Source: a virus
Virus record (IMG/VR): IMGVR_UViG_3300050821_009430
Span: 14,458-78,457 of that record
Direction: 5' to 3' (one strand)
DNA: 64,000 bases
Position numbers and translations under genes: made by a program. The notes beneath the pieces are model-generated. The model was not told where the DNA came from. It worked only from the letters and a program-made list of their open reading frames with translations, and made no database searches. Positions 1-64,000 of the stretch are shown here, in pieces. Each line of letters starts with the position of its first letter. Position 1 is the stretch's first letter.

Positions 1-433
1 CCTTAGCTTTAACTGGAAAAACGTCACGATTCTTAGATAAAAACTGCATAAGCTTGTTGGAACGCACACCAAGACCGTTTCCTACATTAAAACCATCGTC
101 ATGCCACCATGGAGCACCGATAAAATCATATTTCAGATACTCGTCCGACCACTGCCCCGCATCAATCACCCACCCATCCCATTCAATACTCAAAAACCAG
201 GGAGTTTTTACGAACTTATGCTGTTCATGCCAAAAGAAAGTACAGTGATCCAACAATGTAGACCATTTCGGCACCTTTACCCATTCAGTTTTCGGTATAT
301 TCAGGTCAATATCCGAAAAAATAAGTGTATCTTCAGGTTCAATAAGTGCCAAAGTGTCAAGAACAGCTAGACGAGCCAATTCAGGGCACAGAACATCACG
401 CAAAACCAGTGTCACGCCCGGCAGTTTTAGCAT
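1..433 (-). CDS. DUF5672-family putative glycosyltransferase (runs off the window edge)
   Basis: Not in the ORF track. Hand translation from ATG 433 (TGATG overlap with the upstream gene) gives MLKLPGVTLV...EWDGWVID..QWSDEYLKYDFIGAPW...NVGNGLGVRSNKLM, the DUF5672 DG..W...YDYIGAPW..VGNG..RS signature. Confidence 0.75.
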   Translation of the reverse strand, partial: MLKLPGVTLVLRDVLCPELARLAVLDTLALIEPEDTLIFSDIDLNIPKTEWVKVPKWSTLLDHCTFFWHEQHKFVKTPWFLSIEWDGWVIDAGQWSDEYLKYDFIGAPWWHDDGFNVGNGLGVRSNKLMQFLSKNRDVFPVKAK

Positions 434-1299
434 CAACCAGCACGCCAAATTGAGAACATGTTCCTGTTTATTTTATTGTGAGAATGTTCTGAATTGAAAG
501 CATCTTCAAACTCTCTACACGGCTGCATTGGGGGAAAATGAGTAGCAGGGTTTGTCAGTTCGGCCAGAAAAAACCCATCAGACGAACCAATAACACGCTG
601 CCGGCCCGCATCGGCTAGAACGGCGGGCCACCGATGATCCCAAGAATCACCGCCGAGTGATTCTAAAAATACAATATCTGCTTCGGTGAAACGTGCCAAG
701 TAAGGCGTTGGCAAAAGATGGCACACGGCATAATGCCCTGGAACTGGAAGCTTCCTTAAAGTGTGGCCAGATTCAGGGGTATTAAGCATAGACTGGTCAG
801 GATCACATTCACGCCAAACCCTATGCAATACAGAAAGTGCCAAACTGACCAATTGGGGATTGGCTAAAACACCTTCAGGCAAAGCTTGTAGAAAAGGTTC
901 ATGCTCTACCCGCACATGCGGGGCCAGCACACACAAATCAGCCCTGTTACCGGCCATGGCAATCAGGTTAGGCAATGAGCCATCCCCCCAAAACGAGTCA
1001 GGTGGGGCCATTATCATCGTGGCTTTGGCTGAAAAACATTTCTTTGCTTCAGCAATCAGACAACGGTGCAATACATCAGAAACCCCACCGCTCAAATCAA
1101 TGAAATTAATCTCAAGGCTGGCATGCAGTGACATAATCGATCTAATTTGTTCTTCATTTTCTCTCAATGTATAGATAGACCACAGCACCCCTGCCGCAAC
1201 ACTGGCATTAAGTGGCTGACGCAGCAAAGAACGCAATGTTATATTGTTAAATAGCTTGCAGAAAGCATCCCCGTAAACAACAGAGAAAATTCTTATCAT
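433..1299 (-). CDS. putative GT-A-like glycosyltransferase / glycan-related protein
   Basis: 288 aa; VVYG..F...TLRSLL N-terminus and APPDSFWGDGSL acidic motif; lies between two GT genes and is translationally coupled. Confidence 0.45.
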   Translation of the reverse strand: MIRIFSVVYGDAFCKLFNNITLRSLLRQPLNASVAAGVLWSIYTLRENEEQIRSIMSLHASLEINFIDLSGGVSDVLHRCLIAEAKKCFSAKATMIMAPPDSFWGDGSLPNLIAMAGNRADLCVLAPHVRVEHEPFLQALPEGVLANPQLVSLALSVLHRVWRECDPDQSMLNTPESGHTLRKLPVPGHYAVCHLLPTPYLARFTEADIVFLESLGGDSWDHRWPAVLADAGRQRVIGSSDGFFLAELTNPATHFPPMQPCREFEDAFNSEHSHNKINRNMFSIWRAG

Positions 1300-2472
1300 C
1301 TATAACCCCAGATCCTTCAAAACCTGAGCGCCCCGGTGTTCCCACAAATGCTTCGCAGCAATAATCTTGCGGCTCTCTGCAATTGCAAATTCACGTTCCT
1401 GCATATTTTTCAACCAAAATTTGGCATGATCAACAAAGTTATCTGAAGTAAACTCACCAAAATGAACATTTGGCTCAAAATATTCGTTCATCAAGCCTAT
1501 TTTCGGTTCACCGCTAACAACGTGGGTCATGATGAAACCGCCAACAGCCATAGCCTCAAGCACCCTTGAGTGTGGGCCAAAACCATGAGAATTCGTGTGC
1601 AGGTTTATCTTGGACGAAGAATATACCCCATAAAGTTCTTTCTCGTCCTTCGTATGAGGGGCAGATACCTTAGCAAATTCAGGATATTTATTCCAATTAT
1701 TACCTTGAAATAGACAATTATCTGAAACTGTCAAAACCATCGATGCAAGAAGAAACCTGTCGGCCCGGCGTGGGTGGTCAATGATCCAGTAACCCACCGC
1801 CTCAACTATTCTACGCCACGCCTCCTCAACCTTATCAATTTCATGATCTCTGCTTAAGGTCTCAATAAAAGCCGCCCGCAGCGGCTCCATAAATAGGTTA
1901 CCCCGCAAGCTGCCACTCAGCGGCTTGTATATCTTATCCATTTCGTTATGACAAAAAATCCCAAATGACACAGGCCCGGGCCAACGAATATCAGGAAACT
2001 CAAATTGTTCTAACGGTGGTGGGATGTACCCACAAATTGAAATATCGATACTTGGTTGAGGAATAGCATAAGTCAAAAGTTCTTTATCAACCCCCGTCAA
2101 AAGTACACCATCCACCCATTTGGCTGGCAGCCCCAGAGCATCAGAATCGGCCATGGCATAGATCAGATCATTCTTACCCTTGCGCTCACCGTAATAGGGC
2201 GTAGTGCCAGGGCGGAAATCCTGTACCCAGGCAATGTGCAGAACACCCGCCGGGAGCCAACCGGGGCGCGATCTGTTTATGTCAAAAACAATATCGTGTT
2301 GTCGTAAATTTCCAATTGTGTATTCCATAGGGGGCAGCAACGTGACTTGGTGCCCGGCCCCGGCAATAGCCCCGGACAAACGGCGCAGCATGCGCCAATC
2401 ATAGGGATTGTCTTCGGCAGGGGTAAAAACAAAACGCATTGCACTATAATCGATTCCTTGCGGTGGCATCAA
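1300..2472 (-). CDS. CgeB-like GT-B glycosyltransferase (Glyco_trans_1_2)
   Basis: C-terminal YSSSKINLH...HSRVLEAMAVGGFIM...AKHLWEHRGAQVL is typical of CgeB-family GTs. Confidence 0.8.
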   Translation of the reverse strand: MMPPQGIDYSAMRFVFTPAEDNPYDWRMLRRLSGAIAGAGHQVTLLPPMEYTIGNLRQHDIVFDINRSRPGWLPAGVLHIAWVQDFRPGTTPYYGERKGKNDLIYAMADSDALGLPAKWVDGVLLTGVDKELLTYAIPQPSIDISICGYIPPPLEQFEFPDIRWPGPVSFGIFCHNEMDKIYKPLSGSLRGNLFMEPLRAAFIETLSRDHEIDKVEEAWRRIVEAVGYWIIDHPRRADRFLLASMVLTVSDNCLFQGNNWNKYPEFAKVSAPHTKDEKELYGVYSSSKINLHTNSHGFGPHSRVLEAMAVGGFIMTHVVSGEPKIGLMNEYFEPNVHFGEFTSDNFVDHAKFWLKNMQEREFAIAESRKIIAAKHLWEHRGAQVLKDLGL

Positions 2473-2806
2473 AGCCTTTTACGGCATTGAATTGATCCGT
2501 GTGCACCGTAATTGACGTAGGGTCGCCCCGTAATGCCTCAAGCACCGCCCAATCGTCTGTGCGTTGCAGCAGCGGCATATCAGGGTCGCCGGCCCCTTCT
2601 TCGTCTCTGTACCCCTCAAACATTTCTACAAAACCAAGCACAGTTTGAACATAAGCCGGGTCCATACCCAGCTTCTTTGCTTCCTCTGCATAGGCCCTGA
2701 GCGCAGCCGGTGCAGCCGGGTCACGCGCACCCAATACAAAATGTGGCCATTTCGGAACTGTTGCATCCCTGCGAACAACAAGATACTTGCTGGACAACTG
2801 AGCCAT
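2444..2806 (-). CDS. conserved phage hypothetical protein
   Basis: KYLVVRRD..FVLGARDPAAPAALRAYA motif, common in phages; co-oriented in the operon. Confidence 0.65.
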   Translation of the reverse strand: MAQLSSKYLVVRRDATVPKWPHFVLGARDPAAPAALRAYAEEAKKLGMDPAYVQTVLGFVEMFEGYRDEEGAGDPDMPLLQRTDDWAVLEALRGDPTSITVHTDQFNAVKGFDATARNRL

Positions 2807-2807
2807 T

Positions 2808-3122
2808 TTACTTTCCTTTTTTCAGTGCGGTTTTTGCTCGATTATAAAACAGAGACTTTTTGTGCCGAAGAATATGTGAAGCATAGGCCCGTAGGTGTGC
2901 CTCTGACAGCACAATTTCAGATGATTGGCCACGCCGGGGCGCTGACATGCTCTTGACGGCCCGCACAAGTGACTGAGGGAACCACCAACTTTCGTTTGTT
3001 TCAAAAATCCAGCAGTGGAACTCTGACATGGTATCAATTGAATCTGATACCCACATAAGATCGGCTTCCGCTTCACCAAGCGGCGTCAGCAATATTTTTT
3101 CAATGTGGACTATTTCAGGCAC
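2808..3122 (-). CDS. hypothetical protein
   Basis: Tightly packed 104-aa ORF in the operon. Confidence 0.55.
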   Translation of the reverse strand: MPEIVHIEKILLTPLGEAEADLMWVSDSIDTMSEFHCWIFETNESWWFPQSLVRAVKSMSAPRRGQSSEIVLSEAHLRAYASHILRHKKSLFYNRAKTALKKGK

Positions 3123-3127
3123 AGCAC

Positions 3128-3685
3128 TCAGCGATATTCTTTGGCATATTCAACAAGAACCGTACTGCCCTTGGCTTCGAATGCGTTCTGATACGCTGAC
3201 ACAATCATGCCTGCATCAATCAATCTTACAAGAGCCGTAGTTCGAAACATGCGCCTGAATGCTTCGGTGAAATCGGCGTCATGCTGGGATTGCGGATTGA
3301 AAGGGTGCGAACTGGGGGCAGCTACCCTGATAATGACCTTGGGCCAATAACCGCCACTAGAATACAACGGAATACGATCAAGATGATTAACAAGCTGATC
3401 GGCTGCCCGCAACATGAAGTTCCATCTTGGAATAATACAAACCGGAACATAACCGTTCAGGCTCATGCCAATACACATGCCCATTTGCATTTCTTCGGCC
3501 ACTGGCATTTCAATACGCTTGTCAATAGGCACACCCGTCAAAGAACTACTTAGCGCCGTGCCCTCACAGCCAACACCCTGACCAAAGAACATCACTCGTT
3601 CCTGCTGACCAAGCCACGTCATGGCCCGGCTTAGCTCACCATTATAGCTCACGGTTCTCCCGAATAAGCTTCCGTACAAACTCAT
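3128..3685 (-). CDS. TPP-dependent E1 beta / transketolase pyrimidine-binding subunit (short form)
   Basis: FFGQGVG, IEMPVAEEMQMGMCIGMS..GYVPV, AADQLVNHL, PQSQH motifs; no C-terminal domain; ATG 3685 overlaps the alpha-gene stop. Confidence 0.85.
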   Translation of the reverse strand: MSLYGSLFGRTVSYNGELSRAMTWLGQQERVMFFGQGVGCEGTALSSSLTGVPIDKRIEMPVAEEMQMGMCIGMSLNGYVPVCIIPRWNFMLRAADQLVNHLDRIPLYSSGGYWPKVIIRVAAPSSHPFNPQSQHDADFTEAFRRMFRTTALVRLIDAGMIVSAYQNAFEAKGSTVLVEYAKEYR

Positions 3686-4275
3686 TGCATGTGAACCCAA
3701 CGGCCACTTCCGACATGCGGATAAGATAATTCATAATGGTATCTGCGAACGTTTATATCGTGATTGCCACCCCACACCGCTTTGGTATCGGTAGCTACCG
3801 ACTTGCCATTGTCCTCGACAATAACGACCAAGGGCAAGTCATGGCCGCGTGCATAGCGAGTGCACTCGTGCACAATGCCTGACATCGCCGCCATATCGCC
3901 AATGAAGCAATAGACCTTGTCACCTTTACCGTCACGCTTAGCGGCCCAAGCCAGCCCCAGCGCCACCGGCACTATGCCCCCTACCATGGCTGAACAAATC
4001 ACACGCTGTTGGGGAAAGCACAACGCAATGGAACGGCCTTCAAGAATGGCAGCTTTGAGTTCTTCAGGGGGCACACCCTTCAAGAGGCAATGCAGGTGGC
4101 TTCGCCAAGTCCCACCTACCCAATCGTTTTCTTTTATATTGTCAAATATGTCAATCAGGGTTTGCTCATTGCCCCCGCCCAAATGAACCGGGGCCTTGAT
4201 CTTACCCGCATTGAATTTGGCAACAATATCTGCTTCAAACGCCTTCAGCGTTTCAACCGTGTGCCCGGTATCCAT
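3682..4275 (-). CDS. TPP-dependent E1 alpha-like subunit (short form)
   Basis: PVHLGGGNE, TWRSH.H, SAMVGG, and the TPP-binding GDMAA...EDNG motif. Confidence 0.85.
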   Translation of the reverse strand: MDTGHTVETLKAFEADIVAKFNAGKIKAPVHLGGGNEQTLIDIFDNIKENDWVGGTWRSHLHCLLKGVPPEELKAAILEGRSIALCFPQQRVICSAMVGGIVPVALGLAWAAKRDGKGDKVYCFIGDMAAMSGIVHECTRYARGHDLPLVVIVEDNGKSVATDTKAVWGGNHDINVRRYHYELSYPHVGSGRWVHMQ

Positions 4276-5399
4276 TACAAAAATTCCATATGCGGGGGCT
4301 GCGGCTCGTTTGAAAAGGCCACGGTGCCTTTCATGAATTTATCCAGCCAAGAATTAGTGTTCGTCTGCAAACAATTAGGCCCGCAAGATTTCTGTGCATC
4401 AAATTCATCGGAGCCAAGATACCTGATCACTTCCCAGTAACGGTCACTGGCCCAAATGTCTTTGAACCGTGTGTCGCAGATATTCCCAATATGAAATTTT
4501 TTGTACTTTTCGTTAAAAAGGAACCCACAGGGGGCCACAAGACCGCTACCGGATACCTGAAGAATAAACGGAGGGCCATAACAGCGCTGATAGTCACGTT
4601 TGCCCTCATTGACCAGCCTGCCCCACTTCACACTCACCCTGAAAGTATCGTCTGTATAGGTTTCAATCTCACGAAACTTATCTTCAAGTGCGGCATACTT
4701 AGAGTAATCAACGCCAAGCTGCCCCTCCACATCATCAGCACAATGCTTGATGACCAAATAATCGGGCCTAAGGACATCACGACAAAGCTTGGCCAACGGT
4801 ATGATTTCATCCTCGTCTTCAGGCATACAAACCATCTGGACATTAATATTGACCGGCAAATTATCGCGGTGCTTGATTGCCATGGCATCCTTGATGTTCT
4901 GAATAACACGATCAAAGAACACCTTATTCAAACCCATGGTTTTGGCGTAGCCCTCACGGGTGCCTGCACCAAAATGAAAGCGCAAATAGCTGAGACACGG
5001 CAGCAACCGTTCCAACACCACCTTGTTCAGCACCACGCCATTGCTGGAAGCGCCAGTGGCAATGCCAAGCGCATGAGCATATTCCACAGCCTCAAGATAG
5101 TTCTTGTGCACCGTAGATTCGCCATCGCTGATAAATGAAATGCCCTTGACACCAATCTCGGCCGCATCTTCAAGAAAGTTGAACACCACTTCCTTGGTCT
5201 GATACTTGCGCTCGTTTTCCTGAAGCATGGCGTAGCAACACCGGCAGGAAGCCTGACATTCTCTCGTCATGGCATAATCAATGGTGATAGGAGCTATTTT
5301 TTCGCCGCGTTGCCATGCCAAAACTCTATCTTTATACCAGCCTACTTTGGTGCCATCAATGATAAGCTGCTTGGTGAAATCCTGTGTCTGTTCGCTCAT
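4275..5399 (-). CDS. radical SAM protein with SPASM/twitch domain
   Basis: CQASCRCC (CxxxCxxC); SDGEST; C-terminal CYGP...G.VAPC...IGNI....FKDIWAS...CGPNC. Confidence 0.88.
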   Translation of the reverse strand: MSEQTQDFTKQLIIDGTKVGWYKDRVLAWQRGEKIAPITIDYAMTRECQASCRCCYAMLQENERKYQTKEVVFNFLEDAAEIGVKGISFISDGESTVHKNYLEAVEYAHALGIATGASSNGVVLNKVVLERLLPCLSYLRFHFGAGTREGYAKTMGLNKVFFDRVIQNIKDAMAIKHRDNLPVNINVQMVCMPEDEDEIIPLAKLCRDVLRPDYLVIKHCADDVEGQLGVDYSKYAALEDKFREIETYTDDTFRVSVKWGRLVNEGKRDYQRCYGPPFILQVSGSGLVAPCGFLFNEKYKKFHIGNICDTRFKDIWASDRYWEVIRYLGSDEFDAQKSCGPNCLQTNTNSWLDKFMKGTVAFSNEPQPPHMEFL

Positions 5400-5584
5400 A
5401 TGGCATCGTCTTTCTTCAATTTCTGCCGGGGCTTGTTCTGATCGCGCATCGTATCCATGAACACTTCGGCGCGCACACCAAGCATCTTTCTGGCTAAGCG
5501 CTCAACCTCAAGCAAGAACGACCCCTTGTCAATGCCGTGGAAACCTTCGCCAAGAAACTTGATATTGATCGGGTAATCAGACAT
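5396..5584 (-). CDS. small hypothetical protein coupled to the radical SAM gene
   Basis: ATG 5584 gives MSDYPINIKF...GSFLLEVERLAR...; ATGA overlap with the rSAM start. Confidence 0.55.
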   Translation of the reverse strand: MSDYPINIKFLGEGFHGIDKGSFLLEVERLARKMLGVRAEVFMDTMRDQNKPRQKLKKDDAI

Positions 5585-5585
5585 T

Positions 5586-5729
5586 TCAATCACCATAGAT
5601 GCCATACCGAGGGCCACATTCAAGGCACACACCGCCTATAAAATAAATTAGAAGAAATGGAAACCAGAACCCGCGCACACCGGCTATGACCATGCCAACC
5701 GCACAAATTATGGCAAAAGGCTTTCTCAT
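5586..5729 (-). CDS. small membrane peptide (47 aa)
   Basis: Hand translation MRKPFAIICAVGMVIAGVRGFWFPFLLIYFIGGVCLECGPRYGIYGD; ATG overlaps the gmhA stop and the ORF fills the gap. Confidence 0.45.
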   Translation of the reverse strand: MRKPFAIICAVGMVIAGVRGFWFPFLLIYFIGGVCLECGPRYGIYGD

Positions 5730-6310
5730 GCCGCTATTTCTTTACTTCGTTTTTCTTCCATGAGAGCATCACACACCGCATGTAAAAGAATACTGTGAGC
5801 CAGTTCAACGCAGCCGTAGCTTTCCGACGGCACATAAAAGCTTATATCGCCAATGATGCGTAACTTGTTGTGTGGATGGAAGCCGGTAAAGGTCATGACA
5901 AACATCCGCTTCTCATGCCCGGCTTTTGCCGCCTGAATAATATTTCGTGAAGCACCTGAACTTGAAATAGCAATTAAAATATCGTTCGGTCTGCCGTGAC
6001 ATTCAACCTGCTTGGCATAAGCTTCGTCATAGCCAAAATCATTGGCTAAGCAGGTCAATGCCGAGGGATCGGAAAGCACCATGGCCCGCAGCCCGGCATT
6101 TTTCACAAGGTCAATCACAACGTGACTGGCAATGGCCGAGGAACCGCCATTGCCAATAACCAGTATCTTGCCGCCGTTACCGTCAACCCAGCGAAGCAGG
6201 CTGACAACTTCACCCAATCCTTTTTCCAATGTCAGTTCGCCCGTGACCAGTGTATTGCCCACCGCCACCATAAGCGACGCAATGTAATCTTTTATCATTT
6301 GAGAAGCCAT
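5726..6310 (-). CDS. gmhA: phosphoheptose (sedoheptulose-7-phosphate) isomerase, SIS domain
   Basis: GNGGSSAIASH, LTCLANDFGY, DILIAISSSGAS.NI, TGF, YGCVE.AH..LLH motifs. Confidence 0.9.
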   Translation of the reverse strand: MASQMIKDYIASLMVAVGNTLVTGELTLEKGLGEVVSLLRWVDGNGGKILVIGNGGSSAIASHVVIDLVKNAGLRAMVLSDPSALTCLANDFGYDEAYAKQVECHGRPNDILIAISSSGASRNIIQAAKAGHEKRMFVMTFTGFHPHNKLRIIGDISFYVPSESYGCVELAHSILLHAVCDALMEEKRSKEIAA

Positions 6311-7620
6311 TCGATGTTTTTCAAAATGTCATCGCGGCCAACATGCTGGCGGTGACCCAATATAGCGGTTTTGAGGCCACCCGCAACATTGCCTACAAAG
6401 GCCGCCAGTTCAAGCGGCAGCCCGGCCGCTACCAGGGGGGCACTCACGGCTAAAAACGCATCACCGGCCCCCATAGTGTCAAAGCCGGTGCTTACAAACG
6501 CGGGTATGGCAACATCACCCACCAAGCAACCGTAGCGGCCCCGCGTGATGACTATATTTTCGGTTTGCAGCCTGTTGGCAATCCGCCGAACAATCTGCGG
6601 TAATGCAATATGACGGTCCCTGACCGTCAGCATGGCTTCCGGCTCGTCCACGCAAACATAATCGGCCCGGTGATAATTGAACACACTATTGAAACCGTAG
6701 TTCCCGGCATTGGCCTGGGCCGTCACGGCAAGGAACTTTGCGGTTTGCAACGCCTCACGCTCAAGCTGACCCAGCAAGCCATGACCAAAATCAAAAGCAA
6801 TGCACAAGTCAGCCTGAACAATCAGTTCACCAAGTTTCTTTCTAAAGCTGACCCGTTCGTCGGCTTCAATTTCTATTTCCCTGCTTGAATAAACCTCAAA
6901 CAGCTTGCGTGAGAAATCGGCATCGACAAAACGTGTTTTGGTGATGGTGGCAAAACTGGTAATCACTTCGGCCCCGCGCCACTCACCGTGCTTGGCGGCG
7001 GCCCGCACCCCACCATTGAACTTTTCCGTGTTGGTGCCTACCACCGCAAGGATAAATTCCTTTGACGGCTTGGCCAAAGGCTTCACGTAACGGTATTCGT
7101 CTATGACGGTTTCACCTATAAAGGCTATCTTGAGTTTATCCGCCCTTTCAAATGCCTGAAGAATATCTGGCAGGTATTTACGCACACCTTCAATATAGGC
7201 CAAGGCAGCATCGCTGAGTTTGACGGTACGCAATAGTTCGGTTGAGGACCACTTTTCGGCGGTAGTGATATGAAAGCTGCCGCCAATCAGCTCCACCGCC
7301 TCACGTTCAATGGCCAGATAAGGATTATCGGTATTGGCATAATCGGGGCCTTTGACGTAAACCGCAGGCTTGATTTTATAGATAGAATCAACCGCCGTGC
7401 CGGTTTCACTGATAATCACTTCGTCCACACATTCCAGCGATAATAATGCTTCGCGGCGCTGCTCGGCGGTGAAGTGCGGCCTACCGGGGCCTTTATTGAC
7501 GTGGGCATCGCAGGTGATGCTGACCACCAGCCGGTCACCCAAGGAACGGGCTTCCGTCAAATGACGGATATGACCCAAATGCAATAAATCAAAACAGCCA
7601 TGGGCTAGAACGGTATTCAT
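6295..7620 (-). CDS. bifunctional HldE/RfaE-like nucleotidyltransferase (N-terminal) + PfkB sugar kinase (C-terminal)
   Basis: ATG 7620: HGCFDLLHLGH, KGPGRP, YVKGPDY, WSST; the kinase half has DFGHG, ITRG..G, DTMGAGDAFLA. Domain order is reversed relative to E. coli HldE. Confidence 0.88.
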   Translation of the reverse strand: MNTVLAHGCFDLLHLGHIRHLTEARSLGDRLVVSITCDAHVNKGPGRPHFTAEQRREALLSLECVDEVIISETGTAVDSIYKIKPAVYVKGPDYANTDNPYLAIEREAVELIGGSFHITTAEKWSSTELLRTVKLSDAALAYIEGVRKYLPDILQAFERADKLKIAFIGETVIDEYRYVKPLAKPSKEFILAVVGTNTEKFNGGVRAAAKHGEWRGAEVITSFATITKTRFVDADFSRKLFEVYSSREIEIEADERVSFRKKLGELIVQADLCIAFDFGHGLLGQLEREALQTAKFLAVTAQANAGNYGFNSVFNYHRADYVCVDEPEAMLTVRDRHIALPQIVRRIANRLQTENIVITRGRYGCLVGDVAIPAFVSTGFDTMGAGDAFLAVSAPLVAAGLPLELAAFVGNVAGGLKTAILGHRQHVGRDDILKNIEWLLK

Positions 7621-7748
7621 GGAAAGTACCAATACCAAGCATATTCCAACAAAGGCCACCAAATCAAAATACCCAAAACGGTCACACTCATAAAACACAA
7701 CAGCAGAAGCGCCACGATCAGGTTTTCAATAGTGAAGTAGTGGATCAT
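7617..7748 (-). CDS. small membrane peptide (43 aa)
   Basis: Hand translation MIHYFTIENLIVALLLLCFMSVTVLGILIWWPLLEYAWYWYFP; stop overlaps the HldE-like ATG (ATGA). Confidence 0.45.
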   Translation of the reverse strand: MIHYFTIENLIVALLLLCFMSVTVLGILIWWPLLEYAWYWYFP

Positions 7749-7757
7749 AAGAAATCT

Positions 7758-7940
7758 TTACCCCAGATCATCACCACAACACTGACAACGCATATCAGGC
7801 GAATTACCGCTGGAATACCAGATCACCCCGGCAGGGTGACCGCGTAACCGGCACCAAAGGATCTGCCACGTTTGTTCTTCACGATCCCATTCAACAGGAG
7901 CGAACAGGTAACGCCACCAGGACAGGTAAAACCAGCGCAT
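7758..7940 (-). CDS. small hypothetical protein, first gene of the leftward operon
   Basis: WCRLRGHP...CQCCG motif; ATG lies 5 nt after a TATAAT. Confidence 0.55.
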   Translation of the reverse strand: MRWFYLSWWRYLFAPVEWDREEQTWQILWCRLRGHPAGVIWYSSGNSPDMRCQCCGDDLG

Positions 7941-7945
7941 GCCTG

Positions 7946-7990
7946 ATTATACGTTCGTAGGGGTAAGAATACAATGTTATCTAAACGATA
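7946..7990 (-). promoter_or_regulatory. sigma70 promoter of the leftward operon, with upstream TATCGTTTA box
   Basis: TTGTAT (7974-7969)-N17-TATAAT (7951-7946); box at 7990-7982. Confidence 0.7.
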
Positions 7991-8208
7991 ACAATTATCG
8001 AATCTTACTCAGCGATTCGTGGGGACTTGATTTTATGCACGTATGCAGGAATACTATTACTTCTTTCGATAATCATTTTAGAATCTTGGTGCGTAATTCG
8101 ACGGGAACCGGCACAGCCACACAGGGGGAGGGGGACCTCTTTTCATCTTCATCGCACATCCATGCCCCAGCCCGGTATTGTGCTCTAGAGCCATGGTGGC
8201 CGTGCGGT

Positions 8209-8239
8209 AGCTCCTGATCCAGAGGAAGGATCAGGAGCT
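8209..8239. repeat. perfect 12-bp inverted repeat
   Basis: AGCTCCTGATCC-agaggaa-GGATCAGGAGCT. Confidence 0.85.
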
Positions 8240-8298
8240 TGGATGCTTTGACTACCCCATAAGAGTTAGGTTAGCGGCATTCGCGCCGCGCTGCCCAT

Positions 8299-8535
8299 TT
8301 AACCCTGTTGCTGGTCGAACCGCTTTTCCATTTCCAAATCTCGCAATTCCGTTCCACTCTCGCCAATCTCGGAATAGAACACGTAATCAGCCGGTCCCTC
8401 ATATTCGTCATACGCGGGGCAACCCCAAGTGCCCGGACCGTTCTCCGGATCGCCGTCGTCAAATTCAGCTTCATGTGCGGTGTACTTATACCCCAACGCC
8501 AACAGATGCTCGTGTAAAGCTAAGTTGAATGGCAT
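8299..8535 (-). CDS. acidic pre-early hypothetical protein
   Basis: SD AAAGGAG before ATG 8535; CTCGAA-N17-CTATCT-like promoter upstream. Confidence 0.65.
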   Translation of the reverse strand: MPFNLALHEHLLALGYKYTAHEAEFDDGDPENGPGTWGCPAYDEYEGPADYVFYSEIGESGTELRDLEMEKRFDQQQG

Positions 8536-8649
8536 AGCTTTGCTCCTTTGATTTGAGTTCACTCTAGACAGATAGCAGAACACAAAGCATCTTTCGAGAT
8601 AATAAGCTATAAAAGATAACATACCGCCATGCAGAAATAACATGGGTTT

Positions 8650-8693
8650 TATCGTTTATAGCTATTGAAATTATCACGGCTTTAAAGTACTTT
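8650..8693 (+). promoter_or_regulatory. sigma70 promoter with upstream TATCGTTTA box
   Basis: TATCGTTTA at 8650-8658; TTGAAA (8665-8670)-N17-TACTTT (8688-8693). Confidence 0.65.
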
Positions 8694-8793
8694 CGTTTTG
8701 TTAGCTGGCGCACACATACCCGTTACAAGCGCCCTTGAAACCCTCACAGTGGCAGCCCTGACAAGCTGCGGTAACGGGCAGAAGGAAGAAGCT

Positions 8794-9315
8794 ATGAGCA
8801 ACGTGAAACATATCAGCTATTACACCAACGTCACGCAGCAGTGGTCAAAGCCCCTGGGGGCCAAACCCACTGAGGCGCAACTGTCACTGGCCCATGTGTT
8901 TGGGCGACCGGGCAAGCAAAGCTTGGCGGTGGCAATGGCGTTGCGTGACGGCGGCGTGACCGGCAGTCAGGTCAAACTGGCGTCAAGCCTGTTTGACGGC
9001 AAAGCTACCCCGCAGTTGAACCACATGCGTGACTTGATCAAGGCCCGCATGTTCAACCGTGAGGCGGTGCCGGGTGCCTACGCCATTACCCTGGGGCCAA
9101 AGGGTCAACAGTTTGTTGACCTGCATGGTGCCAAGGCGGTTGAAAAACTGGCTGACAAAGCGGCCGGTGACAAGCCCGTCAAGGCCGGCAAAAAGGCCAA
9201 GGTGAGCAAGCCGCGTAAGGCCAAGGCTGAAACCGTGACCATCACTGAAACCGCGCCTGAGGCGGTTGTGGTGCCGGTCAGCGGTGAAGCCCCGGCTAAG
9301 CACGCTACCGCGTAA
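8794..9315 (+). CDS. putative winged-helix DNA-binding protein with Lys/Ala-rich tail
   Basis: SD GAAGGA; FGRPGKQSLAVAMALRDGGVT resembles DUF3489-like HTH proteins and ORFs 18874 and 37108. Confidence 0.6.
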   Translation: MSNVKHISYYTNVTQQWSKPLGAKPTEAQLSLAHVFGRPGKQSLAVAMALRDGGVTGSQVKLASSLFDGKATPQLNHMRDLIKARMFNREAVPGAYAITLGPKGQQFVDLHGAKAVEKLADKAAGDKPVKAGKKAKVSKPRKAKAETVTITETAPEAVVVPVSGEAPAKHATA

Positions 9316-9321
9316 CTGAGC

Positions 9322-9354
9322 TAGCCCCGCGCAAATGCGGGGCTACTTTCATTT
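9322..9354 (+). terminator. intrinsic terminator
   Basis: TAGCCCCGC-gcaaat-GCGGGGCTA followed by CTTTCATTT, 6 nt after the stop. Confidence 0.75.
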
Positions 9355-9684
9355 GCTTGTCCTGCATCTTCCTCTAGAGTCACCCACATCTAATCCCATC
9401 GTCGTTTTCCAGACGAACCAAGCCATAACCTCATCGGCTCATCGCCCGTGAAAACTCATCCAGTGATCTTCCAGAGGAAGGGTAAGGCCGTCGTCCAGAG
9501 CGGCCTAAATGGCTCATCTCACTGGTTCAGGAAGTAATGATTGGGTGTCTTCGGGAGGAGCTGAAGCCGTCGTCGCCGTTGGCCGCCAAGCGACGCGTCG
9601 GCGACGATAGCTCCTAAAGATCACCTTGTCAAGCCCCTAAACCTCATCCAGCATGATCCAGACAACCCCAATAATCAATAAACC

Positions 9685-9972
9685 TCATCGTCTAACCCTG
9701 TATACGGCTCCGCAGGAAGCATAAGCAGCAGCAAGCGTACGTCGCATGATCTCATCTGATTGGATCTTCCAACACACAGGGCAATAGGTGCGTCTGCATA
9801 TCAATAGCCGTGGTTCCTTACCATTCCATCCACCACCCCTCTTAGGCGCTCTTACCAGCATTACCTGCCTATGCTGCCCGCAAAACCACTCCCCCACCAT
9901 GGTGCGAAGTATCTCCTCAGAACCACGATAGAAAACTTCCACCTTTGCGCTTCGCACCATATAAAGCTTCAT
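9685..9972 (-). CDS. hypothetical protein
   Basis: 95 aa with CPVC; last gene of a leftward cluster. Confidence 0.45.
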   Translation of the reverse strand: MKLYMVRSAKVEVFYRGSEEILRTMVGEWFCGQHRQVMLVRAPKRGGGWNGKEPRLLICRRTYCPVCWKIQSDEIMRRTLAAAYASCGAVYRVRR

Positions 9973-10192
9973 TCTGGGCCTTCATGGCAACGTCCTGTTC
10001 CTTGAAAACATAATTTGCATACTCAAATTGAGTCCCCTGTTTCTTCACCCATACCTTGCCACCCCTAAGTTCCATCGTACCTTTGGCTTGTCCTTCTATG
10101 AATTTAGGCAATCCTATTGACTTATTGAGTGGTTCCCACCACTCAACCTTGGCAGTTAATGCGCCCAATAAATTGCCTAGATCATCCATCAT
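9917..10192 (-). CDS. hypothetical protein (LPxFIE..AKGxM motif)
   Basis: Motif shared with the two upstream ORFs. Confidence 0.55.
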   Translation of the reverse strand: MMDDLGNLLGALTAKVEWWEPLNKSIGLPKFIEGQAKGTMELRGGKVWVKKQGTQFEYANYVFKEQDVAMKAQNEALYGAKRKGGSFLSWF

Positions 10193-10245
10193 CCTGATCT
10201 ACCCCGCTCTTCGCCCTTACCCATCTTCCACCATAATCTGATTCT

Positions 10246-10503
10246 TCATATTATTGGTGTCTTCGTAGGATCATCTACAAAGTACCATTCAACCGGCTCA
10301 GGGCGGCCGCTGATCCCCGGCCTCCACTTTAATTTAACCTGACGGCTAACATGATTTAATCCAACGTCCCGCATGGTTTTTCTAGCTAAACCCTCAATAT
10401 ATTGAGGAATGGTAATCCCTGCTTTTGGCACCAACGGTATCCAAAAAGTGCCATCCGGGCGTGCCTGTGGCCTATTGCCCGGTGTTAGGATTGGAGCGAC
10501 CAT
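10246..10503 (-). CDS. hypothetical protein (IPQYIEGLARKTM motif)
   Basis: Motif shared with its neighbours. Confidence 0.55.
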   Translation of the reverse strand: MVAPILTPGNRPQARPDGTFWIPLVPKAGITIPQYIEGLARKTMRDVGLNHVSRQVKLKWRPGISGRPEPVEWYFVDDPTKTPII

Positions 10504-11149
10504 GATACTTCTTCATTCCTGTTCTACCCTGCTTGAGCAATATACTGATCTCATCCTTGCTCATAGTAGGTATCTTGGCCAACAATTCCCGCTTCTTGGG
10601 GCACCTTGGCCTTGATTGTTTGTTTATCTTCCTCATAAGGGCACAACAATTGGCCCTGGGCCTCTTGGTTTTAACGCCATCCGTCGTGATATAGCCAAGA
10701 ATAATAGCCAAAGCGGCTATCCGTCCATATTCATAGGGCGTTTTTGTAATGATCTTTTTAATGACAACCTCTGGATGGCCCCTGGTTTCGGATGCAGCCA
10801 TTTGCATCCTACCCTTGGCGCGCTCCTTGATGAACTCTGGAAGTGGAATTGTTCCACGGTCGCAAATCTCCCAATGCCACCTGATATGATGCTTCGTCTT
10901 GGTTGGCATCTGGGCCACTGCATCGCGCCATTTGGCGAACCAGTAATCTTTATCCCTCGTATCCCATTCGTGCTTGAGTGGAATGGCCATGCGTGGTGAG
11001 GCATTCTTGTTCAAACCTTTGAATGCCTGAATAGCTTCTTCCAGGGCATTTGCCGGTGTCAGGCAATGACGTTCACATGGTAAATTATCGTCTAGGGCCA
11101 TGAATGATCTTGGCCCGCTAAAATCCCAATATCTAACGTCATACCACAT
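10472..11149 (-). CDS. basic hypothetical protein (LPEFIKERAKGRM motif)
   Basis: 225-aa ORF; motif shared with the downstream ORFs. Confidence 0.6.
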   Translation of the reverse strand: MWYDVRYWDFSGPRSFMALDDNLPCERHCLTPANALEEAIQAFKGLNKNASPRMAIPLKHEWDTRDKDYWFAKWRDAVAQMPTKTKHHIRWHWEICDRGTIPLPEFIKERAKGRMQMAASETRGHPEVVIKKIITKTPYEYGRIAALAIILGYITTDGVKTKRPRANCCALMRKINKQSRPRCPKKRELLAKIPTMSKDEISILLKQGRTGMKKYHGRSNPNTGQ

Positions 11150-11641
11150 GGGGCCAGCCTAGCACTGAATGAACGAAGTTTCAGCCAAAACAAAGGACCC
11201 GCAGCTTTAGGGGCCACGGGTCCAACTTGCAGAACAGAATTACAAGGTAGTTTCCAAAGGTTTTCGGAATGGTTATGTTTTGGGTTTACTTCATGCCGTC
11301 GCTCTCCTGCGTAAGGGTTGATGTATGCTCAGGCAGTGCAGCAAATTTATGGGAGCGTTTCAAGCTTTTTATAAGAAAACGGCCCCGAAAGCGTGGAGCT
11401 CTCGGGGCCTCTATAAGTGGCTGTGGTGCCGTCCACTAAGGGGTTGCCATGACACCCCTCCGACCATGTGCCCGGAAAGCCACCGTTGTTTTCATCTGTG
11501 GGTCTTCAAACCCAGCACAACGGCTGGGGCATAAACTGAGTAAGAAGTGGCGTTCCACAGGGTATCTGAAAGAAGCGTGCCCATGAGCGGGGCTCTGGGG
11601 GAGGACGGGGGAAGTTGCAACCACCCACAGGCACGGTCAGC

Positions 11642-11685
11642 AACAAATCACAGGCTAAAAGAACTTTCAAGTAAAACTTACGATA
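11642..11685 (-). promoter_or_regulatory. leftward promoter with upstream TATCGT box
   Basis: TATCGT (11685-11680)-N9-TTGAAA (11670-11665)-N17-TTTGTT. Confidence 0.5.
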
Positions 11686-11749
11686 ACACTTCCTACATAT
11701 TCGTAAATCTGCCTGTTATATTCGTTTGCAATTTGCTTCAATCAGTTTG

Positions 11750-12340
11750 TGTGACCGGCAATCGCGTGGTTTAGTTGCGGTTTTGGCCGGTCACGTTTTG
11801 AAAGGGCGCTGATAACCCTTGCTGAGCCGCGCCAGTGAACTTGCGCGGCCTATGAACAATAACGGGCACACTTCAAACACCGCTAATCAATGGGCACCTA
11901 AAGCCCGCTGCACTTGATGGGAAGCTTATACAGATGCGCGCCCCACAATACGGCCAAGGCAACAAACGGGTGAAGCCGCCCGCGTTGCCGCGTGAGAATG
12001 CACTATTGGGCCGTGTGCAATTACCCCAACGTGAAAAACGCAAGTCACGCGAGGATAACAGGGTTGTGCATTGGGGTTTCGGCCGTGATTTTGGCCGTCA
12101 CCCGTGGGCCGAGCATCACTAAGCGGCAAGCGGCAGTAAAGAAATAACCCGTACCCCTACCGGGCCGCCTGAAACAGGGCGAGCGGTTTAACGTGAGCCT
12201 TTAGGCTCATAGTTAGCTGCGTCACGGGGCTACAAGCCAATTGCATGCCTTTGCTGCCCTGGCGCTCACTGTTGTGCACTACGCATGATTTGCAAGGCCA
12301 TAACGCAAGCTTGGCTGACTACAGCCCATACGTAAAATTC
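11750..12340 (+). ncRNA. candidate structured non-coding RNA / leader
   Basis: Series of stems: 11751-59/11786-94, 11802-06/11816-20, 11826-32/11843-49, 12194-200/12203-09; no convincing ORF. Confidence 0.35.
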
Positions 12341-12451
12341 CCAAGGGTTCCACGCCTTGGGCCGGGCGTTCCCCGCGTCATACTTGGGTGTATCTTTTCT
12401 TGTATGCCAAGCTTTTGTTCTCCTTGCTGAAAGCGCACCAATAACTGTATG

Positions 12452-12495
12452 TATCGTTTACTTGACTTAAACTGAATAAGAAACCGCGTTTTGAT
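12452..12495 (+). promoter_or_regulatory. early-operon promoter with upstream TATCGTTTA box
   Basis: TATCGTTTA (12452-60) then CTTGAC/TTAAAC-N17-TTTGAT; hairpin 12569-12593 in the leader. Confidence 0.5.
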
Positions 12496-12627
12496 CTCAT
12501 GCCGCGCAACCTTTGCTATGGCAGCACCGCAAACAAGGCTTGAAACCAACAACACACACAATCTATTGGGCCGGGCGCTCGAAGTGCCCGGCCTGTTAGT
12601 CAATTTTGACAAGAAGGAGATTTAGCT

Positions 12628-13170
12628 ATGTCAACCCGCGCATTATACACCTTCAAAGGGGATGAAGGAAGCTTCAACGTCTACAAACATCATGACGGGT
12701 ATCCATCCGGCGCAGCGCAAACGCTGAAGACAGCCATTGATTGGTTTGCGTGGCAGTTGCCACGCTTTGAAGCCGATGAATTTGCGGCGGCTTTCTGTGC
12801 CGCCGGGAAAATTGGCTGGGTTAGAACGGCTAAAGAAATAGCCGAATGGGCACGGGAACACGGCCCCACAAGTTCTACCCGTGCATGGGTTGGCGGTGGC
12901 GTCCGTTTGATGCCTGCCGGTGATCCTACGGCAGTCGCTCTCGCAAACTGTAGCGATATTGAATATCGTTACGAAATCACAGTTGGCACACCACTCCCCA
13001 AAGCCATTGAAGGTATTGCCCGCAAGAAGCCGGTTGCGCCGGAACTGTTAATCAGAGCCTTCAAAGGAAATTGGTGGGATTCAAAAGCCGAAGAAAACGA
13101 AATCTTTAATGGCACATTCACTCGCTTCCATCTTTGGGCGCTTAAGAAAGACAAAGTTAGAGTAACTTGA
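12628..13170 (+). CDS. conserved phage early protein
   Basis: MSTRA...YKHHDGYPSG...DIEYRYEI family signature; SD AAGGAG. Confidence 0.75.
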   Translation: MSTRALYTFKGDEGSFNVYKHHDGYPSGAAQTLKTAIDWFAWQLPRFEADEFAAAFCAAGKIGWVRTAKEIAEWAREHGPTSSTRAWVGGGVRLMPAGDPTAVALANCSDIEYRYEITVGTPLPKAIEGIARKKPVAPELLIRAFKGNWWDSKAEENEIFNGTFTRFHLWALKKDKVRVT

Positions 13171-13415
13171 TCATGCCCGAAACCATTCATTTGCACTGGC
13201 TCTTTGCGGTTCCTGGGTGCACTGGAGGTGTAGCTGGTTTACGCGGGGTTACGCTCGGCACATCTATCTGTGGCAAATACAATTTACCGCGTAACGAACT
13301 GACGGCGTTTATAGACGATGCCACCTGTGAACGCTGTCTAGAGATAGCAGATCAACCACCGAAGCCTCAACGGATGCCCCGTGAAAGGCTTCTCAAAAAA
13401 GGAACTTGGCTATGA
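13167..13415 (+). CDS. small Cys-containing hypothetical protein
   Basis: SICG...TCERC; overlaps both neighbours. Confidence 0.5.
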   Translation: MIMPETIHLHWLFAVPGCTGGVAGLRGVTLGTSICGKYNLPRNELTAFIDDATCERCLEIADQPPKPQRMPRERLLKKGTWL

Positions 13416-14287
13416 AACTCTCAGAGAGAGCTATGCTCTCAACACTTCATCGAGGCATGTGGTCAGGATCAAAGCACGACCAGCAAGTCACCGAAGATAC
13501 CGCCGAGGCGCATAAGGTCGATACCAAAGAAGCCGGGCGCTACAGCAAGCAACTCATCTCACGTAAGTTCCTGTCCAAAGTTGCCAGCAAGATGACAGTA
13601 GCGCGTCAGACCCACCGCATTCTCACGTTGCCTTGGGATGACGAAGGGACGCGCATCCTGAGCGCCCAAGGCTACCTGCACTATACGCAAGTCATGCGAA
13701 CCTGCCGTTTGGGTGTTGAAAGCGCTGCCGGTGAGTTCTTGAAGAACTATCCGGATCATATCCGGGTAGCCAAAACCCTGTTGGGCAATATGTTCAACAG
13801 TGAAGATTATCCTTCCGCTGAAGAACTTAAGAAAAAGTTTTATCTCGACGTTGAGATAAAGCCAATTCCAGAAGCCGGTGACTTCCGCACCAAGCTTGCC
13901 AACAACACCGTAAAGGCCATAGCGGACGACATTGAGCGCCGCACCAACGAGCGCATTGAAGCCGCAGTCAAGGATGTGTTCCAACGCATCGTTGACGTGA
14001 CGGGCAAGATGGCTGAACGGCTTGGCAGCTACGAACCGTCACAGGGGGAAGGGAAAGCCAGCGGGTTGTTCCGCGATAGTCTTATCTATAATGTTAAAGA
14101 ATTGGCTGACCTGTTGCCATCTCTCAATATTGTGGATGACCCACGGTTGGATGGCTTAGCCAAGCAGTTGAATGCTGATCTTGTGCAGCACTCGCCTGAG
14201 ATACTTCGAACTGACGCCAAGATCAGGAAGCAAACGGCTCTGAAAGCCGATAAAATATTCAAGAAGGTAAGCACTTATCTTGCTTAA
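13412..14287 (+). CDS. DUF3150-like helical protein of the AAA/VWA module
   Basis: TLPWDD.GTRIL, LGNMFNSEDYP, FRDSL, LNIVDDPRL; a family usually linked to MoxR-AAA/VWA genes in phages. Confidence 0.65.
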   Translation: MKLSERAMLSTLHRGMWSGSKHDQQVTEDTAEAHKVDTKEAGRYSKQLISRKFLSKVASKMTVARQTHRILTLPWDDEGTRILSAQGYLHYTQVMRTCRLGVESAAGEFLKNYPDHIRVAKTLLGNMFNSEDYPSAEELKKKFYLDVEIKPIPEAGDFRTKLANNTVKAIADDIERRTNERIEAAVKDVFQRIVDVTGKMAERLGSYEPSQGEGKASGLFRDSLIYNVKELADLLPSLNIVDDPRLDGLAKQLNADLVQHSPEILRTDAKIRKQTALKADKIFKKVSTYLA

Positions 14288-14321
14288 GCAACCCCAACCC
14301 CGCACTAAAGGATATTTAGAT

Positions 14322-14723
14322 ATGGGCCTAGATATGTACCTACGCGGTGAGAAGTTCTTTTGGACTGATTGGGAAAAGCCTGCGAACAACCGCATGGAAG
14401 ATAGCTTCAAAGTCAGCTCTCTAGAACTTGAATTGGGCTACTGGCGCAAGCATCCAAATCTGCATGGTTATATTGTCCAAACCTTTGCGGGTGGCAAGGA
14501 TGAATGCCAAAAGATAGAGTTGGATCAAAACCGGCTCCACCAATTGGTGGTGGCTATACGGGAAAACCAACTGCCACTCACCGAAGGATTTTTCTTTGGT
14601 GTCAGTGAGAAGTCCAAAAAGCAGGATGCGGAAGATCTTGGGATTCTTGCCAAGGCCATTGCTTGGCTTGGCACAGAAGAAAAAGGTGTCTCCCGAACTG
14701 TTTACTACCATGCTTCTTGGTAA
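14322..14723 (+). CDS. conserved phage protein (MGLDMY / YWRK / GFFFG family)
   Basis: MGLDMYL...YWRKHPNLHG...LPLTEGFFFG...YYHASW. Confidence 0.75.
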   Translation: MGLDMYLRGEKFFWTDWEKPANNRMEDSFKVSSLELELGYWRKHPNLHGYIVQTFAGGKDECQKIELDQNRLHQLVVAIRENQLPLTEGFFFGVSEKSKKQDAEDLGILAKAIAWLGTEEKGVSRTVYYHASW

Positions 14724-14754
14724 ATCACCACTCTAACCCAAAGGAAACTAAGCT

Positions 14755-15747
14755 ATGACTGAGACAATCAAAACAGCCCGTGATCTTTGCAAGTTCTATA
14801 TGGGTCAGAATATTCCTGTCCTTGTTAGTGGGCCGCCCGGCGTCGGCAAGAGCGATATGTGGCTGCAAATTGCCCAAGAGACGAACCGTGGCTTCATCGA
14901 TCTGCGCTTGGGTATGATGGACCCGACCGACCTTCTTGGCTTGCCAAGCGTTCACGAGGGCACCACGCGGTGGAACCGCCCGGCATGGTTCCCGGATGAG
15001 AAACGGGATGGCAAACAAGGCATCATCTTATTTGACGAGATTGCCGATATTGGCCGTGCCATGCAAAGCGCAGCCTATCAGTTGATCCTTAACGGCAGGG
15101 CTGGCCCGCATGTTCTTGGCGATGGATGGTACCGTTGCGCGGCAGGCAACCGACGCGAGGACCGTGCCGCCGCACAGGCCATGTCTACGGCATTGGCGAA
15201 CCGTTTCGCCCACATTGACATTGTGTCGGATGTGGATGCTTTCATTGAGTGGTGCAACAGGAACGATATTGACCCGCTAATCCCCGGTTTTATCCGGTTC
15301 AGGCCAAACCTGTTGCACAGCATGGAGGGGGCTGATCTCAGAGCCTTCCCTACCCCCCGTGCCTGGGCACGCGTCGCCAAATGTGTGCAAGCAGATGCCT
15401 CAATGCGCTTCCGTTTGGTGCAAGGCTTGGTAGGGGAAGGCCCTGCCGGCGAATTTGAGGTCTACATGCGTGGCCTTGACCTGCCATCGCTGGAAGACAT
15501 CCTGGCCGATCCGAAGCGTTGCCCCATCCCCAAATCGCCCTCGAGTAAATATGCCCTAAGCTCCATGCTGGCGCGCTACGCCAAGCGTGACAACTTCGGC
15601 AAGATTGTCACCTACATTTCACGGCCTGATTTTGGCCGTGATTTTGAGACCGTGACAGCATTGGATGCCACCAAGCGGGATTCGTCACTGTGCGATACCA
15701 AAGCCTGGATTGAGTGGGCCAATAGAAACAATGATCTTCATCTGTGA
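14755..15747 (+). CDS. MoxR/AAA_5-like AAA+ ATPase
   Basis: Walker A GPPGVGKS, DLLGLP, Walker B ILFDE, AAGN, ALANRF, FPTPRAW. Confidence 0.88.
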   Translation: MTETIKTARDLCKFYMGQNIPVLVSGPPGVGKSDMWLQIAQETNRGFIDLRLGMMDPTDLLGLPSVHEGTTRWNRPAWFPDEKRDGKQGIILFDEIADIGRAMQSAAYQLILNGRAGPHVLGDGWYRCAAGNRREDRAAAQAMSTALANRFAHIDIVSDVDAFIEWCNRNDIDPLIPGFIRFRPNLLHSMEGADLRAFPTPRAWARVAKCVQADASMRFRLVQGLVGEGPAGEFEVYMRGLDLPSLEDILADPKRCPIPKSPSSKYALSSMLARYAKRDNFGKIVTYISRPDFGRDFETVTALDATKRDSSLCDTKAWIEWANRNNDLHL

Positions 15748-15756
15748 GGTTCAGCC

Positions 15757-15957
15757 ATGCAATGCTCAGAATGTCGCTTTTTTAAGGGACCAACCCCCAG
15801 GACTGATCGCGGTGGTTACTGCCACCGCTTCCCACCACAAATAATCTATGAAAGCTACAACAACGAAAATCACGGTCAAATCACTCAGCATTTCCCTTGG
15901 ATGGAAAATACTGAATGGTGTGGCGAGTTCCGTTCAATGGTAGACCCAAGGATATAA
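15757..15957 (+). CDS. small Cys-rich phage protein
   Basis: CSECRFF...CHRFPP...FP.....WCGEF family pattern. Confidence 0.7.
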   Translation: MQCSECRFFKGPTPRTDRGGYCHRFPPQIIYESYNNENHGQITQHFPWMENTEWCGEFRSMVDPRI

Positions 15958-15958
15958 A

Positions 15959-16162
15959 ATGAGCGAGCCAAAGTATCCAGATATCAAAGTCAAGCTCGTG
16001 GGTAACAACGGCAACGCTTTTGCTGTTCTTGCCAACGTGGCCGGGGCCTTGAAGAAGGCCAAGGTGCCTACCGAGGAAGTGGCCAAGTTCTATCAGGAAG
16101 CCACGGGCGGCAATTACGATCACCTTTTAGCAACCTGCATGAAATGGGTGGATGTATCATGA
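15959..16162 (+). CDS. conserved small phage protein
   Basis: VKLVGNNGNAFAVL...EATGGNYDHLLATCMKWV signature. Confidence 0.75.
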   Translation: MSEPKYPDIKVKLVGNNGNAFAVLANVAGALKKAKVPTEEVAKFYQEATGGNYDHLLATCMKWVDVS

Positions 16163-16503
16163 AGCTTGTCACACAAACCGATCTTGAAGACCTTGCTCTG
16201 CTGCTGGAAGACCTTGTCAAGCGGTTGCCCAAGATGAAGCGTGAGGAACGCATTGACGTGGCCGCGCGTGTTCGCACCGCAGCCAAGCATCTTGAAGCCA
16301 TAGATAAAATAGTCAAGGACGAAGTCAAGGAAGTGCGAAAAGGTAAGGAAGGCTACGTCAACGGCGAAACCTGGAAGGCCAAGCTCTCACTGGTGTCGGT
16401 CACACGTCTGGATCAGAAAGCCCTCAAGGAAGTCAAACCCAATATCTGGAATGAATTTGCCAAGGACAATGAGGATCAGCGCGTCTCATTTGAGCCACGA
16501 TAA
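16159..16503 (+). CDS. hypothetical protein
   Basis: ATGA-coupled; TRLDQKALKE..P motif of small phage proteins. Confidence 0.6.
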   Translation: MKLVTQTDLEDLALLLEDLVKRLPKMKREERIDVAARVRTAAKHLEAIDKIVKDEVKEVRKGKEGYVNGETWKAKLSLVSVTRLDQKALKEVKPNIWNEFAKDNEDQRVSFEPR

Positions 16504-16515
16504 GGGAGAAGGACC

Positions 16516-17727
16516 ATGGTCAACAAAAAAGCATTTGATGCTGTTATACGAGCACGTACCATTTTAGTGGTAGGGCAACCTTTTTTCGGCACGCTCGCCC
16601 TGCATCTGAATGTAGTGGAGGTTACCAATCCGGCTCAGGTCAATACCATGGCCGTGGACGGCGTGAACCTCTATTTCTATGCACCGTTTGTTCTTGGGCT
16701 GAGTGAAGAGGAAATTGTTGGTGTCATTGCCCACGAAACGATGCACTGCGCCTATAGCCACTTCTCGAGACGTGGGCACCGCGATGCCCGCAAGTTCAAT
16801 ATTGCCGGTGACTTTAGAATTAACGACGACCTGAGAAAAGTTCCATTTACATTGCCAATGAAGCCAATCAATCTCAAACAATTGATGGCCGGCGAACAGG
16901 GTCATTTGTACGATCCCCAATTTGCCAATATGAGCACCGAAGAGATCTATGAAAAGATACCTGACCCGCCGCAAGCCCCGCAAGGGGGCAGGGGGCTTGA
17001 TGACGGCGGCTGTGGGGCCGTGCTTGATGCAGGCAGTGGCGCGGCTGATGGCCCTGACAAGGCCAGTGCTGAGCAAATAGCCCATGAATGGCAGGCTAAC
17101 GTGCGTATGGCTGTCAGCGTGGCCCGTGCCGCCAATGCGGGCAGCACACCGGGCTACCTTGAGCGGCTAGTCACGCAATTGAAGCGCCCCAAGGTTTCAT
17201 GGCGTGACCTGACCCGGCAGTTCATTGACCAGTCAATGACCACTGATTACAGCTACCGCAAGCCTAACCGCCGTCACATTGCCAGCGGTTTGATCCTGCC
17301 CGGCAGCGTGCCCGATGCTTTGCACGAACTGGTCATGTTCGTTGACTGCTCAGGCAGTATCAGCGACGAAATGATGCACAGTTATGTCAGCGAAGTGGCC
17401 GGTGCATTGGACGACGGAACAGCCGATAAGCTGTGGGTTGTCTACGCCGATGACGGGGTGCGGCATGTGGACGAGTACATGCCGGGTGACGTCGTGAAGT
17501 GCAAAACACTTGGGGCCGGTGGTACTAACTTCGATGACAGCTTCAAATGGCTTGTGAAGAATGCCCCCGATGCCGCCTGCGCTATTTACCTCACCGACAT
17601 GGAAACTGGATCGTTCGGCCAGGACCCCGGTATCCCAACTATGTGGGGGTGCTATTCGACCGAAGAAAGACTAAAATCAATCAAGCCACCATTCGGAACT
17701 CTTATCTTGGTGGAAGGCCCTCACTAA
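16516..17727 (+). CDS. DUF2201-like metallopeptidase + VWA domain protein
   Basis: TMAVDG, HETMH (HExxH), MIDAS VDCSGS, GGTNF, YLTD. Confidence 0.88.
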   Translation: MVNKKAFDAVIRARTILVVGQPFFGTLALHLNVVEVTNPAQVNTMAVDGVNLYFYAPFVLGLSEEEIVGVIAHETMHCAYSHFSRRGHRDARKFNIAGDFRINDDLRKVPFTLPMKPINLKQLMAGEQGHLYDPQFANMSTEEIYEKIPDPPQAPQGGRGLDDGGCGAVLDAGSGAADGPDKASAEQIAHEWQANVRMAVSVARAANAGSTPGYLERLVTQLKRPKVSWRDLTRQFIDQSMTTDYSYRKPNRRHIASGLILPGSVPDALHELVMFVDCSGSISDEMMHSYVSEVAGALDDGTADKLWVVYADDGVRHVDEYMPGDVVKCKTLGAGGTNFDDSFKWLVKNAPDAACAIYLTDMETGSFGQDPGIPTMWGCYSTEERLKSIKPPFGTLILVEGPH

Positions 17728-18382
17728 CATGTATCCATGCAGTCCGTTTCCATATTGCATAAATTGCAGTAACAGATATTCCAAATTCCTGCGCTAACAT
17801 AGGTCCACTCTTTTTACTCATATAAATATATCTAACCTGATTAAGCGTCAATTTAATATTTTGACGGGTTTTCTTATCTTTGTGGTAAGTATGATAACCT
17901 TGAACACATGCAGTGCCGTTCGGGCATTTACATTTACTGCCAAGTTTTAATTTTCTGGTTTCCCGCTTCCAAATTTGTTTAGTTCGAATATCATAAATCG
18001 TGTCATAACTTACCCCATATTGGGTGCTTAATTTTCTCATACATGCGTTTTTGGCTATAAAAATTTCCTTCACTTTTTTAGTGGTCAAAATGTTTCCACC
18101 AGAAGATTCGCCGTGTACTTGAGAACCATTAACAATTCTATCTTTGCTATTCTGTTCATGAAGAATGCACTCAACATTCCAAGGGGCATAAGGGCCTTTG
18201 TCGCCCTTGCGGGCCATCACATATCGGCCCCGTCCCCGCCCACGTTTCTTCATCCAATTATAGCCTAAATGATCCTCCCACCACTCAACCCATTCTTCAA
18301 AAGTAAATTTCCATACTATATTTCGTTCAAAAGCGGTTTGCCGTTGTTCTCTAAAACGTTGTTTTACTAAGTTAATACCCAT
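17702..18382 (-). CDS. HNH-type homing endonuclease with C-terminal HTH repeats
   Basis: WKFTFEEWVEWW, MARKGDKGPYAPWNVECILHEQN, two L...YGVS..TI..I HTHs; AT-rich and antisense; SD GAGG before ATG 18382. Confidence 0.8.
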   Translation of the reverse strand: MGINLVKQRFREQRQTAFERNIVWKFTFEEWVEWWEDHLGYNWMKKRGRGRGRYVMARKGDKGPYAPWNVECILHEQNSKDRIVNGSQVHGESSGGNILTTKKVKEIFIAKNACMRKLSTQYGVSYDTIYDIRTKQIWKRETRKLKLGSKCKCPNGTACVQGYHTYHKDKKTRQNIKLTLNQVRYIYMSKKSGPMLAQEFGISVTAIYAIWKRTAWIHVSEGLPPR

Positions 18383-18443
18383 CTTGCTTTCCTCACCGTA
18401 AATTAGTATAGTTACTATACCTATAGGCCATAGGAGGCAATAC

Positions 18444-18647
18444 ATGAATTGGTTTGCATTGCAACGCCAACAATGGATTAAAGAAACGATAGAAATATTT
18501 GGATTCATTAATAGAGAGCACCTGGAACTAAAATTTGGGATATCAACTCCCAAAGCTTCTAAAGACTTGCAAGAATATCAAAAGCTTTATCCTAAAACGA
18601 TAATTTATAATAAAACATCTAAAAGATATGAAAAAGGGCCACACTGA
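18444..18647 (+). CDS. stand-alone winged-helix domain of CapW/BrxR (WYL regulator) type
   Basis: RQQWIKE...FGFINREHL..KFGISTPKASKDL..Y....P....Y....KRY; SD AGGAGG; no WYL domain. Confidence 0.65.
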   Translation: MNWFALQRQQWIKETIEIFGFINREHLELKFGISTPKASKDLQEYQKLYPKTIIYNKTSKRYEKGPH

Positions 18648-18797
18648 GAATTTCATGAGTAAAAACCAGCTTTTCATCATCATGAACTACAATCTGATCT
18701 TGATGCAAAACTACCGTGAAAAGCTGGTGGCCTGGAAGGTAGGAAAAGCCGAGGCCCTGCAATATGGGCTTTAATCCTAATCTTAAGAAACAAATTC

Positions 18798-18827
18798 CTT
18801 GACAGCCCTTTCTGCACCACTTATATC
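18798..18827 (+). promoter_or_regulatory. sigma70 (RpoD) promoter
   Basis: CTTGACA-N17-TATATC, close to the alphaproteobacterial CTTGAC-N17-CTATAT consensus. Confidence 0.7.
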
Positions 18828-18873
18828 CAACCGAATTGGTGCTGACTGCGGCCAACCCCAGGTGATTGTTCTC

Positions 18874-19476
18874 ATGCAGCCCCACGAAGAACCGGCCCGG
18901 CCGCTTGACCTGTCAATACCAGAGGATGGTTCAATACCGGCTTTTCTGAAACGCCCATTTGAAAACGAAAGTGAGAACGGTGCCATGTGGAACAAGTTGT
19001 GGAGTGAACAGCGTAAGGTCTACGCCAGCGACGAAGCCAAGGCTGCTGCTGAGCCTGAAGCCGAAGCACCGGCCGCAAAGCCCAAACCTGTGAAGGCTGA
19101 CAAACCGGCCAAAAAGGCAACGGCTAATGGTGCCAGCAAGCCCAAGGCTGAAGCCAAGGCCAAACCTGCGGCTAAGGCTGCGCCCGCTAAGGCCACTGCA
19201 AAGCCTGCCAAGGGCAAAGCCAAGGCTGAGCGTAAACAGGATCCGGCTAAACTGGACGCCTTTGGCTTCCGCAAAGAGAGCATCAAGTCCAAGGCAGCGG
19301 CCCTTTATGCCAAAGGCAAAGGTGCGACGCTGGCAGATGTTAAGGAAGCGCTTGGCAGCGTGCAATTCAACTTGCTTACGGAACTCAAGGAAAAGGGTTA
19401 CGAGGTTGAAGAGTCGGAAGTCAAGAACACCAACGGCCGTATGGTGACCCGTTACAAGATAGTTTCCAAAGATTAA
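18874..19476 (+). CDS. histone-like Ala/Lys/Pro-rich protein with C-terminal winged helix
   Basis: PAK repeats followed by FGFRKESIKSKAAALY..GKGATLADVKEALG; start could also be 18985. Confidence 0.7.
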   Translation: MQPHEEPARPLDLSIPEDGSIPAFLKRPFENESENGAMWNKLWSEQRKVYASDEAKAAAEPEAEAPAAKPKPVKADKPAKKATANGASKPKAEAKAKPAAKAAPAKATAKPAKGKAKAERKQDPAKLDAFGFRKESIKSKAAALYAKGKGATLADVKEALGSVQFNLLTELKEKGYEVEESEVKNTNGRMVTRYKIVSKD

Positions 19477-19500
19477 GTAAGCGTTGCGTCCTGCGTATAG

Positions 19501-19531
19501 GGCCAAGGGCACCCCAGTCCTTGGCCTTTTT
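19501..19531 (+). terminator. intrinsic terminator
   Basis: GGCCAAGGGC-acccca-GTCCTTGGCC-TTTTT. Confidence 0.8.
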
Positions 19532-19557
19532 CAATCCAAACCAAAAGGAGAAATAAA

Positions 19558-20124
19558 ATGATAGACCTTGCAGCAATTCCCGCTGAACGTCTTGCTATGT
19601 TGGACAACGCAAAGCTTTACAACGGTTCGCATGACGGCGGGACTGGTGGCCCAGATTGCAAGCATTGTGCCCGTGAATTGCTCTATGAGGTTGTTACTGG
19701 TAATCATGCAGATAAAGTGCCGCCCGGATGTTCGGTCATGATTGGCGTTCTGCCAACATTCAATGATGGCCCTTGGCTCAACGACGATCATCGCACGGAG
19801 GTGATGCGTCCCTACCTCAAGAAAATGCTAACCCTTGATCCAGCAAGGGATGCTGAACGAGTTTTCTATCTGCTCGATCACGTCTACCGAGCCGACCTCC
19901 CAACCATCTGCGACCTGTTTAAGGAGGATGAGGCTGCAAAAAAGTTGCGCGGGTTGGCACCAATCACCAATAACAAATCTGCGCTGCGTGCGCTGGATGC
20001 GATGCGTGCGCTGGGTGCGCTGCGTGCGCTGCGTGCGCTGGATGCGCTGGGTAAAAAGCAAATCGCCGAAGCGTGGGCCAAGAACTGTACCGACGCCCTC
20101 GATCTTATCTGCTCTATTGAATGA
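19558..20124 (+). CDS. conserved phage hypothetical protein with tripeptide repeats
   Basis: GSH...CAREL...G.HAD..PPGCS...FND...DDHR; SD AAGGAG. Confidence 0.7.
   Translation: MIDLAAIPAERLAMLDNAKLYNGSHDGGTGGPDCKHCARELLYEVVTGNHADKVPPGCSVMIGVLPTFNDGPWLNDDHRTEVMRPYLKKMLTLDPARDAERVFYLLDHVYRADLPTICDLFKEDEAAKKLRGLAPITNNKSALRALDAMRALGALRALRALDALGKKQIAEAWAKNCTDALDLICSIE
19981..20052 (+). repeat. 8 x 9-bp in-frame tandem repeat
   Basis: GCG(C/A)TG(CGT/GAT/GGT) x8, encoding ALR-ALD-AMR-ALG-ALR-ALR-ALD-ALG. Confidence 0.85.
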
Positions 20125-20136
20125 TAGGATCAGATC

Positions 20137-20379
20137 ATGATGTCAAAACCGCTTAACTTTGAAACCGCGCAATCCAGAAACGACTGGATCATTGAGCATG
20201 CGGAATATTTCACTACGTGTCGGATGATAAACAGAAAATACATCCGCAACGAACATAAAACTCTGGACGAAGCGCGGCGGCATGCCAAAACGATGCTGGC
20301 CGAGAACGGCACCAAGCCGGTTCTCATCTACGCGGTACAGGGTAATTCAGATACCTACATTGAAATGGTCAAGCCCTGA
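20137..20379 (+). CDS. hypothetical protein
   Basis: 80 aa, TLDEARRHA...VLIYAV; co-oriented. Confidence 0.6.
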   Translation: MMSKPLNFETAQSRNDWIIEHAEYFTTCRMINRKYIRNEHKTLDEARRHAKTMLAENGTKPVLIYAVQGNSDTYIEMVKP

Positions 20380-20411
20380 TCTCATCCACCCCCAACCAAA
20401 GGAACCCAATC

Positions 20412-20639
20412 ATGGCCTACAGAAACGATAAGCCAGAAGTTGTGACCAAGCTACAACTACAAGGACGAACTAACTCATCTCAACCTTGGGGTATCTATAA
20501 TACCGTACCACTTGGTCACGAACCGGATGAAAACGAAGGCAAAGCCTTACGGCGTGCCAAGGCTGAGATTGCCCGGCTTAAGGCCAATTGGCATGATAAT
20601 TACGATCAAACCATTGAGTTCCGGGTAATTGAGCTATAG
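20412..20639 (+). CDS. hypothetical protein
   Basis: SD AAAGGA; 75 aa. Confidence 0.6.
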   Translation: MAYRNDKPEVVTKLQLQGRTNSSQPWGIYNTVPLGHEPDENEGKALRRAKAEIARLKANWHDNYDQTIEFRVIEL

Positions 20640-20978
20640 GCCGTTGCCCTTATAAGCCACGCTGATGCGGGTTTAGCTGAAAGGGCCACCCACGTAGCCC
20701 ATGAGCCTGAAGCCTTACCAGCAGTCACCCCAAGCCAGTTATACCATGCTTGGCGCTGCGTGCTTCATGGGGTACAGTCATAACCATCAAAGGAGGGCAA
20801 TCTCCTGCCGCAGCCGCGCGGGGCAACGGGCGAGTGTAGGCCACCGGGGTTTTGTCATAGCGGCCCCGGCCAAGCGAGCCACTACAAGTTATCCCTCTGG
20901 GCCTTCCTTTGACCGGCGTGGGTCATGACCAGCGAAGGGGTAAAAGCCCCGCAGTTTCTTTCACAAAAGGAATTAAGG

Positions 20979-21461
20979 ATGATTGAGCATACCGATCCGT
21001 TCTATCAGAAAATTGCCAGCACCATTGAACTACACGGTAGACAGCTACTAGCCATAGGGGCGGGGGCCAAGGAACCGGCATTTGCCTATTCAATAGGAAA
21101 TCATTTGAAGGGTTTCCCTGAATTGCTTATCATTGGCAACATGCAGCCTGAAATAGCCCAAAGCATTCTCAATAAATTATCAGATCAAGTAATTGCCGAG
21201 AATAAGGCATTCCTCAACGGTGCGCTGGTCAATATTGGGGGCAAGTTTGATTTGCAGGTGTGGGATACGACCATCATAGCCAAAGTGCAATACACCCTCC
21301 AAGCCACTGAGTTCTACCGGCATCAAGAATACGCCGTCCAGCAAATCATCCTGCCCGATCCAAAAGGGCATTACCCTACCGATAAGCGCTGCCACAAACG
21401 CTACCGCGTGCCGGTGCTGCGTAGCACTACAGCCATCATGCAATCTCTAAAGATTCACTAG
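20979..21461 (+). CDS. DUF4262-family protein
   Basis: PAFAYSIG....GFPELLIIG ... QIILPDPKG.YP. Confidence 0.7.
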   Translation: MIEHTDPFYQKIASTIELHGRQLLAIGAGAKEPAFAYSIGNHLKGFPELLIIGNMQPEIAQSILNKLSDQVIAENKAFLNGALVNIGGKFDLQVWDTTIIAKVQYTLQATEFYRHQEYAVQQIILPDPKGHYPTDKRCHKRYRVPVLRSTTAIMQSLKIH

Positions 21462-21790
21462 GACGTATAGCTTGAAAGCTCGGCTTGTGGTTGGGCGGAT
21501 CTGCAAACCACAGCGCAAGCCGTGATCTACCGCGTTACTGTGGGGCCAACAAAGCGCAAACCCCGGTCCACTAATTTGTCCTTTGGGGGTATTGGCAGTG
21601 CTCCTGTTATGGCACTGAAAAGAAGCAGGACAGGCTTGGGCAGTTCAGGTGGCTCAAGTGAACCGGCGAAGCGGCTCCGTTGGGTATAGCTTCGTAGCTT
21701 GGTTCGGGGACTACCTTCCAGTATCCAGCTCTAAGGATACCTGGGGGTAGGCGTAGCTGTCGCTTCGCCTTGGTCCTTCGAACCGGCTCA
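21461..21790 (+). ncRNA. candidate structured RNA / regulatory element
   Basis: Stems 21481-92/21506-22, 21665-75/21759-69, 21711-26/21735-50, plus crossing pair 21701-11/21773-84. Confidence 0.4.
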
Positions 21791-21804
21791 GCTCTCACAT
21801 TGGG

Positions 21805-22022
21805 TATAGAACATATAGTGGACATTAGAACTAGAAATTCTAAGGAATATTCCAGTAGAACTTCCAACTATAGGAACTATTCTATGGCACGAACTGTCTC
21901 AAGTTCTCAGGAACCCAAGAAACTTCCGTACAAATTCTACGGAGAAGAACAAAATTCCAAGATCAAGCGTCAATATAAACTCAGTGAGCTAAGGAAGCTT
22001 CTTGAGAATAAAACCTGGGAAC
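21805..22022. repeat. cluster of GAA..TTC palindromes, candidate replication origin
   Basis: TTAGAA..TTCTAA, GGAATATTCC, ATAGGAACTATTCTAT, GGAAGCTTC; AT-rich; upstream of the helicase genes. Confidence 0.4.
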
Positions 22023-22336
22023 AGGTGATTGATGCCACCATTTACGGCCGTGAATTCAGCGGTGTGTATTTTAGCGGGAGGATCGGCAAATTCATGAACC
22101 AAATGGCCTTGGCCGTTGTGGCCTTTGACCGCATCGTGGTCATGAAGTTCCTGAATTCTAAAATAACACCCTTCACCTTTCACGCTTCTGCCATTCTCAA
22201 CGGTTCCCACAATGGCGGCTTCCTGCTTTGCAAAGCCGATTTCATGAGTAGGCACACGGGCGATATAAAGCTGACCGATTTGGTCGTTTTGGAGGAGAAT
22301 GATGATAATGCAGCAACACTACCGAATAGATTGTGA
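21884..22336 (+). CDS. hypothetical protein (start uncertain)
   Basis: Open frame overlapping the palindrome cluster. Confidence 0.45.
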   Translation: MARTVSSSQEPKKLPYKFYGEEQNSKIKRQYKLSELRKLLENKTWEQVIDATIYGREFSGVYFSGRIGKFMNQMALAVVAFDRIVVMKFLNSKITPFTFHASAILNGSHNGGFLLCKADFMSRHTGDIKLTDLVVLEENDDNAATLPNRL

Positions 22337-22487
22337 ATGCAAAGGGACCGGCCGCATAAAACGATATATTGGTCACCCAGGTAGAATTGCAATTTTTGTT
22401 TGCTTTGCGTGCACGGATAATACCACCGATGACAACCCCAACCCTCAACAAACTGCTGGCGTCATTGCCGAGCTTGAGCAAAGCTGA
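22299..22487 (+). CDS. small putative zinc-binding protein
   Basis: SD GGAGGAG; CECKGTG...CFAC. Confidence 0.45.
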   Translation: MMIMQQHYRIDCECKGTGRIKRYIGHPGRIAIFVCFACTDNTTDDNPNPQQTAGVIAELEQS

Positions 22488-22917
22488 TTTAGCCACGGTA
22501 TGTGCCGCTGCTGATAGCCTGCTAGGCTTAATAGGGGGCTTACCGGCTACGTCAAATAACCCGGCCGCTACCCCCCTATTTGACGCGGTGACGCACGCGC
22601 TGGGGCTGCGCCTGGGCTTTGCGGCGTTTCAAGCTACAGCGACGTATAAAACCTTTAGACGGGGTGAAGTTGCCGTAAACGATTTTGTTGATGCTGCCTT
22701 CCCCGAAGCTTGTGATAAGGTATCACGCAATGCCATCCTGATCTTTCTGGTTGAATGCCTCATGGATGACCTGAAAGCACGGCATGTTCCATTATCTATC
22801 GGGGCATTATGTAATAATCTGGAACGCGCCCCACAGGTGTTCCGTGATGCCTTCCCCGGCTATGTTGAGAACGGGTTGGCTCACCTCATCTTCAAGTCAA
22901 TGACAAGGAGAGACTAA
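22429..22917 (+). CDS. hypothetical protein upstream of the helicase
   Basis: Helical ORF ending FRDAFPGYVENGL; TAATG-coupled to the next gene. Confidence 0.6.
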   Translation: MTTPTLNKLLASLPSLSKADLATVCAAADSLLGLIGGLPATSNNPAATPLFDAVTHALGLRLGFAAFQATATYKTFRRGEVAVNDFVDAAFPEACDKVSRNAILIFLVECLMDDLKARHVPLSIGALCNNLERAPQVFRDAFPGYVENGLAHLIFKSMTRRD

Positions 22918-23108
22918 TGTTTGGCCGGTGGCCCTTAATGCTGAAAAGCACTCACGAAGCGGTCAGACGAGAAAATTATACGCTTCGTGATGCCCTACGT
23001 GAAGCCAATAAAGAACTGCAAAAGCACCGGGCACTGATTGGTGGTTTGCGTAGCGGGGCAATCGATCTTGCACAAACCCTGACCAAGAAAACAGAAAAAG
23101 CACGCTGA
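22917..23108 (+). CDS. small coiled-coil protein
   Basis: SD AGGAG; coupled to both neighbours. Confidence 0.55.
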   Translation: MFGRWPLMLKSTHEAVRRENYTLRDALREANKELQKHRALIGGLRSGAIDLAQTLTKKTEKAR

Positions 23109-23110
23109 TT

Positions 23111-24523
23111 GTGCTGTTAGGTGCCCTCCAAGAGAATCTACTTACAGTCCTTTCCTGGGATGATGAACGCGCGCCATTGGTCCGCAGTCTCATCGGGCCT
23201 GAACTGTACGGGGGGCATTACCGAACCATAGCCCTCAGAATCTACGATTACATAGATAAGTACAAGAAGGCCCCCAAGGATCATCTGCCCGATATCCTGA
23301 TGGATAAGCTTGAGGCAGAAAATGCCCGCGAAGCTGAATTATATGAGAGTACTATCTCATCTATTTCAGTTGCGCGTGAAGGGCTTAATATCGAATATGT
23401 AATGTCTCAGTTGGAGACATTCATCAAGCGCCAGTCATTGCGTGGCGTGGCCATTGACTTGGCCAAGGCGCTGCAAAAGGACACCGAAGAATCGCTTGAA
23501 GAAGCAGCCACGCTGATTGCACGGGCCAATACCGGCACGCTGTCAGTGTTTGATCCAGGCATCAGGCTCAGCGACAAGAAAGCCATGAGCTTCCTTGATT
23601 TGCAGGAAGCTTCGTTCCCTACCGGAATACCTGAATTGGATAAGCGCGGCTTCGGCCCTACCCGCAAGGAACTTTGGCTGTTCATAGCGAATACAAAGTC
23701 CGGAAAAAGTTGGGGTTTAATGCAGTTAGGAAAGATGGCTGCTTTGCATCGTTTCAAAGTATGCCATATTTCATTGGAAATGTCACGCGAAAGATGTGCT
23801 CAACGCTACTACCAAAGCCTGTTTGCCATTTCAAAACGCAAGGAAACCTTCAGGAACACCAAGTTTCAGAAAGACAAGTTAGGCAGGATCACTGGTTATG
23901 ATGATATACGGGTGCAGCCCTCATTGAGTTATGATGATCCTAAAGTTAGAAAGAAACTTGGCCGACGCATCGACCGCTGGTCTGATCGGCTACTTAAGAA
24001 TGTCATCATCCGTGACTTTCCAATGGGCACCATGACCGTCAATCATTTGCGTGCCTATTTAGATAATCTTGAACAGACCGAACACTTTGTACCGGATCTC
24101 CTTATTATTGACTACCCTGATTTAATGAAGCTGGACAAAGATAATTACCGCCTGTCAATAGACCAAGCCTACAAGGATATCCGTGGCATAGCAGGCACAC
24201 GTAACATAGCCGTGGCCGTGGTCAGTCAGTCACACCGGGCCGGGGCCAAGGCCAAACAATTAGGCGCTGAAAACGTGGCCGAAGCCTACTCAAAGATAGC
24301 ACATGCCGATACCATCGTTACGTATAGTTCCACGCCACAAGAGAGAAAACTTGGGCTTGCCCGGTTATATGTGGCAGGTGGCCGTAACGACGAAGATAAA
24401 ATTAGTGTGGTTATCTCACAACAATACGGCATGGGTGCTTTCGTCATAGATTCCTCATTGATGATTGGAAACTACTTTGAGAACATCCCCCAAGATGGCT
24501 TTAGCGAGGATGAGGATGAATAA
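23111..24523 (+). CDS. DnaB-like (SF4) replicative helicase
   Basis: FPTGIPELD, Walker A ANTKSGKS, ISLEMS, LIIDYPDL, VVSQSHR, AEAYSK..HAD. Confidence 0.85.
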   Translation: MLLGALQENLLTVLSWDDERAPLVRSLIGPELYGGHYRTIALRIYDYIDKYKKAPKDHLPDILMDKLEAENAREAELYESTISSISVAREGLNIEYVMSQLETFIKRQSLRGVAIDLAKALQKDTEESLEEAATLIARANTGTLSVFDPGIRLSDKKAMSFLDLQEASFPTGIPELDKRGFGPTRKELWLFIANTKSGKSWGLMQLGKMAALHRFKVCHISLEMSRERCAQRYYQSLFAISKRKETFRNTKFQKDKLGRITGYDDIRVQPSLSYDDPKVRKKLGRRIDRWSDRLLKNVIIRDFPMGTMTVNHLRAYLDNLEQTEHFVPDLLIIDYPDLMKLDKDNYRLSIDQAYKDIRGIAGTRNIAVAVVSQSHRAGAKAKQLGAENVAEAYSKIAHADTIVTYSSTPQERKLGLARLYVAGGRNDEDKISVVISQQYGMGAFVIDSSLMIGNYFENIPQDGFSEDEDE

Positions 24524-24779
24524 GAACCCAACAGATCCACCAACCGGGGCTTTGTATATTGAAGACCATATGAAGGCTAGATGGGTGGTCTATCACGATT
24601 CAGGTCTAATTAGGAAAAAGCAAATATCCGACTTTGGAAGTTGGTGGTGCCCCGAAAAGGCTTGGAGAATAAATAGGCGTGATTATCTGCCCAAAATGGG
24701 CTATGCTTTCGAGAATTACTTCCACGCTTATGCCTATTCTTTAAAGTGCAAGAACAATGAACGCAATCATCCAACCTGA
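24516..24779 (+). CDS. hypothetical protein (FENYFHAYA motif)
   Basis: Overlaps the helicase end; motif shared with the next ORF. Confidence 0.6.
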   Translation: MNKNPTDPPTGALYIEDHMKARWVVYHDSGLIRKKQISDFGSWWCPEKAWRINRRDYLPKMGYAFENYFHAYAYSLKCKNNERNHPT

Positions 24780-25125
24780 AAGGGCACTCATTGCCGATGT
24801 TCTAAAAGAACTGCCGGTAGGTGCTGTACAAACATGGGGGCAAGTAGAGCTTCTCATTAAAAATTCAGATAATCCAATCTATCTATTTGTTATTGAAATT
24901 CAAGGCAATAACCCTATGCTGCAATTCAAACAGCCTAAGATAACACTGAAGATGAGCGGCGAAACTCTTATGTACCACACTGGCGAAACTGTGGCCATCA
25001 AGAAGTTCTTTAATAGATTATTTCTGCCAACATTCTTTGTTTTTGATAATTATCTACATGCCTATGCACTTGAACAAAGGTTGGCACCAGCCGGGCATTT
25101 GGTGCAGAAGCAAAAATTCAAGTGA
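24757..25125 (+). CDS. hypothetical protein (FDNYLHAYA motif)
   Basis: Motif shared with the previous ORF. Confidence 0.6.
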   Translation: MNAIIQPERALIADVLKELPVGAVQTWGQVELLIKNSDNPIYLFVIEIQGNNPMLQFKQPKITLKMSGETLMYHTGETVAIKKFFNRLFLPTFFVFDNYLHAYALEQRLAPAGHLVQKQKFK

Positions 25126-26681
25126 TCAATAAATATGCCATTAAGAAATTCCTTGCCAGAAAGCTGGATAATTTTGACTGGGTGAAACAATATAAGAAAC
25201 AAGAGCTTTCAGCCGAATTGGATCAATTAAAGCCCAAGCCTGATTTTGGTAGTATTACGCCTTGGCAACACCAAATGGTGTGTTTCCTGATTATGCTGAT
25301 GCTCAAGCGTTTCATGCTCACACTTGACATGGGCGCTGGCAAAACGGCTCTCGTTTTGATGTTACTCCTTTATAGGAAGCAACAGGGTGAGAAACCGAAG
25401 GCTATCGTTTTTGTACCTTATATAACCAGTGTGCTGACCTGGATTGAGCAAGTTGAAGAGCACGCCCCGCAATTACGCTGCGTGGCTTTACTCGGTACAA
25501 CCGAAAAAAATTTAGCAGCACTGAAAACCGATGGTGACCTGTTTGTGATCTGTTACCAAAGTGCCGTTGCCATGGTCACGGAAAAGGTTTTCAATAAAAA
25601 GAAAAACAAGAACCAATGGCAGTTGACGGCAGCCGAAGTACGGAAGTACTTCGATGGTTTTGACATGCTCGTATGTGATGAAGTGCACAATTGCCGGTCA
25701 GTTTCAAGCCTCACTTACCGCATGTGCCGGGCCATTTCAGCCCAGTGTGAATGGGCTTTTGGCCTTACCGGCACACCCTTTGGCAGTGACGTGGCAGCCC
25801 TGTGGCCCCAATATTACTTGATTGATTTTGGTGAAACGCTTGGCCCCACACTTGAGTTTTTCAAGGCTGTATTCTTCAAGCAGGGTTTCAACTATTGGGG
25901 GGGCTACGAATTCACATTCAAAAAGAAGTTATTACCTGACTTAAGAAGGATGTTGAAGAACCGATCAATTCATTATGCCATTGATGAATTGCACGATATG
26001 CCCCAGAAAATAGATACAATTAAGACCATGCCGCCACCGCCAGATAGCGAAGGCTATTGCAAGGCAGCGCTTCAGCAAATCAACGAGGCCATCAAGGGCA
26101 AAGGCAAGACAGCCTACCACGTTGTAGAAAATAATTACCTCAAGCTCCGTCAATTATCATCCGGTTTCATGACTTTACGTGGCGAAGATAATGATAAAAT
26201 ACAGGTTAAGTTTGAAGAAAGCCCCAAACTTGAAGCATTGATTGACTTGATTGAGAGTATGCCCGAGGGGGCAAAGATGGTGGTGTTTCACCACTTTGTT
26301 TACACTAACCAGCTAATCAGCGATGAATTGAAGAAACTGAAGATAGGCCATGCCCGTGTATGGGGCAAAGCCCGTGATCCTATTGGTCAGTTGCGGAAGT
26401 TCAAAGCCGACGCTAATTGTAGGGTACTGGTTATCAATGTGCGGTCCGGTTCAAGTTCACTGAACTTGCAGATCGCTAACTATGTGGTGTTCTTTGAGCA
26501 GCCAGATAACCCCATTGATAGGCAACAGGCTGAACGCCGCGTATGGCGGCCGGGCCAACTCAAGCGTGTCTTTATTTATGATCTTTTGGTCAAAGCTACC
26601 AAAGATCATGCCCTTTATAACAGCAACAAAGCTGGGGAAGACCTACTCAAGTCAATAATTTCTGGTCACACCAAGTTGTAG
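25122..26681 (+). CDS. SNF2/DEAD-like SF2 helicase
   Basis: DMGAGKT, DEVH, LTGTP, KLRQLSSG, SLNLQ, QAERRVWRPGQ. Confidence 0.9.
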   Translation: MINKYAIKKFLARKLDNFDWVKQYKKQELSAELDQLKPKPDFGSITPWQHQMVCFLIMLMLKRFMLTLDMGAGKTALVLMLLLYRKQQGEKPKAIVFVPYITSVLTWIEQVEEHAPQLRCVALLGTTEKNLAALKTDGDLFVICYQSAVAMVTEKVFNKKKNKNQWQLTAAEVRKYFDGFDMLVCDEVHNCRSVSSLTYRMCRAISAQCEWAFGLTGTPFGSDVAALWPQYYLIDFGETLGPTLEFFKAVFFKQGFNYWGGYEFTFKKKLLPDLRRMLKNRSIHYAIDELHDMPQKIDTIKTMPPPPDSEGYCKAALQQINEAIKGKGKTAYHVVENNYLKLRQLSSGFMTLRGEDNDKIQVKFEESPKLEALIDLIESMPEGAKMVVFHHFVYTNQLISDELKKLKIGHARVWGKARDPIGQLRKFKADANCRVLVINVRSGSSSLNLQIANYVVFFEQPDNPIDRQQAERRVWRPGQLKRVFIYDLLVKATKDHALYNSNKAGEDLLKSIISGHTKL

Positions 26682-26691
26682 GATGGATTAG

Positions 26692-27207
26692 ATGATACCT
26701 TCCTTAATCAAACCAGCTACCAGAAATACCCCGTGGCCTGAAGAACAAACAGAAAAACTGAGGAACCTTGTACTTGATCCCAATATGACTGCTTCAAAGA
26801 TAGCAATAGAGCTGGGCGATGGCCTTACGCGGCATGCGGTCATAGGCAAAATTCACAGATTAGGCTTACAAAATAATATATGGGGAAAGGGGCAAAAAAA
26901 CGGAAGGCCAAGAAAGACAAATCACAGGGGGCAATCTGCGCAAAGCAAACAGACGGCCCTTTATTTCACCAAGCGAAAACGCTTAAGAGTGCTTTTAGTT
27001 GAGCCGGCATCCTCACAATTTCCAAATGTTGAGCCTTCCGCCTTTGATAATGCAATCCCACAAGAACAACGCAAAACACTTATGCAGTTGAACGGTCACA
27101 CTTGCCGGTGGCCTGTTGGTTACCCAGGCGAACCAAATTTTTTCTTTTGTGGGGCATTAACTGATACCACCTATTGTGATTATCACACTACCCGATCAAT
27201 TAGATAA
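26692..27207 (+). CDS. gcrA: GcrA-like cell-cycle regulator
   Basis: W..EQ.E.LR.L....TASKIA.ELG..TRHAVIGKIHRLGL and LMQL...TCRWPVG.P....FFFCG....YC.YH. Confidence 0.9.
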   Translation: MIPSLIKPATRNTPWPEEQTEKLRNLVLDPNMTASKIAIELGDGLTRHAVIGKIHRLGLQNNIWGKGQKNGRPRKTNHRGQSAQSKQTALYFTKRKRLRVLLVEPASSQFPNVEPSAFDNAIPQEQRKTLMQLNGHTCRWPVGYPGEPNFFFCGALTDTTYCDYHTTRSIR

Positions 27208-28498
27208 TAAGCGAGTGTGGTTCTGAGTTTACTTTTGATTGATCACTGCGGACGAAAATAGGAGAGTGTGATGCTATACGGCGAAGCCTCAATGGTTATT
27301 CTGGCACACCTTCGCGCCTACCGGGATCACTTGGATTCCCTCATAAAATATCTTGAGGAAATCAAGGTCTACCAGGAAAAGAATAGCATGGTCGTTACCA
27401 ACCCGGCACCAAATGGTGCCGCGCCTGCCGCTCCTCTTGGGTCTTACATGATTGGGTCCATCGGGGGAGGACCGGTGCCGCCGGCCATCCCCGTTGTGCC
27501 GAAGCAGGCGAATGAAGTTAGGAGTTTTTGTGGTCTGCCGGAAACTCCAAAGGCACTTTGAGCCATGCGCCGCTTTAAACCCACGCGCACGCGCAATGGT
27601 GGCTTCGGCCATTGCACTGCCAAATACTCGAAACACCCTGGAATACAGCATGGCCGCGCTTTGGAAGGTCAGCGCGCGGCCAGAAAACGAGCGCCTATCA
27701 AGAATCCATGTGCGTCAGTGCCCGAGGCCATAGCTGCATATCGGCCGCCTGGGAAAACCGTCACGCTCACCAAGGCCAAGTAAAATGAAAGCGGTGCACA
27801 AAAAGCGGATCGACTTCGGCAACCCCGTCAGAAACCTTGTGGGGCAGCCGGCCTACGGTAAGTCCCCGGCACGCGACAAAATACTAGACGCGCTGCTTGA
27901 TGCGATGGCGGCATTCGGAGGGACGTGCTGGGCACCCGTTGAAAAGGTCACGGACGGTAAAGCTGTGGAATGGACCTTGATGTTAAATCAGTGTCCAGGT
28001 GCATGCGGTCACGTCTGGAACTTGGTCATGAAAGACGATGCAATTTGCCAGTGGTTGGTGAACGAGATCAACCAACGCCGTTTGCTTTCTCCCACAGACC
28101 AAACAAATAAGTAATATTATGAGTAGACGCAAAAAACTTCGGTGGTCACTCCGTGAAGACCGTATCCTTGGTGAGTGGTCAAATCGCGGATTTGCATCTT
28201 GTTGTGCGCACCTAAAACGCCGCAGTGCTTCGGCGGTTTACCAGCGGCTACGCAAACTAGGTCTTGTGAAAAGATGAAAACAAAACTCACGGAAACCGGA
28301 TTTGTTGCCGTCAACGTCCTCACTAAGCCGCAGCACATGATGGTGTGGTCTGTTGCTGGTCAGGCCAGCGCGGTACGAAAGACAATCGCTGCGGCGTGGC
28401 CCGAGCGTCCAAACTCGCCAGATGGGTGGAAGAATGCAAAACGCGATGGCGTTCGTATTCGCAAGGTAAAAATCACCGCGCTCTAAAGACCTGACTGC

Positions 28499-28567
28499 GG
28501 CCATTTTGGCACTGTAACAATTCGTGATAATAGGCCATATTGACCGCTAGGCCGAATTGGCCCATAT
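28499..28567 (+). promoter_or_regulatory. RpoD promoter overlapped by GGCC-N5-GGCC-type operators
   Basis: TTGAC (28540-44)-N17-CCATAT; operators GGCCATTTTGGCA (28499), GGCCATATTGACC (28533), GGCCGAATTGGCC (28550). Confidence 0.65.
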
Positions 28568-28778
28568 AAGACTTGTCACGGGCGCTTGATGCCCAGATGG
28601 AGAAGCAGATGACCCGCAAAGAACATTTCCACCTCTTAAGCACCCTCCACGAATACCGGGAAGTGTGTGAGCGAATTGCGGATAACGAGGATCAGGTTAT
28701 CACGCTCGGCATGTTCCGGCGCTTGAGTGCTGCGATCAAAATTATCGAAAATCAGCCAAGCGAAATTGAGAGCGGGGA

Positions 28779-28979
28779 ATGACCGCCAACCAATACCGCG
28801 CAATGCTCAGCCGCCTTGGTCTCTCTCAGGCCGGGGCGGCACGCCTTCTTCAGATCGGCGAGCGCACCGCGCGGCGTTGGGCACAAGAGGGCGTGGAAGG
28901 AACGGCGGTTATTGTGCTTCGGCTGTTGGCCGCTAAGAAGATCACTCAGGAAGATGTCGAATCCGTCCACGAACATTAG
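28779..28979 (+). CDS. Xre/Cro-like HTH transcriptional regulator
   Basis: MTANQYR..L.RLGLSQAGAARLLQIGERTARRW. Confidence 0.8.
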   Translation: MTANQYRAMLSRLGLSQAGAARLLQIGERTARRWAQEGVEGTAVIVLRLLAAKKITQEDVESVHEH

Positions 28980-29422
28980 TTCACTTGTCCACAGGGACCG
29001 GGCATGATTTTACAAATTCGCCAGAGGGTAAGGAGCCGACGCGCACCTGAGATTATGGCGGCAAACGGCGGATCCGGTTTAACCGGGGTCTTACCCCGCC
29101 ACCTGTCTGCGGCGAGCCGCTTTGGTTTCGGCCAAGCGCGTCAGCGGTATTCATCGCAGCGGGATTTCGGCCCCACAAAATTGCTAAACTCATTCGCAGA
29201 GACCGCACAGGCAGGAGCCAATTATGACCGTTGCCGCCGATGTCGATATGAGCGCCGAAAGGCTTTTCCAAATCAGTTGGGGCCTCGTTTACAAATGTGT
29301 CTGCGCTCCGGCTGCCTGGGATGCTGACAGGGTATCCGACGAGGCGACGCGCGCTACAGCCGTGGCAGCACGGATAAGATCGCCGAGGTTATGAAGCTTC
29401 GGGCCGGCGCGCGAGAGGTTGC

Positions 29423-29737
29423 GTGATGGCTGATCGAGCACACCTAGAACGCCTGACCCGCGAACTTACCGATTCCGGCAAGCTGATCGAGGTTGGCTGG
29501 ATCAGTATGCGTCTCGCCTGCGATCTAATTGATGCACCAGCAGACCAACTCCACGAAATGTGGATGGCATTCTTTGCCGGCGCGCAGCACTTGTTCGGCA
29601 GCATCATGACCGTCCTTGATCCCGGCGAGGAACCGACCAACAAAGATTTGCAGCGCATGGACCTGATCGACAAAGAACTTAAGGCGTTCATCGCTGATTT
29701 TTCAATGCGACACATTCCAACGAAAGGCACAGCATGA
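29423..29737 (+). CDS. conserved hypothetical protein
   Basis: AP.DQL.EM..AFFAGAQHLF motif. Confidence 0.65.
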   Translation: MMADRAHLERLTRELTDSGKLIEVGWISMRLACDLIDAPADQLHEMWMAFFAGAQHLFGSIMTVLDPGEEPTNKDLQRMDLIDKELKAFIADFSMRHIPTKGTA

Positions 29738-29976
29738 CCGACCTTGAGCACTTGCTTACTGGCGCGATGCACGAAATTCGCGACCTGCGACGGCGCAATG
29801 AAATCCTTTCGGCCAAGGTCGAAATGATCGACCTCTTTGCCGTTGTGCTTCACACCGAGCCAAAATACCCCTCGATCGGCATGTCTGAGGACGTGGCTTG
29901 GAAACTCCAAAAGAAGCTCGATGAATTGCGGTTGGAGGAAGAACGTCGGCCGCGAGCGGCAGAGATTGTGTGCTAG
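29734..29976 (+). CDS. coiled-coil hypothetical protein
   Basis: EIRDLRRRNEILSAKVE; ATGA-coupled. Confidence 0.6.
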   Translation: MTDLEHLLTGAMHEIRDLRRRNEILSAKVEMIDLFAVVLHTEPKYPSIGMSEDVAWKLQKKLDELRLEEERRPRAAEIVC

Positions 29977-29991
29977 TAACGGGAGAGCGCG

Positions 29992-30249
29992 ATGATCTGG
30001 ACAGAGAACGACGCGAAGGCCCTGTGGTGTCCGATGACGCGAGTCGGCGATTTCAACTTAGGTGGCACCGCCAATCGCCCGGATGGCAGCGTCAATTGCT
30101 TGGCCTCGGGCTGCATGATGTGGCGCAAGTCCGGTCAGATCGGACTCGGCCCCAACGGCGAGAAGCGCGACCGAGATATGGACGGCCGCACGCGCTGGCT
30201 GGACACCGGATATTGTGGGCTGGCGGGGAAGCCAGATCGCTCAAGCTAA
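29992..30249 (+). CDS. Cys-rich conserved phage protein
   Basis: WCPMTR...CLASGCMMWR...GYCGLAGKP. Confidence 0.7.
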   Translation: MIWTENDAKALWCPMTRVGDFNLGGTANRPDGSVNCLASGCMMWRKSGQIGLGPNGEKRDRDMDGRTRWLDTGYCGLAGKPDRSS

Positions 30250-30543
30250 TGAATGGGAAGCAAGGCAATGCCGCTTGAACTTAACCAGGTAGCCACTCTC
30301 GCCCGCGCTCTTGAGCTCGGCGAAGGGCAAATATGGCGTCGCGATGAAAAACGCTTCCGAGGGCGGCAACGGTATGTGCGCATACAGTTTGTTTGCATCG
30401 GCGGCAAGCGTGTCCGCGTGCAGGCTTGCAAACGTGATGGAACGATCCCGGCCGGTTCACGATCAACGGAAGTTGCTGCAAGCCGTTTCGGCCGGCGCGG
30501 CGGGTTTGCGCGATAATGATGAATAACCGAACGAGGATTTGAA

Positions 30544-30837
30544 ATGAGGCCGCCAGTCATCGTCGAAATTGCCCGTGAGCGGGAACGTCAAATCAGCGGC
30601 GAAGGTTACAATTACGGCCACGACGATGCTCATCACACCGGCGACATCGCCCGGCTGGCCTGCATGTACGCAAATCCGACGCGCGACCTTGTTTATGCGG
30701 CGATGGAAAAATATTGGGGCGACGTTTCTGATTGGCTAAAGCACAAGACACGCAGGCGCGATCTAATCCGCGCGGCGGCTCTTATCGTCGCAGAAATCGA
30801 ACGGTTGGATCGGTCGGAAGAAAAGAGCACGCGGTGA
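30544..30837 (+). CDS. conserved phage hypothetical protein
   Basis: ERERQISGEG....HDDAH...RRDLIRAAALIVAEIERLDR. Confidence 0.75.
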   Translation: MRPPVIVEIARERERQISGEGYNYGHDDAHHTGDIARLACMYANPTRDLVYAAMEKYWGDVSDWLKHKTRRRDLIRAAALIVAEIERLDRSEEKSTR

Positions 30838-31357
30838 CGGACGGTATGCTGACATGGCTCGATGCGAAGCAAAACTCTCGAAGGACTATCTTCGGTCGTG
30901 TCGTGACCGGCCAGAAATCGATGGTCAATGTCGGCGTGTTGCGATGTGGTTGATCGACGGCAAGAAGGTCTGCGGAGAGCACGCATCGCTTATCTTGCTT
31001 GAGCACGCGAAGCGCGCGGGCGTTATTGAGCCTGTAGAGGTCGCCCCAGGGGAGCGGGAATACCGCCAAACTGTTGCGGAATAAGCGGGAGAAAATTATG
31101 GCGAATGGAGCAAAGATCATTCAAGGGTTGAAGCAAGCCGTAGCTGGCAATTTTGTCCGCGTTACGGTCGAAGGCCAAACCTGGGTGCGGCTGCCAGATC
31201 GCGACGCGAGCGCCGACAACTATCCATCACAGTTTGCAATGGAGGGGGCTGTCGAGCTTGAGGTCTATAATGCTCTTGGTCGCGTGCAGACGCAGACCAT
31301 AGGCAAGGTTATTCAGCGCGCCATCGACAAAGCTCTGAACGCTAAAGCTACTGCGCC

Positions 31358-31735
31358 ATGACTGCGAAGGGAAATAAGGTGCTCAATTTTGTCTGGCCCG
31401 AGAAAAGCTATCAGTCGCTTGATCGCGGCATCCGCTTCGCAGTGCGCGTTTTACATGCGGCTGGGTTTGAGACGTGTCAGTCGTGCCAAGGAGGCAAAGG
31501 ACACGCCTACGATCAACCTACTGTCGATCTGAGGGCCGAAGCCGACGACGCTCGTGGCTTTGGGGCACTCGCCGCGCTGCGAACTTATGGCCTGCCGATT
31601 GCAGAGGTCGCAATCGTTTGGCCCGTGCGCAATGGCTATCCCTACGAAAAGCTGTGGCGCATCACATTCAATAAAACGATGGAAGATCGCGCAGACGAAA
31701 AGCCCATTTTCGTTTTTGGCTACATGGCGACTTAA
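31358..31735 (+). CDS. conserved hypothetical protein
   Basis: LDRGI..AV.VL...G.ET..SCQGG.GHAY. Confidence 0.65.
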   Translation: MTAKGNKVLNFVWPEKSYQSLDRGIRFAVRVLHAAGFETCQSCQGGKGHAYDQPTVDLRAEADDARGFGALAALRTYGLPIAEVAIVWPVRNGYPYEKLWRITFNKTMEDRADEKPIFVFGYMAT

Positions 31736-32500
31736 CGCGCTAACGCGGCATAAGCTTGGAGAGATCGACGTGCCTTGGTTTCCAGATAGCGAGAGCGGTG
31801 CCTTCGCCGACGTGGTCGAGGACCATGTTGCTATTGGAGATCAAGTCAAACGCTTCGGCGGAACGAGCAAATATAGGAGTGGCCGAGTGACTGGGTTTTG
31901 CCCCAACGGCGAGGTCCGCGTTGACGTTGGCGGAGGCCAAGGTCGTATTTGGCCACGAGATCAAACGAGAGTCTACTATGGCACCACGGAAAGCATTCCG
32001 GCACAGACCTCAGAGCCCACGCAGCCATCCCCGACGATAGAGGCCACTGAAATTGAAGTTGTATCGCACGTCACTTGGACGCCAGAGGGTGCCGCAAAAA
32101 GACCGCGATGGCGCAAGGTAGGTCGCGCCGGAGTCGTGGAGAAGTTTTTCTATTGGAACGATTCACCGACGACAGTCCGCGTCAATTTTCCGCACGACTT
32201 CGATATCTGCTTTATCTATGACCTAAAACTTGTACGTTGATGGGGAGATAGCGCAAATGACCTTAAAACTTACAAATACGCCTGCCGGTGTCGTGATCCG
32301 AGAGATATCGGCCAGCGGAGAATGCGCCTATCGCGTCACGCCGTTGGGTGAATGGCACTATTGCGGCGATCACAAAGGACCATGGCTCTGCATTTCTGCT
32401 GACAAGGTGCCCGCGCGCGTTCGGGATGCGTTAGCCAAATTTGACACCGCGAACGGATTAGCGGTCGCTTAAATTCGATTACGCTAAACAGGAGTGACCG

Positions 32501-32794
32501 ATGTCAAACTGCGAACTCTGCGGCGAACCGATGCCGGAAGGCGAAGAAATGTTCAAATACCACGGCTACAGTGGGCCATGCCCAAAGCCGCCATTGGAAA
32601 AGGTCCGCGCCGGGGTTAGCGGCATTGTTCCTCAAGGACCGACTTTCCACTGGAAAGATGGTTGGTTCTTTTGCCGAGGCGAAGGGTTGGCCGTTCATAT
32701 CTGGAACACGGAGCACGGCGCCGAACTGATAATCCCGCGCGGCGAATGGGATTCAATAGTCGGCCATCTTTCCCATCCCGATACGCCGCGCTGA
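32501..32794 (+). CDS. hypothetical protein with CxxC
   Basis: SD CAGGAG; CELCGEPMP.GEEMFKYHGYSGPCP. Confidence 0.65.
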   Translation: MSNCELCGEPMPEGEEMFKYHGYSGPCPKPPLEKVRAGVSGIVPQGPTFHWKDGWFFCRGEGLAVHIWNTEHGAELIIPRGEWDSIVGHLSHPDTPR

Positions 32795-33105
32795 GCATCC
32801 GAAAGCAAGGACTGCCATGAACATCGTTCATCCGATCCACGATACCAATGTCACGAAGATCAGGCGCGCACTGGTAGCAGCCCTTCCCGTCGTCAAGGAC
32901 GACATCAGGTCCATAATTGAGGGGCACTGTCATCCCGAGACAACACGGCGCCCAGGATCGATCCAATCTATAACCGGACACTGGTTCAACGAGGATACGA
33001 TCGATCAAGAGGTTCTTAAAGAGCTTAAGAAACTTCGCTCAATTGAAGCCAAGATCGTCGCTGCGGTCGAGATACTGAATTTTTGATCGCAGTGAGCGTC
33101 AGTGA

Positions 33106-33342
33106 ATGCGAGGGACGATGAGCCAAAGATCAATGCTTGAATTTAACCACGACTATTGCCCGTCTGCCGGCGATGAGGCGGCTTTCGTTCACGCACTTGT
33201 TAGTTATTTACGCTCTGGTGACCCAGGACAGTTGCCGCGCGGCGTCACGTGGTTTGGCCGCCGCCATCATTCCGATGAATGCTCTCTTGGTGAACCGCCG
33301 CTCGGATGGGACAATTTAGGGAAGCGGGCGGCCACGTCATGA
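33106..33342 (+). CDS. hypothetical protein
   Basis: EFNHDY...YLRSG...RRHHSD. Confidence 0.55.
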   Translation: MRGTMSQRSMLEFNHDYCPSAGDEAAFVHALVSYLRSGDPGQLPRGVTWFGRRHHSDECSLGEPPLGWDNLGKRAATS

Positions 33343-35525
33343 GACTACGCAAACTCCTTTGTTGGTGGAGAGGCTTTCATACCTGGAAGCACCGCCGTAA
33401 TCATGCCAAGCGGGATTGCACCTGCTGCGGCCGAGAAGAATGGTTATTTAGCGGAGAGTGGGGCGGCAATCCCCAATGGAAACAAATGCGCCGTACTTGG
33501 GCAATTCGCTAGCGTGTCGTCACGGAACAGACAAATGACTGAGGATTGGCGAACATTCGAGTGCATGGAGTGCGGCGACATTGAGGATATCGACGTTTCG
33601 GAAATGACCGCTGTAACCATATACCCATGCAAATGCTGCGGCTATCCTCTCGAATGTATTGACGGCGTAATCGAGTTTGCAGATCAGTAGTCACAAAAAT
33701 GAAACAGCAGCCGACATTCACCTATCAGATTTGGCAAGATGGCATGATGGTTGCCAGCGCCACATCGACCGACAAGGCCACCGCCAAACGCGAAGGACTG
33801 CGCTATCTCCACCAGTACGCCCAGGACGGCTCCGCAACGATACGCGGCCCCGATGTGGATATGACGGTCGAACATTCACGCTGACATCACACAAATGAAC
33901 CTCACCGCGCTCAAAAATCAATGCGAACTCTCTGGTGGGTGCCGGTCGCCGCTGTATCAATGTGGCCGCTGTCCGTTCCGGGCGGGAGTCGCTTGGCGAG
34001 CGTCCGAGCTTGAGCGCGTGCTGCGGATGGGATTGCAGTTGGGAGAGAGCGGCGGCCACGGCTCAGGAAACAAGTGCCCCACATGCCACTTTGTCCGTGA
34101 GGCGCGTAAGGCTCTCGGTAATATCAAAGGAGAAAACTAAAATGGCTGAAATCGAACGCGGGGAGTTGCTGAACAGTCTAATGCCGTTTGCGCTCTACTA
34201 TGAGAACAAGATCAAGAACACGATGGCTCAATTGCCTGGAAACACTCCGCTATTTGATGGCGCGTTCACTATTGATGATTTTCTCGGGCCCTGGATGATA
34301 ATGCACAATGACGACCAGGGCGCTCCTGTCTTTGATGCAGTCGTTAAAGATCAAGCGCGGTGACGATGACAAACCGAGGACAGAATGGCTGACACTTTAG
34401 CTAGTTTGATTGGCGGCGCATGGCTGATCTTCATGATCGTGGCCGTTGTGATGGCGATCTGCCGGGGATGTGGGTCATGCTGAGAGCCGAAGTCATCTGG
34501 CGCGCTAGACTGGCATGGGACGCCATAGCCGCGATCGGCTGCATCCTGTCAGTCATAGCAGCCTTCGCAATCTTCGCGCCCTGTGCCGTCCTGTGGCTCG
34601 CTGTACCACCATGGAGAACGTCATGAACAGAGCTCAACTTATTGAATGGCTGCGTGGGTGCACCCATGGACGCCCAACGGCTTCCGGCTTTCCGAGCCAA
34701 GATGGTGCTCCGTTTCAGGAGGCGGCGCACATGCTTGATCGGGATGGTGGGGCGCTGCAAATGGCGCTCGATGACCTTGAGCGCGTGGCCGGCGATGATG
34801 ATGACTTCTCGGACACGATCCAGGTAATCAATTCGGCGCTCGGTTGTGAGCAGAAAGCGGACTCCAAATGATGAGATTTGTAATCGAAACATGGCCGATC
34901 TGGATGTGGATTGGTTTAAGCGGCCTCGCCATTCTCGCCACAATTTCACGCATGTAAGTGATGAGTTTGGAGGTATTTATGACAACAAAAATAACAATCG
35001 ATAGTACCTCTTATGCTGGAGAGGATGATGAGTTTGTGTTGCTCATTAGCCTTTCCGGTTTTGCTGACAAGGGACAGGTCGTGCGGATGCAAGACCATAT
35101 TCATCATTTTTTTCTTGAACGGTTTTCTGGCAAAGATATTGAGCGCGCTCCTGGACAACAAGTAGATTCAAAATGAAACTTGCCTGTGTGCTATTGGGCT
35201 TCGCTTGTCTCCGCGATCCAGCAATGGAAACACCATTCAATCCGCCGTCATGGCCTTGGCCCGGTGAATGGGCCGTCGAATATAATGGACAGACAAGTGC
35301 GCCTGCTCCGTTTGGAGAGGCCATCAAGATATTCATTCCAGCCTGCCAGCCCTTCAAGGTCGTCGGTTATGTATCAGGAGAGAACTGGTTTATGTTCCGT
35401 ACCCAACGAGAAGCGGGCACTGATGATATTATGATTTTGACGCTTGGTGACCCAAACAAAGAATCTTTGGTGCCGCCCGTTAAACCATGTTCAGCACCAG
35501 TTTCGTGATAGATGAGTAGTAAACA

Positions 35526-36479
35526 ATGGATTGGCCTTCTTTCCTAACAACACACAATATCGATTATATAACTGCCGGGCCAAATACAAGGAAAGGAGAA
35601 ATATCCATTAGATGCCCGTGGTGTGGTGATGACGACCCATCTGAACATTTATCAATTTCATTAAGCAAAGATGCTTTTGGATGTTGGAGAAACACTAAAC
35701 ATGCCGGTTACAAGCCCACTCGTTTGATAGCTGCTCTATTGGGGTGCTCTTTCAGTCATGCACAAAACATTGTGCAGCAATATAGTGCCCCCGACGCAGG
35801 TGCTTTTGATGATGCCATGGCAATGCTACAAGCCACGGCTAAGCCACCACAGCGGCCCAATGCTTTAGTAGGGGGGCTACCTAGTGCATTTAGGCAAATC
35901 AAGCCAGCGGGCCTTACAGGCCGCTTTTGGCACTACCTATTGCAGCGGGGCTTTGATGATGTTCTTGCATTAATTACCGAATACAAACTTTTGTGCTGCC
36001 AAACCGGCCGTTGGAAAGATAGGATAATACTACCGCTGTACCAGAAACAATCACTAATCGGGTGGACTGGGCGTGCCATTCAGCCCACCACCAAAGCCCC
36101 GCGCTACTTAAGCTCTTCAGAAGCAATTAAGCATACTATCTTCAATGAAGACCATTTAACTGATGGGGGCAAAACTCTTTACATAACCGAAGGGCCATTT
36201 GATGCTCTGAAAATAGATTTCTACGGCAAAAAATTTGGGTCACAAGCCACTTGTCTTTTTGGTGTCAACCCTACAATTAGTCAGATAGCCATCTTACATA
36301 CTATTCTGTCCAGTTTTGAGAAGGTTGTAATTCTATTTGATGCAGAAGCATTTGAAGCGGCTCTTTCATTACACGATTCACTCTCTGTAAAAAATGTAAC
36401 TATTGGAAGCCTACCTACCGGGGTTAAAGATCCCGGTGAACTCTGCCCCCCTCAGGTAGAGCAATTCCTTAAAACTTAA
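35526..36479 (+). CDS. DnaG-like DNA primase
   Basis: Zinc finger CPWCGDD..EHL...CWR; RIILP...GWTGRAI...RYL; TOPRIM ITEGPFD, LFDAEA, KDPGE. Confidence 0.88.
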   Translation: MDWPSFLTTHNIDYITAGPNTRKGEISIRCPWCGDDDPSEHLSISLSKDAFGCWRNTKHAGYKPTRLIAALLGCSFSHAQNIVQQYSAPDAGAFDDAMAMLQATAKPPQRPNALVGGLPSAFRQIKPAGLTGRFWHYLLQRGFDDVLALITEYKLLCCQTGRWKDRIILPLYQKQSLIGWTGRAIQPTTKAPRYLSSSEAIKHTIFNEDHLTDGGKTLYITEGPFDALKIDFYGKKFGSQATCLFGVNPTISQIAILHTILSSFEKVVILFDAEAFEAALSLHDSLSVKNVTIGSLPTGVKDPGELCPPQVEQFLKT

Positions 36480-36552
36480 TTTTTCTTATTGTATCCTGAC
36501 CTGACTGCATTGTAGCATTCTTGGGACTACTCGAATTTAAGGGTGGGGTGAC

Positions 36553-37095
36553 ATGCGGCATGAGCGCATAGCAACAGTGTGGGAGCCAGAGTGGGAAGGG
36601 GCAATCAAAAATTGGGCAACTTCCTTTATCAAAAAACAACAATGGCGCTGCGATAAAATTTACGAATTTGAGGACCTTCTACAAGAAGCCTACGTTCTTT
36701 TTCTAAAGCTGGCAGCGCGTTACCCCAGAGTAGTTGAACCGGCCCATTTCATGGCCTTGTTCAAAACATCACTGAGTAATTTCATCCATGACAAATCAAT
36801 TTACCTCCAACGAAAAAAAGAATGTCATGTCGACGTTGGAGTTGATATATCGGACTTTTGTATTAGTCATATCGGTGAGACTACCAATGCCGGGCTGACC
36901 ATGCTCTTGCTTAACGAAGCACCGCAAGAACTGCGTTTGGCATTGGCGTTAGTAACCGATGATCCAGCCTCTTTGGGGGCACCTATTAACCCCAGAAAAC
37001 CCCGTGAGAACTTGAATATGAAGTTGAGACGTATTCTTGGTCTTGAGAACACTTTTGATTTCAAAGCAGCACTTATCGATCTGCTACTCAACTAA
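36553..37095 (+). CDS. sigma-factor-like protein (region-2 homology)
   Basis: EFEDLLQEAYVLFLK...Y......HF...F...L.NF.HD; promoter-like TTGTAT-N18-TAGCAT upstream. Confidence 0.6.
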   Translation: MRHERIATVWEPEWEGAIKNWATSFIKKQQWRCDKIYEFEDLLQEAYVLFLKLAARYPRVVEPAHFMALFKTSLSNFIHDKSIYLQRKKECHVDVGVDISDFCISHIGETTNAGLTMLLLNEAPQELRLALALVTDDPASLGAPINPRKPRENLNMKLRRILGLENTFDFKAALIDLLLN

Positions 37096-37107
37096 GGAGC
37101 ATCCCGA

Positions 37108-37731
37108 ATGCCGAATGATATAGAAAACGAATTGATCGAAGCCACTAAGTTCAGGACACCCCCAGGGGGCTATTCAGCGCGCCAAGATCATTTGGGTGGC
37201 TTAGCACGGGCTGCCAATAAACTCACCGACGATCAATTTGACGAGCTGACCGATGATGCAGCAAATTGGGTTTCTTCTGCAATCAAAGCATTAAATGGCA
37301 AAGCTGAGATACCAGAATTTGACGATTACAAAGCTGCTGAAGAAGCTGGAAGTGAGATTGAGGAAGAAGGGGCTGAGACTAAAACAGCACGATCAAAAAC
37401 TCCTAAAAAGAAGGATGCCCAAGAAGTCATAGCCAAGCCTTCTAAACTCAAGCCTTCAGGCAAGAAACAAAAAGTATCTGAAACCCGTTATGACAACTTG
37501 ACGGGAGAACGCAACCGCTATGGGATCATTGTAGGAACTAAAACCCACGAAGCTATCTTACTCTATGAAGAAGGCATCACATCCGCCGGTATCAAAGAGA
37601 AGCTTGGTGGCAGATTCTACAACATCCTTAAAACACTTGAAGAAAAAGGCCACCGCGTAGAACGGTTGCCGGGTGGGGTTTTCAAGCTAACTCATGCTGA
37701 AGATATAGGGACTAAAAAGGGTAAGAAATGA
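37108..37731 (+). CDS. putative DNA-binding protein with C-terminal winged helix
   Basis: YGIIVGTKTHEAILLYEEGIT...IKEKLGGRFYNILKTLEEKGH resembles the C-terminus of ORF 18874. Confidence 0.6.
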   Translation: MPNDIENELIEATKFRTPPGGYSARQDHLGGLARAANKLTDDQFDELTDDAANWVSSAIKALNGKAEIPEFDDYKAAEEAGSEIEEEGAETKTARSKTPKKKDAQEVIAKPSKLKPSGKKQKVSETRYDNLTGERNRYGIIVGTKTHEAILLYEEGITSAGIKEKLGGRFYNILKTLEEKGHRVERLPGGVFKLTHAEDIGTKKGKK

Positions 37732-37985
37732 ACCGGAATCCAAAGGAGCTTGCCAAACGAATATTGGAAATAGAAGCCGTTTATTCCAATGACATCCAAT
37801 TCAGCTTAACTAATCTTGGGTTACGGCTAACATTTGGCGAAACATCGCTCATTCAGGATGAGCCACCAACTCATCGAATCGCGGTGTTCATCCCAGCCCC
37901 TATTATTGAACCGTTCATGACTGGGCTTAAAAACGTCATGGAACAACACGCTCAGAATAATGCTCCGCCAGAAAAAACCAACTGA
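37728..37985 (+). CDS. DUF3467-like small protein
   Basis: AVYSN..........RLTFG......AVFIP. Confidence 0.55.
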   Translation: MNRNPKELAKRILEIEAVYSNDIQFSLTNLGLRLTFGETSLIQDEPPTHRIAVFIPAPIIEPFMTGLKNVMEQHAQNNAPPEKTN

Positions 37986-38896
37986 TGCTCTACCGTACCA
38001 AAAGTGGTACCAGGACGCTTTACCGTAGCCGCCCGCTATTGCTTACCCCGCAGCAAGCCTACACACGCCCCAGCCCCGGCAAAGCATGGTTTGCCACTAC
38101 AACCAGCGTGTGGCGTGTTGATGAAATCATTAAGCGAAGTGTACGTGACTGGCGCAGGCTGACTGGGGAAACTGGCCACACTGGCGAACGTGCTGAAACG
38201 ATGCGAGCCGATCATGAGAGTGTGTATACCGGCACGCACAGCGTATTCGCTGCCCCATTGGTAGAATGGATTTTACTTCGATACGGCGGCGAACCGGGTG
38301 GGCATATACTTGATGCCTTTGCCGGTGGCCCACCACGGGCGTTAGTTTCAACCATTATGGGCTATCGGTATACTGGGTTTGAGATACGCCAGTCACAAAT
38401 TGATGAAAATAAGAACACATTGAAGCAATTGGGCCTTACCGAGTGCAACTATATCCTTGCAGATGGCCGGTATCTTGCCGATGATATTGGTCCTTTCGAT
38501 GTTGCACTAACATGCCCGCCTTATTACGATCTCGAAGTTTACAGTGATCTTGAGAATGATCTCAGTAATTTGGCTACCTATGGGCAGTTCAATTTTGGGA
38601 TGTACTCTTGTGCATTAGCTCACGCCAAGGTGATGAAGCCTGGGGCTTTTGTTTGTATTGTTGTTGGAAATTTCAGAGATAAAAAAGGTGAATTAGTAGA
38701 TTTCAGAGCACACACTGTTGAGAATTTCCAAGAAGTTGGATTTGTGTTTTGGCAAGATGTGATCTTGGTTAAAAACACTGGGAGTGCCACGATCAGATCC
38801 ACTAACGCATGGCGTGGGAAAAAACTCGTCCCGATACATGAACATTTACTTGTCTTCAGACAACCAGAAAACAAAAAGGTTGAAGCAGATGAATAG
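37985..38896 (+). CDS. amino (N4-C/N6-A) DNA methyltransferase
   Basis: SVF.A.LVE, SAM motif ILDAFAGG, catalytic TCPPYY, KPGAF..IVVGNFR, HEHLLVF. Confidence 0.8.
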   Translation: MLYRTKSGTRTLYRSRPLLLTPQQAYTRPSPGKAWFATTTSVWRVDEIIKRSVRDWRRLTGETGHTGERAETMRADHESVYTGTHSVFAAPLVEWILLRYGGEPGGHILDAFAGGPPRALVSTIMGYRYTGFEIRQSQIDENKNTLKQLGLTECNYILADGRYLADDIGPFDVALTCPPYYDLEVYSDLENDLSNLATYGQFNFGMYSCALAHAKVMKPGAFVCIVVGNFRDKKGELVDFRAHTVENFQEVGFVFWQDVILVKNTGSATIRSTNAWRGKKLVPIHEHLLVFRQPENKKVEADE

Positions 38897-39932
38897 AGCT
38901 GAATTAACAGCAAAGCTGGAACTGGTCAGCTATGCCTTGGCCGATCATAATTTGGTCCCTCTATTTCAGTGTTTCTGCTTTGATACAAAAACTGTCAATT
39001 GCTATAACGATACACTCGGGGTTATTGCCCCCTGTGAGATTAATGATGCTTTTGCGGTCAATGGCACCACCTTGCTTGGGCTACTGAAAAACAGCCACAG
39101 TGAAGAAGTTGAGTTTTCAATCGAGGACAAACACGATATTGTCATAAAAACCGGCAAGAGCCGTTTCAAATTGCCTTACTTTCCTAAGGAAGATTTCCTC
39201 TTCAAAAAGCCAGCCAACAAGTGGACTATCACACTGACTATAGACGAAAACTTATTGAAGGGCTTGGAAGCCTGCCTATTGACTTCATCGCGTGATATGG
39301 CTCAACCAAAATTGCTTGGCGTTAGCCTTGGATCCTATTCTAAAAAGGTAGCTTTGTATTCCTGTGATGGGGACGCACTCACTCGTCATCTTACAAATAC
39401 CAAAGCCGTAGAAAATTTATCTTATTTGATGCCCAATATGTTCTGCGAAGCCTTGGTTCGTATTTGCAAGGAATCCAAGATCGATGCCGGGCAACTGAAT
39501 ATTAATTCTGAATGGACCCACGCAGAACTAGATAACGGTTATCAAATCTACGGCCGTTTGATTGAAGTTGATGCCCCAGTAGATTACGAACAATTGATCA
39601 CCAAAACCGTCAAAGGTGAGGTTAGCTTCCTGCCGTTGCCAAAAGGGTTGGATCATGCCCTATCACGCGCCCGCGTGATTGCTGATCCTGACAGTGCCAA
39701 AACCGTATTTGAGATAACAAGTGAGAAGCTTCGTCTAATAACCGAAACCCACATGGGCATTGTCAGAGATGTGATGCCTTACCCTAAACATGAGGATATT
39801 AGCGCCAATGCTTCGGCCGCCATGGTGCAACGGGCTATTGGGCTTTGTGACGAAATGGCCATTCTTGAACGCTGCACGGTATATAGACAGGGCACTACCC
39901 TGTTCATGGTTGTGAGCAATATGGGTGAATAA
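38889..39932 (+). CDS. dnaN: DNA polymerase III beta-clamp-like sliding clamp
   Basis: About 347 aa; KSRFKLP.F..EDF, LLGV......LYSCDG..L, GRLIE...DY; adjacent to the polymerase and DnaX genes. Confidence 0.7.
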   Translation: MNRAELTAKLELVSYALADHNLVPLFQCFCFDTKTVNCYNDTLGVIAPCEINDAFAVNGTTLLGLLKNSHSEEVEFSIEDKHDIVIKTGKSRFKLPYFPKEDFLFKKPANKWTITLTIDENLLKGLEACLLTSSRDMAQPKLLGVSLGSYSKKVALYSCDGDALTRHLTNTKAVENLSYLMPNMFCEALVRICKESKIDAGQLNINSEWTHAELDNGYQIYGRLIEVDAPVDYEQLITKTVKGEVSFLPLPKGLDHALSRARVIADPDSAKTVFEITSEKLRLITETHMGIVRDVMPYPKHEDISANASAAMVQRAIGLCDEMAILERCTVYRQGTTLFMVVSNMGE

Positions 39933-40365
39933 AATGGATAGTGAAATAGAGCGATTACGGACCCGCGTTGCAGAATTGGAATTTCATATTTCTGAGATGG
40001 TGAAAGAATTACAACGAGTTGCTGAATCTTGGCCCCTGCGGCTTCCCCCAACATATGCATTGGTTTTAAGCGTTTTTCTTAAGCACCCAAAAATGGTTTT
40101 GACCAAAGAATTCTTATGGCGAAATATTTACGCTGCCCGTATTGGCCACGAAGATGAATGGCCTGATCCAAAAATTATTGATGTTTTTATCTGTAAACTT
40201 CGGCCAATCATTAAACGCTATGATATCTATATAGAAACAATTTGGGGTAGGGGCTGGCGTATAGATGAAGTCAACCACACCAAATTAGTGGCATTGAGTA
40301 ACGTGCCATTCGGCACGTCACCTGAAGCCTTTACTCAAGCTAATGCAGCAGGATGCGCTCAATAG
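39925..40365 (+). CDS. CtrA-type OmpR winged-helix DNA-binding domain without receiver
   Basis: LTKEFL...IY.....DEWPDPKIIDVFICKLR...IETIWGRGW versus CtrA LTKEM..LY...DEPELKIIDVFICKLRKK..IETVWGRGY. Confidence 0.8.
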   Translation: MNKMDSEIERLRTRVAELEFHISEMVKELQRVAESWPLRLPPTYALVLSVFLKHPKMVLTKEFLWRNIYAARIGHEDEWPDPKIIDVFICKLRPIIKRYDIYIETIWGRGWRIDEVNHTKLVALSNVPFGTSPEAFTQANAAGCAQ

Positions 40366-40643
40366 ATCAAATCATAGCTGCCGTAGAAGCAGCCGCCCGT
40401 GTCCCTCAAGGCTCAACCCGCGATACATCATGCCGGGTCTATGAGATCAGCCTTGCACGTCATATTGCCTGTTACATTGCCAGAAAAGAAACACATCTAT
40501 CGTTCAAAAGAATAGCCACAGCTTTTGGCACCGACGATCATAAGATTGGCCTTTATGCCTTCAATAAAATTTCGATAGCCCTGCTTAATAGGGACCCTCA
40601 TGTAATTCGAGTAGTGAATGAAGCTTCAAGCCCGGTGGCTTGA
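40353..40643 (+). CDS. DnaA domain IV (C-terminal HTH)-only protein
   Basis: ARHIACYIARKET.LSF.RIA.AFG.DDH....YA.NKI matches Bac_DnaA_C. Confidence 0.75.
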   Translation: MRSIDQIIAAVEAAARVPQGSTRDTSCRVYEISLARHIACYIARKETHLSFKRIATAFGTDDHKIGLYAFNKISIALLNRDPHVIRVVNEASSPVA

Positions 40644-40645
40644 AG

Positions 40646-43351
40646 ATGTCATTCTTTTTTACCAAAAGTACCCCCCGTGCCAAAGCCACGGAGGCGGTCA
40701 CTGGTAAGGGTTTTTTAGCGGGCACCCTACCTACCACAATAAGGCGGAATCCTGCCGTATGGGCACGTCTAGGCTGTGCTGGCTGTCCCCTCAATAAAGC
40801 TTCTGGCATAGTCACGCCGTTGATGGAACCAACCCTAAGCAAAGGGGGGCAAATCTATTTCCTTGCGGAAGCACCGGGGCGTGATGAAGATGAGAACACA
40901 GGCAGGCCTCTTACCGGGCCGTCAGGTTCATTATTGCGCGAATGTATTCCTGAGGATTGGCAAGATGAATGTTCGTTTGATAATATAATAAACTGCCGAC
41001 CGCCGGGCAATAGAACACCACAATGGCAAGAAATTGAATGTTGCCGCCCAAGACGTACGAAATACATAGAACAGGCAAAGCCCAAGCTGATTGTGGGATT
41101 AGGCGCGGTACCGTTACAGGCTATCCTTGGTTCATCTGATTTGCAGGGAATGCGTGGCAGGCTCTTTGCCGTTAAATTTGGTGAACATCATTGCTGGTTC
41201 CTCCCTACTTATCATCCATCATTTATTCTGAGAATAGCCAAGAACAAAAGGAAGCCACTCAATTCAATGATGGGCCATTGTTTCAGGATGGACATCAGAA
41301 AAGCATTTGAACTGGTGGCCGATCTTGAATTGCCCCACATTGATACTGAGGCAGAGATTAGATCAGGAATACAATGTTTTGACGGTTCCAAACAAAGCCA
41401 CCATCAAGCTATTATTGATCTTTTATATGAAGCCCGTAAGGCACCCCTCAAAGCGGTAGATATAGAAACCAAAGGGCTACGCCCGTACAAAACCGACGCA
41501 GCCATCATGACCTGTGCCCTCAGTTTTGAGGATACCAATTTTGCATTTGCCTTGGATCATCCACATTCTAAATGGCCCGCGCACATTAAAGAGAAAATAC
41601 GAATATTGCTTGAAAGCATTCTAAAGGATGACACTGTAAAGATAGCTCACAATGTCCCATTCGAACTCGAATGGTTTATCTGGTATTTTGGCAAACACAT
41701 AATCAATCACCATGCGTGGCACTGCACGCAGATGCAGGCTCATTTTCTCGATGAGCGTCGTGGCAAGTCACGAAGTTCAGATGAAAACGACCGCCGCGCC
41801 GCCTATCAGGCATTAGATTTCCTCTGCAAACAACATTTTGGCTTCACCTACAAATCGCTGTTCAAGCTAAATAAGAAGGATATGTCCAAATCTGATCTTG
41901 GCGAAACGTTACTCTATAATGGCGTCGATACCAAAATAACGCTGCGGTTACATCATTGGCAGATCAGACTGCTGAAGAAGTTTGGCCTCTATAAAGCCTA
42001 CCTTGAGGCACGCCCACGCCAAACCTCAGTAGCCATGATGCAATACCTCGGCGTTAATGTGGATCAGGCCGAGGTTAAGAAAGCCCAAAAGAAGCTTGGC
42101 CCTCAGATCAAAGTATTAGAGGCCAATATTGCCGAATTGAAAGTGGTGAAAGCCTTTGTACAGGATCACAAAGAGTTCAATCCACTCTCAAACGATCATG
42201 CTATCACAATTTTCAAGGATTACCTGAAAAGGCCCGAAGTTCAGATCAAACAGGAACGTCACGAAGCACATAATTTCAACAAATCATCCGATAGCAAAAA
42301 GCGTTTCGATAAAGGGCCTGAAATACGATACTCAGTTGATAAAGGTGTTCTTGCGCAGATTGACCACCCCCTAGCTGGAAAAATTATTGACCTCCGCAAC
42401 CGCACCAAACTGAAAAGCACCTATGTAGATTGCCTAGAACTTGGCAAAGGAGAAATGATTTACCCGGATGGAGCAATTCATTGTAATTTCAATACAACTT
42501 TTGCAGAAACCGGACGCACAAGTTCCGATGATCCAAATATGCAGAATTATCCTCAACGCACTGATGCGTGGGTGCGCAATCAAATAGCTGCTAAGGATGG
42601 GCATCTTTTGCTGGCCTTTGACTACGGCCAATTGGAAGCCTGCACAGCCGCGATGTGTTCCCAGGACAAAGTGTTGGTAAAAGCACTGTGGGAGGATTAC
42701 GATATTCATATGGAATGGGCAATCAAAACAGCCCACCAGTACCCGGCCATTATAGGGGGCAAGAAGTGCATCCAAGATAAAGACGTAATGAAGAAGTTTA
42801 GGTCAAAGATAAAGAACAAATTAGTCTTTCCGGCAATATTTGGGGCACAGAATTCATCTATTGCTGGCTACCTTGATATGCCAGTTGAGGAAATTGATGT
42901 TTTGATGCGTGAATTTTGGAAAACGTTCTATGGCCTTGCTGAATGGCAAGATAAATTGATGAAGAAATATTATGAAGATGGTTATGCTGAAAGTCCTACC
43001 GGACGTAGGCGTCACTACCCTATGACCCGCAATCAGGCAATTAACGATCCAATTCAAAGCGTGGCATGCGATATAGTTTGTCGTTCAATGAATGATCTTT
43101 CAGAGTTAGCGACGGTTGAGAAAAAATGGTACTTACATCCAATTTTGAACATTCATGATGATCTCTCATTTCAGGTACAAAACAACGATAGAATTATTGA
43201 AAAAGCCATTAAAGATATATATAGAATTATGCTAACTCCAAACTATGACTTCATTAATGTACCGTTATCAGTTACTTGTTCTATAGGAAAGCACTGGTTT
43301 GGCATGGAAGAAATTGGAAAGTTTTGGTCTCACAAAGACATTAAGAAATAA
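40646..43351 (+). CDS. family-4 uracil-DNA glycosylase fused to 3'-5' exonuclease + family A DNA polymerase
   Basis: UDG: CAGCPL, AEAPG..ED..GRP.TGPSG, NCRPPGNRTP, TYHPS; exo: DIET, HNVPFE, YNGVD; pol: TGRTSSDDPNMQN, DYGQLE, R...K...VF...FG, HDD. Confidence 0.92.
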   Translation: MSFFFTKSTPRAKATEAVTGKGFLAGTLPTTIRRNPAVWARLGCAGCPLNKASGIVTPLMEPTLSKGGQIYFLAEAPGRDEDENTGRPLTGPSGSLLRECIPEDWQDECSFDNIINCRPPGNRTPQWQEIECCRPRRTKYIEQAKPKLIVGLGAVPLQAILGSSDLQGMRGRLFAVKFGEHHCWFLPTYHPSFILRIAKNKRKPLNSMMGHCFRMDIRKAFELVADLELPHIDTEAEIRSGIQCFDGSKQSHHQAIIDLLYEARKAPLKAVDIETKGLRPYKTDAAIMTCALSFEDTNFAFALDHPHSKWPAHIKEKIRILLESILKDDTVKIAHNVPFELEWFIWYFGKHIINHHAWHCTQMQAHFLDERRGKSRSSDENDRRAAYQALDFLCKQHFGFTYKSLFKLNKKDMSKSDLGETLLYNGVDTKITLRLHHWQIRLLKKFGLYKAYLEARPRQTSVAMMQYLGVNVDQAEVKKAQKKLGPQIKVLEANIAELKVVKAFVQDHKEFNPLSNDHAITIFKDYLKRPEVQIKQERHEAHNFNKSSDSKKRFDKGPEIRYSVDKGVLAQIDHPLAGKIIDLRNRTKLKSTYVDCLELGKGEMIYPDGAIHCNFNTTFAETGRTSSDDPNMQNYPQRTDAWVRNQIAAKDGHLLLAFDYGQLEACTAAMCSQDKVLVKALWEDYDIHMEWAIKTAHQYPAIIGGKKCIQDKDVMKKFRSKIKNKLVFPAIFGAQNSSIAGYLDMPVEEIDVLMREFWKTFYGLAEWQDKLMKKYYEDGYAESPTGRRRHYPMTRNQAINDPIQSVACDIVCRSMNDLSELATVEKKWYLHPILNIHDDLSFQVQNNDRIIEKAIKDIYRIMLTPNYDFINVPLSVTCSIGKHWFGMEEIGKFWSHKDIKK

Positions 43352-43414
43352 TAAATGTACAGACGGCCCCCACCCATCTTAGCTCACTTATAGAGATAAC
43401 AAAGATATATCTAA

Positions 43415-44365
43415 ATGACCAGTCTTCATACAAAGTATAGGCCAACTATCTTCGACGAAGTGGTAGGCCAAGATCATGTGGTCAAGGGCCTCAAGCGCGT
43501 AGTCAAAGACAGCCGTGCCAAAACTTTCTTGTTCACGGGGCCATCAGGGACCGGAAAGACCACTCTTGCTAGAATATTAGCAAATTCCTTCGCCAAAAAC
43601 GAAGCTACGGCAGCCAATATAGAAGAAATAGCTGCCGCCGATACTACCGGCGTAGATGCCATGCGCGAAGTAATCAAACACACGTTGTACCGGGCTATTG
43701 GCACTTCACCAATCAAAGCTGTCATTTTGGACGAAGCACATCGTTTGTCAGGCGCGGCATGGGACGTCCTCCTTAAGCCAGTCGAGGAACCACCCACTCA
43801 CGTTTACTGGATGATCTGTTCTACTAATCCGGGCAAAATACCGAAAACAATACTGACCCGATGCCTACGCTACGATCTGAAACCTGTTTCTGAGGAAGAC
43901 CTGCTTGAGCTATTACTGCGCGTAGCTGAGGCTGAGAAACTTGAAACACCAGATGCAATATTGGAAGCCATTGTTGAGGAAGCTTCAGGCTCACCACGTC
44001 AGGCTTTAGTATTTTTGGAGGCCTGTTCCTATGCCGAAACAGCCGGTGAGGCGCGTATTGTTATGCGTAGCGCCGGGCAGTCTAAAGAAGTAAGTGACCT
44101 GTGCAAATTCTTGCTTGGGCAACGTGGCCGTACCTGGGCCGAAGCCATGAAATATGTAAAGGCACTTGAGGGAACCGATACTGAAAGCATCAGGATAATA
44201 ATTGTAAATTATCTAAGTGCCGTTTTGACAAATACCAAAAGCAACGATAAGGCTATTCCGCTTCTTGGGCTACTGGAATGTTTTTCTGCCCCCTATCAAC
44301 CAATAGATAAACTTGCGCCACTCCTGCACTCGATAGGCATGGCACTCAACCTGGATAAAGCATGA
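43415..44365 (+). CDS. dnaX: DnaX (gamma/tau)-like clamp loader
   Basis: LHTKYRP..FDEVVGQ, GPSGTGKTTLARI, ILDEAH.LS, LLKPVEEPP, TILTRC, GSPRQAL. Confidence 0.9.
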   Translation: MTSLHTKYRPTIFDEVVGQDHVVKGLKRVVKDSRAKTFLFTGPSGTGKTTLARILANSFAKNEATAANIEEIAAADTTGVDAMREVIKHTLYRAIGTSPIKAVILDEAHRLSGAAWDVLLKPVEEPPTHVYWMICSTNPGKIPKTILTRCLRYDLKPVSEEDLLELLLRVAEAEKLETPDAILEAIVEEASGSPRQALVFLEACSYAETAGEARIVMRSAGQSKEVSDLCKFLLGQRGRTWAEAMKYVKALEGTDTESIRIIIVNYLSAVLTNTKSNDKAIPLLGLLECFSAPYQPIDKLAPLLHSIGMALNLDKA

Positions 44366-44850
44366 CCGTTGACATTGAAGAATTCAAGAATTATCTGAAA
44401 ATAGACAAACATGGGCTCGATCAAGAACTCATGGAACAGCCTATGCTATTTTTCAAAATCAGCGAAGCGTTTGCTCAAGCCACTGCTGAACGTGACATGC
44501 TCAAGGAGCAGCTTGCCAGTACAGACGCTAGACTCGATAGTGACATGCGTCGTGTTTTTGACAAAGCGGGTGAAAAGTATACCGAAGCCATGGTCAAAAA
44601 TGCCGTACAAACCGACAAAAAGCATGAAGCAGCGATCAAGAAGTTCTTTGACGCCAAAGAACAGGCTGACTTGTTTTTGGCACTGAAAGAAGCTTTCCAA
44701 TCCAGGGCCTACATGCTTCGAGATCTTTGCTCTCTCTATACAGCCAACTATTTTGAAGAATCATCGGCCCGTGGCTCTGGGCAAACTAACCATGCGACGT
44801 ATAGAATGGGCAGGGAACGCATTGCAACTGCACGGAGCAAACGTGAGTGA
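44362..44850 (+). CDS. UvsY-like recombination mediator
   Basis: LKID...LD.EL..QP, TEAMVKNAV..D, LKEAFQSRAYML; sits between the clamp loader and SSB. Confidence 0.6.
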   Translation: MTVDIEEFKNYLKIDKHGLDQELMEQPMLFFKISEAFAQATAERDMLKEQLASTDARLDSDMRRVFDKAGEKYTEAMVKNAVQTDKKHEAAIKKFFDAKEQADLFLALKEAFQSRAYMLRDLCSLYTANYFEESSARGSGQTNHATYRMGRERIATARSKRE

Positions 44851-45004
44851 TGCCTTGTGGCAGTACATTTTACCGATTGCTGTCATAGCATTGATCCTTT
44901 GGCTCACATGCAAAGCAATTATTGGGTCCTACTTTAAAGCAAAGGACGGTTTCGTTAATCGGCTAGTTGACAAACTCAAAGGAGCCAACAGTGGCGAAAA
45001 GTGA
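44843..45004 (+). CDS. small membrane protein
   Basis: GTG 44843; ILPIAVIALILWLTC hydrophobic stretch. Confidence 0.45.
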   Translation: MSDALWQYILPIAVIALILWLTCKAIIGSYFKAKDGFVNRLVDKLKGANSGEK

Positions 45005-46046
45005 GAGTAAAAGATCGTTTCATTACGAACACCGTTCCAAGGAGGACGTAAAAGCCCGCGCCAATATGCGGGGCGGTGGCTATGACAGCTTTGTAAAGCC
45101 CGAATTCAAGCGCTACAAGGTGCGCGACGGAAAAAACTTGGTGCGCATCCTGCCAGCAACATGGGAAAAGCCCAAGCATTACGGTTACGATATTTGGGTG
45201 AATTACGGCATTGGTGCAGATAACCAATCGTACCTTTCTCTTTCAAAAATGAACGACGAAGCCGATCCGTTGGCCGAAGCCCGCAAGCAGGCTCAACGCG
45301 AAGGGGATGACGAAACCGCCAAGGCATTATCACCGCGCCAGCGGGTACTGGTTTGGGTCATTGATCGTAATGAAGAGGATGAAGGCCCACAACTGTGGGA
45401 TATTCCTTTCAGTGTTGACAAGGATTTTATCAACCTCTGCCTTGATGAAGACACCAAGGAGGTCATCTATCCTGATGATCCTGATAATGGACATGATCTT
45501 CGGTTTTACAAGGAAGGCTCAGGGCTTGGCACCAAATACCCGGCGTCTCGCATGAAGCTTCTTGATGAATCGCCGCTTCATGAAGATCAAGGCACTCAGG
45601 ATGAATGGCTTGAATTTGTGAAGGAAAACCCGGTGCCTGACTGCCTGCAATTCTACAGTGCCGATCAGATTGCCTCGGCCTTTGACGGGCAGGTTCGTAC
45701 CAAAGATGACAATGACGAAAAGCCACGCAAAAAATTGCGTGATGAAGATGACGAAGGTACAAAACCAAAGCGCCGTCCTGTTGCCGATGAGGATGATGAC
45801 TCTGAAGAGAAACCAAAACGTCGGGCCACCAAAGATGACGATGAAGATGAACCGGATGAAAAACCACGTCGTGCCCGTACTCAACTGAAGGACGAGGATG
45901 AGCCGGACGAGGCGGATGAAAAACCGCGCAAAAAGGCAAAGCCTGCCAGAGATGAAGATGAAGAACAAGACGAAAAGCCACGCCAAAGTATCCGTGAACG
46001 GTTAGCTGCACGCCGTTCTAAAAGCACCGATGAGGATGACGACTGA
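44991..46046 (+). CDS. T4 gp32-like single-stranded DNA-binding protein
   Basis: GKNLVRILP, DP.AE, VIDR...EG.QLW, DPDNGHDL..YKEGSG..TKY; long acidic/basic tail; SD AAAGGAG. Confidence 0.75.
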   Translation: MAKSESKRSFHYEHRSKEDVKARANMRGGGYDSFVKPEFKRYKVRDGKNLVRILPATWEKPKHYGYDIWVNYGIGADNQSYLSLSKMNDEADPLAEARKQAQREGDDETAKALSPRQRVLVWVIDRNEEDEGPQLWDIPFSVDKDFINLCLDEDTKEVIYPDDPDNGHDLRFYKEGSGLGTKYPASRMKLLDESPLHEDQGTQDEWLEFVKENPVPDCLQFYSADQIASAFDGQVRTKDDNDEKPRKKLRDEDDEGTKPKRRPVADEDDDSEEKPKRRATKDDDEDEPDEKPRRARTQLKDEDEPDEADEKPRKKAKPARDEDEEQDEKPRQSIRERLAARRSKSTDEDDD

Positions 46047-46251
46047 CCGCAGGGCTGAAATGCTGAAGCGCGGCGGCATAGACCCTGTTAGGGTTGATAA
46101 CCGCCCGCTCAGTGCCATTATGAATGACGCTATACCTTATGAGAAATTCGAGCGGCAGTGGTGGCTCATTCAACGGTTGGGTTATAAAAGCCATCAATGC
46201 TTTTTGCAGGCTATATATGACCGAAAACACGTCAGAAGTAATTCCTGCTGA
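46030..46251 (+). CDS. hypothetical protein
   Basis: Overlaps the SSB end; co-oriented. Confidence 0.45.
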   Translation: MRMTTDRRAEMLKRGGIDPVRVDNRPLSAIMNDAIPYEKFERQWWLIQRLGYKSHQCFLQAIYDRKHVRSNSC

Positions 46252-46483
46252 GCTATTTTCAATTCATCAGGCTTTACTAAAAGAAGGATGGGGGGTTTGG
46301 GCCACTCACCGTGACCTGAACAAAGAAATAGGCCAAGAAAAGTTCTCACGTATATCTATTGTAACCTTCACCCATCTGGCGGCCGTCACAGCGGTTGATG
46401 TTGGGATGGGTGAAAGTGATTTCTTGGCCACCTGCAAAGCCAATTACCAGGAAGCGGTACGGCGTGCCCCACGATGGGGGTAA
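46217..46483 (+). CDS. hypothetical protein
   Basis: ATG 46217; fills the gap before sbcC-like gene. Confidence 0.5.
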   Translation: MTENTSEVIPAELFSIHQALLKEGWGVWATHRDLNKEIGQEKFSRISIVTFTHLAAVTAVDVGMGESDFLATCKANYQEAVRRAPRWG

Positions 46484-46489
46484 GTGTAA

Positions 46490-48328
46490 GTGTTTGACAT
46501 CATCAAAATTGAACTGGAAGATTTCAGGTCGTTCAGGGGAAAACACAGTTTCGAATTTCCAACCGAACCGGGGCTGTATGCCATAACCGGCGTTAATCTT
46601 GACAACCCCGAACTTGGTCCTAACGGTGTTGGCAAATCAACTCTTTTAGAAGCCATTTATTGGTGCAATTACGGGCGTACCACACGCGGTCTAAAAGCTA
46701 CTGACGTGATCAATTGGGGTGCCAAAGGCTGTGCCGTGACCGTACAGCAACTTATTGGGGGCCAGCACCTTACCGTCACCCGTACTCAAAGCCCCAACAG
46801 CCTCATGCTGAACGGGCAACCAGTGGATCAGACTGAGTTACAAGTAGCCCTACGTATTGGGCCTGAAGCTTTCACCTATGCCGTGATGGCCCCACAGTTT
46901 GGGCAAGCATTCTTTGATCTGACACCCAGTGACAAACTGACCCTATTTTCACAAATAATGGAACTTGATTTCTGGCTTGAAAAGAGCAAAAGAGCCTCTG
47001 AATTGGCCGAAGAAATACTTATTGAAAAATCAGCCGTTGAAAAGAATGCTGCGCGGCAAAATGGTCAGCTTGAAACAATTACAGATGACCTAAGGCAGTT
47101 AGCTGAAAAGGAAATTAAGTTCTCTGAGGATCAACGTAGCTTGATGGCTTCCATGACTGGGCAAATAACAGAAATACAAACTTCTATAAAAGTTCAGGGG
47201 AAGGTCCTAAACGAAACCAAATTAGCAATTGATGGGCTTGAAAAAAGACGAGACAAACTCATTGCCAAAATAGATACGTTACTGAATGAGAAGGATAAGT
47301 TTGAGGCCAACCACTCAGAAATACGAACTCAAAAATCAGTCATAGAAAACAGGTTAAGTGCTGTAACCGCTACCAGTAAGCGCCTTGAAGGTGTCGGCGC
47401 TGAATGCCCTACCTGTTTGCAGGAAGTAGATGCTGTTCACCTAACAACAGAAAAACAAAAGTACAAAAAACAATATCAGTCAATTTCAAAAGAACTAGAA
47501 GACTGTATTGAAGCTTTTGAGGGGGCATCTACCAATAAGGATAACATCGTCACTGCCATCAAATCAAACCAGAAAGATTTAGAAACCATAGAACAGAATT
47601 TAGAGGATTTTAGGATTGAGAGGAACAAGCTGTCATCTAAATCAGAACGGTGTGAAGCTGACTTGAGGCAGCTCCGCACCAACATTGCTAATGAACAGAA
47701 AAAACCCAATCCATATAGTATCTTGATTGAAGAAAAACAAGCACAAAAAGCCCTACTAAAAAAGGCCATTAAACAAACCACCGAAGAGATAGATCAACTA
47801 GCCAAGGATAATCTAACCGTCAATTATTGGATAGGTGGTTTTAAGAAGATACGCTTGTTTGTTATTGAAGAAACCCTCAGACAATTGGAACTTGAGATCA
47901 ATAACAATCTTGCCAGTCTGGGCTTGCTGACGTGGCGTGTAGAATTGGACGTGGAACGTGAGAACAAATCAGGTGGCATTACCAAAGGGTTTACGGTAGC
48001 CATACAAGCCTCAGGCAATGAAAAGCCAGTCAAGTTTGAGGCATGGTCGGGCGGTGAAACCCAACGGTTACGGCTGGCAGGTGACTTGGGCCTAGCCAAC
48101 CTGATTATGGAAAACGCGGGGTTGCGAAGCACTATTGAGTTCTTCGACGAACCGTCACGGCATCTAAGCCAAGAAGGAATGCTTGATCTGGCCGAAACTC
48201 TACATCAACGGGCCATAGATTCAAAAAAACGTATATTCGTAGTAGAACACAACTTGACAGATTACCCCTATACGGCAACGCTGCCCATCGTGAAAAGTTC
48301 AGACGGTTCCTATTTTGAGAGGGTGTAA
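46490..48328 (+). CDS. SbcC/Rad50/gp46-like SMC ATPase
   Basis: FRSF, NGVGKST, zinc hook CPTC, WSGGE, FFDEP, VVEH. Confidence 0.92.
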   Translation: MFDIIKIELEDFRSFRGKHSFEFPTEPGLYAITGVNLDNPELGPNGVGKSTLLEAIYWCNYGRTTRGLKATDVINWGAKGCAVTVQQLIGGQHLTVTRTQSPNSLMLNGQPVDQTELQVALRIGPEAFTYAVMAPQFGQAFFDLTPSDKLTLFSQIMELDFWLEKSKRASELAEEILIEKSAVEKNAARQNGQLETITDDLRQLAEKEIKFSEDQRSLMASMTGQITEIQTSIKVQGKVLNETKLAIDGLEKRRDKLIAKIDTLLNEKDKFEANHSEIRTQKSVIENRLSAVTATSKRLEGVGAECPTCLQEVDAVHLTTEKQKYKKQYQSISKELEDCIEAFEGASTNKDNIVTAIKSNQKDLETIEQNLEDFRIERNKLSSKSERCEADLRQLRTNIANEQKKPNPYSILIEEKQAQKALLKKAIKQTTEEIDQLAKDNLTVNYWIGGFKKIRLFVIEETLRQLELEINNNLASLGLLTWRVELDVERENKSGGITKGFTVAIQASGNEKPVKFEAWSGGETQRLRLAGDLGLANLIMENAGLRSTIEFFDEPSRHLSQEGMLDLAETLHQRAIDSKKRIFVVEHNLTDYPYTATLPIVKSSDGSYFERV

Positions 48329-49351
48329 ATGTCTAAACGAGAGCGTGCAAAATTAACCGAATCCAAAAATGCCTATTTTGTTGAAGATAAAACAGACTAC
48401 AGTTTCGTTTCAAGCGGATGTACATTATTGGATTGTGTACTTGGTGGCGGCTTCCCACTTGGCAGAATAGTTAACATTGTCGGGGATAAGTCGACGGCAA
48501 AAACCGCATTGGCCACTGAAGCCCTTATCAACTTCAGTCAAATCTACCCTAACGGTGTAGCGGCCTACCGTGACACCGAGGCTGCCTTTGACCAGGGCTA
48601 CGCCAAAGCCATGGGGCTTGATCTTGACAAAGTTGATTTTGGAGACAAAGACGAACCGCTGATTACGGTTGAACAATTTTCCCATGACTTCGATGCATTC
48701 TTGGAAGCCCGGCTGAAAACCGAGACACCCGGTATTTATGTGGTTGACAGTCTTGATGCCCTTTCAGATGACGCTGAAATGGAACGTGATATTGAGAAGG
48801 GAACTTTTGGCGCTGCCAAGGCTAAGCTGCTGAGCATATTCTTCAGGAAGACAGCACACCGCATTGAACAAAGCAGGGTACTTCTCCTTGTTATTTCGCA
48901 AGTACGGGATAACATTGGGGCCATGTTTGGTGAGAAGCATAAGCGCTCCGGTGGCCGTGCTTTGGATTTTTATGCCTCCCAGATTCTTTGGCTGGCTCAT
49001 ATTGAAACTCTCAGGCGAGAGATCAGCAAGGTCAAGCGGCCGTATGGCGTAACCATCAAAGCCAAATGCAAAAAGAATAAAGTGAGCCTGCCATTTCGTG
49101 ACTGTGACTTCCAATTTATTTTTGGATACGGAGTTGAAGACCTGGGGGCCAGTGTTGAATGGCTCAAGGAAATTGGGCGTTTGAAAGATGCAGGAATCAA
49201 CCCCACTCAAGTCAAGGATTACCTTAAAGGCATTGATGAAATGGATGTGGCTGAGTACAATAAAGAACGTGAAACCGTATCAGCAGCCGTCAAGCAAGCT
49301 TGGCGTGAAATTGAGACCAGTTTCCTGCCCAAGAGAGCTAAATACCAATGA
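48329..49351 (+). CDS. recA: RecA/UvsX-like recombinase
   Basis: LD.VLGGGFPLGRIV.IVGDKSTAKT, DTEAA, VVDSL.AL, ISQVR, SGGRALDFYAS, KNKV. Confidence 0.9.
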   Translation: MSKRERAKLTESKNAYFVEDKTDYSFVSSGCTLLDCVLGGGFPLGRIVNIVGDKSTAKTALATEALINFSQIYPNGVAAYRDTEAAFDQGYAKAMGLDLDKVDFGDKDEPLITVEQFSHDFDAFLEARLKTETPGIYVVDSLDALSDDAEMERDIEKGTFGAAKAKLLSIFFRKTAHRIEQSRVLLLVISQVRDNIGAMFGEKHKRSGGRALDFYASQILWLAHIETLRREISKVKRPYGVTIKAKCKKNKVSLPFRDCDFQFIFGYGVEDLGASVEWLKEIGRLKDAGINPTQVKDYLKGIDEMDVAEYNKERETVSAAVKQAWREIETSFLPKRAKYQ

Positions 49352-49788
49352 AGATAATTGCATTCGATCTTGGCAAAAACTTCGCTTGGGCGTGGCGGGA
49401 CAAAAAAGGCATTATTGCCAAAACGATAGAACTTCAGGGGATCAGATCACACAGATTAGGTGAATTGGCAAAGCTCTTACCTTCCATCTTTCATAAGCAT
49501 CAATTTGACGTGGCAGTCTACGAAACACCATTTGCCCGTGGCCGCGATGCAACACGATCACTGTGGGGAATAGCCGGTATTATTGAAGCTTGCGCCACCA
49601 ACGCAAACATTGCAGTTCTTGACGTGGCAACCCCAACCATCAAAAAGTTTGCCACTGGGCATGGCAAAGCCCCCAAGGATGGGATGATTGAAGCATCACG
49701 TAAATTTGGGTACACAAACAATAACGAACACGAAGCCGATGCGGTATGTTTGCTCGCCTACGCCGAAGCAAATTGTGAGTTAGGATGA
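49348..49788 (+). CDS. RuvC-like Holliday junction resolvase
   Basis: IIAFDLG, VYETP, TIKKFATGHGKA.K, EHEADAV. Confidence 0.85.
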   Translation: MKIIAFDLGKNFAWAWRDKKGIIAKTIELQGIRSHRLGELAKLLPSIFHKHQFDVAVYETPFARGRDATRSLWGIAGIIEACATNANIAVLDVATPTIKKFATGHGKAPKDGMIEASRKFGYTNNNEHEADAVCLLAYAEANCELG

Positions 49789-50780
49789 ATTTTCTGATTT
49801 CAACCGATCTGCATCTGTCTGACCGCCCTCGTGACGCTTACAGGTTTGGCCTTTTCAAATGGATAATAAAGCAACAAGAAAAGTATAACATCGATGCTAC
49901 TTTTTTCTTAGGTGATATGACGGAGAACAAAGACCGTCACTCCTCAACCTTAGTAAATAAGATAATTGATGAATTGACCGGCTTAGAGCCCCCTATTTAT
50001 ATTCTCAGGGGCAATCATGATGGCACTTCGCCCAATAGCCCATTCTTCAAATTCCTGAATTGTATTGAAGGGCTTCGTTTTATCATCCAGCCAACCTACA
50101 ACAAAAAGCTGGATACAGTTTTCATGCCTCACTGTGCCAGCCAAGCTATTTTTGATAGTGCTTGCAAGGAGATGCCACATAAACCCAACATGTTTCTAGC
50201 TCATAATACGTTCGATGGGGCCGTAGCTGAAACCGGGGCACGTTTAACGGGCTTACAAGCCTCACCCATTGAGGCTTTGAAACCAGCTAGGGTGTATGCA
50301 GGGGACGTGCATGTACCTCAGCAGTGCGGCCCTGTGGCCTACGTAGGGGCACCTTATCACGTAAGGTTTGGTGACTGCTTCACGCCACGGGTGCTATTGA
50401 TCAAAAACAACCAAGAAACCGATCTACACTTTGATTGCCCACGCAAGCTGACCCTGAGTGTGCACGATGCAAAAGATATAGTCAATAATTGTGAGTTACG
50501 ACGTGGTGATCAAGTCAAGCTGATTATCGAAACGCCCCGTGAGGATGCTACGGGATGGCAAGCCAATAAAAATCGTATCCTTGCTGCCTGCCGCGATCTT
50601 GGTCTTGAGGTCTTTGGGGTAGAACTAAAATTGAATGAGCCAACCGAGCTTAAACATATCAAGCCAGAAGAATACCCCCACAAAAAATCCCCGCGTGATA
50701 TTCTTAAATTGTATTGCAAAGCCGAAAGTACCCCGGCTAATATCAGGCAAGCGGGTTTTGATTTACTAGGCGATAAATAA
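49785..50780 (+). CDS. SbcD/Mre11/gp47-like nuclease
   Basis: TDLH, LGD, GNHD, AH, GDVH, YVGAP.H..FGD. Confidence 0.9.
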   Translation: MNFLISTDLHLSDRPRDAYRFGLFKWIIKQQEKYNIDATFFLGDMTENKDRHSSTLVNKIIDELTGLEPPIYILRGNHDGTSPNSPFFKFLNCIEGLRFIIQPTYNKKLDTVFMPHCASQAIFDSACKEMPHKPNMFLAHNTFDGAVAETGARLTGLQASPIEALKPARVYAGDVHVPQQCGPVAYVGAPYHVRFGDCFTPRVLLIKNNQETDLHFDCPRKLTLSVHDAKDIVNNCELRRGDQVKLIIETPREDATGWQANKNRILAACRDLGLEVFGVELKLNEPTELKHIKPEEYPHKKSPRDILKLYCKAESTPANIRQAGFDLLGDK

Positions 50781-50785
50781 TTGCT

Positions 50786-50908
50786 TTAATCTGGTGGATA
50801 AGTAAACCATGAACATGGGCTCGGTTCTATTATTTCCGCTTGCCACGCCAGCAATAGTGCAGCAACAATAACAATTGGCACACCAACGTAAATCCAAGTC
50901 CAGATCAC
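50786..50908 (-). CDS. small membrane peptide (40 aa), end of the late operon
   Basis: Hand translation MIWTWIYVGVPIVIVAALLLAWQAEIIEPSPCSWFTYPPD; GTGA overlap. Confidence 0.4.
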   Translation of the reverse strand: MIWTWIYVGVPIVIVAALLLAWQAEIIEPSPCSWFTYPPD

Positions 50909-51711
50909 GCGCCGGCCAAACGAACGTGGTGACGATGTGCATAGTGGATACGCTGACGCGGCTCTTCACGCTCTTTCGTTGCGATGTAAATGACCGGCGG
51001 CAATGGTGAAACTCGCGTTGGCGTGATCGCGGCCCCGTTCGGCCCAATGTGCAGGAACGCTTGCCCAGCTTCCTCAATCATCGCCAAAACTTGGCGTTTG
51101 AACTCAGCCCATCGGCTACGGTCGATTACAACACAGCCGGCGCTCGCCATGTGCGAAGCCGGGTGAAGCTCGATGCCCTCACGGTCACGGCCAAGCTGCG
51201 GATCGTAGATTGAATCGTTGTTCAGCCCTATCGCCCCATGGCGGCTTCCCCATGAGCCTACTGCTTCCGGTGTGATCTTGACCGTGCCGAGTGGGATCGA
51301 CCAGCCATGGCCCCCGCTGGCAAACTCATAGGTGCTATCGCCAATAGTCAAAGGGCCTTCCAGGCGCTTAGGGCGTCCCTGTATGACCTTGGGGAGTGGA
51401 GCTGATAAGCCGTCCTCCCAGCCCTCAGGAATGCCCAGAATGGCTCCCAAGGCTACCATAGCAGCGTCTACAGGGGCTTGGATAAGCGACGGCGCGGTAT
51501 AGTAGATTTCTGGCCTAGCGCGCCTTGGGGCTTCGTGACGGGCTTCCCTATGCCTACGGGCATGCCAGATTGCCTTTACTGGGGTATCTATGGCGTATGA
51601 GGGGGTAGCCGCCACATCAATACACACCGTCTGTGCCTCAATCGGGTGCCGGGAAGCAAAAGCCGGCGTTACTAGAAACAATGCAAGGGCAGCCGAAATA
51701 AAATAATTCAA
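50905..51711 (-). CDS. secreted Tlde1/DUF2778-like L,D-transpeptidase-fold protein
   Basis: Signal peptide (TPAFA); YEFASGG...SIPLGT, R.GIELHP.....SAGCV (His/Cys catalytic motif). Confidence 0.7.
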   Translation of the reverse strand: MNYFISAALALFLVTPAFASRHPIEAQTVCIDVAATPSYAIDTPVKAIWHARRHREARHEAPRRARPEIYYTAPSLIQAPVDAAMVALGAILGIPEGWEDGLSAPLPKVIQGRPKRLEGPLTIGDSTYEFASGGHGWSIPLGTVKITPEAVGSWGSRHGAIGLNNDSIYDPQLGRDREGIELHPASHMASAGCVVIDRSRWAEFKRQVLAMIEEAGQAFLHIGPNGAAITPTRVSPLPPVIYIATKEREEPRQRIHYAHRHHVRLAGA

Positions 51712-51720
51712 GACTTCCTC

Positions 51721-52128
51721 CTATTGTGCACATACCCACGTTGATTGGCTCATCCCCAATGCTCGAAATGCCGCTGGGCTTAAGTCAAGACGGACACCCG
51801 CGCTCCACGCAGCACCAAATGGTCCATGGTCATTTATCCTTACGGTTATGGCGTAGCCAGTACGGGGATTGCGAACTGTGACGTGCTCGCCGATAGCCCA
51901 ACCGCCGGGGGTGCGGGACGCGGCGGTAAGTGCGGAATGATCGAAGCGCTCCCCGCTCGCGGTCCATTTTCCGGTGTTGTAGAAACTAGCCCCGACCTCG
52001 CGAGTGCCACCACACTGGCCGGTAGGATGGACATGCAGTCGGAAATATTCCCATCCTTGCGCATACGATATTGCCGTGCCAAGTAGCATCACCGCGAAGA
52101 TCGTGATGGCAATCCATAGAAGTCTCAT
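51721..52128 (-). CDS. RlpA-like double-psi beta-barrel lytic transglycosylase
   Basis: Signal peptide; ASFY....TASGERF....LTAA...VTV.N......VRINDHGPF...LDLS.AAF.ALG. Confidence 0.85.
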   Translation of the reverse strand: MRLLWIAITIFAVMLLGTAISYAQGWEYFRLHVHPTGQCGGTREVGASFYNTGKWTASGERFDHSALTAASRTPGGWAIGEHVTVRNPRTGYAITVRINDHGPFGAAWSAGVRLDLSPAAFRALGMSQSTWVCAQ

Positions 52129-52514
52129 TGTGGGGCTTCCTTTGGTCTGGAGCGGGGGAGGGGCGGAAATGGCTCGACGTGAACGCTGCCAAGGCCACCT
52201 AAATGAAGCGCCTTACCGACTGCTATCGAGCAATCCAATTCTCGGCCCTTCAACCATGGGCCACGATCCGTGATTGTGATTTCAGCGGCATTGTTGCCAT
52301 GGCGCAAGTACAGTTTCGATCCAAACGGCAGATTGTGATGAGCACAAGTCATGGCTTCCGGGTCATAACGTCGGCCACTACTGGTCTGGTAATCGTTGCG
52401 CGGAACAATGCCGTCTCCTGGAGCGTAGGTTGAAGCAATGACGGTGCCAGCCATCGCACAAACCGGGACAAGCAAAAGTACCGCCGCAGTGAGCGTCGTT
52501 GATAAAAGTCTCAT
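52125..52514 (-). CDS. RlpA-like double-psi beta-barrel lytic transglycosylase
   Basis: ATG 52514, signal peptide; ASTY...TSSGRRYD..AMTCAH..LPFGS...ITDRGPW..GRELD.S. Confidence 0.85.
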   Translation of the reverse strand: MRLLSTTLTAAVLLLVPVCAMAGTVIASTYAPGDGIVPRNDYQTSSGRRYDPEAMTCAHHNLPFGSKLYLRHGNNAAEITITDRGPWLKGRELDCSIAVGKALHLGGLGSVHVEPFPPLPRSRPKEAPQ

Positions 52515-52537
52515 GTTTTGGGTTTCCGCTCGCTCTC

Positions 52538-52621
52538 CTAGCCGATATTCAGGCCGGTCGGCATTTGATGGCCACATGAAGTGAGCAGCGCGGCGAGCGC
52601 AATGATAGCAACTATTCGCAT
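52538..52621 (-). CDS. 27-aa lipoprotein (lipobox LTSC)
   Basis: Hand translation MRIVAIIALAALLTSCGHQMPTGLNIG; SD-like AGGGG upstream. Confidence 0.55.
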   Translation of the reverse strand: MRIVAIIALAALLTSCGHQMPTGLNIG

Positions 52622-52679
52622 GGTATTAACCCCTGTGCTAGTTTGCCAAGGGCATTTTACAAAACTGTCATGGGCCAGG

Positions 52680-53084
52680 TCAACCCCGATGGATTAGAAC
52701 CGACGCAATGAGCATGGCCGTGCCGAGCGCACCAACAATATAGGCCCCTACAGTTCCCCAATTGCGCCCGGACAACTCCGATACCGTATCCTTTAGATCG
52801 GTTATCTTGGTATCGAGGTTTTCAATCTGCTTTGCGAACGACGCTTCCATTTTGTCATTTGCAAGCGTATTGCTATCGTTCTGCTGTTTCACCAACTCTT
52901 GAGCCGCCTTGAGCGCAGCAGCAAGCGCCGTATCGCGACCAGCAAATTTTTCAATAACCAATTCCCGAAAGCCGTTTAGCTTTACGTCGAAAATCTCTTT
53001 CAGTTCGGTCTTTGCAAGAGCAACCGCATCCGTCGTCAGCTTTGTCGGATCAGGTACGGGGACGGACCCGGTATTCTGCTCCAT
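52680..53084 (-). CDS. coiled-coil protein with C-terminal TM helix (lysis accessory)
   Basis: ALAAALKAA..LVKQQN...K.E....KQI...DLKD.V; terminal hydrophobic helix. Confidence 0.65.
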   Translation of the reverse strand: MEQNTGSVPVPDPTKLTTDAVALAKTELKEIFDVKLNGFRELVIEKFAGRDTALAAALKAAQELVKQQNDSNTLANDKMEASFAKQIENLDTKITDLKDTVSELSGRNWGTVGAYIVGALGTAMLIASVLIHRG

Positions 53085-53099
53085 CGGGATAGCCTGCCG

Positions 53100-53567
53100 T
53101 CAAGATGTGGCCGCGACCGGCACTCCGGTGGCGCTCGGGGCCACCGCACTCGATTGTGCCTGCGAAGTCGCTATCTGCGCAGTCTTGAGCCCCTGATAGG
53201 CCGCAGTGCCGGCAGCGACCGCCTGCTGTACTGCACTTTTATTTCCAGCGGCTGCTTGCTGCGCGGCGGCGATAGCGGCGTTAACGAGAGTTGTTCCTTC
53301 ATTCAGCGCAGCCGCAGCGGCCATGACGGGGGCCGGGACACCGATACCAAGAGATGCCACAACGCCGACGAGTCCAAGCACGTCGGTAGATATTTCCTGC
53401 CCATGGGCACTCATCCATGGCAGAGCCTTATTGACTAGCCAACTTGCGGCGGCTGTAATATCAGCCTCAACCGCCGTTTCAATTTTGGGAAGCGTGACAG
53501 AGAAAAACTGGACCACATCGGTTTCGATAATTCCCAGTCGGGCCTCGGTATCGGACAGAAAGCTCAT
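53100..53567 (-). CDS. Ala-rich hypothetical protein of the lysis cassette
   Basis: ATGA-coupled; SD AGGAG. Confidence 0.6.
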   Translation of the reverse strand: MSFLSDTEARLGIIETDVVQFFSVTLPKIETAVEADITAAASWLVNKALPWMSAHGQEISTDVLGLVGVVASLGIGVPAPVMAAAAALNEGTTLVNAAIAAAQQAAAGNKSAVQQAVAAGTAAYQGLKTAQIATSQAQSSAVAPSATGVPVAATS

Positions 53568-53779
53568 TTTAATGCTCCTAAGAGGTTCATGATGTCGGGG
53601 CTGAGTGTATCATAGATACCTTGCGCCTCTTTCTCAATCGGTATCAACGCATTGATGTGTGGTTCTGCTTGTTGGAGCAGAACTTGAAGTCTCTGGATTT
53701 TTGGGATGTCCGCTTCAAGCTTTTGAACAAGCTCGAAAGGGATTTTCGATGCAATCCCCGCAATATCGAAAATGTTCAT
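53564..53779 (-). CDS. hypothetical protein
   Basis: ATGA-coupled. Confidence 0.6.
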   Translation of the reverse strand: MNIFDIAGIASKIPFELVQKLEADIPKIQRLQVLLQQAEPHINALIPIEKEAQGIYDTLSPDIMNLLGALK

Positions 53780-54207
53780 GATGACTTCACTTTCGGTCCT
53801 GACGCATCCGCAGTGATTTGAGACGTAATCACTTTGCTGACGTTTGGCACGGCTGCAACGATAGCATTCGCGGCAGTAACCGCTGTAGCAGCCGAAGGTG
53901 TCTCGACGATGACTGTATTCGGCTGCGCCGCGATGATGGATTGTTTTTGATTTTCGGGACGGGCCGAGTTCCAGCCCAGTTTGCCAATCACAAACATAAC
54001 AACCGGGAAGGCAAGACCGGCAAGCACATAACTGTCGCCGACCAATTGCTGTAGATCAGTGAGAACCTTTTGTGCGGCATCAACGAGGGCATGAACATTA
54101 GCCGCAGGAAATGCGCCAGCAGCGACAACCATAGCGCCGATTGTAGCGGCGGACTGCCCAGTATAGCGTATGGCCGTATTGATTTGGCCTTGCGTCGGCA
54201 TTTCCAT
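53776..54207 (-). CDS. putative holin
   Basis: SD CAGGAG, ATG 54207; two hydrophobic segments; lies in the lysis cassette. Confidence 0.5.
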   Translation of the reverse strand: MEMPTQGQINTAIRYTGQSAATIGAMVVAAGAFPAANVHALVDAAQKVLTDLQQLVGDSYVLAGLAFPVVMFVIGKLGWNSARPENQKQSIIAAQPNTVIVETPSAATAVTAANAIVAAVPNVSKVITSQITADASGPKVKSS

Positions 54208-54209
54208 AA

Positions 54210-54794
54210 TCACGCTCCTGCCAATTGTTTGATTTCCGAGAAAATGATGTCTTGCGCCAAGCCCCAATCGTCCGGGTGAGGTGCTTCAATCTGAACGTAG
54301 CGGACCCATGTATTGCCATTGTTACCGAGCCGCCATTTACCGTCATCGAGGCTTTCACCATCGGCAACCGTAGGCGGTGAATCGAGCGGCAACGGGTAAT
54401 CTCCCAAGCCTGCCGTCTGCCACCACACCGGATTGAACACTAGAAGCGCGCGTCGGCAGTTGCTTGAAACCGACGTATGTTGGCCCCATACGCTACCCTG
54501 GAAACCGCCGATAAAATCAACAGCTCGCTTGCCCTCAAGGTTATGAAGATCGCTGCCGAGCGCGTTATCACCGAGACTGTCACCCACCATCGCTATCTTG
54601 TCGGTCTTGGGAAAGCGCATGATGTCGTCAAAGCGAGATTGACCGGCACTCCAGACATAAGGGCTGCTCATTACATCGGTGTTCGGCACCGCGCGTAGGC
54701 GCTTTATTAGATAGTTCTCACCATATCCGCCGCTCGCGGAATCATCAACGACAGAGCCACCCAATCCGAAGGAAATCGTAACGTGAACTGTCAT
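54210..54794 (-). CDS. alpha/beta-hydrolase (lipase/cutinase-like)
   Basis: FGLGG oxyanion region, nucleophile elbow VGDSLG (GxSxG), C-terminal His (APHPD). Confidence 0.6.
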   Translation of the reverse strand: MTVHVTISFGLGGSVVDDSASGGYGENYLIKRLRAVPNTDVMSSPYVWSAGQSRFDDIMRFPKTDKIAMVGDSLGDNALGSDLHNLEGKRAVDFIGGFQGSVWGQHTSVSSNCRRALLVFNPVWWQTAGLGDYPLPLDSPPTVADGESLDDGKWRLGNNGNTWVRYVQIEAPHPDDWGLAQDIIFSEIKQLAGA

Positions 54795-55378
54795 GCCGCC
54801 TCTGCAAATTTAATCGAGGGATCGAGCGTCATCATGGATTTTAGCATCGCCGCACAGCCAATTTGCTGGTCCCATACGGTAGCTGACCATTGGCGGTCTG
54901 CAATGTACTTGCCTTCCTGCTCAATGTTTGTTGCCCCCCAATCGTAAGGAGATGCTTCGTTATGATACTGCTCGTAACCAGTGCCGTTGTATAGCACCAA
55001 GAGCGTCAGCGTGCCACCAGCCGTCCAGTCTTTCCATTTTGCTGCGTAGGGAGCACACCGCGTCAGAGAGAAAACAGCAGCATCAATGAAACTTTGGAAC
55101 GGCCCGATGCCTCTAGGCTGATGCGTCGATATCTGATTCCAAGGATCACCTTGCGCAAGGCTGCACGCGAAGTTTTGAGACGCTTCGCGTTCGTGGATGA
55201 CGGCAATAACCCACCACGGAACGCTGGTTGTCGTTTCAATCTGTTGGTAGAGCGCTTTGGCCTTCGGAGCCACGAGAGCGGCGGCCACGCGCTCAACCTC
55301 TAGCTCACGGCTAGGTGTTATCTGGCATTTCTGCCAGCGCGACTCGTTCAGAACAATGAGATCCGGGATGCCGGTCAT
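54791..55378 (-). CDS. endolysin, lysozyme-like family
   Basis: VPWWVIAVIHEREASQNF...LAQGDPW..IS...PRG.GPF..F.DAA, YNG.GY, SPY.W.AT....GKY..D...D.QIGCAAML. Confidence 0.85.
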   Translation of the reverse strand: MTGIPDLIVLNESRWQKCQITPSRELEVERVAAALVAPKAKALYQQIETTTSVPWWVIAVIHEREASQNFACSLAQGDPWNQISTHQPRGIGPFQSFIDAAVFSLTRCAPYAAKWKDWTAGGTLTLLVLYNGTGYEQYHNEASPYDWGATNIEQEGKYIADRQWSATVWDQQIGCAAMLKSMMTLDPSIKFAEAA

Positions 55379-55590
55379 TTCTTCTGTTCCGGCTTCTTTT
55401 CGTACTTGTCCTCAAGCTCTTTGACCTTGGCTTGCAACTGCACAATGGCCGCGTCGCGTTGCTCGATGGCCTGCGCCATACCATTGACCGCCGCGTCGAT
55501 TTGAATCGCCATCTGGCTCGGCGTTAGTGGCTGCTGAGCCAATGCCGACGTAACAATCAGAGCAACAAAAAGAGCGAAGATAAAGCGCAT
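55375..55590 (-). CDS. small secreted/membrane coiled-coil protein
   Basis: MRFIFALFVALIVTSALAQ followed by a coiled coil. Confidence 0.6.
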   Translation of the reverse strand: MRFIFALFVALIVTSALAQQPLTPSQMAIQIDAAVNGMAQAIEQRDAAIVQLQAKVKELEDKYEKKPEQKK

Positions 55591-55601
55591 GTAGCTTCCT
55601 T

Positions 55602-56990
55602 TCATCGCGCGATTCTGGATAGCGCGATTATGCCCGTTGTAGCCAAATACTCATCCGCCGCCAAGGTTGGATGAATTGCACCGAATGGACTGCTTCCCGT
55701 CAAAGCTACCCAATAAGGCGTCGTGCTGCAACATTGTGCTGAAAATGTCGCGCCGTCTTTCCAAACGATATTTCCTGACGACAAGGTACTTAACTGTGCC
55801 TCGATATCGAAGTAACTTCCGTTCGGTCCATTGGAGGACTGGCGAAGCCATGTATTAAAAGCAACGCGTTGCGCTTCGGTCGAGAGAACGGACTGACCGC
55901 CTGGGGTCGCCACCTGCGTTGCTGTTACTTGCGGCGTGAGGGTCGTGTGAAATATAGGTCCGTTGAAACCAATTGTGCCGCTGATTGGCACGCCACCTAA
56001 TGAACTGGCCTGCTGACCATACCAAATTTGTAGTTCATACGATTCTAGATTCGTTGCGCTCTGCCCATTTATGATATCGTTAGTTCCGTAGTTGTCGCCC
56101 ATGTGCGAGCAATATTTGTAGAGTGACTGCCGCACGGTGCTGTTCGAGACATAACGGCCATTCACCAAGTTGAAGTTGACATATTGACCAGCCTGAGTGC
56201 CTCCTATGCCCATCATAATATAGCCGTACTTTGGCCCGATGGTCATAGCCATCACGCCCATGTCGCCTACGGTATTTTGCCCGGCAAGAAAACCTTGTTG
56301 AATGCTATCGCCGATCAGACAGGCCGATGGCGCGGTAGTGTTTGCGACGATTGCCGCCGACGTTAGGATGCCCAAACTTCCTTGTCCGTGATTGCCTGTA
56401 ATCGCATCGCATGATGTTGTTTGGTCTGGCGTACCGACCCCAGCATCAAATTGATCACCAATTGCAGTATTTGTGCCGCCCGCTCCCGTTGCCCCGGCCG
56501 TGAACACATTGACCGACGTTGAATTGCCAGCAGCGCTAAAACTGTAGATGCGTTCGAAGAATTTCGTATTGGCCGGAATGCTGACACTGATCGGATCGGA
56601 AATTGGGTAGAGTGCATTCGAGGTAGTTACCGTAGACTGACCGCCCCACGTTACCTGCGTGCAAGTGCCGACTGGATATTCGATGCTGGCACGCGCCGAA
56701 TGGGACGTAAACACTCCTATAGTGCCATCGGCACTGCCTTCGTTATTGTTGAGTGTGATATTGAAGTTCTGCATAACAATTTGGAAACTAGTCTGGCTGG
56801 CCGGGAAAAAATGCGCCGCTCTGCTCATAACTGTTGCAGATGCGCCAGCGTCGTTTATTATTGAGCGGGTGGCGACCTGACCGAGATAGGTTGTGCCGCC
56901 GGGAAGGTTACCACAGCAGCCGATAGTCTGGGCATGAGCTAATTGGCTCAGCCCAATAAATGCGACGAATAAAATTAATAAGCGGCGCAT
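55602..56990 (-). CDS. SGNH/GDSL esterase with N-terminal signal peptide
   Basis: Block I IGDSI, II GIGG, III YGTND, V IHP; signal peptide LAHA-Q. Confidence 0.8.
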   Translation of the reverse strand: MRRLLILFVAFIGLSQLAHAQTIGCCGNLPGGTTYLGQVATRSIINDAGASATVMSRAAHFFPASQTSFQIVMQNFNITLNNNEGSADGTIGVFTSHSARASIEYPVGTCTQVTWGGQSTVTTSNALYPISDPISVSIPANTKFFERIYSFSAAGNSTSVNVFTAGATGAGGTNTAIGDQFDAGVGTPDQTTSCDAITGNHGQGSLGILTSAAIVANTTAPSACLIGDSIQQGFLAGQNTVGDMGVMAMTIGPKYGYIMMGIGGTQAGQYVNFNLVNGRYVSNSTVRQSLYKYCSHMGDNYGTNDIINGQSATNLESYELQIWYGQQASSLGGVPISGTIGFNGPIFHTTLTPQVTATQVATPGGQSVLSTEAQRVAFNTWLRQSSNGPNGSYFDIEAQLSTLSSGNIVWKDGATFSAQCCSTTPYWVALTGSSPFGAIHPTLAADEYLATTGIIALSRIAR

Positions 56991-59005
56991 GAGAACTGCA
57001 CTACGTCATTATTAGCCATTGTCCCACTCAGTGTGGCCGTCGTAGTGGTGGTCGCGGTCTGACTAATGATATCAGTTGGCGTTGTTTGATCGTTTGTGAA
57101 GCATGCCCATCCGTTAGGAGCGGTAAAGGCAAAAGTGAGGATGACAGTTCCGGCAACACAGGCACCGCTCGCAGTGAATTTTCCAGAGGTATTGCCACCC
57201 ACTTGAGTTGTAATTGAACATGAGCCTGAGCCAGTTGGAGCCGAACCGCCGTACACGACACTGCGTAACTTTGCTTCGCGGAAGGTACCGTGCGTTCCAT
57301 TGTCGATCTCGACCACACCGGCAGCGTTTCTGTAGAACGCCGTATCACAGGCTCCTGTCGCATCGGCGCTGCCAGACCAACAAAATTCAGCGGTATTGCC
57401 TATAGAGGTAAATAAAGTTCCTACATCCAACAGGCCAATCGAATTGGTCATAAATACCTGAAAGGCGCCGGGTGTATTAGCATAAAGGTTGGAGCCATCC
57501 TCTTCAAAGGCATAATTCGTAGAACTCGGAGTTGCAGAGCCTAGCCACATTGCCGGGAGTGATTGCGATATGCCAAGTGCGAACTGCGTCGTTCCTCCCA
57601 ATTGAATATCGACGTATTTGCTTAGCGTATGGCTGGCCGTGTTCGTTATGTTCATGAACCATGGCGCGTCGAAGGTTGTGCCTGACGCATTCCATGTTGC
57701 GGTCGTATTGAGCGCCTTGAGATTTGTCGTGATCGTGCCGAGCGCGAGCAGCAATTGCCCTGTGCCGGGCGTCGTGATGCCTGCGGAGGCTTGAGCTAGC
57801 GATCCATCGGAATAGACAAACTGCCCGGCGGTGAAACCGCTTGTCGCCGTGCTATTGGCCGTCAAGGTGCCGGAAGCGGCTGTGGCCCAGCTAGGCAGAC
57901 CACTTGCCACAGTTAGAACTTGCCCGGTACTGCCAATACCGAGGCGAGTTAGGACCGCGCCGCCGCTTCGATAATAAATGTCGCCAGTAGCATCTGAGCC
58001 AAGCGTTGTCGTTACTTGGCCCAGAACATCGGAAGTAGCCGCAAGTGTCTTGTTCGTCAGCGTGTCGGTTGTGGCGCGGCCAAGGATTGTGTCGGACGAT
58101 CCCTGGAACGTATAAGTGAATGACGATGCCGGGAAAGCAAGTGTCGGAGCACCCGCCCCGGTTGTCGTTAGCGAGGCCGCAACGGTGATCGTGCTCGATC
58201 CGTTATTGATGCCAGTCCCACCGCTCGCACCGGCCAGTGGCAACGAGGCAAGTTGAGACGTGACCGCAACGGTGCCTGCGGTTCCAATAGCCAAGCCGCT
58301 ATCAGCCGCCTGATTTGACGAATTGCTGGAAATAAGATCGCCAACAGTAAAGCCGACCGTTGGCGTCACCGCTGCGATGATGCCAGCACTTGCACTACCG
58401 TTCGTTCGCCACAACGAATTAGTGCTATCGTACTGCAACGCCTGACTTGCGCCGGGTGTCAGATAGACGTTCTGGCCGAGGGAGAACTGATTTGCTGCGC
58501 TCGATGAGCCGGAAAGATTCGCGAGAATAATATTGTTGGTCGTGCCGTTATTGACCAGCACGACGATGCGGCCCGCAAGTCCGCCTGTCAGGCCGGTGAT
58601 GGTGCGATCCGCCGCGCCGCCGCTAATATAGACCGTGCTCGCCGTGCTATACGTTCCGGTGCCGGATGGCGTCCAATTGTTTTGATTGGCCGAGATTGTC
58701 GTAAATACATTCCCGGCAATCGAAAACGGGCCGGCAATATCGGGAAAGCCGGGCTGCGATTGCGTGAAAAGGCCGGTGCCGGCCGTGTACGAATCGAGCC
58801 ATTGATGCGTGACTTTGGCTATCGTCTGAGGGATAGTAAAATTTGAAAGGGGGATGGCCTTAGGAAAACCACCCGCAACACTCCCACAAACTGTATTTGC
58901 CGGAAACACCCCGCTGCAATTTGCTTGAGCAAAAGCAGCACTCGGCAAAAGTGCAAACAGCCATATGATTAGAAAGAGTTTAATCTTATTGTACAAGCCA
59001 GCCAC
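56975..59005 (-). CDS. tail-fibre/adhesin-like Thr/Gly/Ser-rich protein with signal peptide
   Basis: TDTLTNKTL and GDIYY...LTRLGIGSTGQVLTVASGLPSW fibre repeats; signal peptide AAFA-Q. Confidence 0.7.
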   Translation of the reverse strand: MAGLYNKIKLFLIIWLFALLPSAAFAQANCSGVFPANTVCGSVAGGFPKAIPLSNFTIPQTIAKVTHQWLDSYTAGTGLFTQSQPGFPDIAGPFSIAGNVFTTISANQNNWTPSGTGTYSTASTVYISGGAADRTITGLTGGLAGRIVVLVNNGTTNNIILANLSGSSSAANQFSLGQNVYLTPGASQALQYDSTNSLWRTNGSASAGIIAAVTPTVGFTVGDLISSNSSNQAADSGLAIGTAGTVAVTSQLASLPLAGASGGTGINNGSSTITVAASLTTTGAGAPTLAFPASSFTYTFQGSSDTILGRATTDTLTNKTLAATSDVLGQVTTTLGSDATGDIYYRSGGAVLTRLGIGSTGQVLTVASGLPSWATAASGTLTANSTATSGFTAGQFVYSDGSLAQASAGITTPGTGQLLLALGTITTNLKALNTTATWNASGTTFDAPWFMNITNTASHTLSKYVDIQLGGTTQFALGISQSLPAMWLGSATPSSTNYAFEEDGSNLYANTPGAFQVFMTNSIGLLDVGTLFTSIGNTAEFCWSGSADATGACDTAFYRNAAGVVEIDNGTHGTFREAKLRSVVYGGSAPTGSGSCSITTQVGGNTSGKFTASGACVAGTVILTFAFTAPNGWACFTNDQTTPTDIISQTATTTTTATLSGTMANNDVVQFSCAAY

Positions 59006-59426
59006 CTGTTGAAAGTGGAAGAAGAGTGATTGACTGATAATCCTGAGTTAGCACCGGGTTGGCTGATTGTCCATCAATCTTCTCACTGCCATTGGGCGTC
59101 AAAGTAGCATTTGTAGTGCTGAAAATGCCCGAAGCATTGCCTATGATTGTGACCGGGTTTGTCTTGGTAGCGCTGGGGGGCAGGTAAATATTTGGTACGG
59201 CCGCTTCTATGTAGATGAGACGATCACTGACACCAACATTGATTGTACCGGCCGAATTCACAATACGTGGATTGTAAACAATTTGTTGCTGCCCAAGCTG
59301 AGTAAGGGCGTTTGAAATATCGGTAAAAATAGAATTCCATGTAGCCGACGCAATGATTTCGCCGGGGAAAGCATTTTCAGCGCCATTCGGTGGAGTGTAC
59401 ACCCCTGAACTTGGATTGAAAGGGAT
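58986..59426 (-). CDS. tail protein, proposed ATC start
   Basis: AGGAGG-N5-ATC CCT TTC AAT; PFNPSSGVYTPP...ISNALT anchor domain; TP.GSEKIDG C-terminal motif. Confidence 0.7.
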   Translation of the reverse strand: MPFNPSSGVYTPPNGAENAFPGEIIASATWNSIFTDISNALTQLGQQQIVYNPRIVNSAGTINVGVSDRLIYIEAAVPNIYLPPSATKTNPVTIIGNASGIFSTTNATLTPNGSEKIDGQSANPVLTQDYQSITLLPLSTGGWLVQ

Positions 59427-59437
59427 ATCAGCCTCCT

Positions 59438-60358
59438 CTATGGCCTTCCGGCGAAGATGATCTTGTTGAACATGATCACGGGGGGCATTGTTGTAAGCGC
59501 TGTGCCGCTACCACCTAATGGCACCGTGCCGCTGATGGTCGTCGTAGTGGTGACAACAATTGCTTGGAAGTTTGCATTAATGGAACCGGCACCGGCACTT
59601 GCTGTTGCTAAAGCCGTGCCACCATTTATGCCACCTGATACAACCGATACTGACGCAGCGGCTAAGCCAGCCGAACTTAGATTCACGCTTGGGAGATTTG
59701 CCTGAGCAATGATTTGATTTTGAGCGCCGCCTGTGGCCCCAAGAGTGGTACCGGCTATACCCGAACCGGCTGAAGTAATACGGTTGGCAGCGGTACCCCC
59801 CATATTATCCACACCTGCCGAAATTCTACCCCGGCAATCGGGCAAGTTGAATGTGGTGCTGCCATCACCAATCCCATAAGTAGTGCCAATAGTATTAAAG
59901 AGTTCAGGATAATTAGTTCTTGATATGGCTTGCCCAAAACACAAATACCAACCGGCCGGGGCTGTGCCGCCGGCAAAATCAGTGACCATTCCTACCGGGT
60001 TGAGGAACGCACCGTTCGTATAATAAAGTTGATTACCACTTTTCCCGGTGCCTACTTGAGTGCTGTCAAGAAATACACCACCTGTGCCCGCCCCTGCACT
60101 GAGGCCCAATACCCCAGGGGAACTAAGATAAAGCCCTGTAGTGGCATCCCCAATAAACGTCACACCGGGCAAGCTTGCCGAACCGGCAAAGAACTTTAAG
60201 GGACCAATAATGGGTGTACTGCCATTAGCGGCAAGGGAGCCGGTCAGGGCGGTAGCAATATCGGCAAGATCAGAATTGACGGCAGCAGAAGAAATAACCG
60301 ACCCAGGCGTAAACGGTGCCTGTGGAAGCGTGTACGTTCCTGACGAATTTCGAGGTAT
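59438..60358 (-). CDS. tail-collar-domain fibre protein, proposed ATA start
   Basis: AGGAGG-N5-ATA CCT CGA AAT; collar motif PVG....FAG..AP.GW..C.GQAISRT.YPELF..IGTTYG.GDGSTTFNLPD.RGR. Confidence 0.85.
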   Translation of the reverse strand: MPRNSSGTYTLPQAPFTPGSVISSAAVNSDLADIATALTGSLAANGSTPIIGPLKFFAGSASLPGVTFIGDATTGLYLSSPGVLGLSAGAGTGGVFLDSTQVGTGKSGNQLYYTNGAFLNPVGMVTDFAGGTAPAGWYLCFGQAISRTNYPELFNTIGTTYGIGDGSTTFNLPDCRGRISAGVDNMGGTAANRITSAGSGIAGTTLGATGGAQNQIIAQANLPSVNLSSAGLAAASVSVVSGGINGGTALATASAGAGSINANFQAIVVTTTTTISGTVPLGGSGTALTTMPPVIMFNKIIFAGRP

Positions 60359-60389
60359 CTTAACCTCCTGCCGTTAAAGGAGCTTTATT

Positions 60390-60608
60390 ATGCTTTGGTA
60401 CTTCCTGCAAATCGTTGTCATCGTATGGCTCGTCCACCTTTACACAACACAATTAGCCCCGCATCAACCATTAGGTGACATAGTAATCTTTGCATCCCTG
60501 GTTGCCTATGCCCTGACTTTTATAATTTCCTTCACCATGGATTGCCTATTGGCCCTGTTGTGGCTGATTAAGCGCAGCCTGAGCCGCATCGGGGGCACGC
60601 ATAGATAA
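60390..60608 (+). CDS. small two-TM membrane protein, antisense within the late operon
   Basis: SD AAAGGAG; two hydrophobic helices. Confidence 0.6.
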   Translation: MLWYFLQIVVIVWLVHLYTTQLAPHQPLGDIVIFASLVAYALTFIISFTMDCLLALLWLIKRSLSRIGGTHR

Positions 60609-62162
60609 CAGTCTGATTGCAGAAGCAGGATCAAGTGAGGTAGCCGGTGATGGCAGCCACATTTGATTTTGAGCATAGGCTTGGGCCGGGGCGCTCTTTG
60701 CAATCGCATTGATGCCCTTACCGATCATTTTCAATGGTGTATCGATATAATAAGGGGCCAAAGCACCAAGGACCCCAGCTTCAAGATTATGTGCATACAG
60801 GCCACCGGCCGCACCGGCAGTTGCCGCCGCTGGGGGCAACCACGACATGGAATAGGGTTGGGGCCGTGTGCCAAGGATGCCTTGCCCGGCTTCGGCCAAC
60901 TGCTTGACGGGGGTATTCTTCATCATGGCACCCACCACCGGGCCAGGGCTGAGCGGCCCCGTAGTCCCTTTTCCGCCGGCTGCTTCGCTTGCCGCTTTCA
61001 AGCCCTGAAAGTCAGCCCAATCGCCCCGCCACTTCTGCCATGCCCCATTATAGGCACTTCCATTATTGGAACTATCTATGGCACTATCAAGCTGACTGCC
61101 CATATTACGCAATTCGGGCACGCCTGAGTTCTTCCAGCTATCGCTAAGGGCGTGATACTGCTTCCCGCTCAATTGGCCAGTAGACGATAATGTACTGAAA
61201 TCGGTAAGTGCCTTCTCAACATCTGGATTTTCAAGCGACGTGCCGCCATAGGCAAGCCTGTGCTGGCCTACAATATTGGCCAACCCATGTTGCAACCCTG
61301 GCGTCACCTGAAGATCAGTATTTTGTTCGAGATTTTGCACGGCACTAGATAACTGATTGCCACGCGCCGCGATCAAATCACTGGTAGGCAATGCCGAACC
61401 AGGTGGCCGTGTCACACCACCTTTGGACATCATGGCGTCACTGAGAGCCCCGCTTTGGCCCCCTGGTGGGGCACCTTCCAAAGTAGAGGCCAAACGGCTA
61501 CCGGAACGATCCGCCGCTGAAATTGGCACCCCATTAGACGCCAAAAGGTCAGCCATGCGGTTACGCTCAGGTAAAGCAGCAAATGGGGTGACAGCGGAAC
61601 GCACGCCGGCGGGCGCGCTATGGGCCGCCACTGCCCCAGCTATCCGGGCATAAGGTTCCAGTGAGGAGCCTTGCGTTCCTTCCCCGGCTGCTTCAGATCC
61701 TTGTGAGGCCAGCATACCCTTGGCCATAGAAGGTAAAAACTTCTCAGCCATCGCCGCCGAACCGGCTACGCTTGGTGCCCACTCCAAACCACTTTGTACA
61801 TATTTGCCCGGCGTGGTTTGGGCCTGATAAGCAGTGGATGGAAAATGTGATTCTATGGAAGGCATTACCCCTTCATAAGTGTATGGCTCAACCCCTTCAT
61901 GCAGTTGAGAAGCCACCCCACCCACTCTATTGCCGGGGCCGGCCAAATAATTGGAACCGGCCACTAAGCCACGTAAAGCAAGATCAGCCACGGTAGGTAC
62001 CGTTGTGACAGCTTGGGCTATGCCACGGGTTGCAGCGGCCGGTGCTACTTTCTTGATGTCTTCGGCAACGCTTGGCTTTTCAGCGCCTTTGGCAGCGCCC
62101 TGCTTCTGCGCAATCAGCGCATCGAGCTGCTCGTCGGTAAGATCAACAATCGGCTGAGCCAT
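60546..62162 (-). CDS. internal virion (DNA ejection) protein
   Basis: LTDEQLDAL N-terminus, YQAQTTPGKY, Gly/Ala-rich; position typical of podoviral ejection genes. Confidence 0.65.
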   Translation of the reverse strand: MAQPIVDLTDEQLDALIAQKQGAAKGAEKPSVAEDIKKVAPAAATRGIAQAVTTVPTVADLALRGLVAGSNYLAGPGNRVGGVASQLHEGVEPYTYEGVMPSIESHFPSTAYQAQTTPGKYVQSGLEWAPSVAGSAAMAEKFLPSMAKGMLASQGSEAAGEGTQGSSLEPYARIAGAVAAHSAPAGVRSAVTPFAALPERNRMADLLASNGVPISAADRSGSRLASTLEGAPPGGQSGALSDAMMSKGGVTRPPGSALPTSDLIAARGNQLSSAVQNLEQNTDLQVTPGLQHGLANIVGQHRLAYGGTSLENPDVEKALTDFSTLSSTGQLSGKQYHALSDSWKNSGVPELRNMGSQLDSAIDSSNNGSAYNGAWQKWRGDWADFQGLKAASEAAGGKGTTGPLSPGPVVGAMMKNTPVKQLAEAGQGILGTRPQPYSMSWLPPAAATAGAAGGLYAHNLEAGVLGALAPYYIDTPLKMIGKGINAIAKSAPAQAYAQNQMWLPSPATSLDPASAIRLLSMRAPDAAQAALNQPQQGQ

Positions 62163-64000
62163 TATTGTTTAGCAGGTTGCTGTTGTCTGCGCTGCTTCTC
62201 GGCTTGGAGATCTTCCAATGAAGGTTCGGCCCCCGGTGGTTTAGCACCTAAAATACCGCCACCTGAATTAGCCCCCTGTTTTTCATCGGCATCCAAGATA
62301 CTTTGGTAGTGATCTATCTGCTCGGGCGTAAACAATGGATTATTTTTCAAATAAGTATGGATAATTTGGTTCTGCCCGGCACTGGTAGGCCGATCGTTAG
62401 CGATGACAGGCTTGCCGGTTTGATCCGTCATCAAGTGTCCATCTTCATCCCATCGGTATCCTTGACGATACCAATTAGTCAGTTTGCCCAGCTCTGAAAG
62501 CTGATCCTGAGATTTAGCACTGATGTCAAGAATGGCCTGATTAGCCCCCAATGTATTATGCGGAGAGGCAGCCGCACGGTTGAGCAAATTGATCTCAGCC
62601 AAACGCACTTGCCCCAAACCCTGCAATTGTGACCTCATATCGCCAAGAATATTGGACGCTATGACTTTATCGAAAGCCTGATTATAGGCCACATTGGTGG
62701 AAGCACCCTTATCGCCCATAAAGGCTTTAGCCTTCTCCCACGCCATTTTAATGTCCGTGCCGGGGCCTTGGGTAAAATGTGGGTCATGAATTATCTTCTG
62801 CGCCAATGCGATCTGCGTACCCGCATTAAGGGCCTTATTACCGATAGTCTGGTAATTGGTGTAATCCTTATTGTAGCCTTCTATATCCTTACTATTGAAA
62901 TCCTTAGCCGCTTGTGTCTGAATTTCACGGTTCTGCGACCAATTAGCCAATTCACCCGGTGACATTCCATAAATATTGGGTGCCCCTTGCTGAGCCACCT
63001 TCTGCCCGGCTGGGGGCGCTTGTGCCGGGGCTGATTGTGGTGCTTCTTGGGGGGCAAACGAATAAGGTGGTTTCGTTGCCAATAATGGCGCTTGCTGTGC
63101 CGCTTCGGGGCCTTTGGTTATGACATCCGGCAAATTGCTCTGCCCACCACCTTCTTCGGCAAACTGAGATGCCTTGGGTGGCACCAAATCATGTGGCACC
63201 TCCTGTGCACCGGGGCCGGTTGATTGTGGGGCAGAAGGGACTGCTGCCGGGGCATTCTTTGCCCCAGGAAAACCAATAGAAGGTGCCCCAACACTACTGC
63301 CGGGGGGCGCTACAGTAATTGGCGTTGGCACCGAAACATCGCCAGCCTTGGTTTCACCCCAATGCACGTCGCCCGGAATAACCCAACGTTCGTTCGGGTT
63401 ACGTGGGTTGACAATAACATTGCTGCCATACGGGCCTTGCACCTGAAGCGGCTGATTTTGGCTGTAGTACATATCCGTAACAGCCTGCTTCTGTGCAGGG
63501 CTGGCTTGAGGGTTAGCCATGGTGGCTTCAAATTGCTGGCGTGTGACCGTAGGCCGCATGGGCAATGTGCCAGTGGGCTGATCGGTAGCACTACCACCCC
63601 GCATTGCAGGGGCCATGGACGGGGCAGGCAAGCCCGCTGGCGGCCTTTGCAGCGCCATAGCCGGGCTACCCTCAGTGCCGGGCGGTGGTGTAGCCAACGG
63701 GCCGCCTTGTGGCACAGTGGCAGGCTCACCATTGAAGCCCAACGCCTTGTTAAAGTTCTGCCCGTATTGAGCCACCGTCATGCCGTTCACATCGGTGGCA
63801 TTTGGGTTATTCATACCATGCTCACCAGCAAACCATGCTTTGGCCGCACCTTCGGGGCCATATTTCTGGGCAAGCTGGCCAAACTTGGTTCGATAAATAG
63901 CTTCCTGTGCTTCGGGGCTTTGCAAAAATTGCTGCGGTGTAAGGGATGTGCCGAGAACCTCCTTTGACCATTGAGGGATATTTGCGCCCATAACCTGATA
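62162..64000 (-). CDS. internal virion protein with lysozyme/transglycosylase-like domain (5' end outside window)
   Basis: YQVMGANIPQWSKE.LG..LTPQQFL.SPEAQEAI....FGQL..KYG..GAA.AWFAG; frame open to the window edge. Confidence 0.7.
   Translation of the reverse strand, partial: YQVMGANIPQWSKEVLGTSLTPQQFLQSPEAQEAIYRTKFGQLAQKYGPEGAAKAWFAGEHGMNNPNATDVNGMTVAQYGQNFNKALGFNGEPATVPQGGPLATPPPGTEGSPAMALQRPPAGLPAPSMAPAMRGGSATDQPTGTLPMRPTVTRQQFEATMANPQASPAQKQAVTDMYYSQNQPLQVQGPYGSNVIVNPRNPNERWVIPGDVHWGETKAGDVSVPTPITVAPPGSSVGAPSIGFPGAKNAPAAVPSAPQSTGPGAQEVPHDLVPPKASQFAEEGGGQSNLPDVITKGPEAAQQAPLLATKPPYSFAPQEAPQSAPAQAPPAGQKVAQQGAPNIYGMSPGELANWSQNREIQTQAAKDFNSKDIEGYNKDYTNYQTIGNKALNAGTQIALAQKIIHDPHFTQGPGTDIKMAWEKAKAFMGDKGASTNVAYNQAFDKVIASNILGDMRSQLQGLGQVRLAEINLLNRAAASPHNTLGANQAILDISAKSQDQLSELGKLTNWYRQGYRWDEDGHLMTDQTGKPVIANDRPTSAGQNQIIHTYLKNNPLFTPEQIDHYQSILDADEKQGANSGGGILGAKPPGAEPSLEDLQAEKQRRQQQPAKQ

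Follow-up and report, generated by a model that had tools for sequence, protein, structure and literature searches.

Background

In phage T5 (the pre-early region) and in phage T7 (the first-entering end with ocr), the relevant sites are missing from a region that has to work unprotected or ahead of protection. Chloroviruses have pairs of short-motif methyltransferases (MTases) and nickases, with motifs such as CCD and RAG, for which the proposed logic is similar to that considered here. Phage and prophage adenine MTases of near-zero specificity provide broad anti-restriction cover (PMC3299994), and in alphaproteobacterial phages MTase genes adjoin the replication modules (PMC5537653). We report that a 64,000-nucleotide stretch of viral DNA (IMGVR_UViG_3300050821_009430:14458-78457; here called the window) contains tracts, or islands, from which VGA/TCB is missing, so that GA and TC occur only as TGA and TCA, and that its clade, which consists of soil phages, avoids palindromes in a manner that depends on the flanking nucleotides.

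VGA/TCB-free tracts in the window

The VGA/TCB-free tracts are real and far beyond chance. On average there is one site per 14.3 nt (site statistics), and the longest gaps measure 455, 339, 228, 204, 177, 172, 171, 171, 159, 158, 140, 135 and 122 nt; ten are at least 150 nt long, versus 0.1-0.16 expected under a geometric model, in line with the original view that such runs are very unlikely by chance. The longest gaps correspond to as many as 32 mean spacings in the window and to 61-83 in relatives. All 14 intervals listed in the original prediction were verified, 12 of them being perfect; the one exception given for 50216-50413 is a GGA at 50303, and at 22472-22649 the tract is present with a CGA at 22640 that went unmentioned, such that the clean run stops at 22639.

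All 126 GA/TC dinucleotides in 13 tracts are in TGA/TCA context, compared with 36-38% genome-wide, and the rule is strand-symmetric in every tract, as predicted (80/80 TGA and 46/46 TCA). Context analysis of these dinucleotides in the 13 tracts gave no longer motif underlying the rule. VGA/TCB ranked first of 128 motif classes of the same form in G000-G003. Motif classes based on TA and CG also have long gaps, through compositional heterogeneity.

Synonymous shuffling, either gene-wide or in 60-codon blocks, left a maximum gap of approximately 160-206 nt, a value fixed by the intergenic tracts, which stay unshuffled, and 1.8 gaps of at least 150 nt versus the 10 observed. Coding tracts were destroyed when codons were shuffled with the amino acids and the local codon use held constant, and the possibility that such controls would reproduce the tracts, raised together with the original prediction, did not materialize. 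VGA/TCB has been purged from the tracts by selection, through synonymous choice and even exclusion of dipeptides, and the constraint acts at the DNA level, is strand-symmetric and is independent of coding.

Island sizes cluster at 110-250 bp. The suggested recurrence every few kb cannot be taken as regular spacing, since spacings vary between 418 and 13404 nt without periodicity and 13 of the 16 islands are in early/replication modules; the tracts are, as stated earlier, absent from 27-35 kb, where the maximum VGA/TCB gap is 66 nt.

No tRNA genes and no Rfam matches at the gathering threshold were predicted in the tracts, and no k-mer or binding motif is shared among the islands. RNA/DNA folding gave mean z values of -0.8 to -1.0 for tracts; with controls at -0.2 +/- 1.2, this difference is not decisive. 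A diversity-generating retroelement or templated hypermutation was rejected, as no repeats link the tracts and no reverse transcriptase was detected among about 60 proteins of the window and L012 (Pfam and PHROGs; small accessory and tail ORFs left out). Erosion by a C-to-T deaminase was likewise rejected because the tracts are GC-rich and TTB/VAA is not enriched.

Conservation in related genomes

Related phages had been proposed as a test, and in G001 and G002 the islands are kept in register despite 30-50% protein divergence; the orthologous segments carry 26 and 29 sites versus 112 and 122 expected. The tracts do not exceed their flanks in nucleotide identity, which argues against recent recombination. 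G003 and G004 have kept the core island (see below) and few others. Comparing the gene content of G000-G002 with that of G003/G004 revealed no obvious nuclease or reader gene, and searches of phage databases in near and distant modes found no relatives. The islands recur in independent assemblies from many samples.

These data bear on whether the tracts lack function and only reflect chance, composition or codon usage, foreign-genome patches or an assembly artefact. The GC content of the tracts is 58% versus 50% for the genome, some short tracts are situated in Pro/Ala/Gly-rich low-complexity segments that are naturally poor in GA/TC, and there are the long gaps of the TA- and CG-based classes. 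However, the shuffles do not reproduce the tracts, each of the 126 GA/TC dinucleotides has its T/A context, and the same islands are found in independent assemblies from many samples; with no excess of nucleotide identity, neutral patches would have regained sites at such divergence. An absence of function, which is also contradicted by the motif-free metagenome loci and the lack of forbidden dipeptides (see below), is in our opinion hardly credible.

Flank-dependent avoidance of palindromes

Of all gapped heptamers, TGANTCA is avoided most strongly in each of the five clade genomes, with a total of three observed versus 197 expected from trinucleotide frequencies (0-1 versus 32-46 per genome), while the observed and expected numbers in comparison phages are 21/31, 20/29 and 9/16. 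Among the gapped words only that with a 1-nt spacer is affected. GANTC having T...A flanks on both sides was observed three times versus 85 expected. For GATC with the same flanks the numbers are 147 versus 268, and for doubly T..A-flanked GAATTC, GATATC, GAGCTC and GACGTC combined they are 2 versus 29.8. Palindromes flanked on one side only are tolerated, non-palindromic centres are normal in number (142 versus 151), and unrelated comparison phages have T..A-flanked palindromes at a normal level. The flank-dependent purge was replicated in 20 independent loci. TGATCA is depleted in G000-G002 only, and GANTC with V/B flanks is still approximately 2-fold depleted. A predicted depletion of TCATGA relative to TCTAGA, TCGCGA and TCCGGA was not seen (161 versus 172). 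These three results count against the modification at VGA/TCB proposed below. GGGCCC, CCGCGG and CCCGGG are present at 0.03-0.05 of expectation. We found no description of such a pattern in published work on TGANTCA or motif avoidance.

One way to read the purge is to place a modification at TGA/TCA, in which case all GA/TC in the islands would be modified and doubly modified palindromes would be purged through modification-dependent nucleases. For an enzyme, a defined TGA motif is a simpler target than "not-T". Cutting by DpnI-type enzymes, which is limited to fully methylated GATC, would fit the TGATCA depletion. This assignment, however, also needs modification-dependent nucleases for GANTC, GAATTC, GATATC, GAGCTC and GACGTC. 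Moreover, the phage has GcrA and CtrA-like genes, which suggest a CcrM-bearing alphaproteobacterial host, and a methyl-GANTC-dependent nuclease is incompatible with such a host. We therefore consider a modification at TGA/TCA improbable.

The candidate methyltransferase

The candidate modifying enzyme is a predicted 303-aa DNA amino-methyltransferase encoded at 37985-38896 (plus strand), in which motif I (DAFAGG) precedes motif IV (TCPPY). DAFAGG is invariant, TCPPY is unusual in having Cys first, and the order I then IV is found in 119 of 120 family members. PF01555 matches both halves of the protein (E = 1e-10 for the C-terminal half), the best PDB profile match is the DNA modification methylase 2zie (3.8e-8), and the two halves align, in swapped order, with 2zie and MboIIA, which are beta-class enzymes. 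The top Foldseek matches are tRNA m2G MTases (TrmN and Trm11), and the substrate may be a different base, if not RNA. A CcrM-type GANTC methyltransferase was rejected given motif I before IV, the length of 303 aa and the missing CcrM C-terminal domain.

The gene is present in all five clade genomes (approximately 70% identical), where it encodes the single recognisable DNA amino-methyltransferase of the clade, and about 1000 homologues were detected in metagenomes. The co-occurrence of gene and avoidance pattern is phylogenetically confounded, as it refers to one clade with which the comparison phages share only about three genes. C5-type and Dam-type MTases are absent from the five clade genomes. 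We rejected 7-deazaguanine (DpdA) modification, because PF01702 (TGT/DpdA) is absent from the five genomes with positive controls, and thymidine hypermodification (5-hmdU), because PF00303 (ThyA-like) is absent from them; in the MT-A70 search the positive controls were silent.

The original prediction included windows kept free of a base modification, with an MTase or a sugar pathway as possible sources. Modification-free windows involving the MTase now appear to be the best-supported reading, the support being the flank-dependent purge of GA...TC palindromes. The sugar pathway was not supported as a DNA modifier, given that its transferases, among them a TPR-GT9 gene in the head module, resemble protein or heptose glycosyltransferases, which is weak negative evidence. 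The two other options of the original prediction, loading sites for a phage chromatin protein and zones immune to a host enzyme, are treated below as rival explanations.

A complete gene cassette in the core island

The core island (8694-9359, plus strand) covers a whole winged-helix/basic-tail gene cassette, from the putative promoter region to just past a terminator hairpin near its end (9322-9345, the only element for which the promoter/terminator scan was informative). The gene, which runs on the plus strand from the ATG at 8794 to the TAA at 9313-9315, encodes a small protein with a basic tail and is the sole complete gene free of VGA/TCB; the only sites in 8694-9359 are in the Shine-Dalgarno region (8780-8789) and a CGA at 8905, and each GAN codon of the gene is preceded by an NNT codon. 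VGA/TCB is absent from the cassette in five related genomes (G001-G004 among them) and at about 20 of the 22 loci from metagenomes. Dipeptides forbidden by the rule number one in the winged-helix family versus 349 expected (104 proteins). The island common to all of them comprises the entire expression unit of the winged-helix/basic-tail protein, from promoter/operator to terminator.

The protein was compared with the linker-histone type, in which a disordered Lys/Ala-rich tail follows a globular winged helix, with a mixed outcome. In the structure model residues 10-110 have pLDDT >90 and form a helix-helix-hairpin wing, while the Lys/Ala-rich tail is disordered. Matches in the PDB are weak and only of MarR type (E at least 0.015), and there is no match in Pfam, PHROG or NCBIfam. 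The core island of G003 is situated 13.7-15 kb from a terminal repeat and is flanked by the only two TGTTACA-N-TGTAACA palindromes in that genome; the bracketing suggests binding of a local regulator, and these palindromes mark an island in G003 only.

The nature of this gene raises the question whether VGA/TCB, in modified or unmodified form, is what an abundant DNA-coating protein, a form of phage chromatin, recognises. The islands would then be coat-free windows, which exempt the coat gene from silencing itself and let replication and transcription factors enter, with the winged-helix/basic-tail protein or the second basic protein (18799-19476) as candidates. That the sole complete motif-free gene encodes a winged helix with a disordered Lys/Ala-rich tail speaks in favour, as do island sizes clustered at 110-250 bp and the palindromes bracketing the G003 island. 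The islands, however, share no positive motif or repeat, absolute discrimination of a degenerate 3-bp motif by a protein would be unusual, and coating alone leaves the palindrome purge unexplained; we regard coating as a doubtful explanation. It is compatible with the MTase reading if the coat protein reads the mark.

Distribution of the other islands

Apart from the core island, the islands cover parts of genes or intergenic DNA. The first, 6335-6559, is in the 3' part of an HldE-like gene (6295-7698, minus strand), and the orthologous segment of G003 is not depleted. Two are intergenic: 11765-11919, downstream of a small gene (11547-11774), and 12183-12338, which adjoins a hairpin resembling a terminator (12340-12361, minus strand) and a site resembling a promoter (12311-12338, plus strand). 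The island at 16958-17293, within a DUF2201 metallopeptidase/VWA gene (16516-17727), has shorter counterparts in the same register in G001 (249 nt) and G002 (163 nt), and that at 19065-19238, corresponding to a linker rich in Lys, Ala and Pro in the second basic, DNA-binding-like protein, is common to G001, G002 and G003. Further islands extend across the junction of two small genes (20623-20791; genes 20412-20639 and 20701-20928) and over the N-terminal part of gene 22369-22917 (22472-22639), for which the orthologous G001 and G002 segments have no VGA/TCB sites.

A short island (24183-24279) at fraction 0.76-0.83 of a DnaB-like helicase gene lines up in register with islands in G001 (165 nt) and G002 (127 nt). 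The segments orthologous to 25672-25872, in an SNF2 helicase gene (25122-26681), are depleted by about half in G001 and G002, and for 35795-35962, in the primase gene (35526-36479), these genomes carry 1-2 sites versus 11 expected. The first 120 nt of the methyltransferase gene (38016-38134) likewise form an island, and others are present in an SbcC/SMC-like gene (46693-46824; gene 46490-48328) and, with the one exception, in a metallophosphoesterase gene (50216-50413; gene 49785-50780). Finally, 63620-63756 is a Pro/Gly/Ala-rich segment of gene 62162-63991 (minus strand) and is partly compositional.

A constraint on RNA, such that tract transcripts resist endoribonuclease cutting at VGA and UCB, would suit a core island that approximates a transcription unit ending at a terminator. 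Nevertheless, the strand symmetry is found in every tract (80/80 TGA and 46/46 TCA), islands also include promoter/operator DNA upstream of a gene, partial-gene islands would not save an mRNA, and the palindrome purge would have no explanation. We thus judge a constraint on RNA to be very improbable.

The concentration of islands in early/replication genes would also be anticipated if a defence enzyme of the host acted at VGA/TCB, damaging or blocking the DNA but not destroying the genome. In that case the islands would provide zones of immunity, and the winged-helix gene would serve as a counter-defence gene or an essential regulator whose expression has to continue while the remaining DNA is attacked; the purge of T..A-flanked palindromes would have an unrelated cause, namely restriction. 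Modifiers of single-stranded DNA with short motifs exist, and candidates are a DarT-type ssDNA ADP-ribosyltransferase, a deaminase or a nickase. In favour of such an enzyme, VGA/TCB is excluded absolutely and strand-symmetrically, in defined regions only, and the core island is one autonomous expression unit. But a separate cause is needed for a purge of six palindromes with the same T-versus-V distinction, and partial-gene islands of 110-340 nt have no obvious benefit if the remainder of the gene is hit. We know of no host enzyme with VGA specificity that damages or blocks DNA, and a host enzyme as the cause is unlikely, if somewhat less so than coating.

Islands as proposed modification-free DNA

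With moderate confidence we propose that a protective DNA modification is directed at VGA/TCB, that sites which cannot be covered have been purged, and that the tracts are selected modification-free islands. The DNA of the clade would carry a modified base wherever VGA/TCB occurs, meaning GA/TC not flanked by T.../...A; the modification would be most probably a methyl group added by the MTase at 37985-38896. Judging from the avoidance pattern, modification of one strand would suffice to shield any restriction site containing such a GA, and the outcome would be broad anti-restriction cover; palindromes with T and A on both sides would be uncoverable and would thus be purged from the genomes. 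If VGA/TCB is the modification motif, the tracts, which are without VGA/TCB, could never be modified on either strand. The core unit and some 10-20 windows of 110-340 bp, mostly in early/replication genes, would then have to work regardless of the modification state, possibly for binding of a regulator or RNA polymerase or to be exempt from a protein that reads the mark.

A speculative extension, about as doubtful as coating itself, is a two-state "epigenetic map" in which most DNA is marked at VGA/TCB and the islands are permanently unmarked. The winged-helix/basic-tail protein would read the mark or its absence and so set coated versus open DNA, giving a phage chromatin encoded in the sequence with a self-exempt architect gene.

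If the proposal of a protective modification is true, flank-dependent purging and motif-free islands make a modification motif and its limits readable from sequence, so that such motifs could be predicted for uncultured phages. Selection on DNA that is strong enough to rule out certain dipeptides throughout a protein family is a rare phenomenon, for which the present data are direct evidence. A testable question raised by the islands is which phage functions need never-modified DNA, and an MTase family with approximately 1000 metagenome homologues and an unusual catalytic motif and motif order is worth a determination of its specificity.

Comparison with known systems

As in classical restriction-site avoidance, short palindromes show a near-total and lineage-specific loss (TGANTCA, 3 versus 197). 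Here, in contrast, the GA...TC purge depends on the flanks, i.e. T...A on both sides only, and local islands are fully without a non-palindromic, degenerate 3-nt motif. In T5 and T7 a region is site-free, whereas the islands described here are many, internal and small, with a 3-nt motif the exclusion of which costs amino-acid choices. To our knowledge, unmodifiable islands have not been described for Hia5-type or chlorovirus systems. The proposed logic, that one enzyme with a degenerate 2-3-nt motif modifies many of the sites and blocks many restriction enzymes, is shared with Hia5, Hin1523 and Nme1821 (PMC3299994). Compared with these enzymes and the chlorovirus MTases, the present enzyme belongs to another family (motif I before IV, TCPPY) and its motif is inferred from avoidance patterns only.

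The CcrM-mimicking GANTC MTases of alphaproteobacterial phages (PMC5537653) are similar in that here the MTase gene heads the replication module of a phage with GcrA and CtrA-like genes, and in that GANTC is the most strongly affected site. However, a plain GANTC enzyme would protect TGANTCA, which is purged here, the tract rule ignores the NTC half, and the present enzyme has neither the beta-class motif order nor the CcrM C-terminal domain. By analogy only, the islands resemble eukaryotic unmethylated islands, where regulatory and gene regions are free of an otherwise pervasive mark, with the difference that in this phage system the target motif has been deleted rather than motif-rich DNA being protected.

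Tracts free of VGA/TCB in the window

In the window (bases 14458-78457 of a 78,457-nt IMG/VR viral contig, G+C 50%) the triplets AGA, GGA and CGA and their complements TCT, TCC and TCG, together referred to as VGA/TCB, occur once per 14.3 nt, and the longest gaps between them are 455, 339, 228 and 204 nt, and a further nine measure 122-177 nt. A geometric model predicts 0.1-0.16 gaps of ≥150 nt, and there are ten. The original prediction listed 14 such tracts: 12 are perfect and one carries an exception as declared, while 22472-22649 has a CGA at 22640 that had not been declared. As predicted, GA and TC are present only as TGA and TCA (126 of 126 dinucleotides in 13 tracts vs 36-38% genome-wide), and no longer motif underlying this rule was found in the 13 tracts.

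A rival explanation is that chance or composition lies behind the tracts: their G+C is 58% vs 50% for the genome, and when 128 motif classes of like form are compared, those based on TA and CG also have long gaps, via compositional heterogeneity. In this comparison the VGA/TCB gaps are the most extreme (G000, the source genome of the window, and the relatives G001-G003). Moreover, when synonymous codons were permuted within genes or 60-codon blocks, with amino acids and local codon usage kept, gaps ≥150 nt numbered 1.8 vs 10 observed, i.e. the shuffling proposed as a refutation does not refute the tracts. The maximum gap after shuffling is still approximately 160-206 nt because intergenic tracts stay unshuffled.

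Islands in related phages

Four contigs of related phages (G001-G004; proteins 50-80% identical), which together with G000 constitute the clade, contain tracts of the same kind, up to 972 and 1255 nt. Their positions are conserved: in G001 and G002 they coincide in position with window tracts in, e.g., the middle of the DUF2201 gene, the 18799 and 22369 genes, the primase gene and DnaB (at fraction 0.76-0.85 of the gene), and the segments orthologous to window islands have 26 and 29 VGA/TCB vs 112 and 122 expected. One locus excepted, G003 and G004 have normal numbers of sites there (62 vs 77 and 66 vs 66). Nucleotide identity is no greater within the tract than outside; the tracts are thus no recent imports, and selection keeps them in each lineage. 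In G001 (54650-54835) and G002 (46306-46504) the DUF4262 gene has an island at its 3' end that is missing in the window (20925-21461), and thus islands are gained and lost between close relatives.

Thirteen of 16 islands belong to early/replication modules. The 27-35 kb region is island-free, as had been claimed (maximum gap 66 nt), and so is most of the tail region. The small-ORF block at 27200-35500, where VGA/TCB is denser (one per 10.6 nt), has a homologue in none of the four relatives and represents a lineage-specific accessory region. An HNH-endonuclease-like gene (17702-18553, minus strand) is wedged after the DUF2201 gene and, among the relatives, is present in G002 and G004 only (38-39% identity), as expected of a mobile homing-type gene. 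The gene 19558-20124, not assigned to any family, contains six tandem 9-nt units, TGCGCTGCG-like, at 19980-20060. We found neither a positive motif common to the islands nor repeats linking them.

The core island and its winged-helix protein

The sole island locus common to all five genomes covers a small gene (8794-9315) and its flanks, with lengths of 572, 1309, 747, 1255 and 824 nt. Its edges are sharp, the neighbouring genes being VGA/TCB-dense; the upstream edge lies 100-380 nt ahead of the start codon and the downstream edge just beyond the terminator hairpin. The exceptions in the window are the GGA/AGA of the Shine-Dalgarno sequence and one CGA. No other complete gene is without VGA/TCB. 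In this gene Asp and Glu codons are always preceded by a codon ending in T, each NTC codon is followed by A, and Ser is encoded by AGY or TCA. The rule makes the dipeptides [K/E/Q/M/W]-[D/E], W-[I/M/T/N/K] and F-P unencodable, and 104 homologous proteins have one of these vs 349 in residue shuffles; selection thus acts at both the synonymous and the amino-acid level. Among 22 further metagenome loci with homologues down to 41% identity, approximately 20 have a motif-free stretch of 460-1378 nt over the gene, while in the two most distant VGA/TCB is partly or fully normal.

The N-terminal domain of the protein is confidently modelled as helical, with a winged-helix element, and its Lys/Ala-rich tail is disordered; structural matches are weak and of MarR-type, and no family assignment was found. 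The folding tendency of the islands is weak and none has an Rfam or tRNA match. That an RNA-level constraint is behind the tracts is a further rival. The 1255-nt G003 island is bracketed by the only two TGTTACA-N-TGTAACA palindromes in that genome (G003:C1:13757-13774 and 14917-14933), so that it extends over operator and promoter DNA and is more than a transcript. This arrangement suggests that the two palindromes are paired operators of a local regulator, which may be the winged-helix protein itself.

Palindrome avoidance and a candidate methyltransferase

The distinction between T and V flanks also governs palindrome avoidance genome-wide. GANTC is 2-3-fold depleted in the clade, and among gapped heptamers TGANTCA is avoided most strongly in each of the five genomes (0, 0, 1, 1 and 1 vs 32-46 expected), the avoidance being limited to the 1-nt spacer. 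For sites with T before GA and A after TC, we observed 3 GANTC vs 85 expected, 147 GATC vs 268 (depleted in G000-G002 only) and 2 vs 29.8 for GAATTC, GATATC, GAGCTC and GACGTC combined; a single T/A flank is tolerated. These expectations presume that flank and core are independent, which was checked solely by doubly flanked GA-NN-TC with non-palindromic centres (142 vs 151, normal) and by three comparison phages, in which the depletion is absent; having only approximately three genes in common with the clade, the latter are weak, phylogenetically confounded outgroups. Twenty independent metagenome loci replicate the pattern (24 vs 44, 3 vs 18 and 1 vs 8.2; control 22 vs 15). Contrary to a prediction, TCATGA is not selectively depleted (161 vs 172).

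We infer that VGA/TCB is a modification motif, and the tracts would therefore be islands that cannot be modified. A feature at V-flanked GA/TC, sufficient on one strand, would shield restriction sites, while T-flanked GA/TC would be without it. This single assumption explains the whole flank pattern; the alternative is six separate restriction systems, each 7-8-bp-specific. Rival readings are that VGA is the target of a host enzyme, that VGA/TCB is the recognition motif of a coat protein, and, in a mirror model, that TGA is modified. Separately, GGGCCC, CCGCGG and CCCGGG are near-absent in the clade (4, 4 and 6 vs approximately 92-124 expected, pooled), and AGGCCT, ACGCGT and CGTACG are 4-5-fold depleted; this is classical restriction avoidance at sites that GA/TC-directed modification could not cover.

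With VGA/TCB as a modification motif, the candidate writer would be a 303-aa amino-methyltransferase (37985-38896), the sole recognisable DNA-modifying enzyme of the genome; TGT/DpdA, ThyA-like, C5 and Dam-type families were not found, and the transferases of a heptose-type sugar operon look protein-directed. It is present in all five clade genomes (approximately 70% identical) and absent from the comparison phages. Its halves match beta-class DNA methyltransferases in swapped order, with motif I (DAFAGG) before motif IV (TCPPY) in 119 of 120 homologues, and its nearest structural neighbours are tRNA m2G methyltransferases. The family has approximately 1000 metagenome homologues, most >65% identical, and an invariant TCPPY replaces D/N/SPPY. 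Judging from gene content, i.e. its own replisome, RecA, SbcCD-like proteins, an SNF2 helicase, and GcrA and a CtrA-type DNA-binding domain (Pfam matches), the host may be alphaproteobacterial. There is precedent in phages of alphaproteobacteria for methyltransferases that head replication modules (PMC5537653), and also for phage methyltransferases of minimal specificity that serve as broad anti-restriction devices (PMC3299994).

Follow-up and report, generated by a model that had tools for sequence, protein, structure and literature searches.

Two consecutive genes of the tail-fibre type in a phage genome appear to begin at isoleucine codons, ATA and ATC, where their relatives carry methionine, and the comparison with homologues strongly supports this placement for both genes. 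Alignment of related loci shows that putative Ile-codon starts recur within the fibre protein family, and that they go together with strong Shine-Dalgarno (SD) sites. We consider it very probable that both are intact tail-fibre genes whose translation starts at a near-cognate Ile codon behind a strong SD, with fMet supplied by the initiator tRNA. The window, that is, the whole 64,000-nucleotide stretch of DNA that was analysed and in whose coordinates positions are given, comprises bases 14458-78457 of the 78,457-bp IMG/VR record IMGVR_UViG_3300050821_009430. This record is linear, 84% complete and of soil metagenome origin, and both genes lie within its minus-strand late-gene block.

Gene 1 (59438..60358, minus strand) translates into a tail-fibre protein of 306 aa when it is read from the ATA at 60358 to the TAG at 59440-59438. 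The proposed start codon (60356..60358) aligns with the start Met of the homologues and is preceded, at a distance of 5 nt (spacer ttaag), by a perfect AGGAGG (60364..60369). The frame is closed by a TAA (60374..60376) six codons before the ATA, with zero ATG, GTG or TTG codons in between, and downstream there is none until a TTG (60170..60172), which lies 62 codons past the ATA and lacks an SD. Our reading of the minus strand agrees with an earlier note, made from the letters of the sequence, which had claimed this same combination of AGGAGG, ATA and upstream TAA with no canonical start for 62 codons. The conserved N-terminal module of the protein reads xPRNSSGTYTLPQ, a Phage Tail Collar domain (PF07484) occupies residues 123-179 (E 5e-23; 81.2 bits vs a cut-off of 24), the C-terminal end (...IIFAGRP) is shared by the homologues, and the PHROG matches are to tail and tail-fibre families. 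None of the neighbours of gene 1 was assigned to a tail family. The public call of this gene (P0047) has 241 aa starting from GTG 60163, and 65 residues are missing from it.

Gene 2 (58986..59426, minus strand) encodes a fibre-like protein of 146 aa, translated from the ATC at 59426 to the TAA at 58988-58986. Its proposed start codon (59424..59426) lies 12 nt past the gene 1 stop, and its AGGAGG (59432..59437) abuts the gene 1 TAG and is separated from the ATC by the 5-nt spacer ctgat; this second perfect SD was also found on the minus strand as claimed. In the frame of gene 2 the closest upstream stop is at 59510, with the ATA at 59441 alone in between, and the frame is open for 28 codons upstream of the ATC, where it overlaps the end of gene 1. 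An alternative canonical start, the GTG at 59400..59402, is found 8 codons past the ATC behind a weak SD (-3.2 kcal/mol). Read from their Ile codons, the extended N-terminal peptides of genes 1 and 2 are (M)PRNSSGTYTLPQ... and (M)PFNPSSGVYTPP..., and the paralogy that had been proposed for them is borne out by an alignment of 42 residues at 50% identity (tblastn E about 1e-3, in a small database). Gene 2 consists of an N-terminal module as in gene 1 and a short C-terminal part, which has a weak match to PHROG 31104, a family of unknown function. Its sole close homologue (L082, 70% identity) has ATG at the window's ATC codon and GTT at the window's GTG 59402, keeps residues 2-8 via synonymous changes and is preceded by a gene unrelated to gene 1. 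The start region of gene 2 (59426-59437, AGGAGGCTGATATC) is almost the same as that of a gene 1 homologue from another lineage (L091:1487-1503, AGGAGGCTGATATT). From this likeness, duplication or exchange of the N-terminal module may have carried along its ribosome-binding site and its Ile-codon start.

A protein search with residues 1-110 of gene 1 returned 80 relatives, most of which begin MPRN(G/S)SGTY.LPQ, their Met falling where the window has Ile. A minority are truncated calls, beginning for instance MYTLPE..., MISSAAV..., VYSLPQ... or MPQAPF...; such late starts in the database fall at residue 8, 11, 17-18 or 21 (truncated proteins P0005, P0009, P0057, P0060, P0061, P0063 and P0064/65). 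Two relatives have a short extension ahead of the aligned position, at which they carry Ile (LGWEAVIPRNG and MGDAIPRNG). We also surveyed viral contigs and genomes independently of gene calls, using tblastn and alignment of the N-terminal module, with viral-scan patterns that excluded residue 1. In this alignment of start codons across homologues, which the earlier note had suggested as a check, the codon at the position of the window's ATA is ATG at 61 of 81 loci, ATT at 12, TTG at 6 and GTG at 2. The 12 loci with an Ile codon represent 7 of 66 distinct sequences, or 8 of 67 counting the window. ATA itself occurs at the aligned position in the window only, while its relatives have ATT or ATC there, and a recoded genetic code in which ATA stands for Met is ruled out by those same ATT and ATC codons. 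Both window ORFs align residue for residue from position 2 with families that have Met at position 1, and a canonical start cannot account for the conserved N-terminus in either: gene 1 has none that is usable, and the GTG of gene 2, at +8, is unconserved.

The lineages with ATT include one (L089) on the same 76-kb contig as the gene 2 homologue L082, with the arrangement AGGAGG-ctagt-ATT and, for L089/L082, 80% N-terminal identity. Another (L091) has AGGAGG-ctgat-ATT, and a third (L092-96) is one virus whose start region is identical in five metagenome assemblies. Further ATT lineages are L105, L133, L157/160 and L169. The last of these (CAVXCB010000015.1), the only match in a species-representative genome collection, occupies one end of a 29.7-kb contig assigned to a Planctomycetaceae MAG, which may point towards a host for the phage group. 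A scan of metagenomes yielded about a dozen extra ATT and ATC lineages; one of its search patterns had I as the first residue, which skews the proportions towards Ile. At most Ile-start loci an in-frame stop is found 4-7 codons upstream with zero canonical starts between, and the next canonical codon downstream is 101 codons away in one case (L181) and 168 in another (L171). In-frame ATG, GTG or TTG codons are present 4-10 codons upstream of the Ile in L105, L185, L189 and L191 and in the proteins P0053 and P0058, and in these lineages the Ile may be internal.

The family tree was built from 100 alignment columns, and its resolution is poor. For the viral loci, the best tree has 6 changes to or from an Ile-codon start, of which at least 2 are forced by well-supported branches; adding the metagenome loci gives 17 changes and 7 contrasts that are independent and supported. 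The distribution of codons on the tree shows several apparently independent switches of the start codon, in a direction that the tree does not give.

The strength of the SD was assessed as the energy of the SD/anti-SD duplex, computed for the 20 nt that precede each start. Within the family the mean energy is -10.2 kcal/mol for Ile-codon starts (n=9 distinct) vs -6.7 kcal/mol for ATG (n=56; Mann-Whitney p = 6e-6). The values for genes 1 and 2 are -11.0 and -12.0 kcal/mol. The phage genome as a whole has a mean of -5.2 kcal/mol, only 3% of its genes reach -10 kcal/mol, and the SDs of genes 1 and 2 rank among the strongest 3% of its sites. In a paired test on a tree of 84 distinct sequences, with a strong SD defined as -8.5 kcal/mol or lower, 7 independent pairs could be drawn on well-supported branches; a strong SD went with the Ile codon in 5.8 of these, the opposite was seen in 0.2 and a tie in 1.0 (median sign-test p 0.03, a significance that is lost at stricter thresholds). 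Two matched pairs illustrate the pattern. In the first, two relatives with identical first 20 residues differ in having ATT behind TAGGAGG (L172) vs ATG behind a degenerate TAGGGCC (L173); in the second, gene 2 of the window has AGGAGG-N5-ATC vs GAGGA-N8-ATG in its L082 orthologue. Together the comparisons show that the putative Ile-codon starts of this family go together with strong SD sites. The hexamer AGGAGG has 22 copies on both strands of the 78-kb genome, five of which are found 5 nt before a long ORF, and two of these five belong to genes 1 and 2. This scarcity, like the residue-by-residue alignment of both ORFs with Met-started families, speaks against coincidence. The codons that follow the five sites are ATA, ATC, TTG, GTG (with ATG one codon on) and ATG. 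The other perfect AGGAGG-N5 sites are at 51711 (minus strand) and, upstream of the window, at window coordinates -6763 and -12004; these sites tend towards weak start codons (TTG at 51711 and GTG at -12004).

Unusual initiation is confined to these two genes as far as a scan of about 100 ORFs can tell, in which no other coding-looking stretch was found ahead of a first canonical start. Genome-wide relaxed initiation was rejected on this basis: the other long pre-start stretches are Arg-rich and non-coding-looking, and lack the combination of an SD with an ATH codon. A late switch that relaxes IF3 proofreading, which the earlier note had raised, finds no support, with 2 of about 100 genes involved and neither an IF3-like gene nor a tRNA in the record. 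The idea is made less likely, no IF3_C match and no tRNA gene having been found in a record that is 84% complete. Feedback by the gene product of the infC type is likewise not indicated, as the products are tail fibres and there is no IF3_C match in the record. The note had also listed a weaker case at 53090 (ATC CCG ATG, 53082..53090, minus strand). Here the ATC is superfluous, since an ordinary ATG start is present at 53084, two codons past it, and the sole SD-like stretch, GGCAGG, lies 8 nt from the ATG vs 2 nt from the ATC.

Upstream of gene 1 a small divergent ORF of 72 aa (60390..60608, plus strand; MLWYFLQ...) was recognised from an alignment of seven orthologues and from a weak match to PHROG 2203, 'membrane protein'. 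Two hydrophobic stretches in its translation suggest two putative membrane-spanning segments. Orthologues (MWY[IL]LQ...) are found in the same place in six relatives. The ATG of this ORF is 31 nt from the gene 1 ATA, and in some relatives the start codon of the small gene directly adjoins the SD of the fibre gene (CAT-AGGAGG). Due to this divergent arrangement of starts, the 5' ends of both mRNAs would be mutually antisense across both ribosome-binding sites. The possibility that the ribosome-binding site of the small gene constrains the start codon of the fibre gene was rejected, as the spacing is unfit and a relative that starts with ATG (L173) is arranged alike. At its 3' end the small ORF has a 63-nt overlap with a convergent ORF of 538 aa (60546-62162). 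On the other side, downstream of gene 2, the ORF at 56975-59005 (minus strand) encodes an N-terminus that resembles a signal peptide (KIKLFLIIWLFALLPSAAFAQA). The most likely start of this ORF is the TTG at 58996, which has AGGTGG at 5 nt; with this start the ORF overlaps the gene 2 stop, and neither Pfam nor PHROG gave a match for it.

If the Ile codons were not used, translation could begin from the canonical codons that follow (TTG 60172 or GTG 60163 in gene 1, GTG 59402 in gene 2), and the similarity upstream of them would be an untranslated remnant. We regard this as improbable, even though the public call of the record does use GTG 60163 (P0047) and gene 2 would lose 8 residues only. The cost to gene 1 would be 62-65 residues from the best-conserved module of the family. 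Over codons 2-55 of this gene, dN against six relatives is 0.18-0.34, with dS of at least 1.1 and saturated, and dN/dS is 0.11-0.30 where computable. The stretch that a canonical start would forfeit is by these values under purifying selection, which indicates that the region is translated. The SD is absent or weak at the alternative codons, GTG 59402 corresponds to GTT in the orthologue, and in relatives the next canonical codon can lie as far downstream as in L171. The starts at TTG 60172 and GTG 59402, which the earlier note had named as the outcome that would speak against its reading, fail on their poor SDs and, for the latter, on the GTT of the closest homologue. A sequencing or assembly error, or a recent inactivation, in a single metagenome-derived genome is still less probable. 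The depth of the window is admittedly low (4.5-7x), and the sole public run that contains the stretch, a DNA run with no RNA counterpart among the runs listed, is probably the source sample, in which the Logan contigs equal the window and are not independent of it. Nevertheless, two hits would be needed, each on a start codon, in frames that are both intact and of full length, and the Ile-start state is seen in many independent assemblies of related viruses. The two genes could also be reached from upstream ORFs, gene 1 by read-through of TAA 60376 from an ATG at 60421, with which it has a 15-codon ORF in frame, and gene 2 by a -1 frameshift from gene 1, whose end is overlapped by the open frame of gene 2. 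This we find hardly credible. The short upstream ORF is unconserved (L004 lacks the ATG and contains a further stop) and the stretch is antisense to a conserved gene; for the frameshift, an X XXY YYZ slippery site is absent from the end of gene 1, the C-terminus ...IIFAGRP is common to gene 1 and its homologues, and the gene 2 orthologue, which follows an unrelated gene, carries an ATG of its own.

A different alternative accepts the ATA and ATC starts as real and denies them a regulatory purpose. Since few fibres are needed, a change from ATG to ATH would be nearly neutral wherever a strong SD was present or soon evolved. The frequent switches of the start (6 changes among viral loci, 17 with metagenome loci), the presence of all three Ile codons in the family, the ATG of the gene 2 orthologue and the gain of upstream canonical starts in some lineages are all in keeping with such decay, and we consider it a genuine possibility, though somewhat unlikely. 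Ile starts account for about 12% of the distinct sequences (7/66, or 8/67 with the window), vs less than 0.1% for codons other than ATG, GTG and TTG in annotated bacterial genes, and the Ile state is kept over lineages with just 45-80% N-terminal identity. Five separate assemblies of one virus (L092-96) agree on its ATT start, and the steady pairing with a near-perfect SD suggests co-adaptation rather than transient damage. Alternatively, the Ile starts may have been selected, the weak start and strong SD together serving as a readout of the host translation state (the IF3-to-ribosome ratio, ppGpp or temperature) that would tune the number or choice of fibres. This remains a speculation, and on balance a rather unlikely one. 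If it is true, selected Ile starts would gate which fibre of a pair with a common attachment module reaches the virion, and such translational control would recur in many soil and freshwater phage lineages.

Initiator tRNA reads AUU, AUC and AUA in the P site, and IF3 discriminates against these codons. In our preferred reading, that of intact fibre genes with near-cognate starts, the AUA of gene 1 and the AUC of gene 2 would be decoded by the initiator tRNA, and the first residue would presumably be fMet. The perfect AGGAGG 5 nt upstream would hold the 30S subunit and make the weak codon usable. Output would be expected to fall several-fold to about 100-fold below that of AUG and to respond to the IF3 level and growth state. 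In E. coli reporters AUA, AUC and AUU gave 1-2% of AUG, with N-terminal Met (10.1101/063800), and in a phage hydrolase construct near-cognate codons yielded 5-7.5% (PMC5499595). Nutrient limitation and ppGpp were also found to affect non-AUG starts more strongly (PMC5499595). In S. aureus, conserved AUU and AUA starts with an extended SD reached about 10-30% of AUG (PMC13009471). Gene 2 could gain extra initiation from ribosomes terminating at the gene 1 stop, 12 nt upstream. In infC a coupled AUU was twice as good as an uncoupled AUU (PMC3592434), a precedent that is relevant to gene 2 because its ATC follows the gene 1 stop at that short distance. From these precedents we infer that fibre output is reduced. 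A low output would suit proteins with few copies per virion, and the reduction may have been selected for and not merely tolerated. Control of stoichiometry, which the earlier note had offered as one explanation, is plausible and fits the pairing of a strong SD with a weak start codon.

About one in eight distinct members of this widespread fibre family appears to be Ile-started, and their conserved N-termini are clipped by gene finders because these are limited to ATG, GTG and TTG. The clipped module probably attaches the fibre to the virion, and its loss is detrimental to the building of families, to structure prediction and to work on host range. The family also offers a natural series of matched pairs, ATG with ATH and weak with strong SD, in which the trade-off between start codon and SD can be studied. 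Our results raise the idea that phages may dose low-copy virion parts via the choice of start codon.

Among cultured phages the family defined by 'MPRNGSGTY' includes Stenotrophomonas phage BUCT555 (hypothetical protein QQM14856.1), Myxococcus phage Mx8 (p64) and Mx9 (putative tail fiber), which share the module, and the Collar domain of gene 1 is also present in many of its members. BUCT555 has ATG at the codon aligned to the window's ATA. In Mx8 p64 (L198, NC_003085.1 36781-37854) the module (RNSVGTYTLPGGNPV...) follows a 29-residue hydrophobic leader that starts from an upstream ATG, so that the protein's N-terminus is built differently. An Ile-codon start was not seen in any cultured member, the starts that were read in BUCT555 and Mx8 being ATG, and our literature search returned no report of ATT/AUU or otherwise unusual starts in phage tail-fibre genes. 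The closest known systems are cellular. As in E. coli infC (encoding IF3) and pcnB, whose AUU starts limit translation, an SD-led Ile-codon start would be used by the initiator tRNA; the output of infC and pcnB is reduced and IF3-sensitive, which for the window genes is an expectation. Unlike infC and pcnB, which are cellular regulatory genes, the window genes are phage structural genes, and the fibre family shows repeated switching of its start, which is ATG in some relatives and ATH in others. Furthermore, infC has a feedback loop via its own product, whereas no feedback partner is known for the window genes. The fibre genes also resemble cvfC1 (AUU), ccpN (AUA), infC (AUA) and citZ (AUA) of S. 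aureus, in which conserved AUU or AUA starts are combined with an unusually strong and well-spaced SD and reporters give about 10% of AUG, medium-dependent in one case (PMC13009471). The S. aureus starts were established by ribosome profiling and reporters (PMC13009471), whereas those of the window come from comparative sequence analysis of an uncultured phage. The principle is thus already known from infC, pcnB, cvfC1 and ccpN, and it is the setting in phage tail fibres that appears to be new. What seems distinctive here is the recurrence of Ile-codon starts over many lineages of one structural-protein family, together with a paired shift in SD strength.
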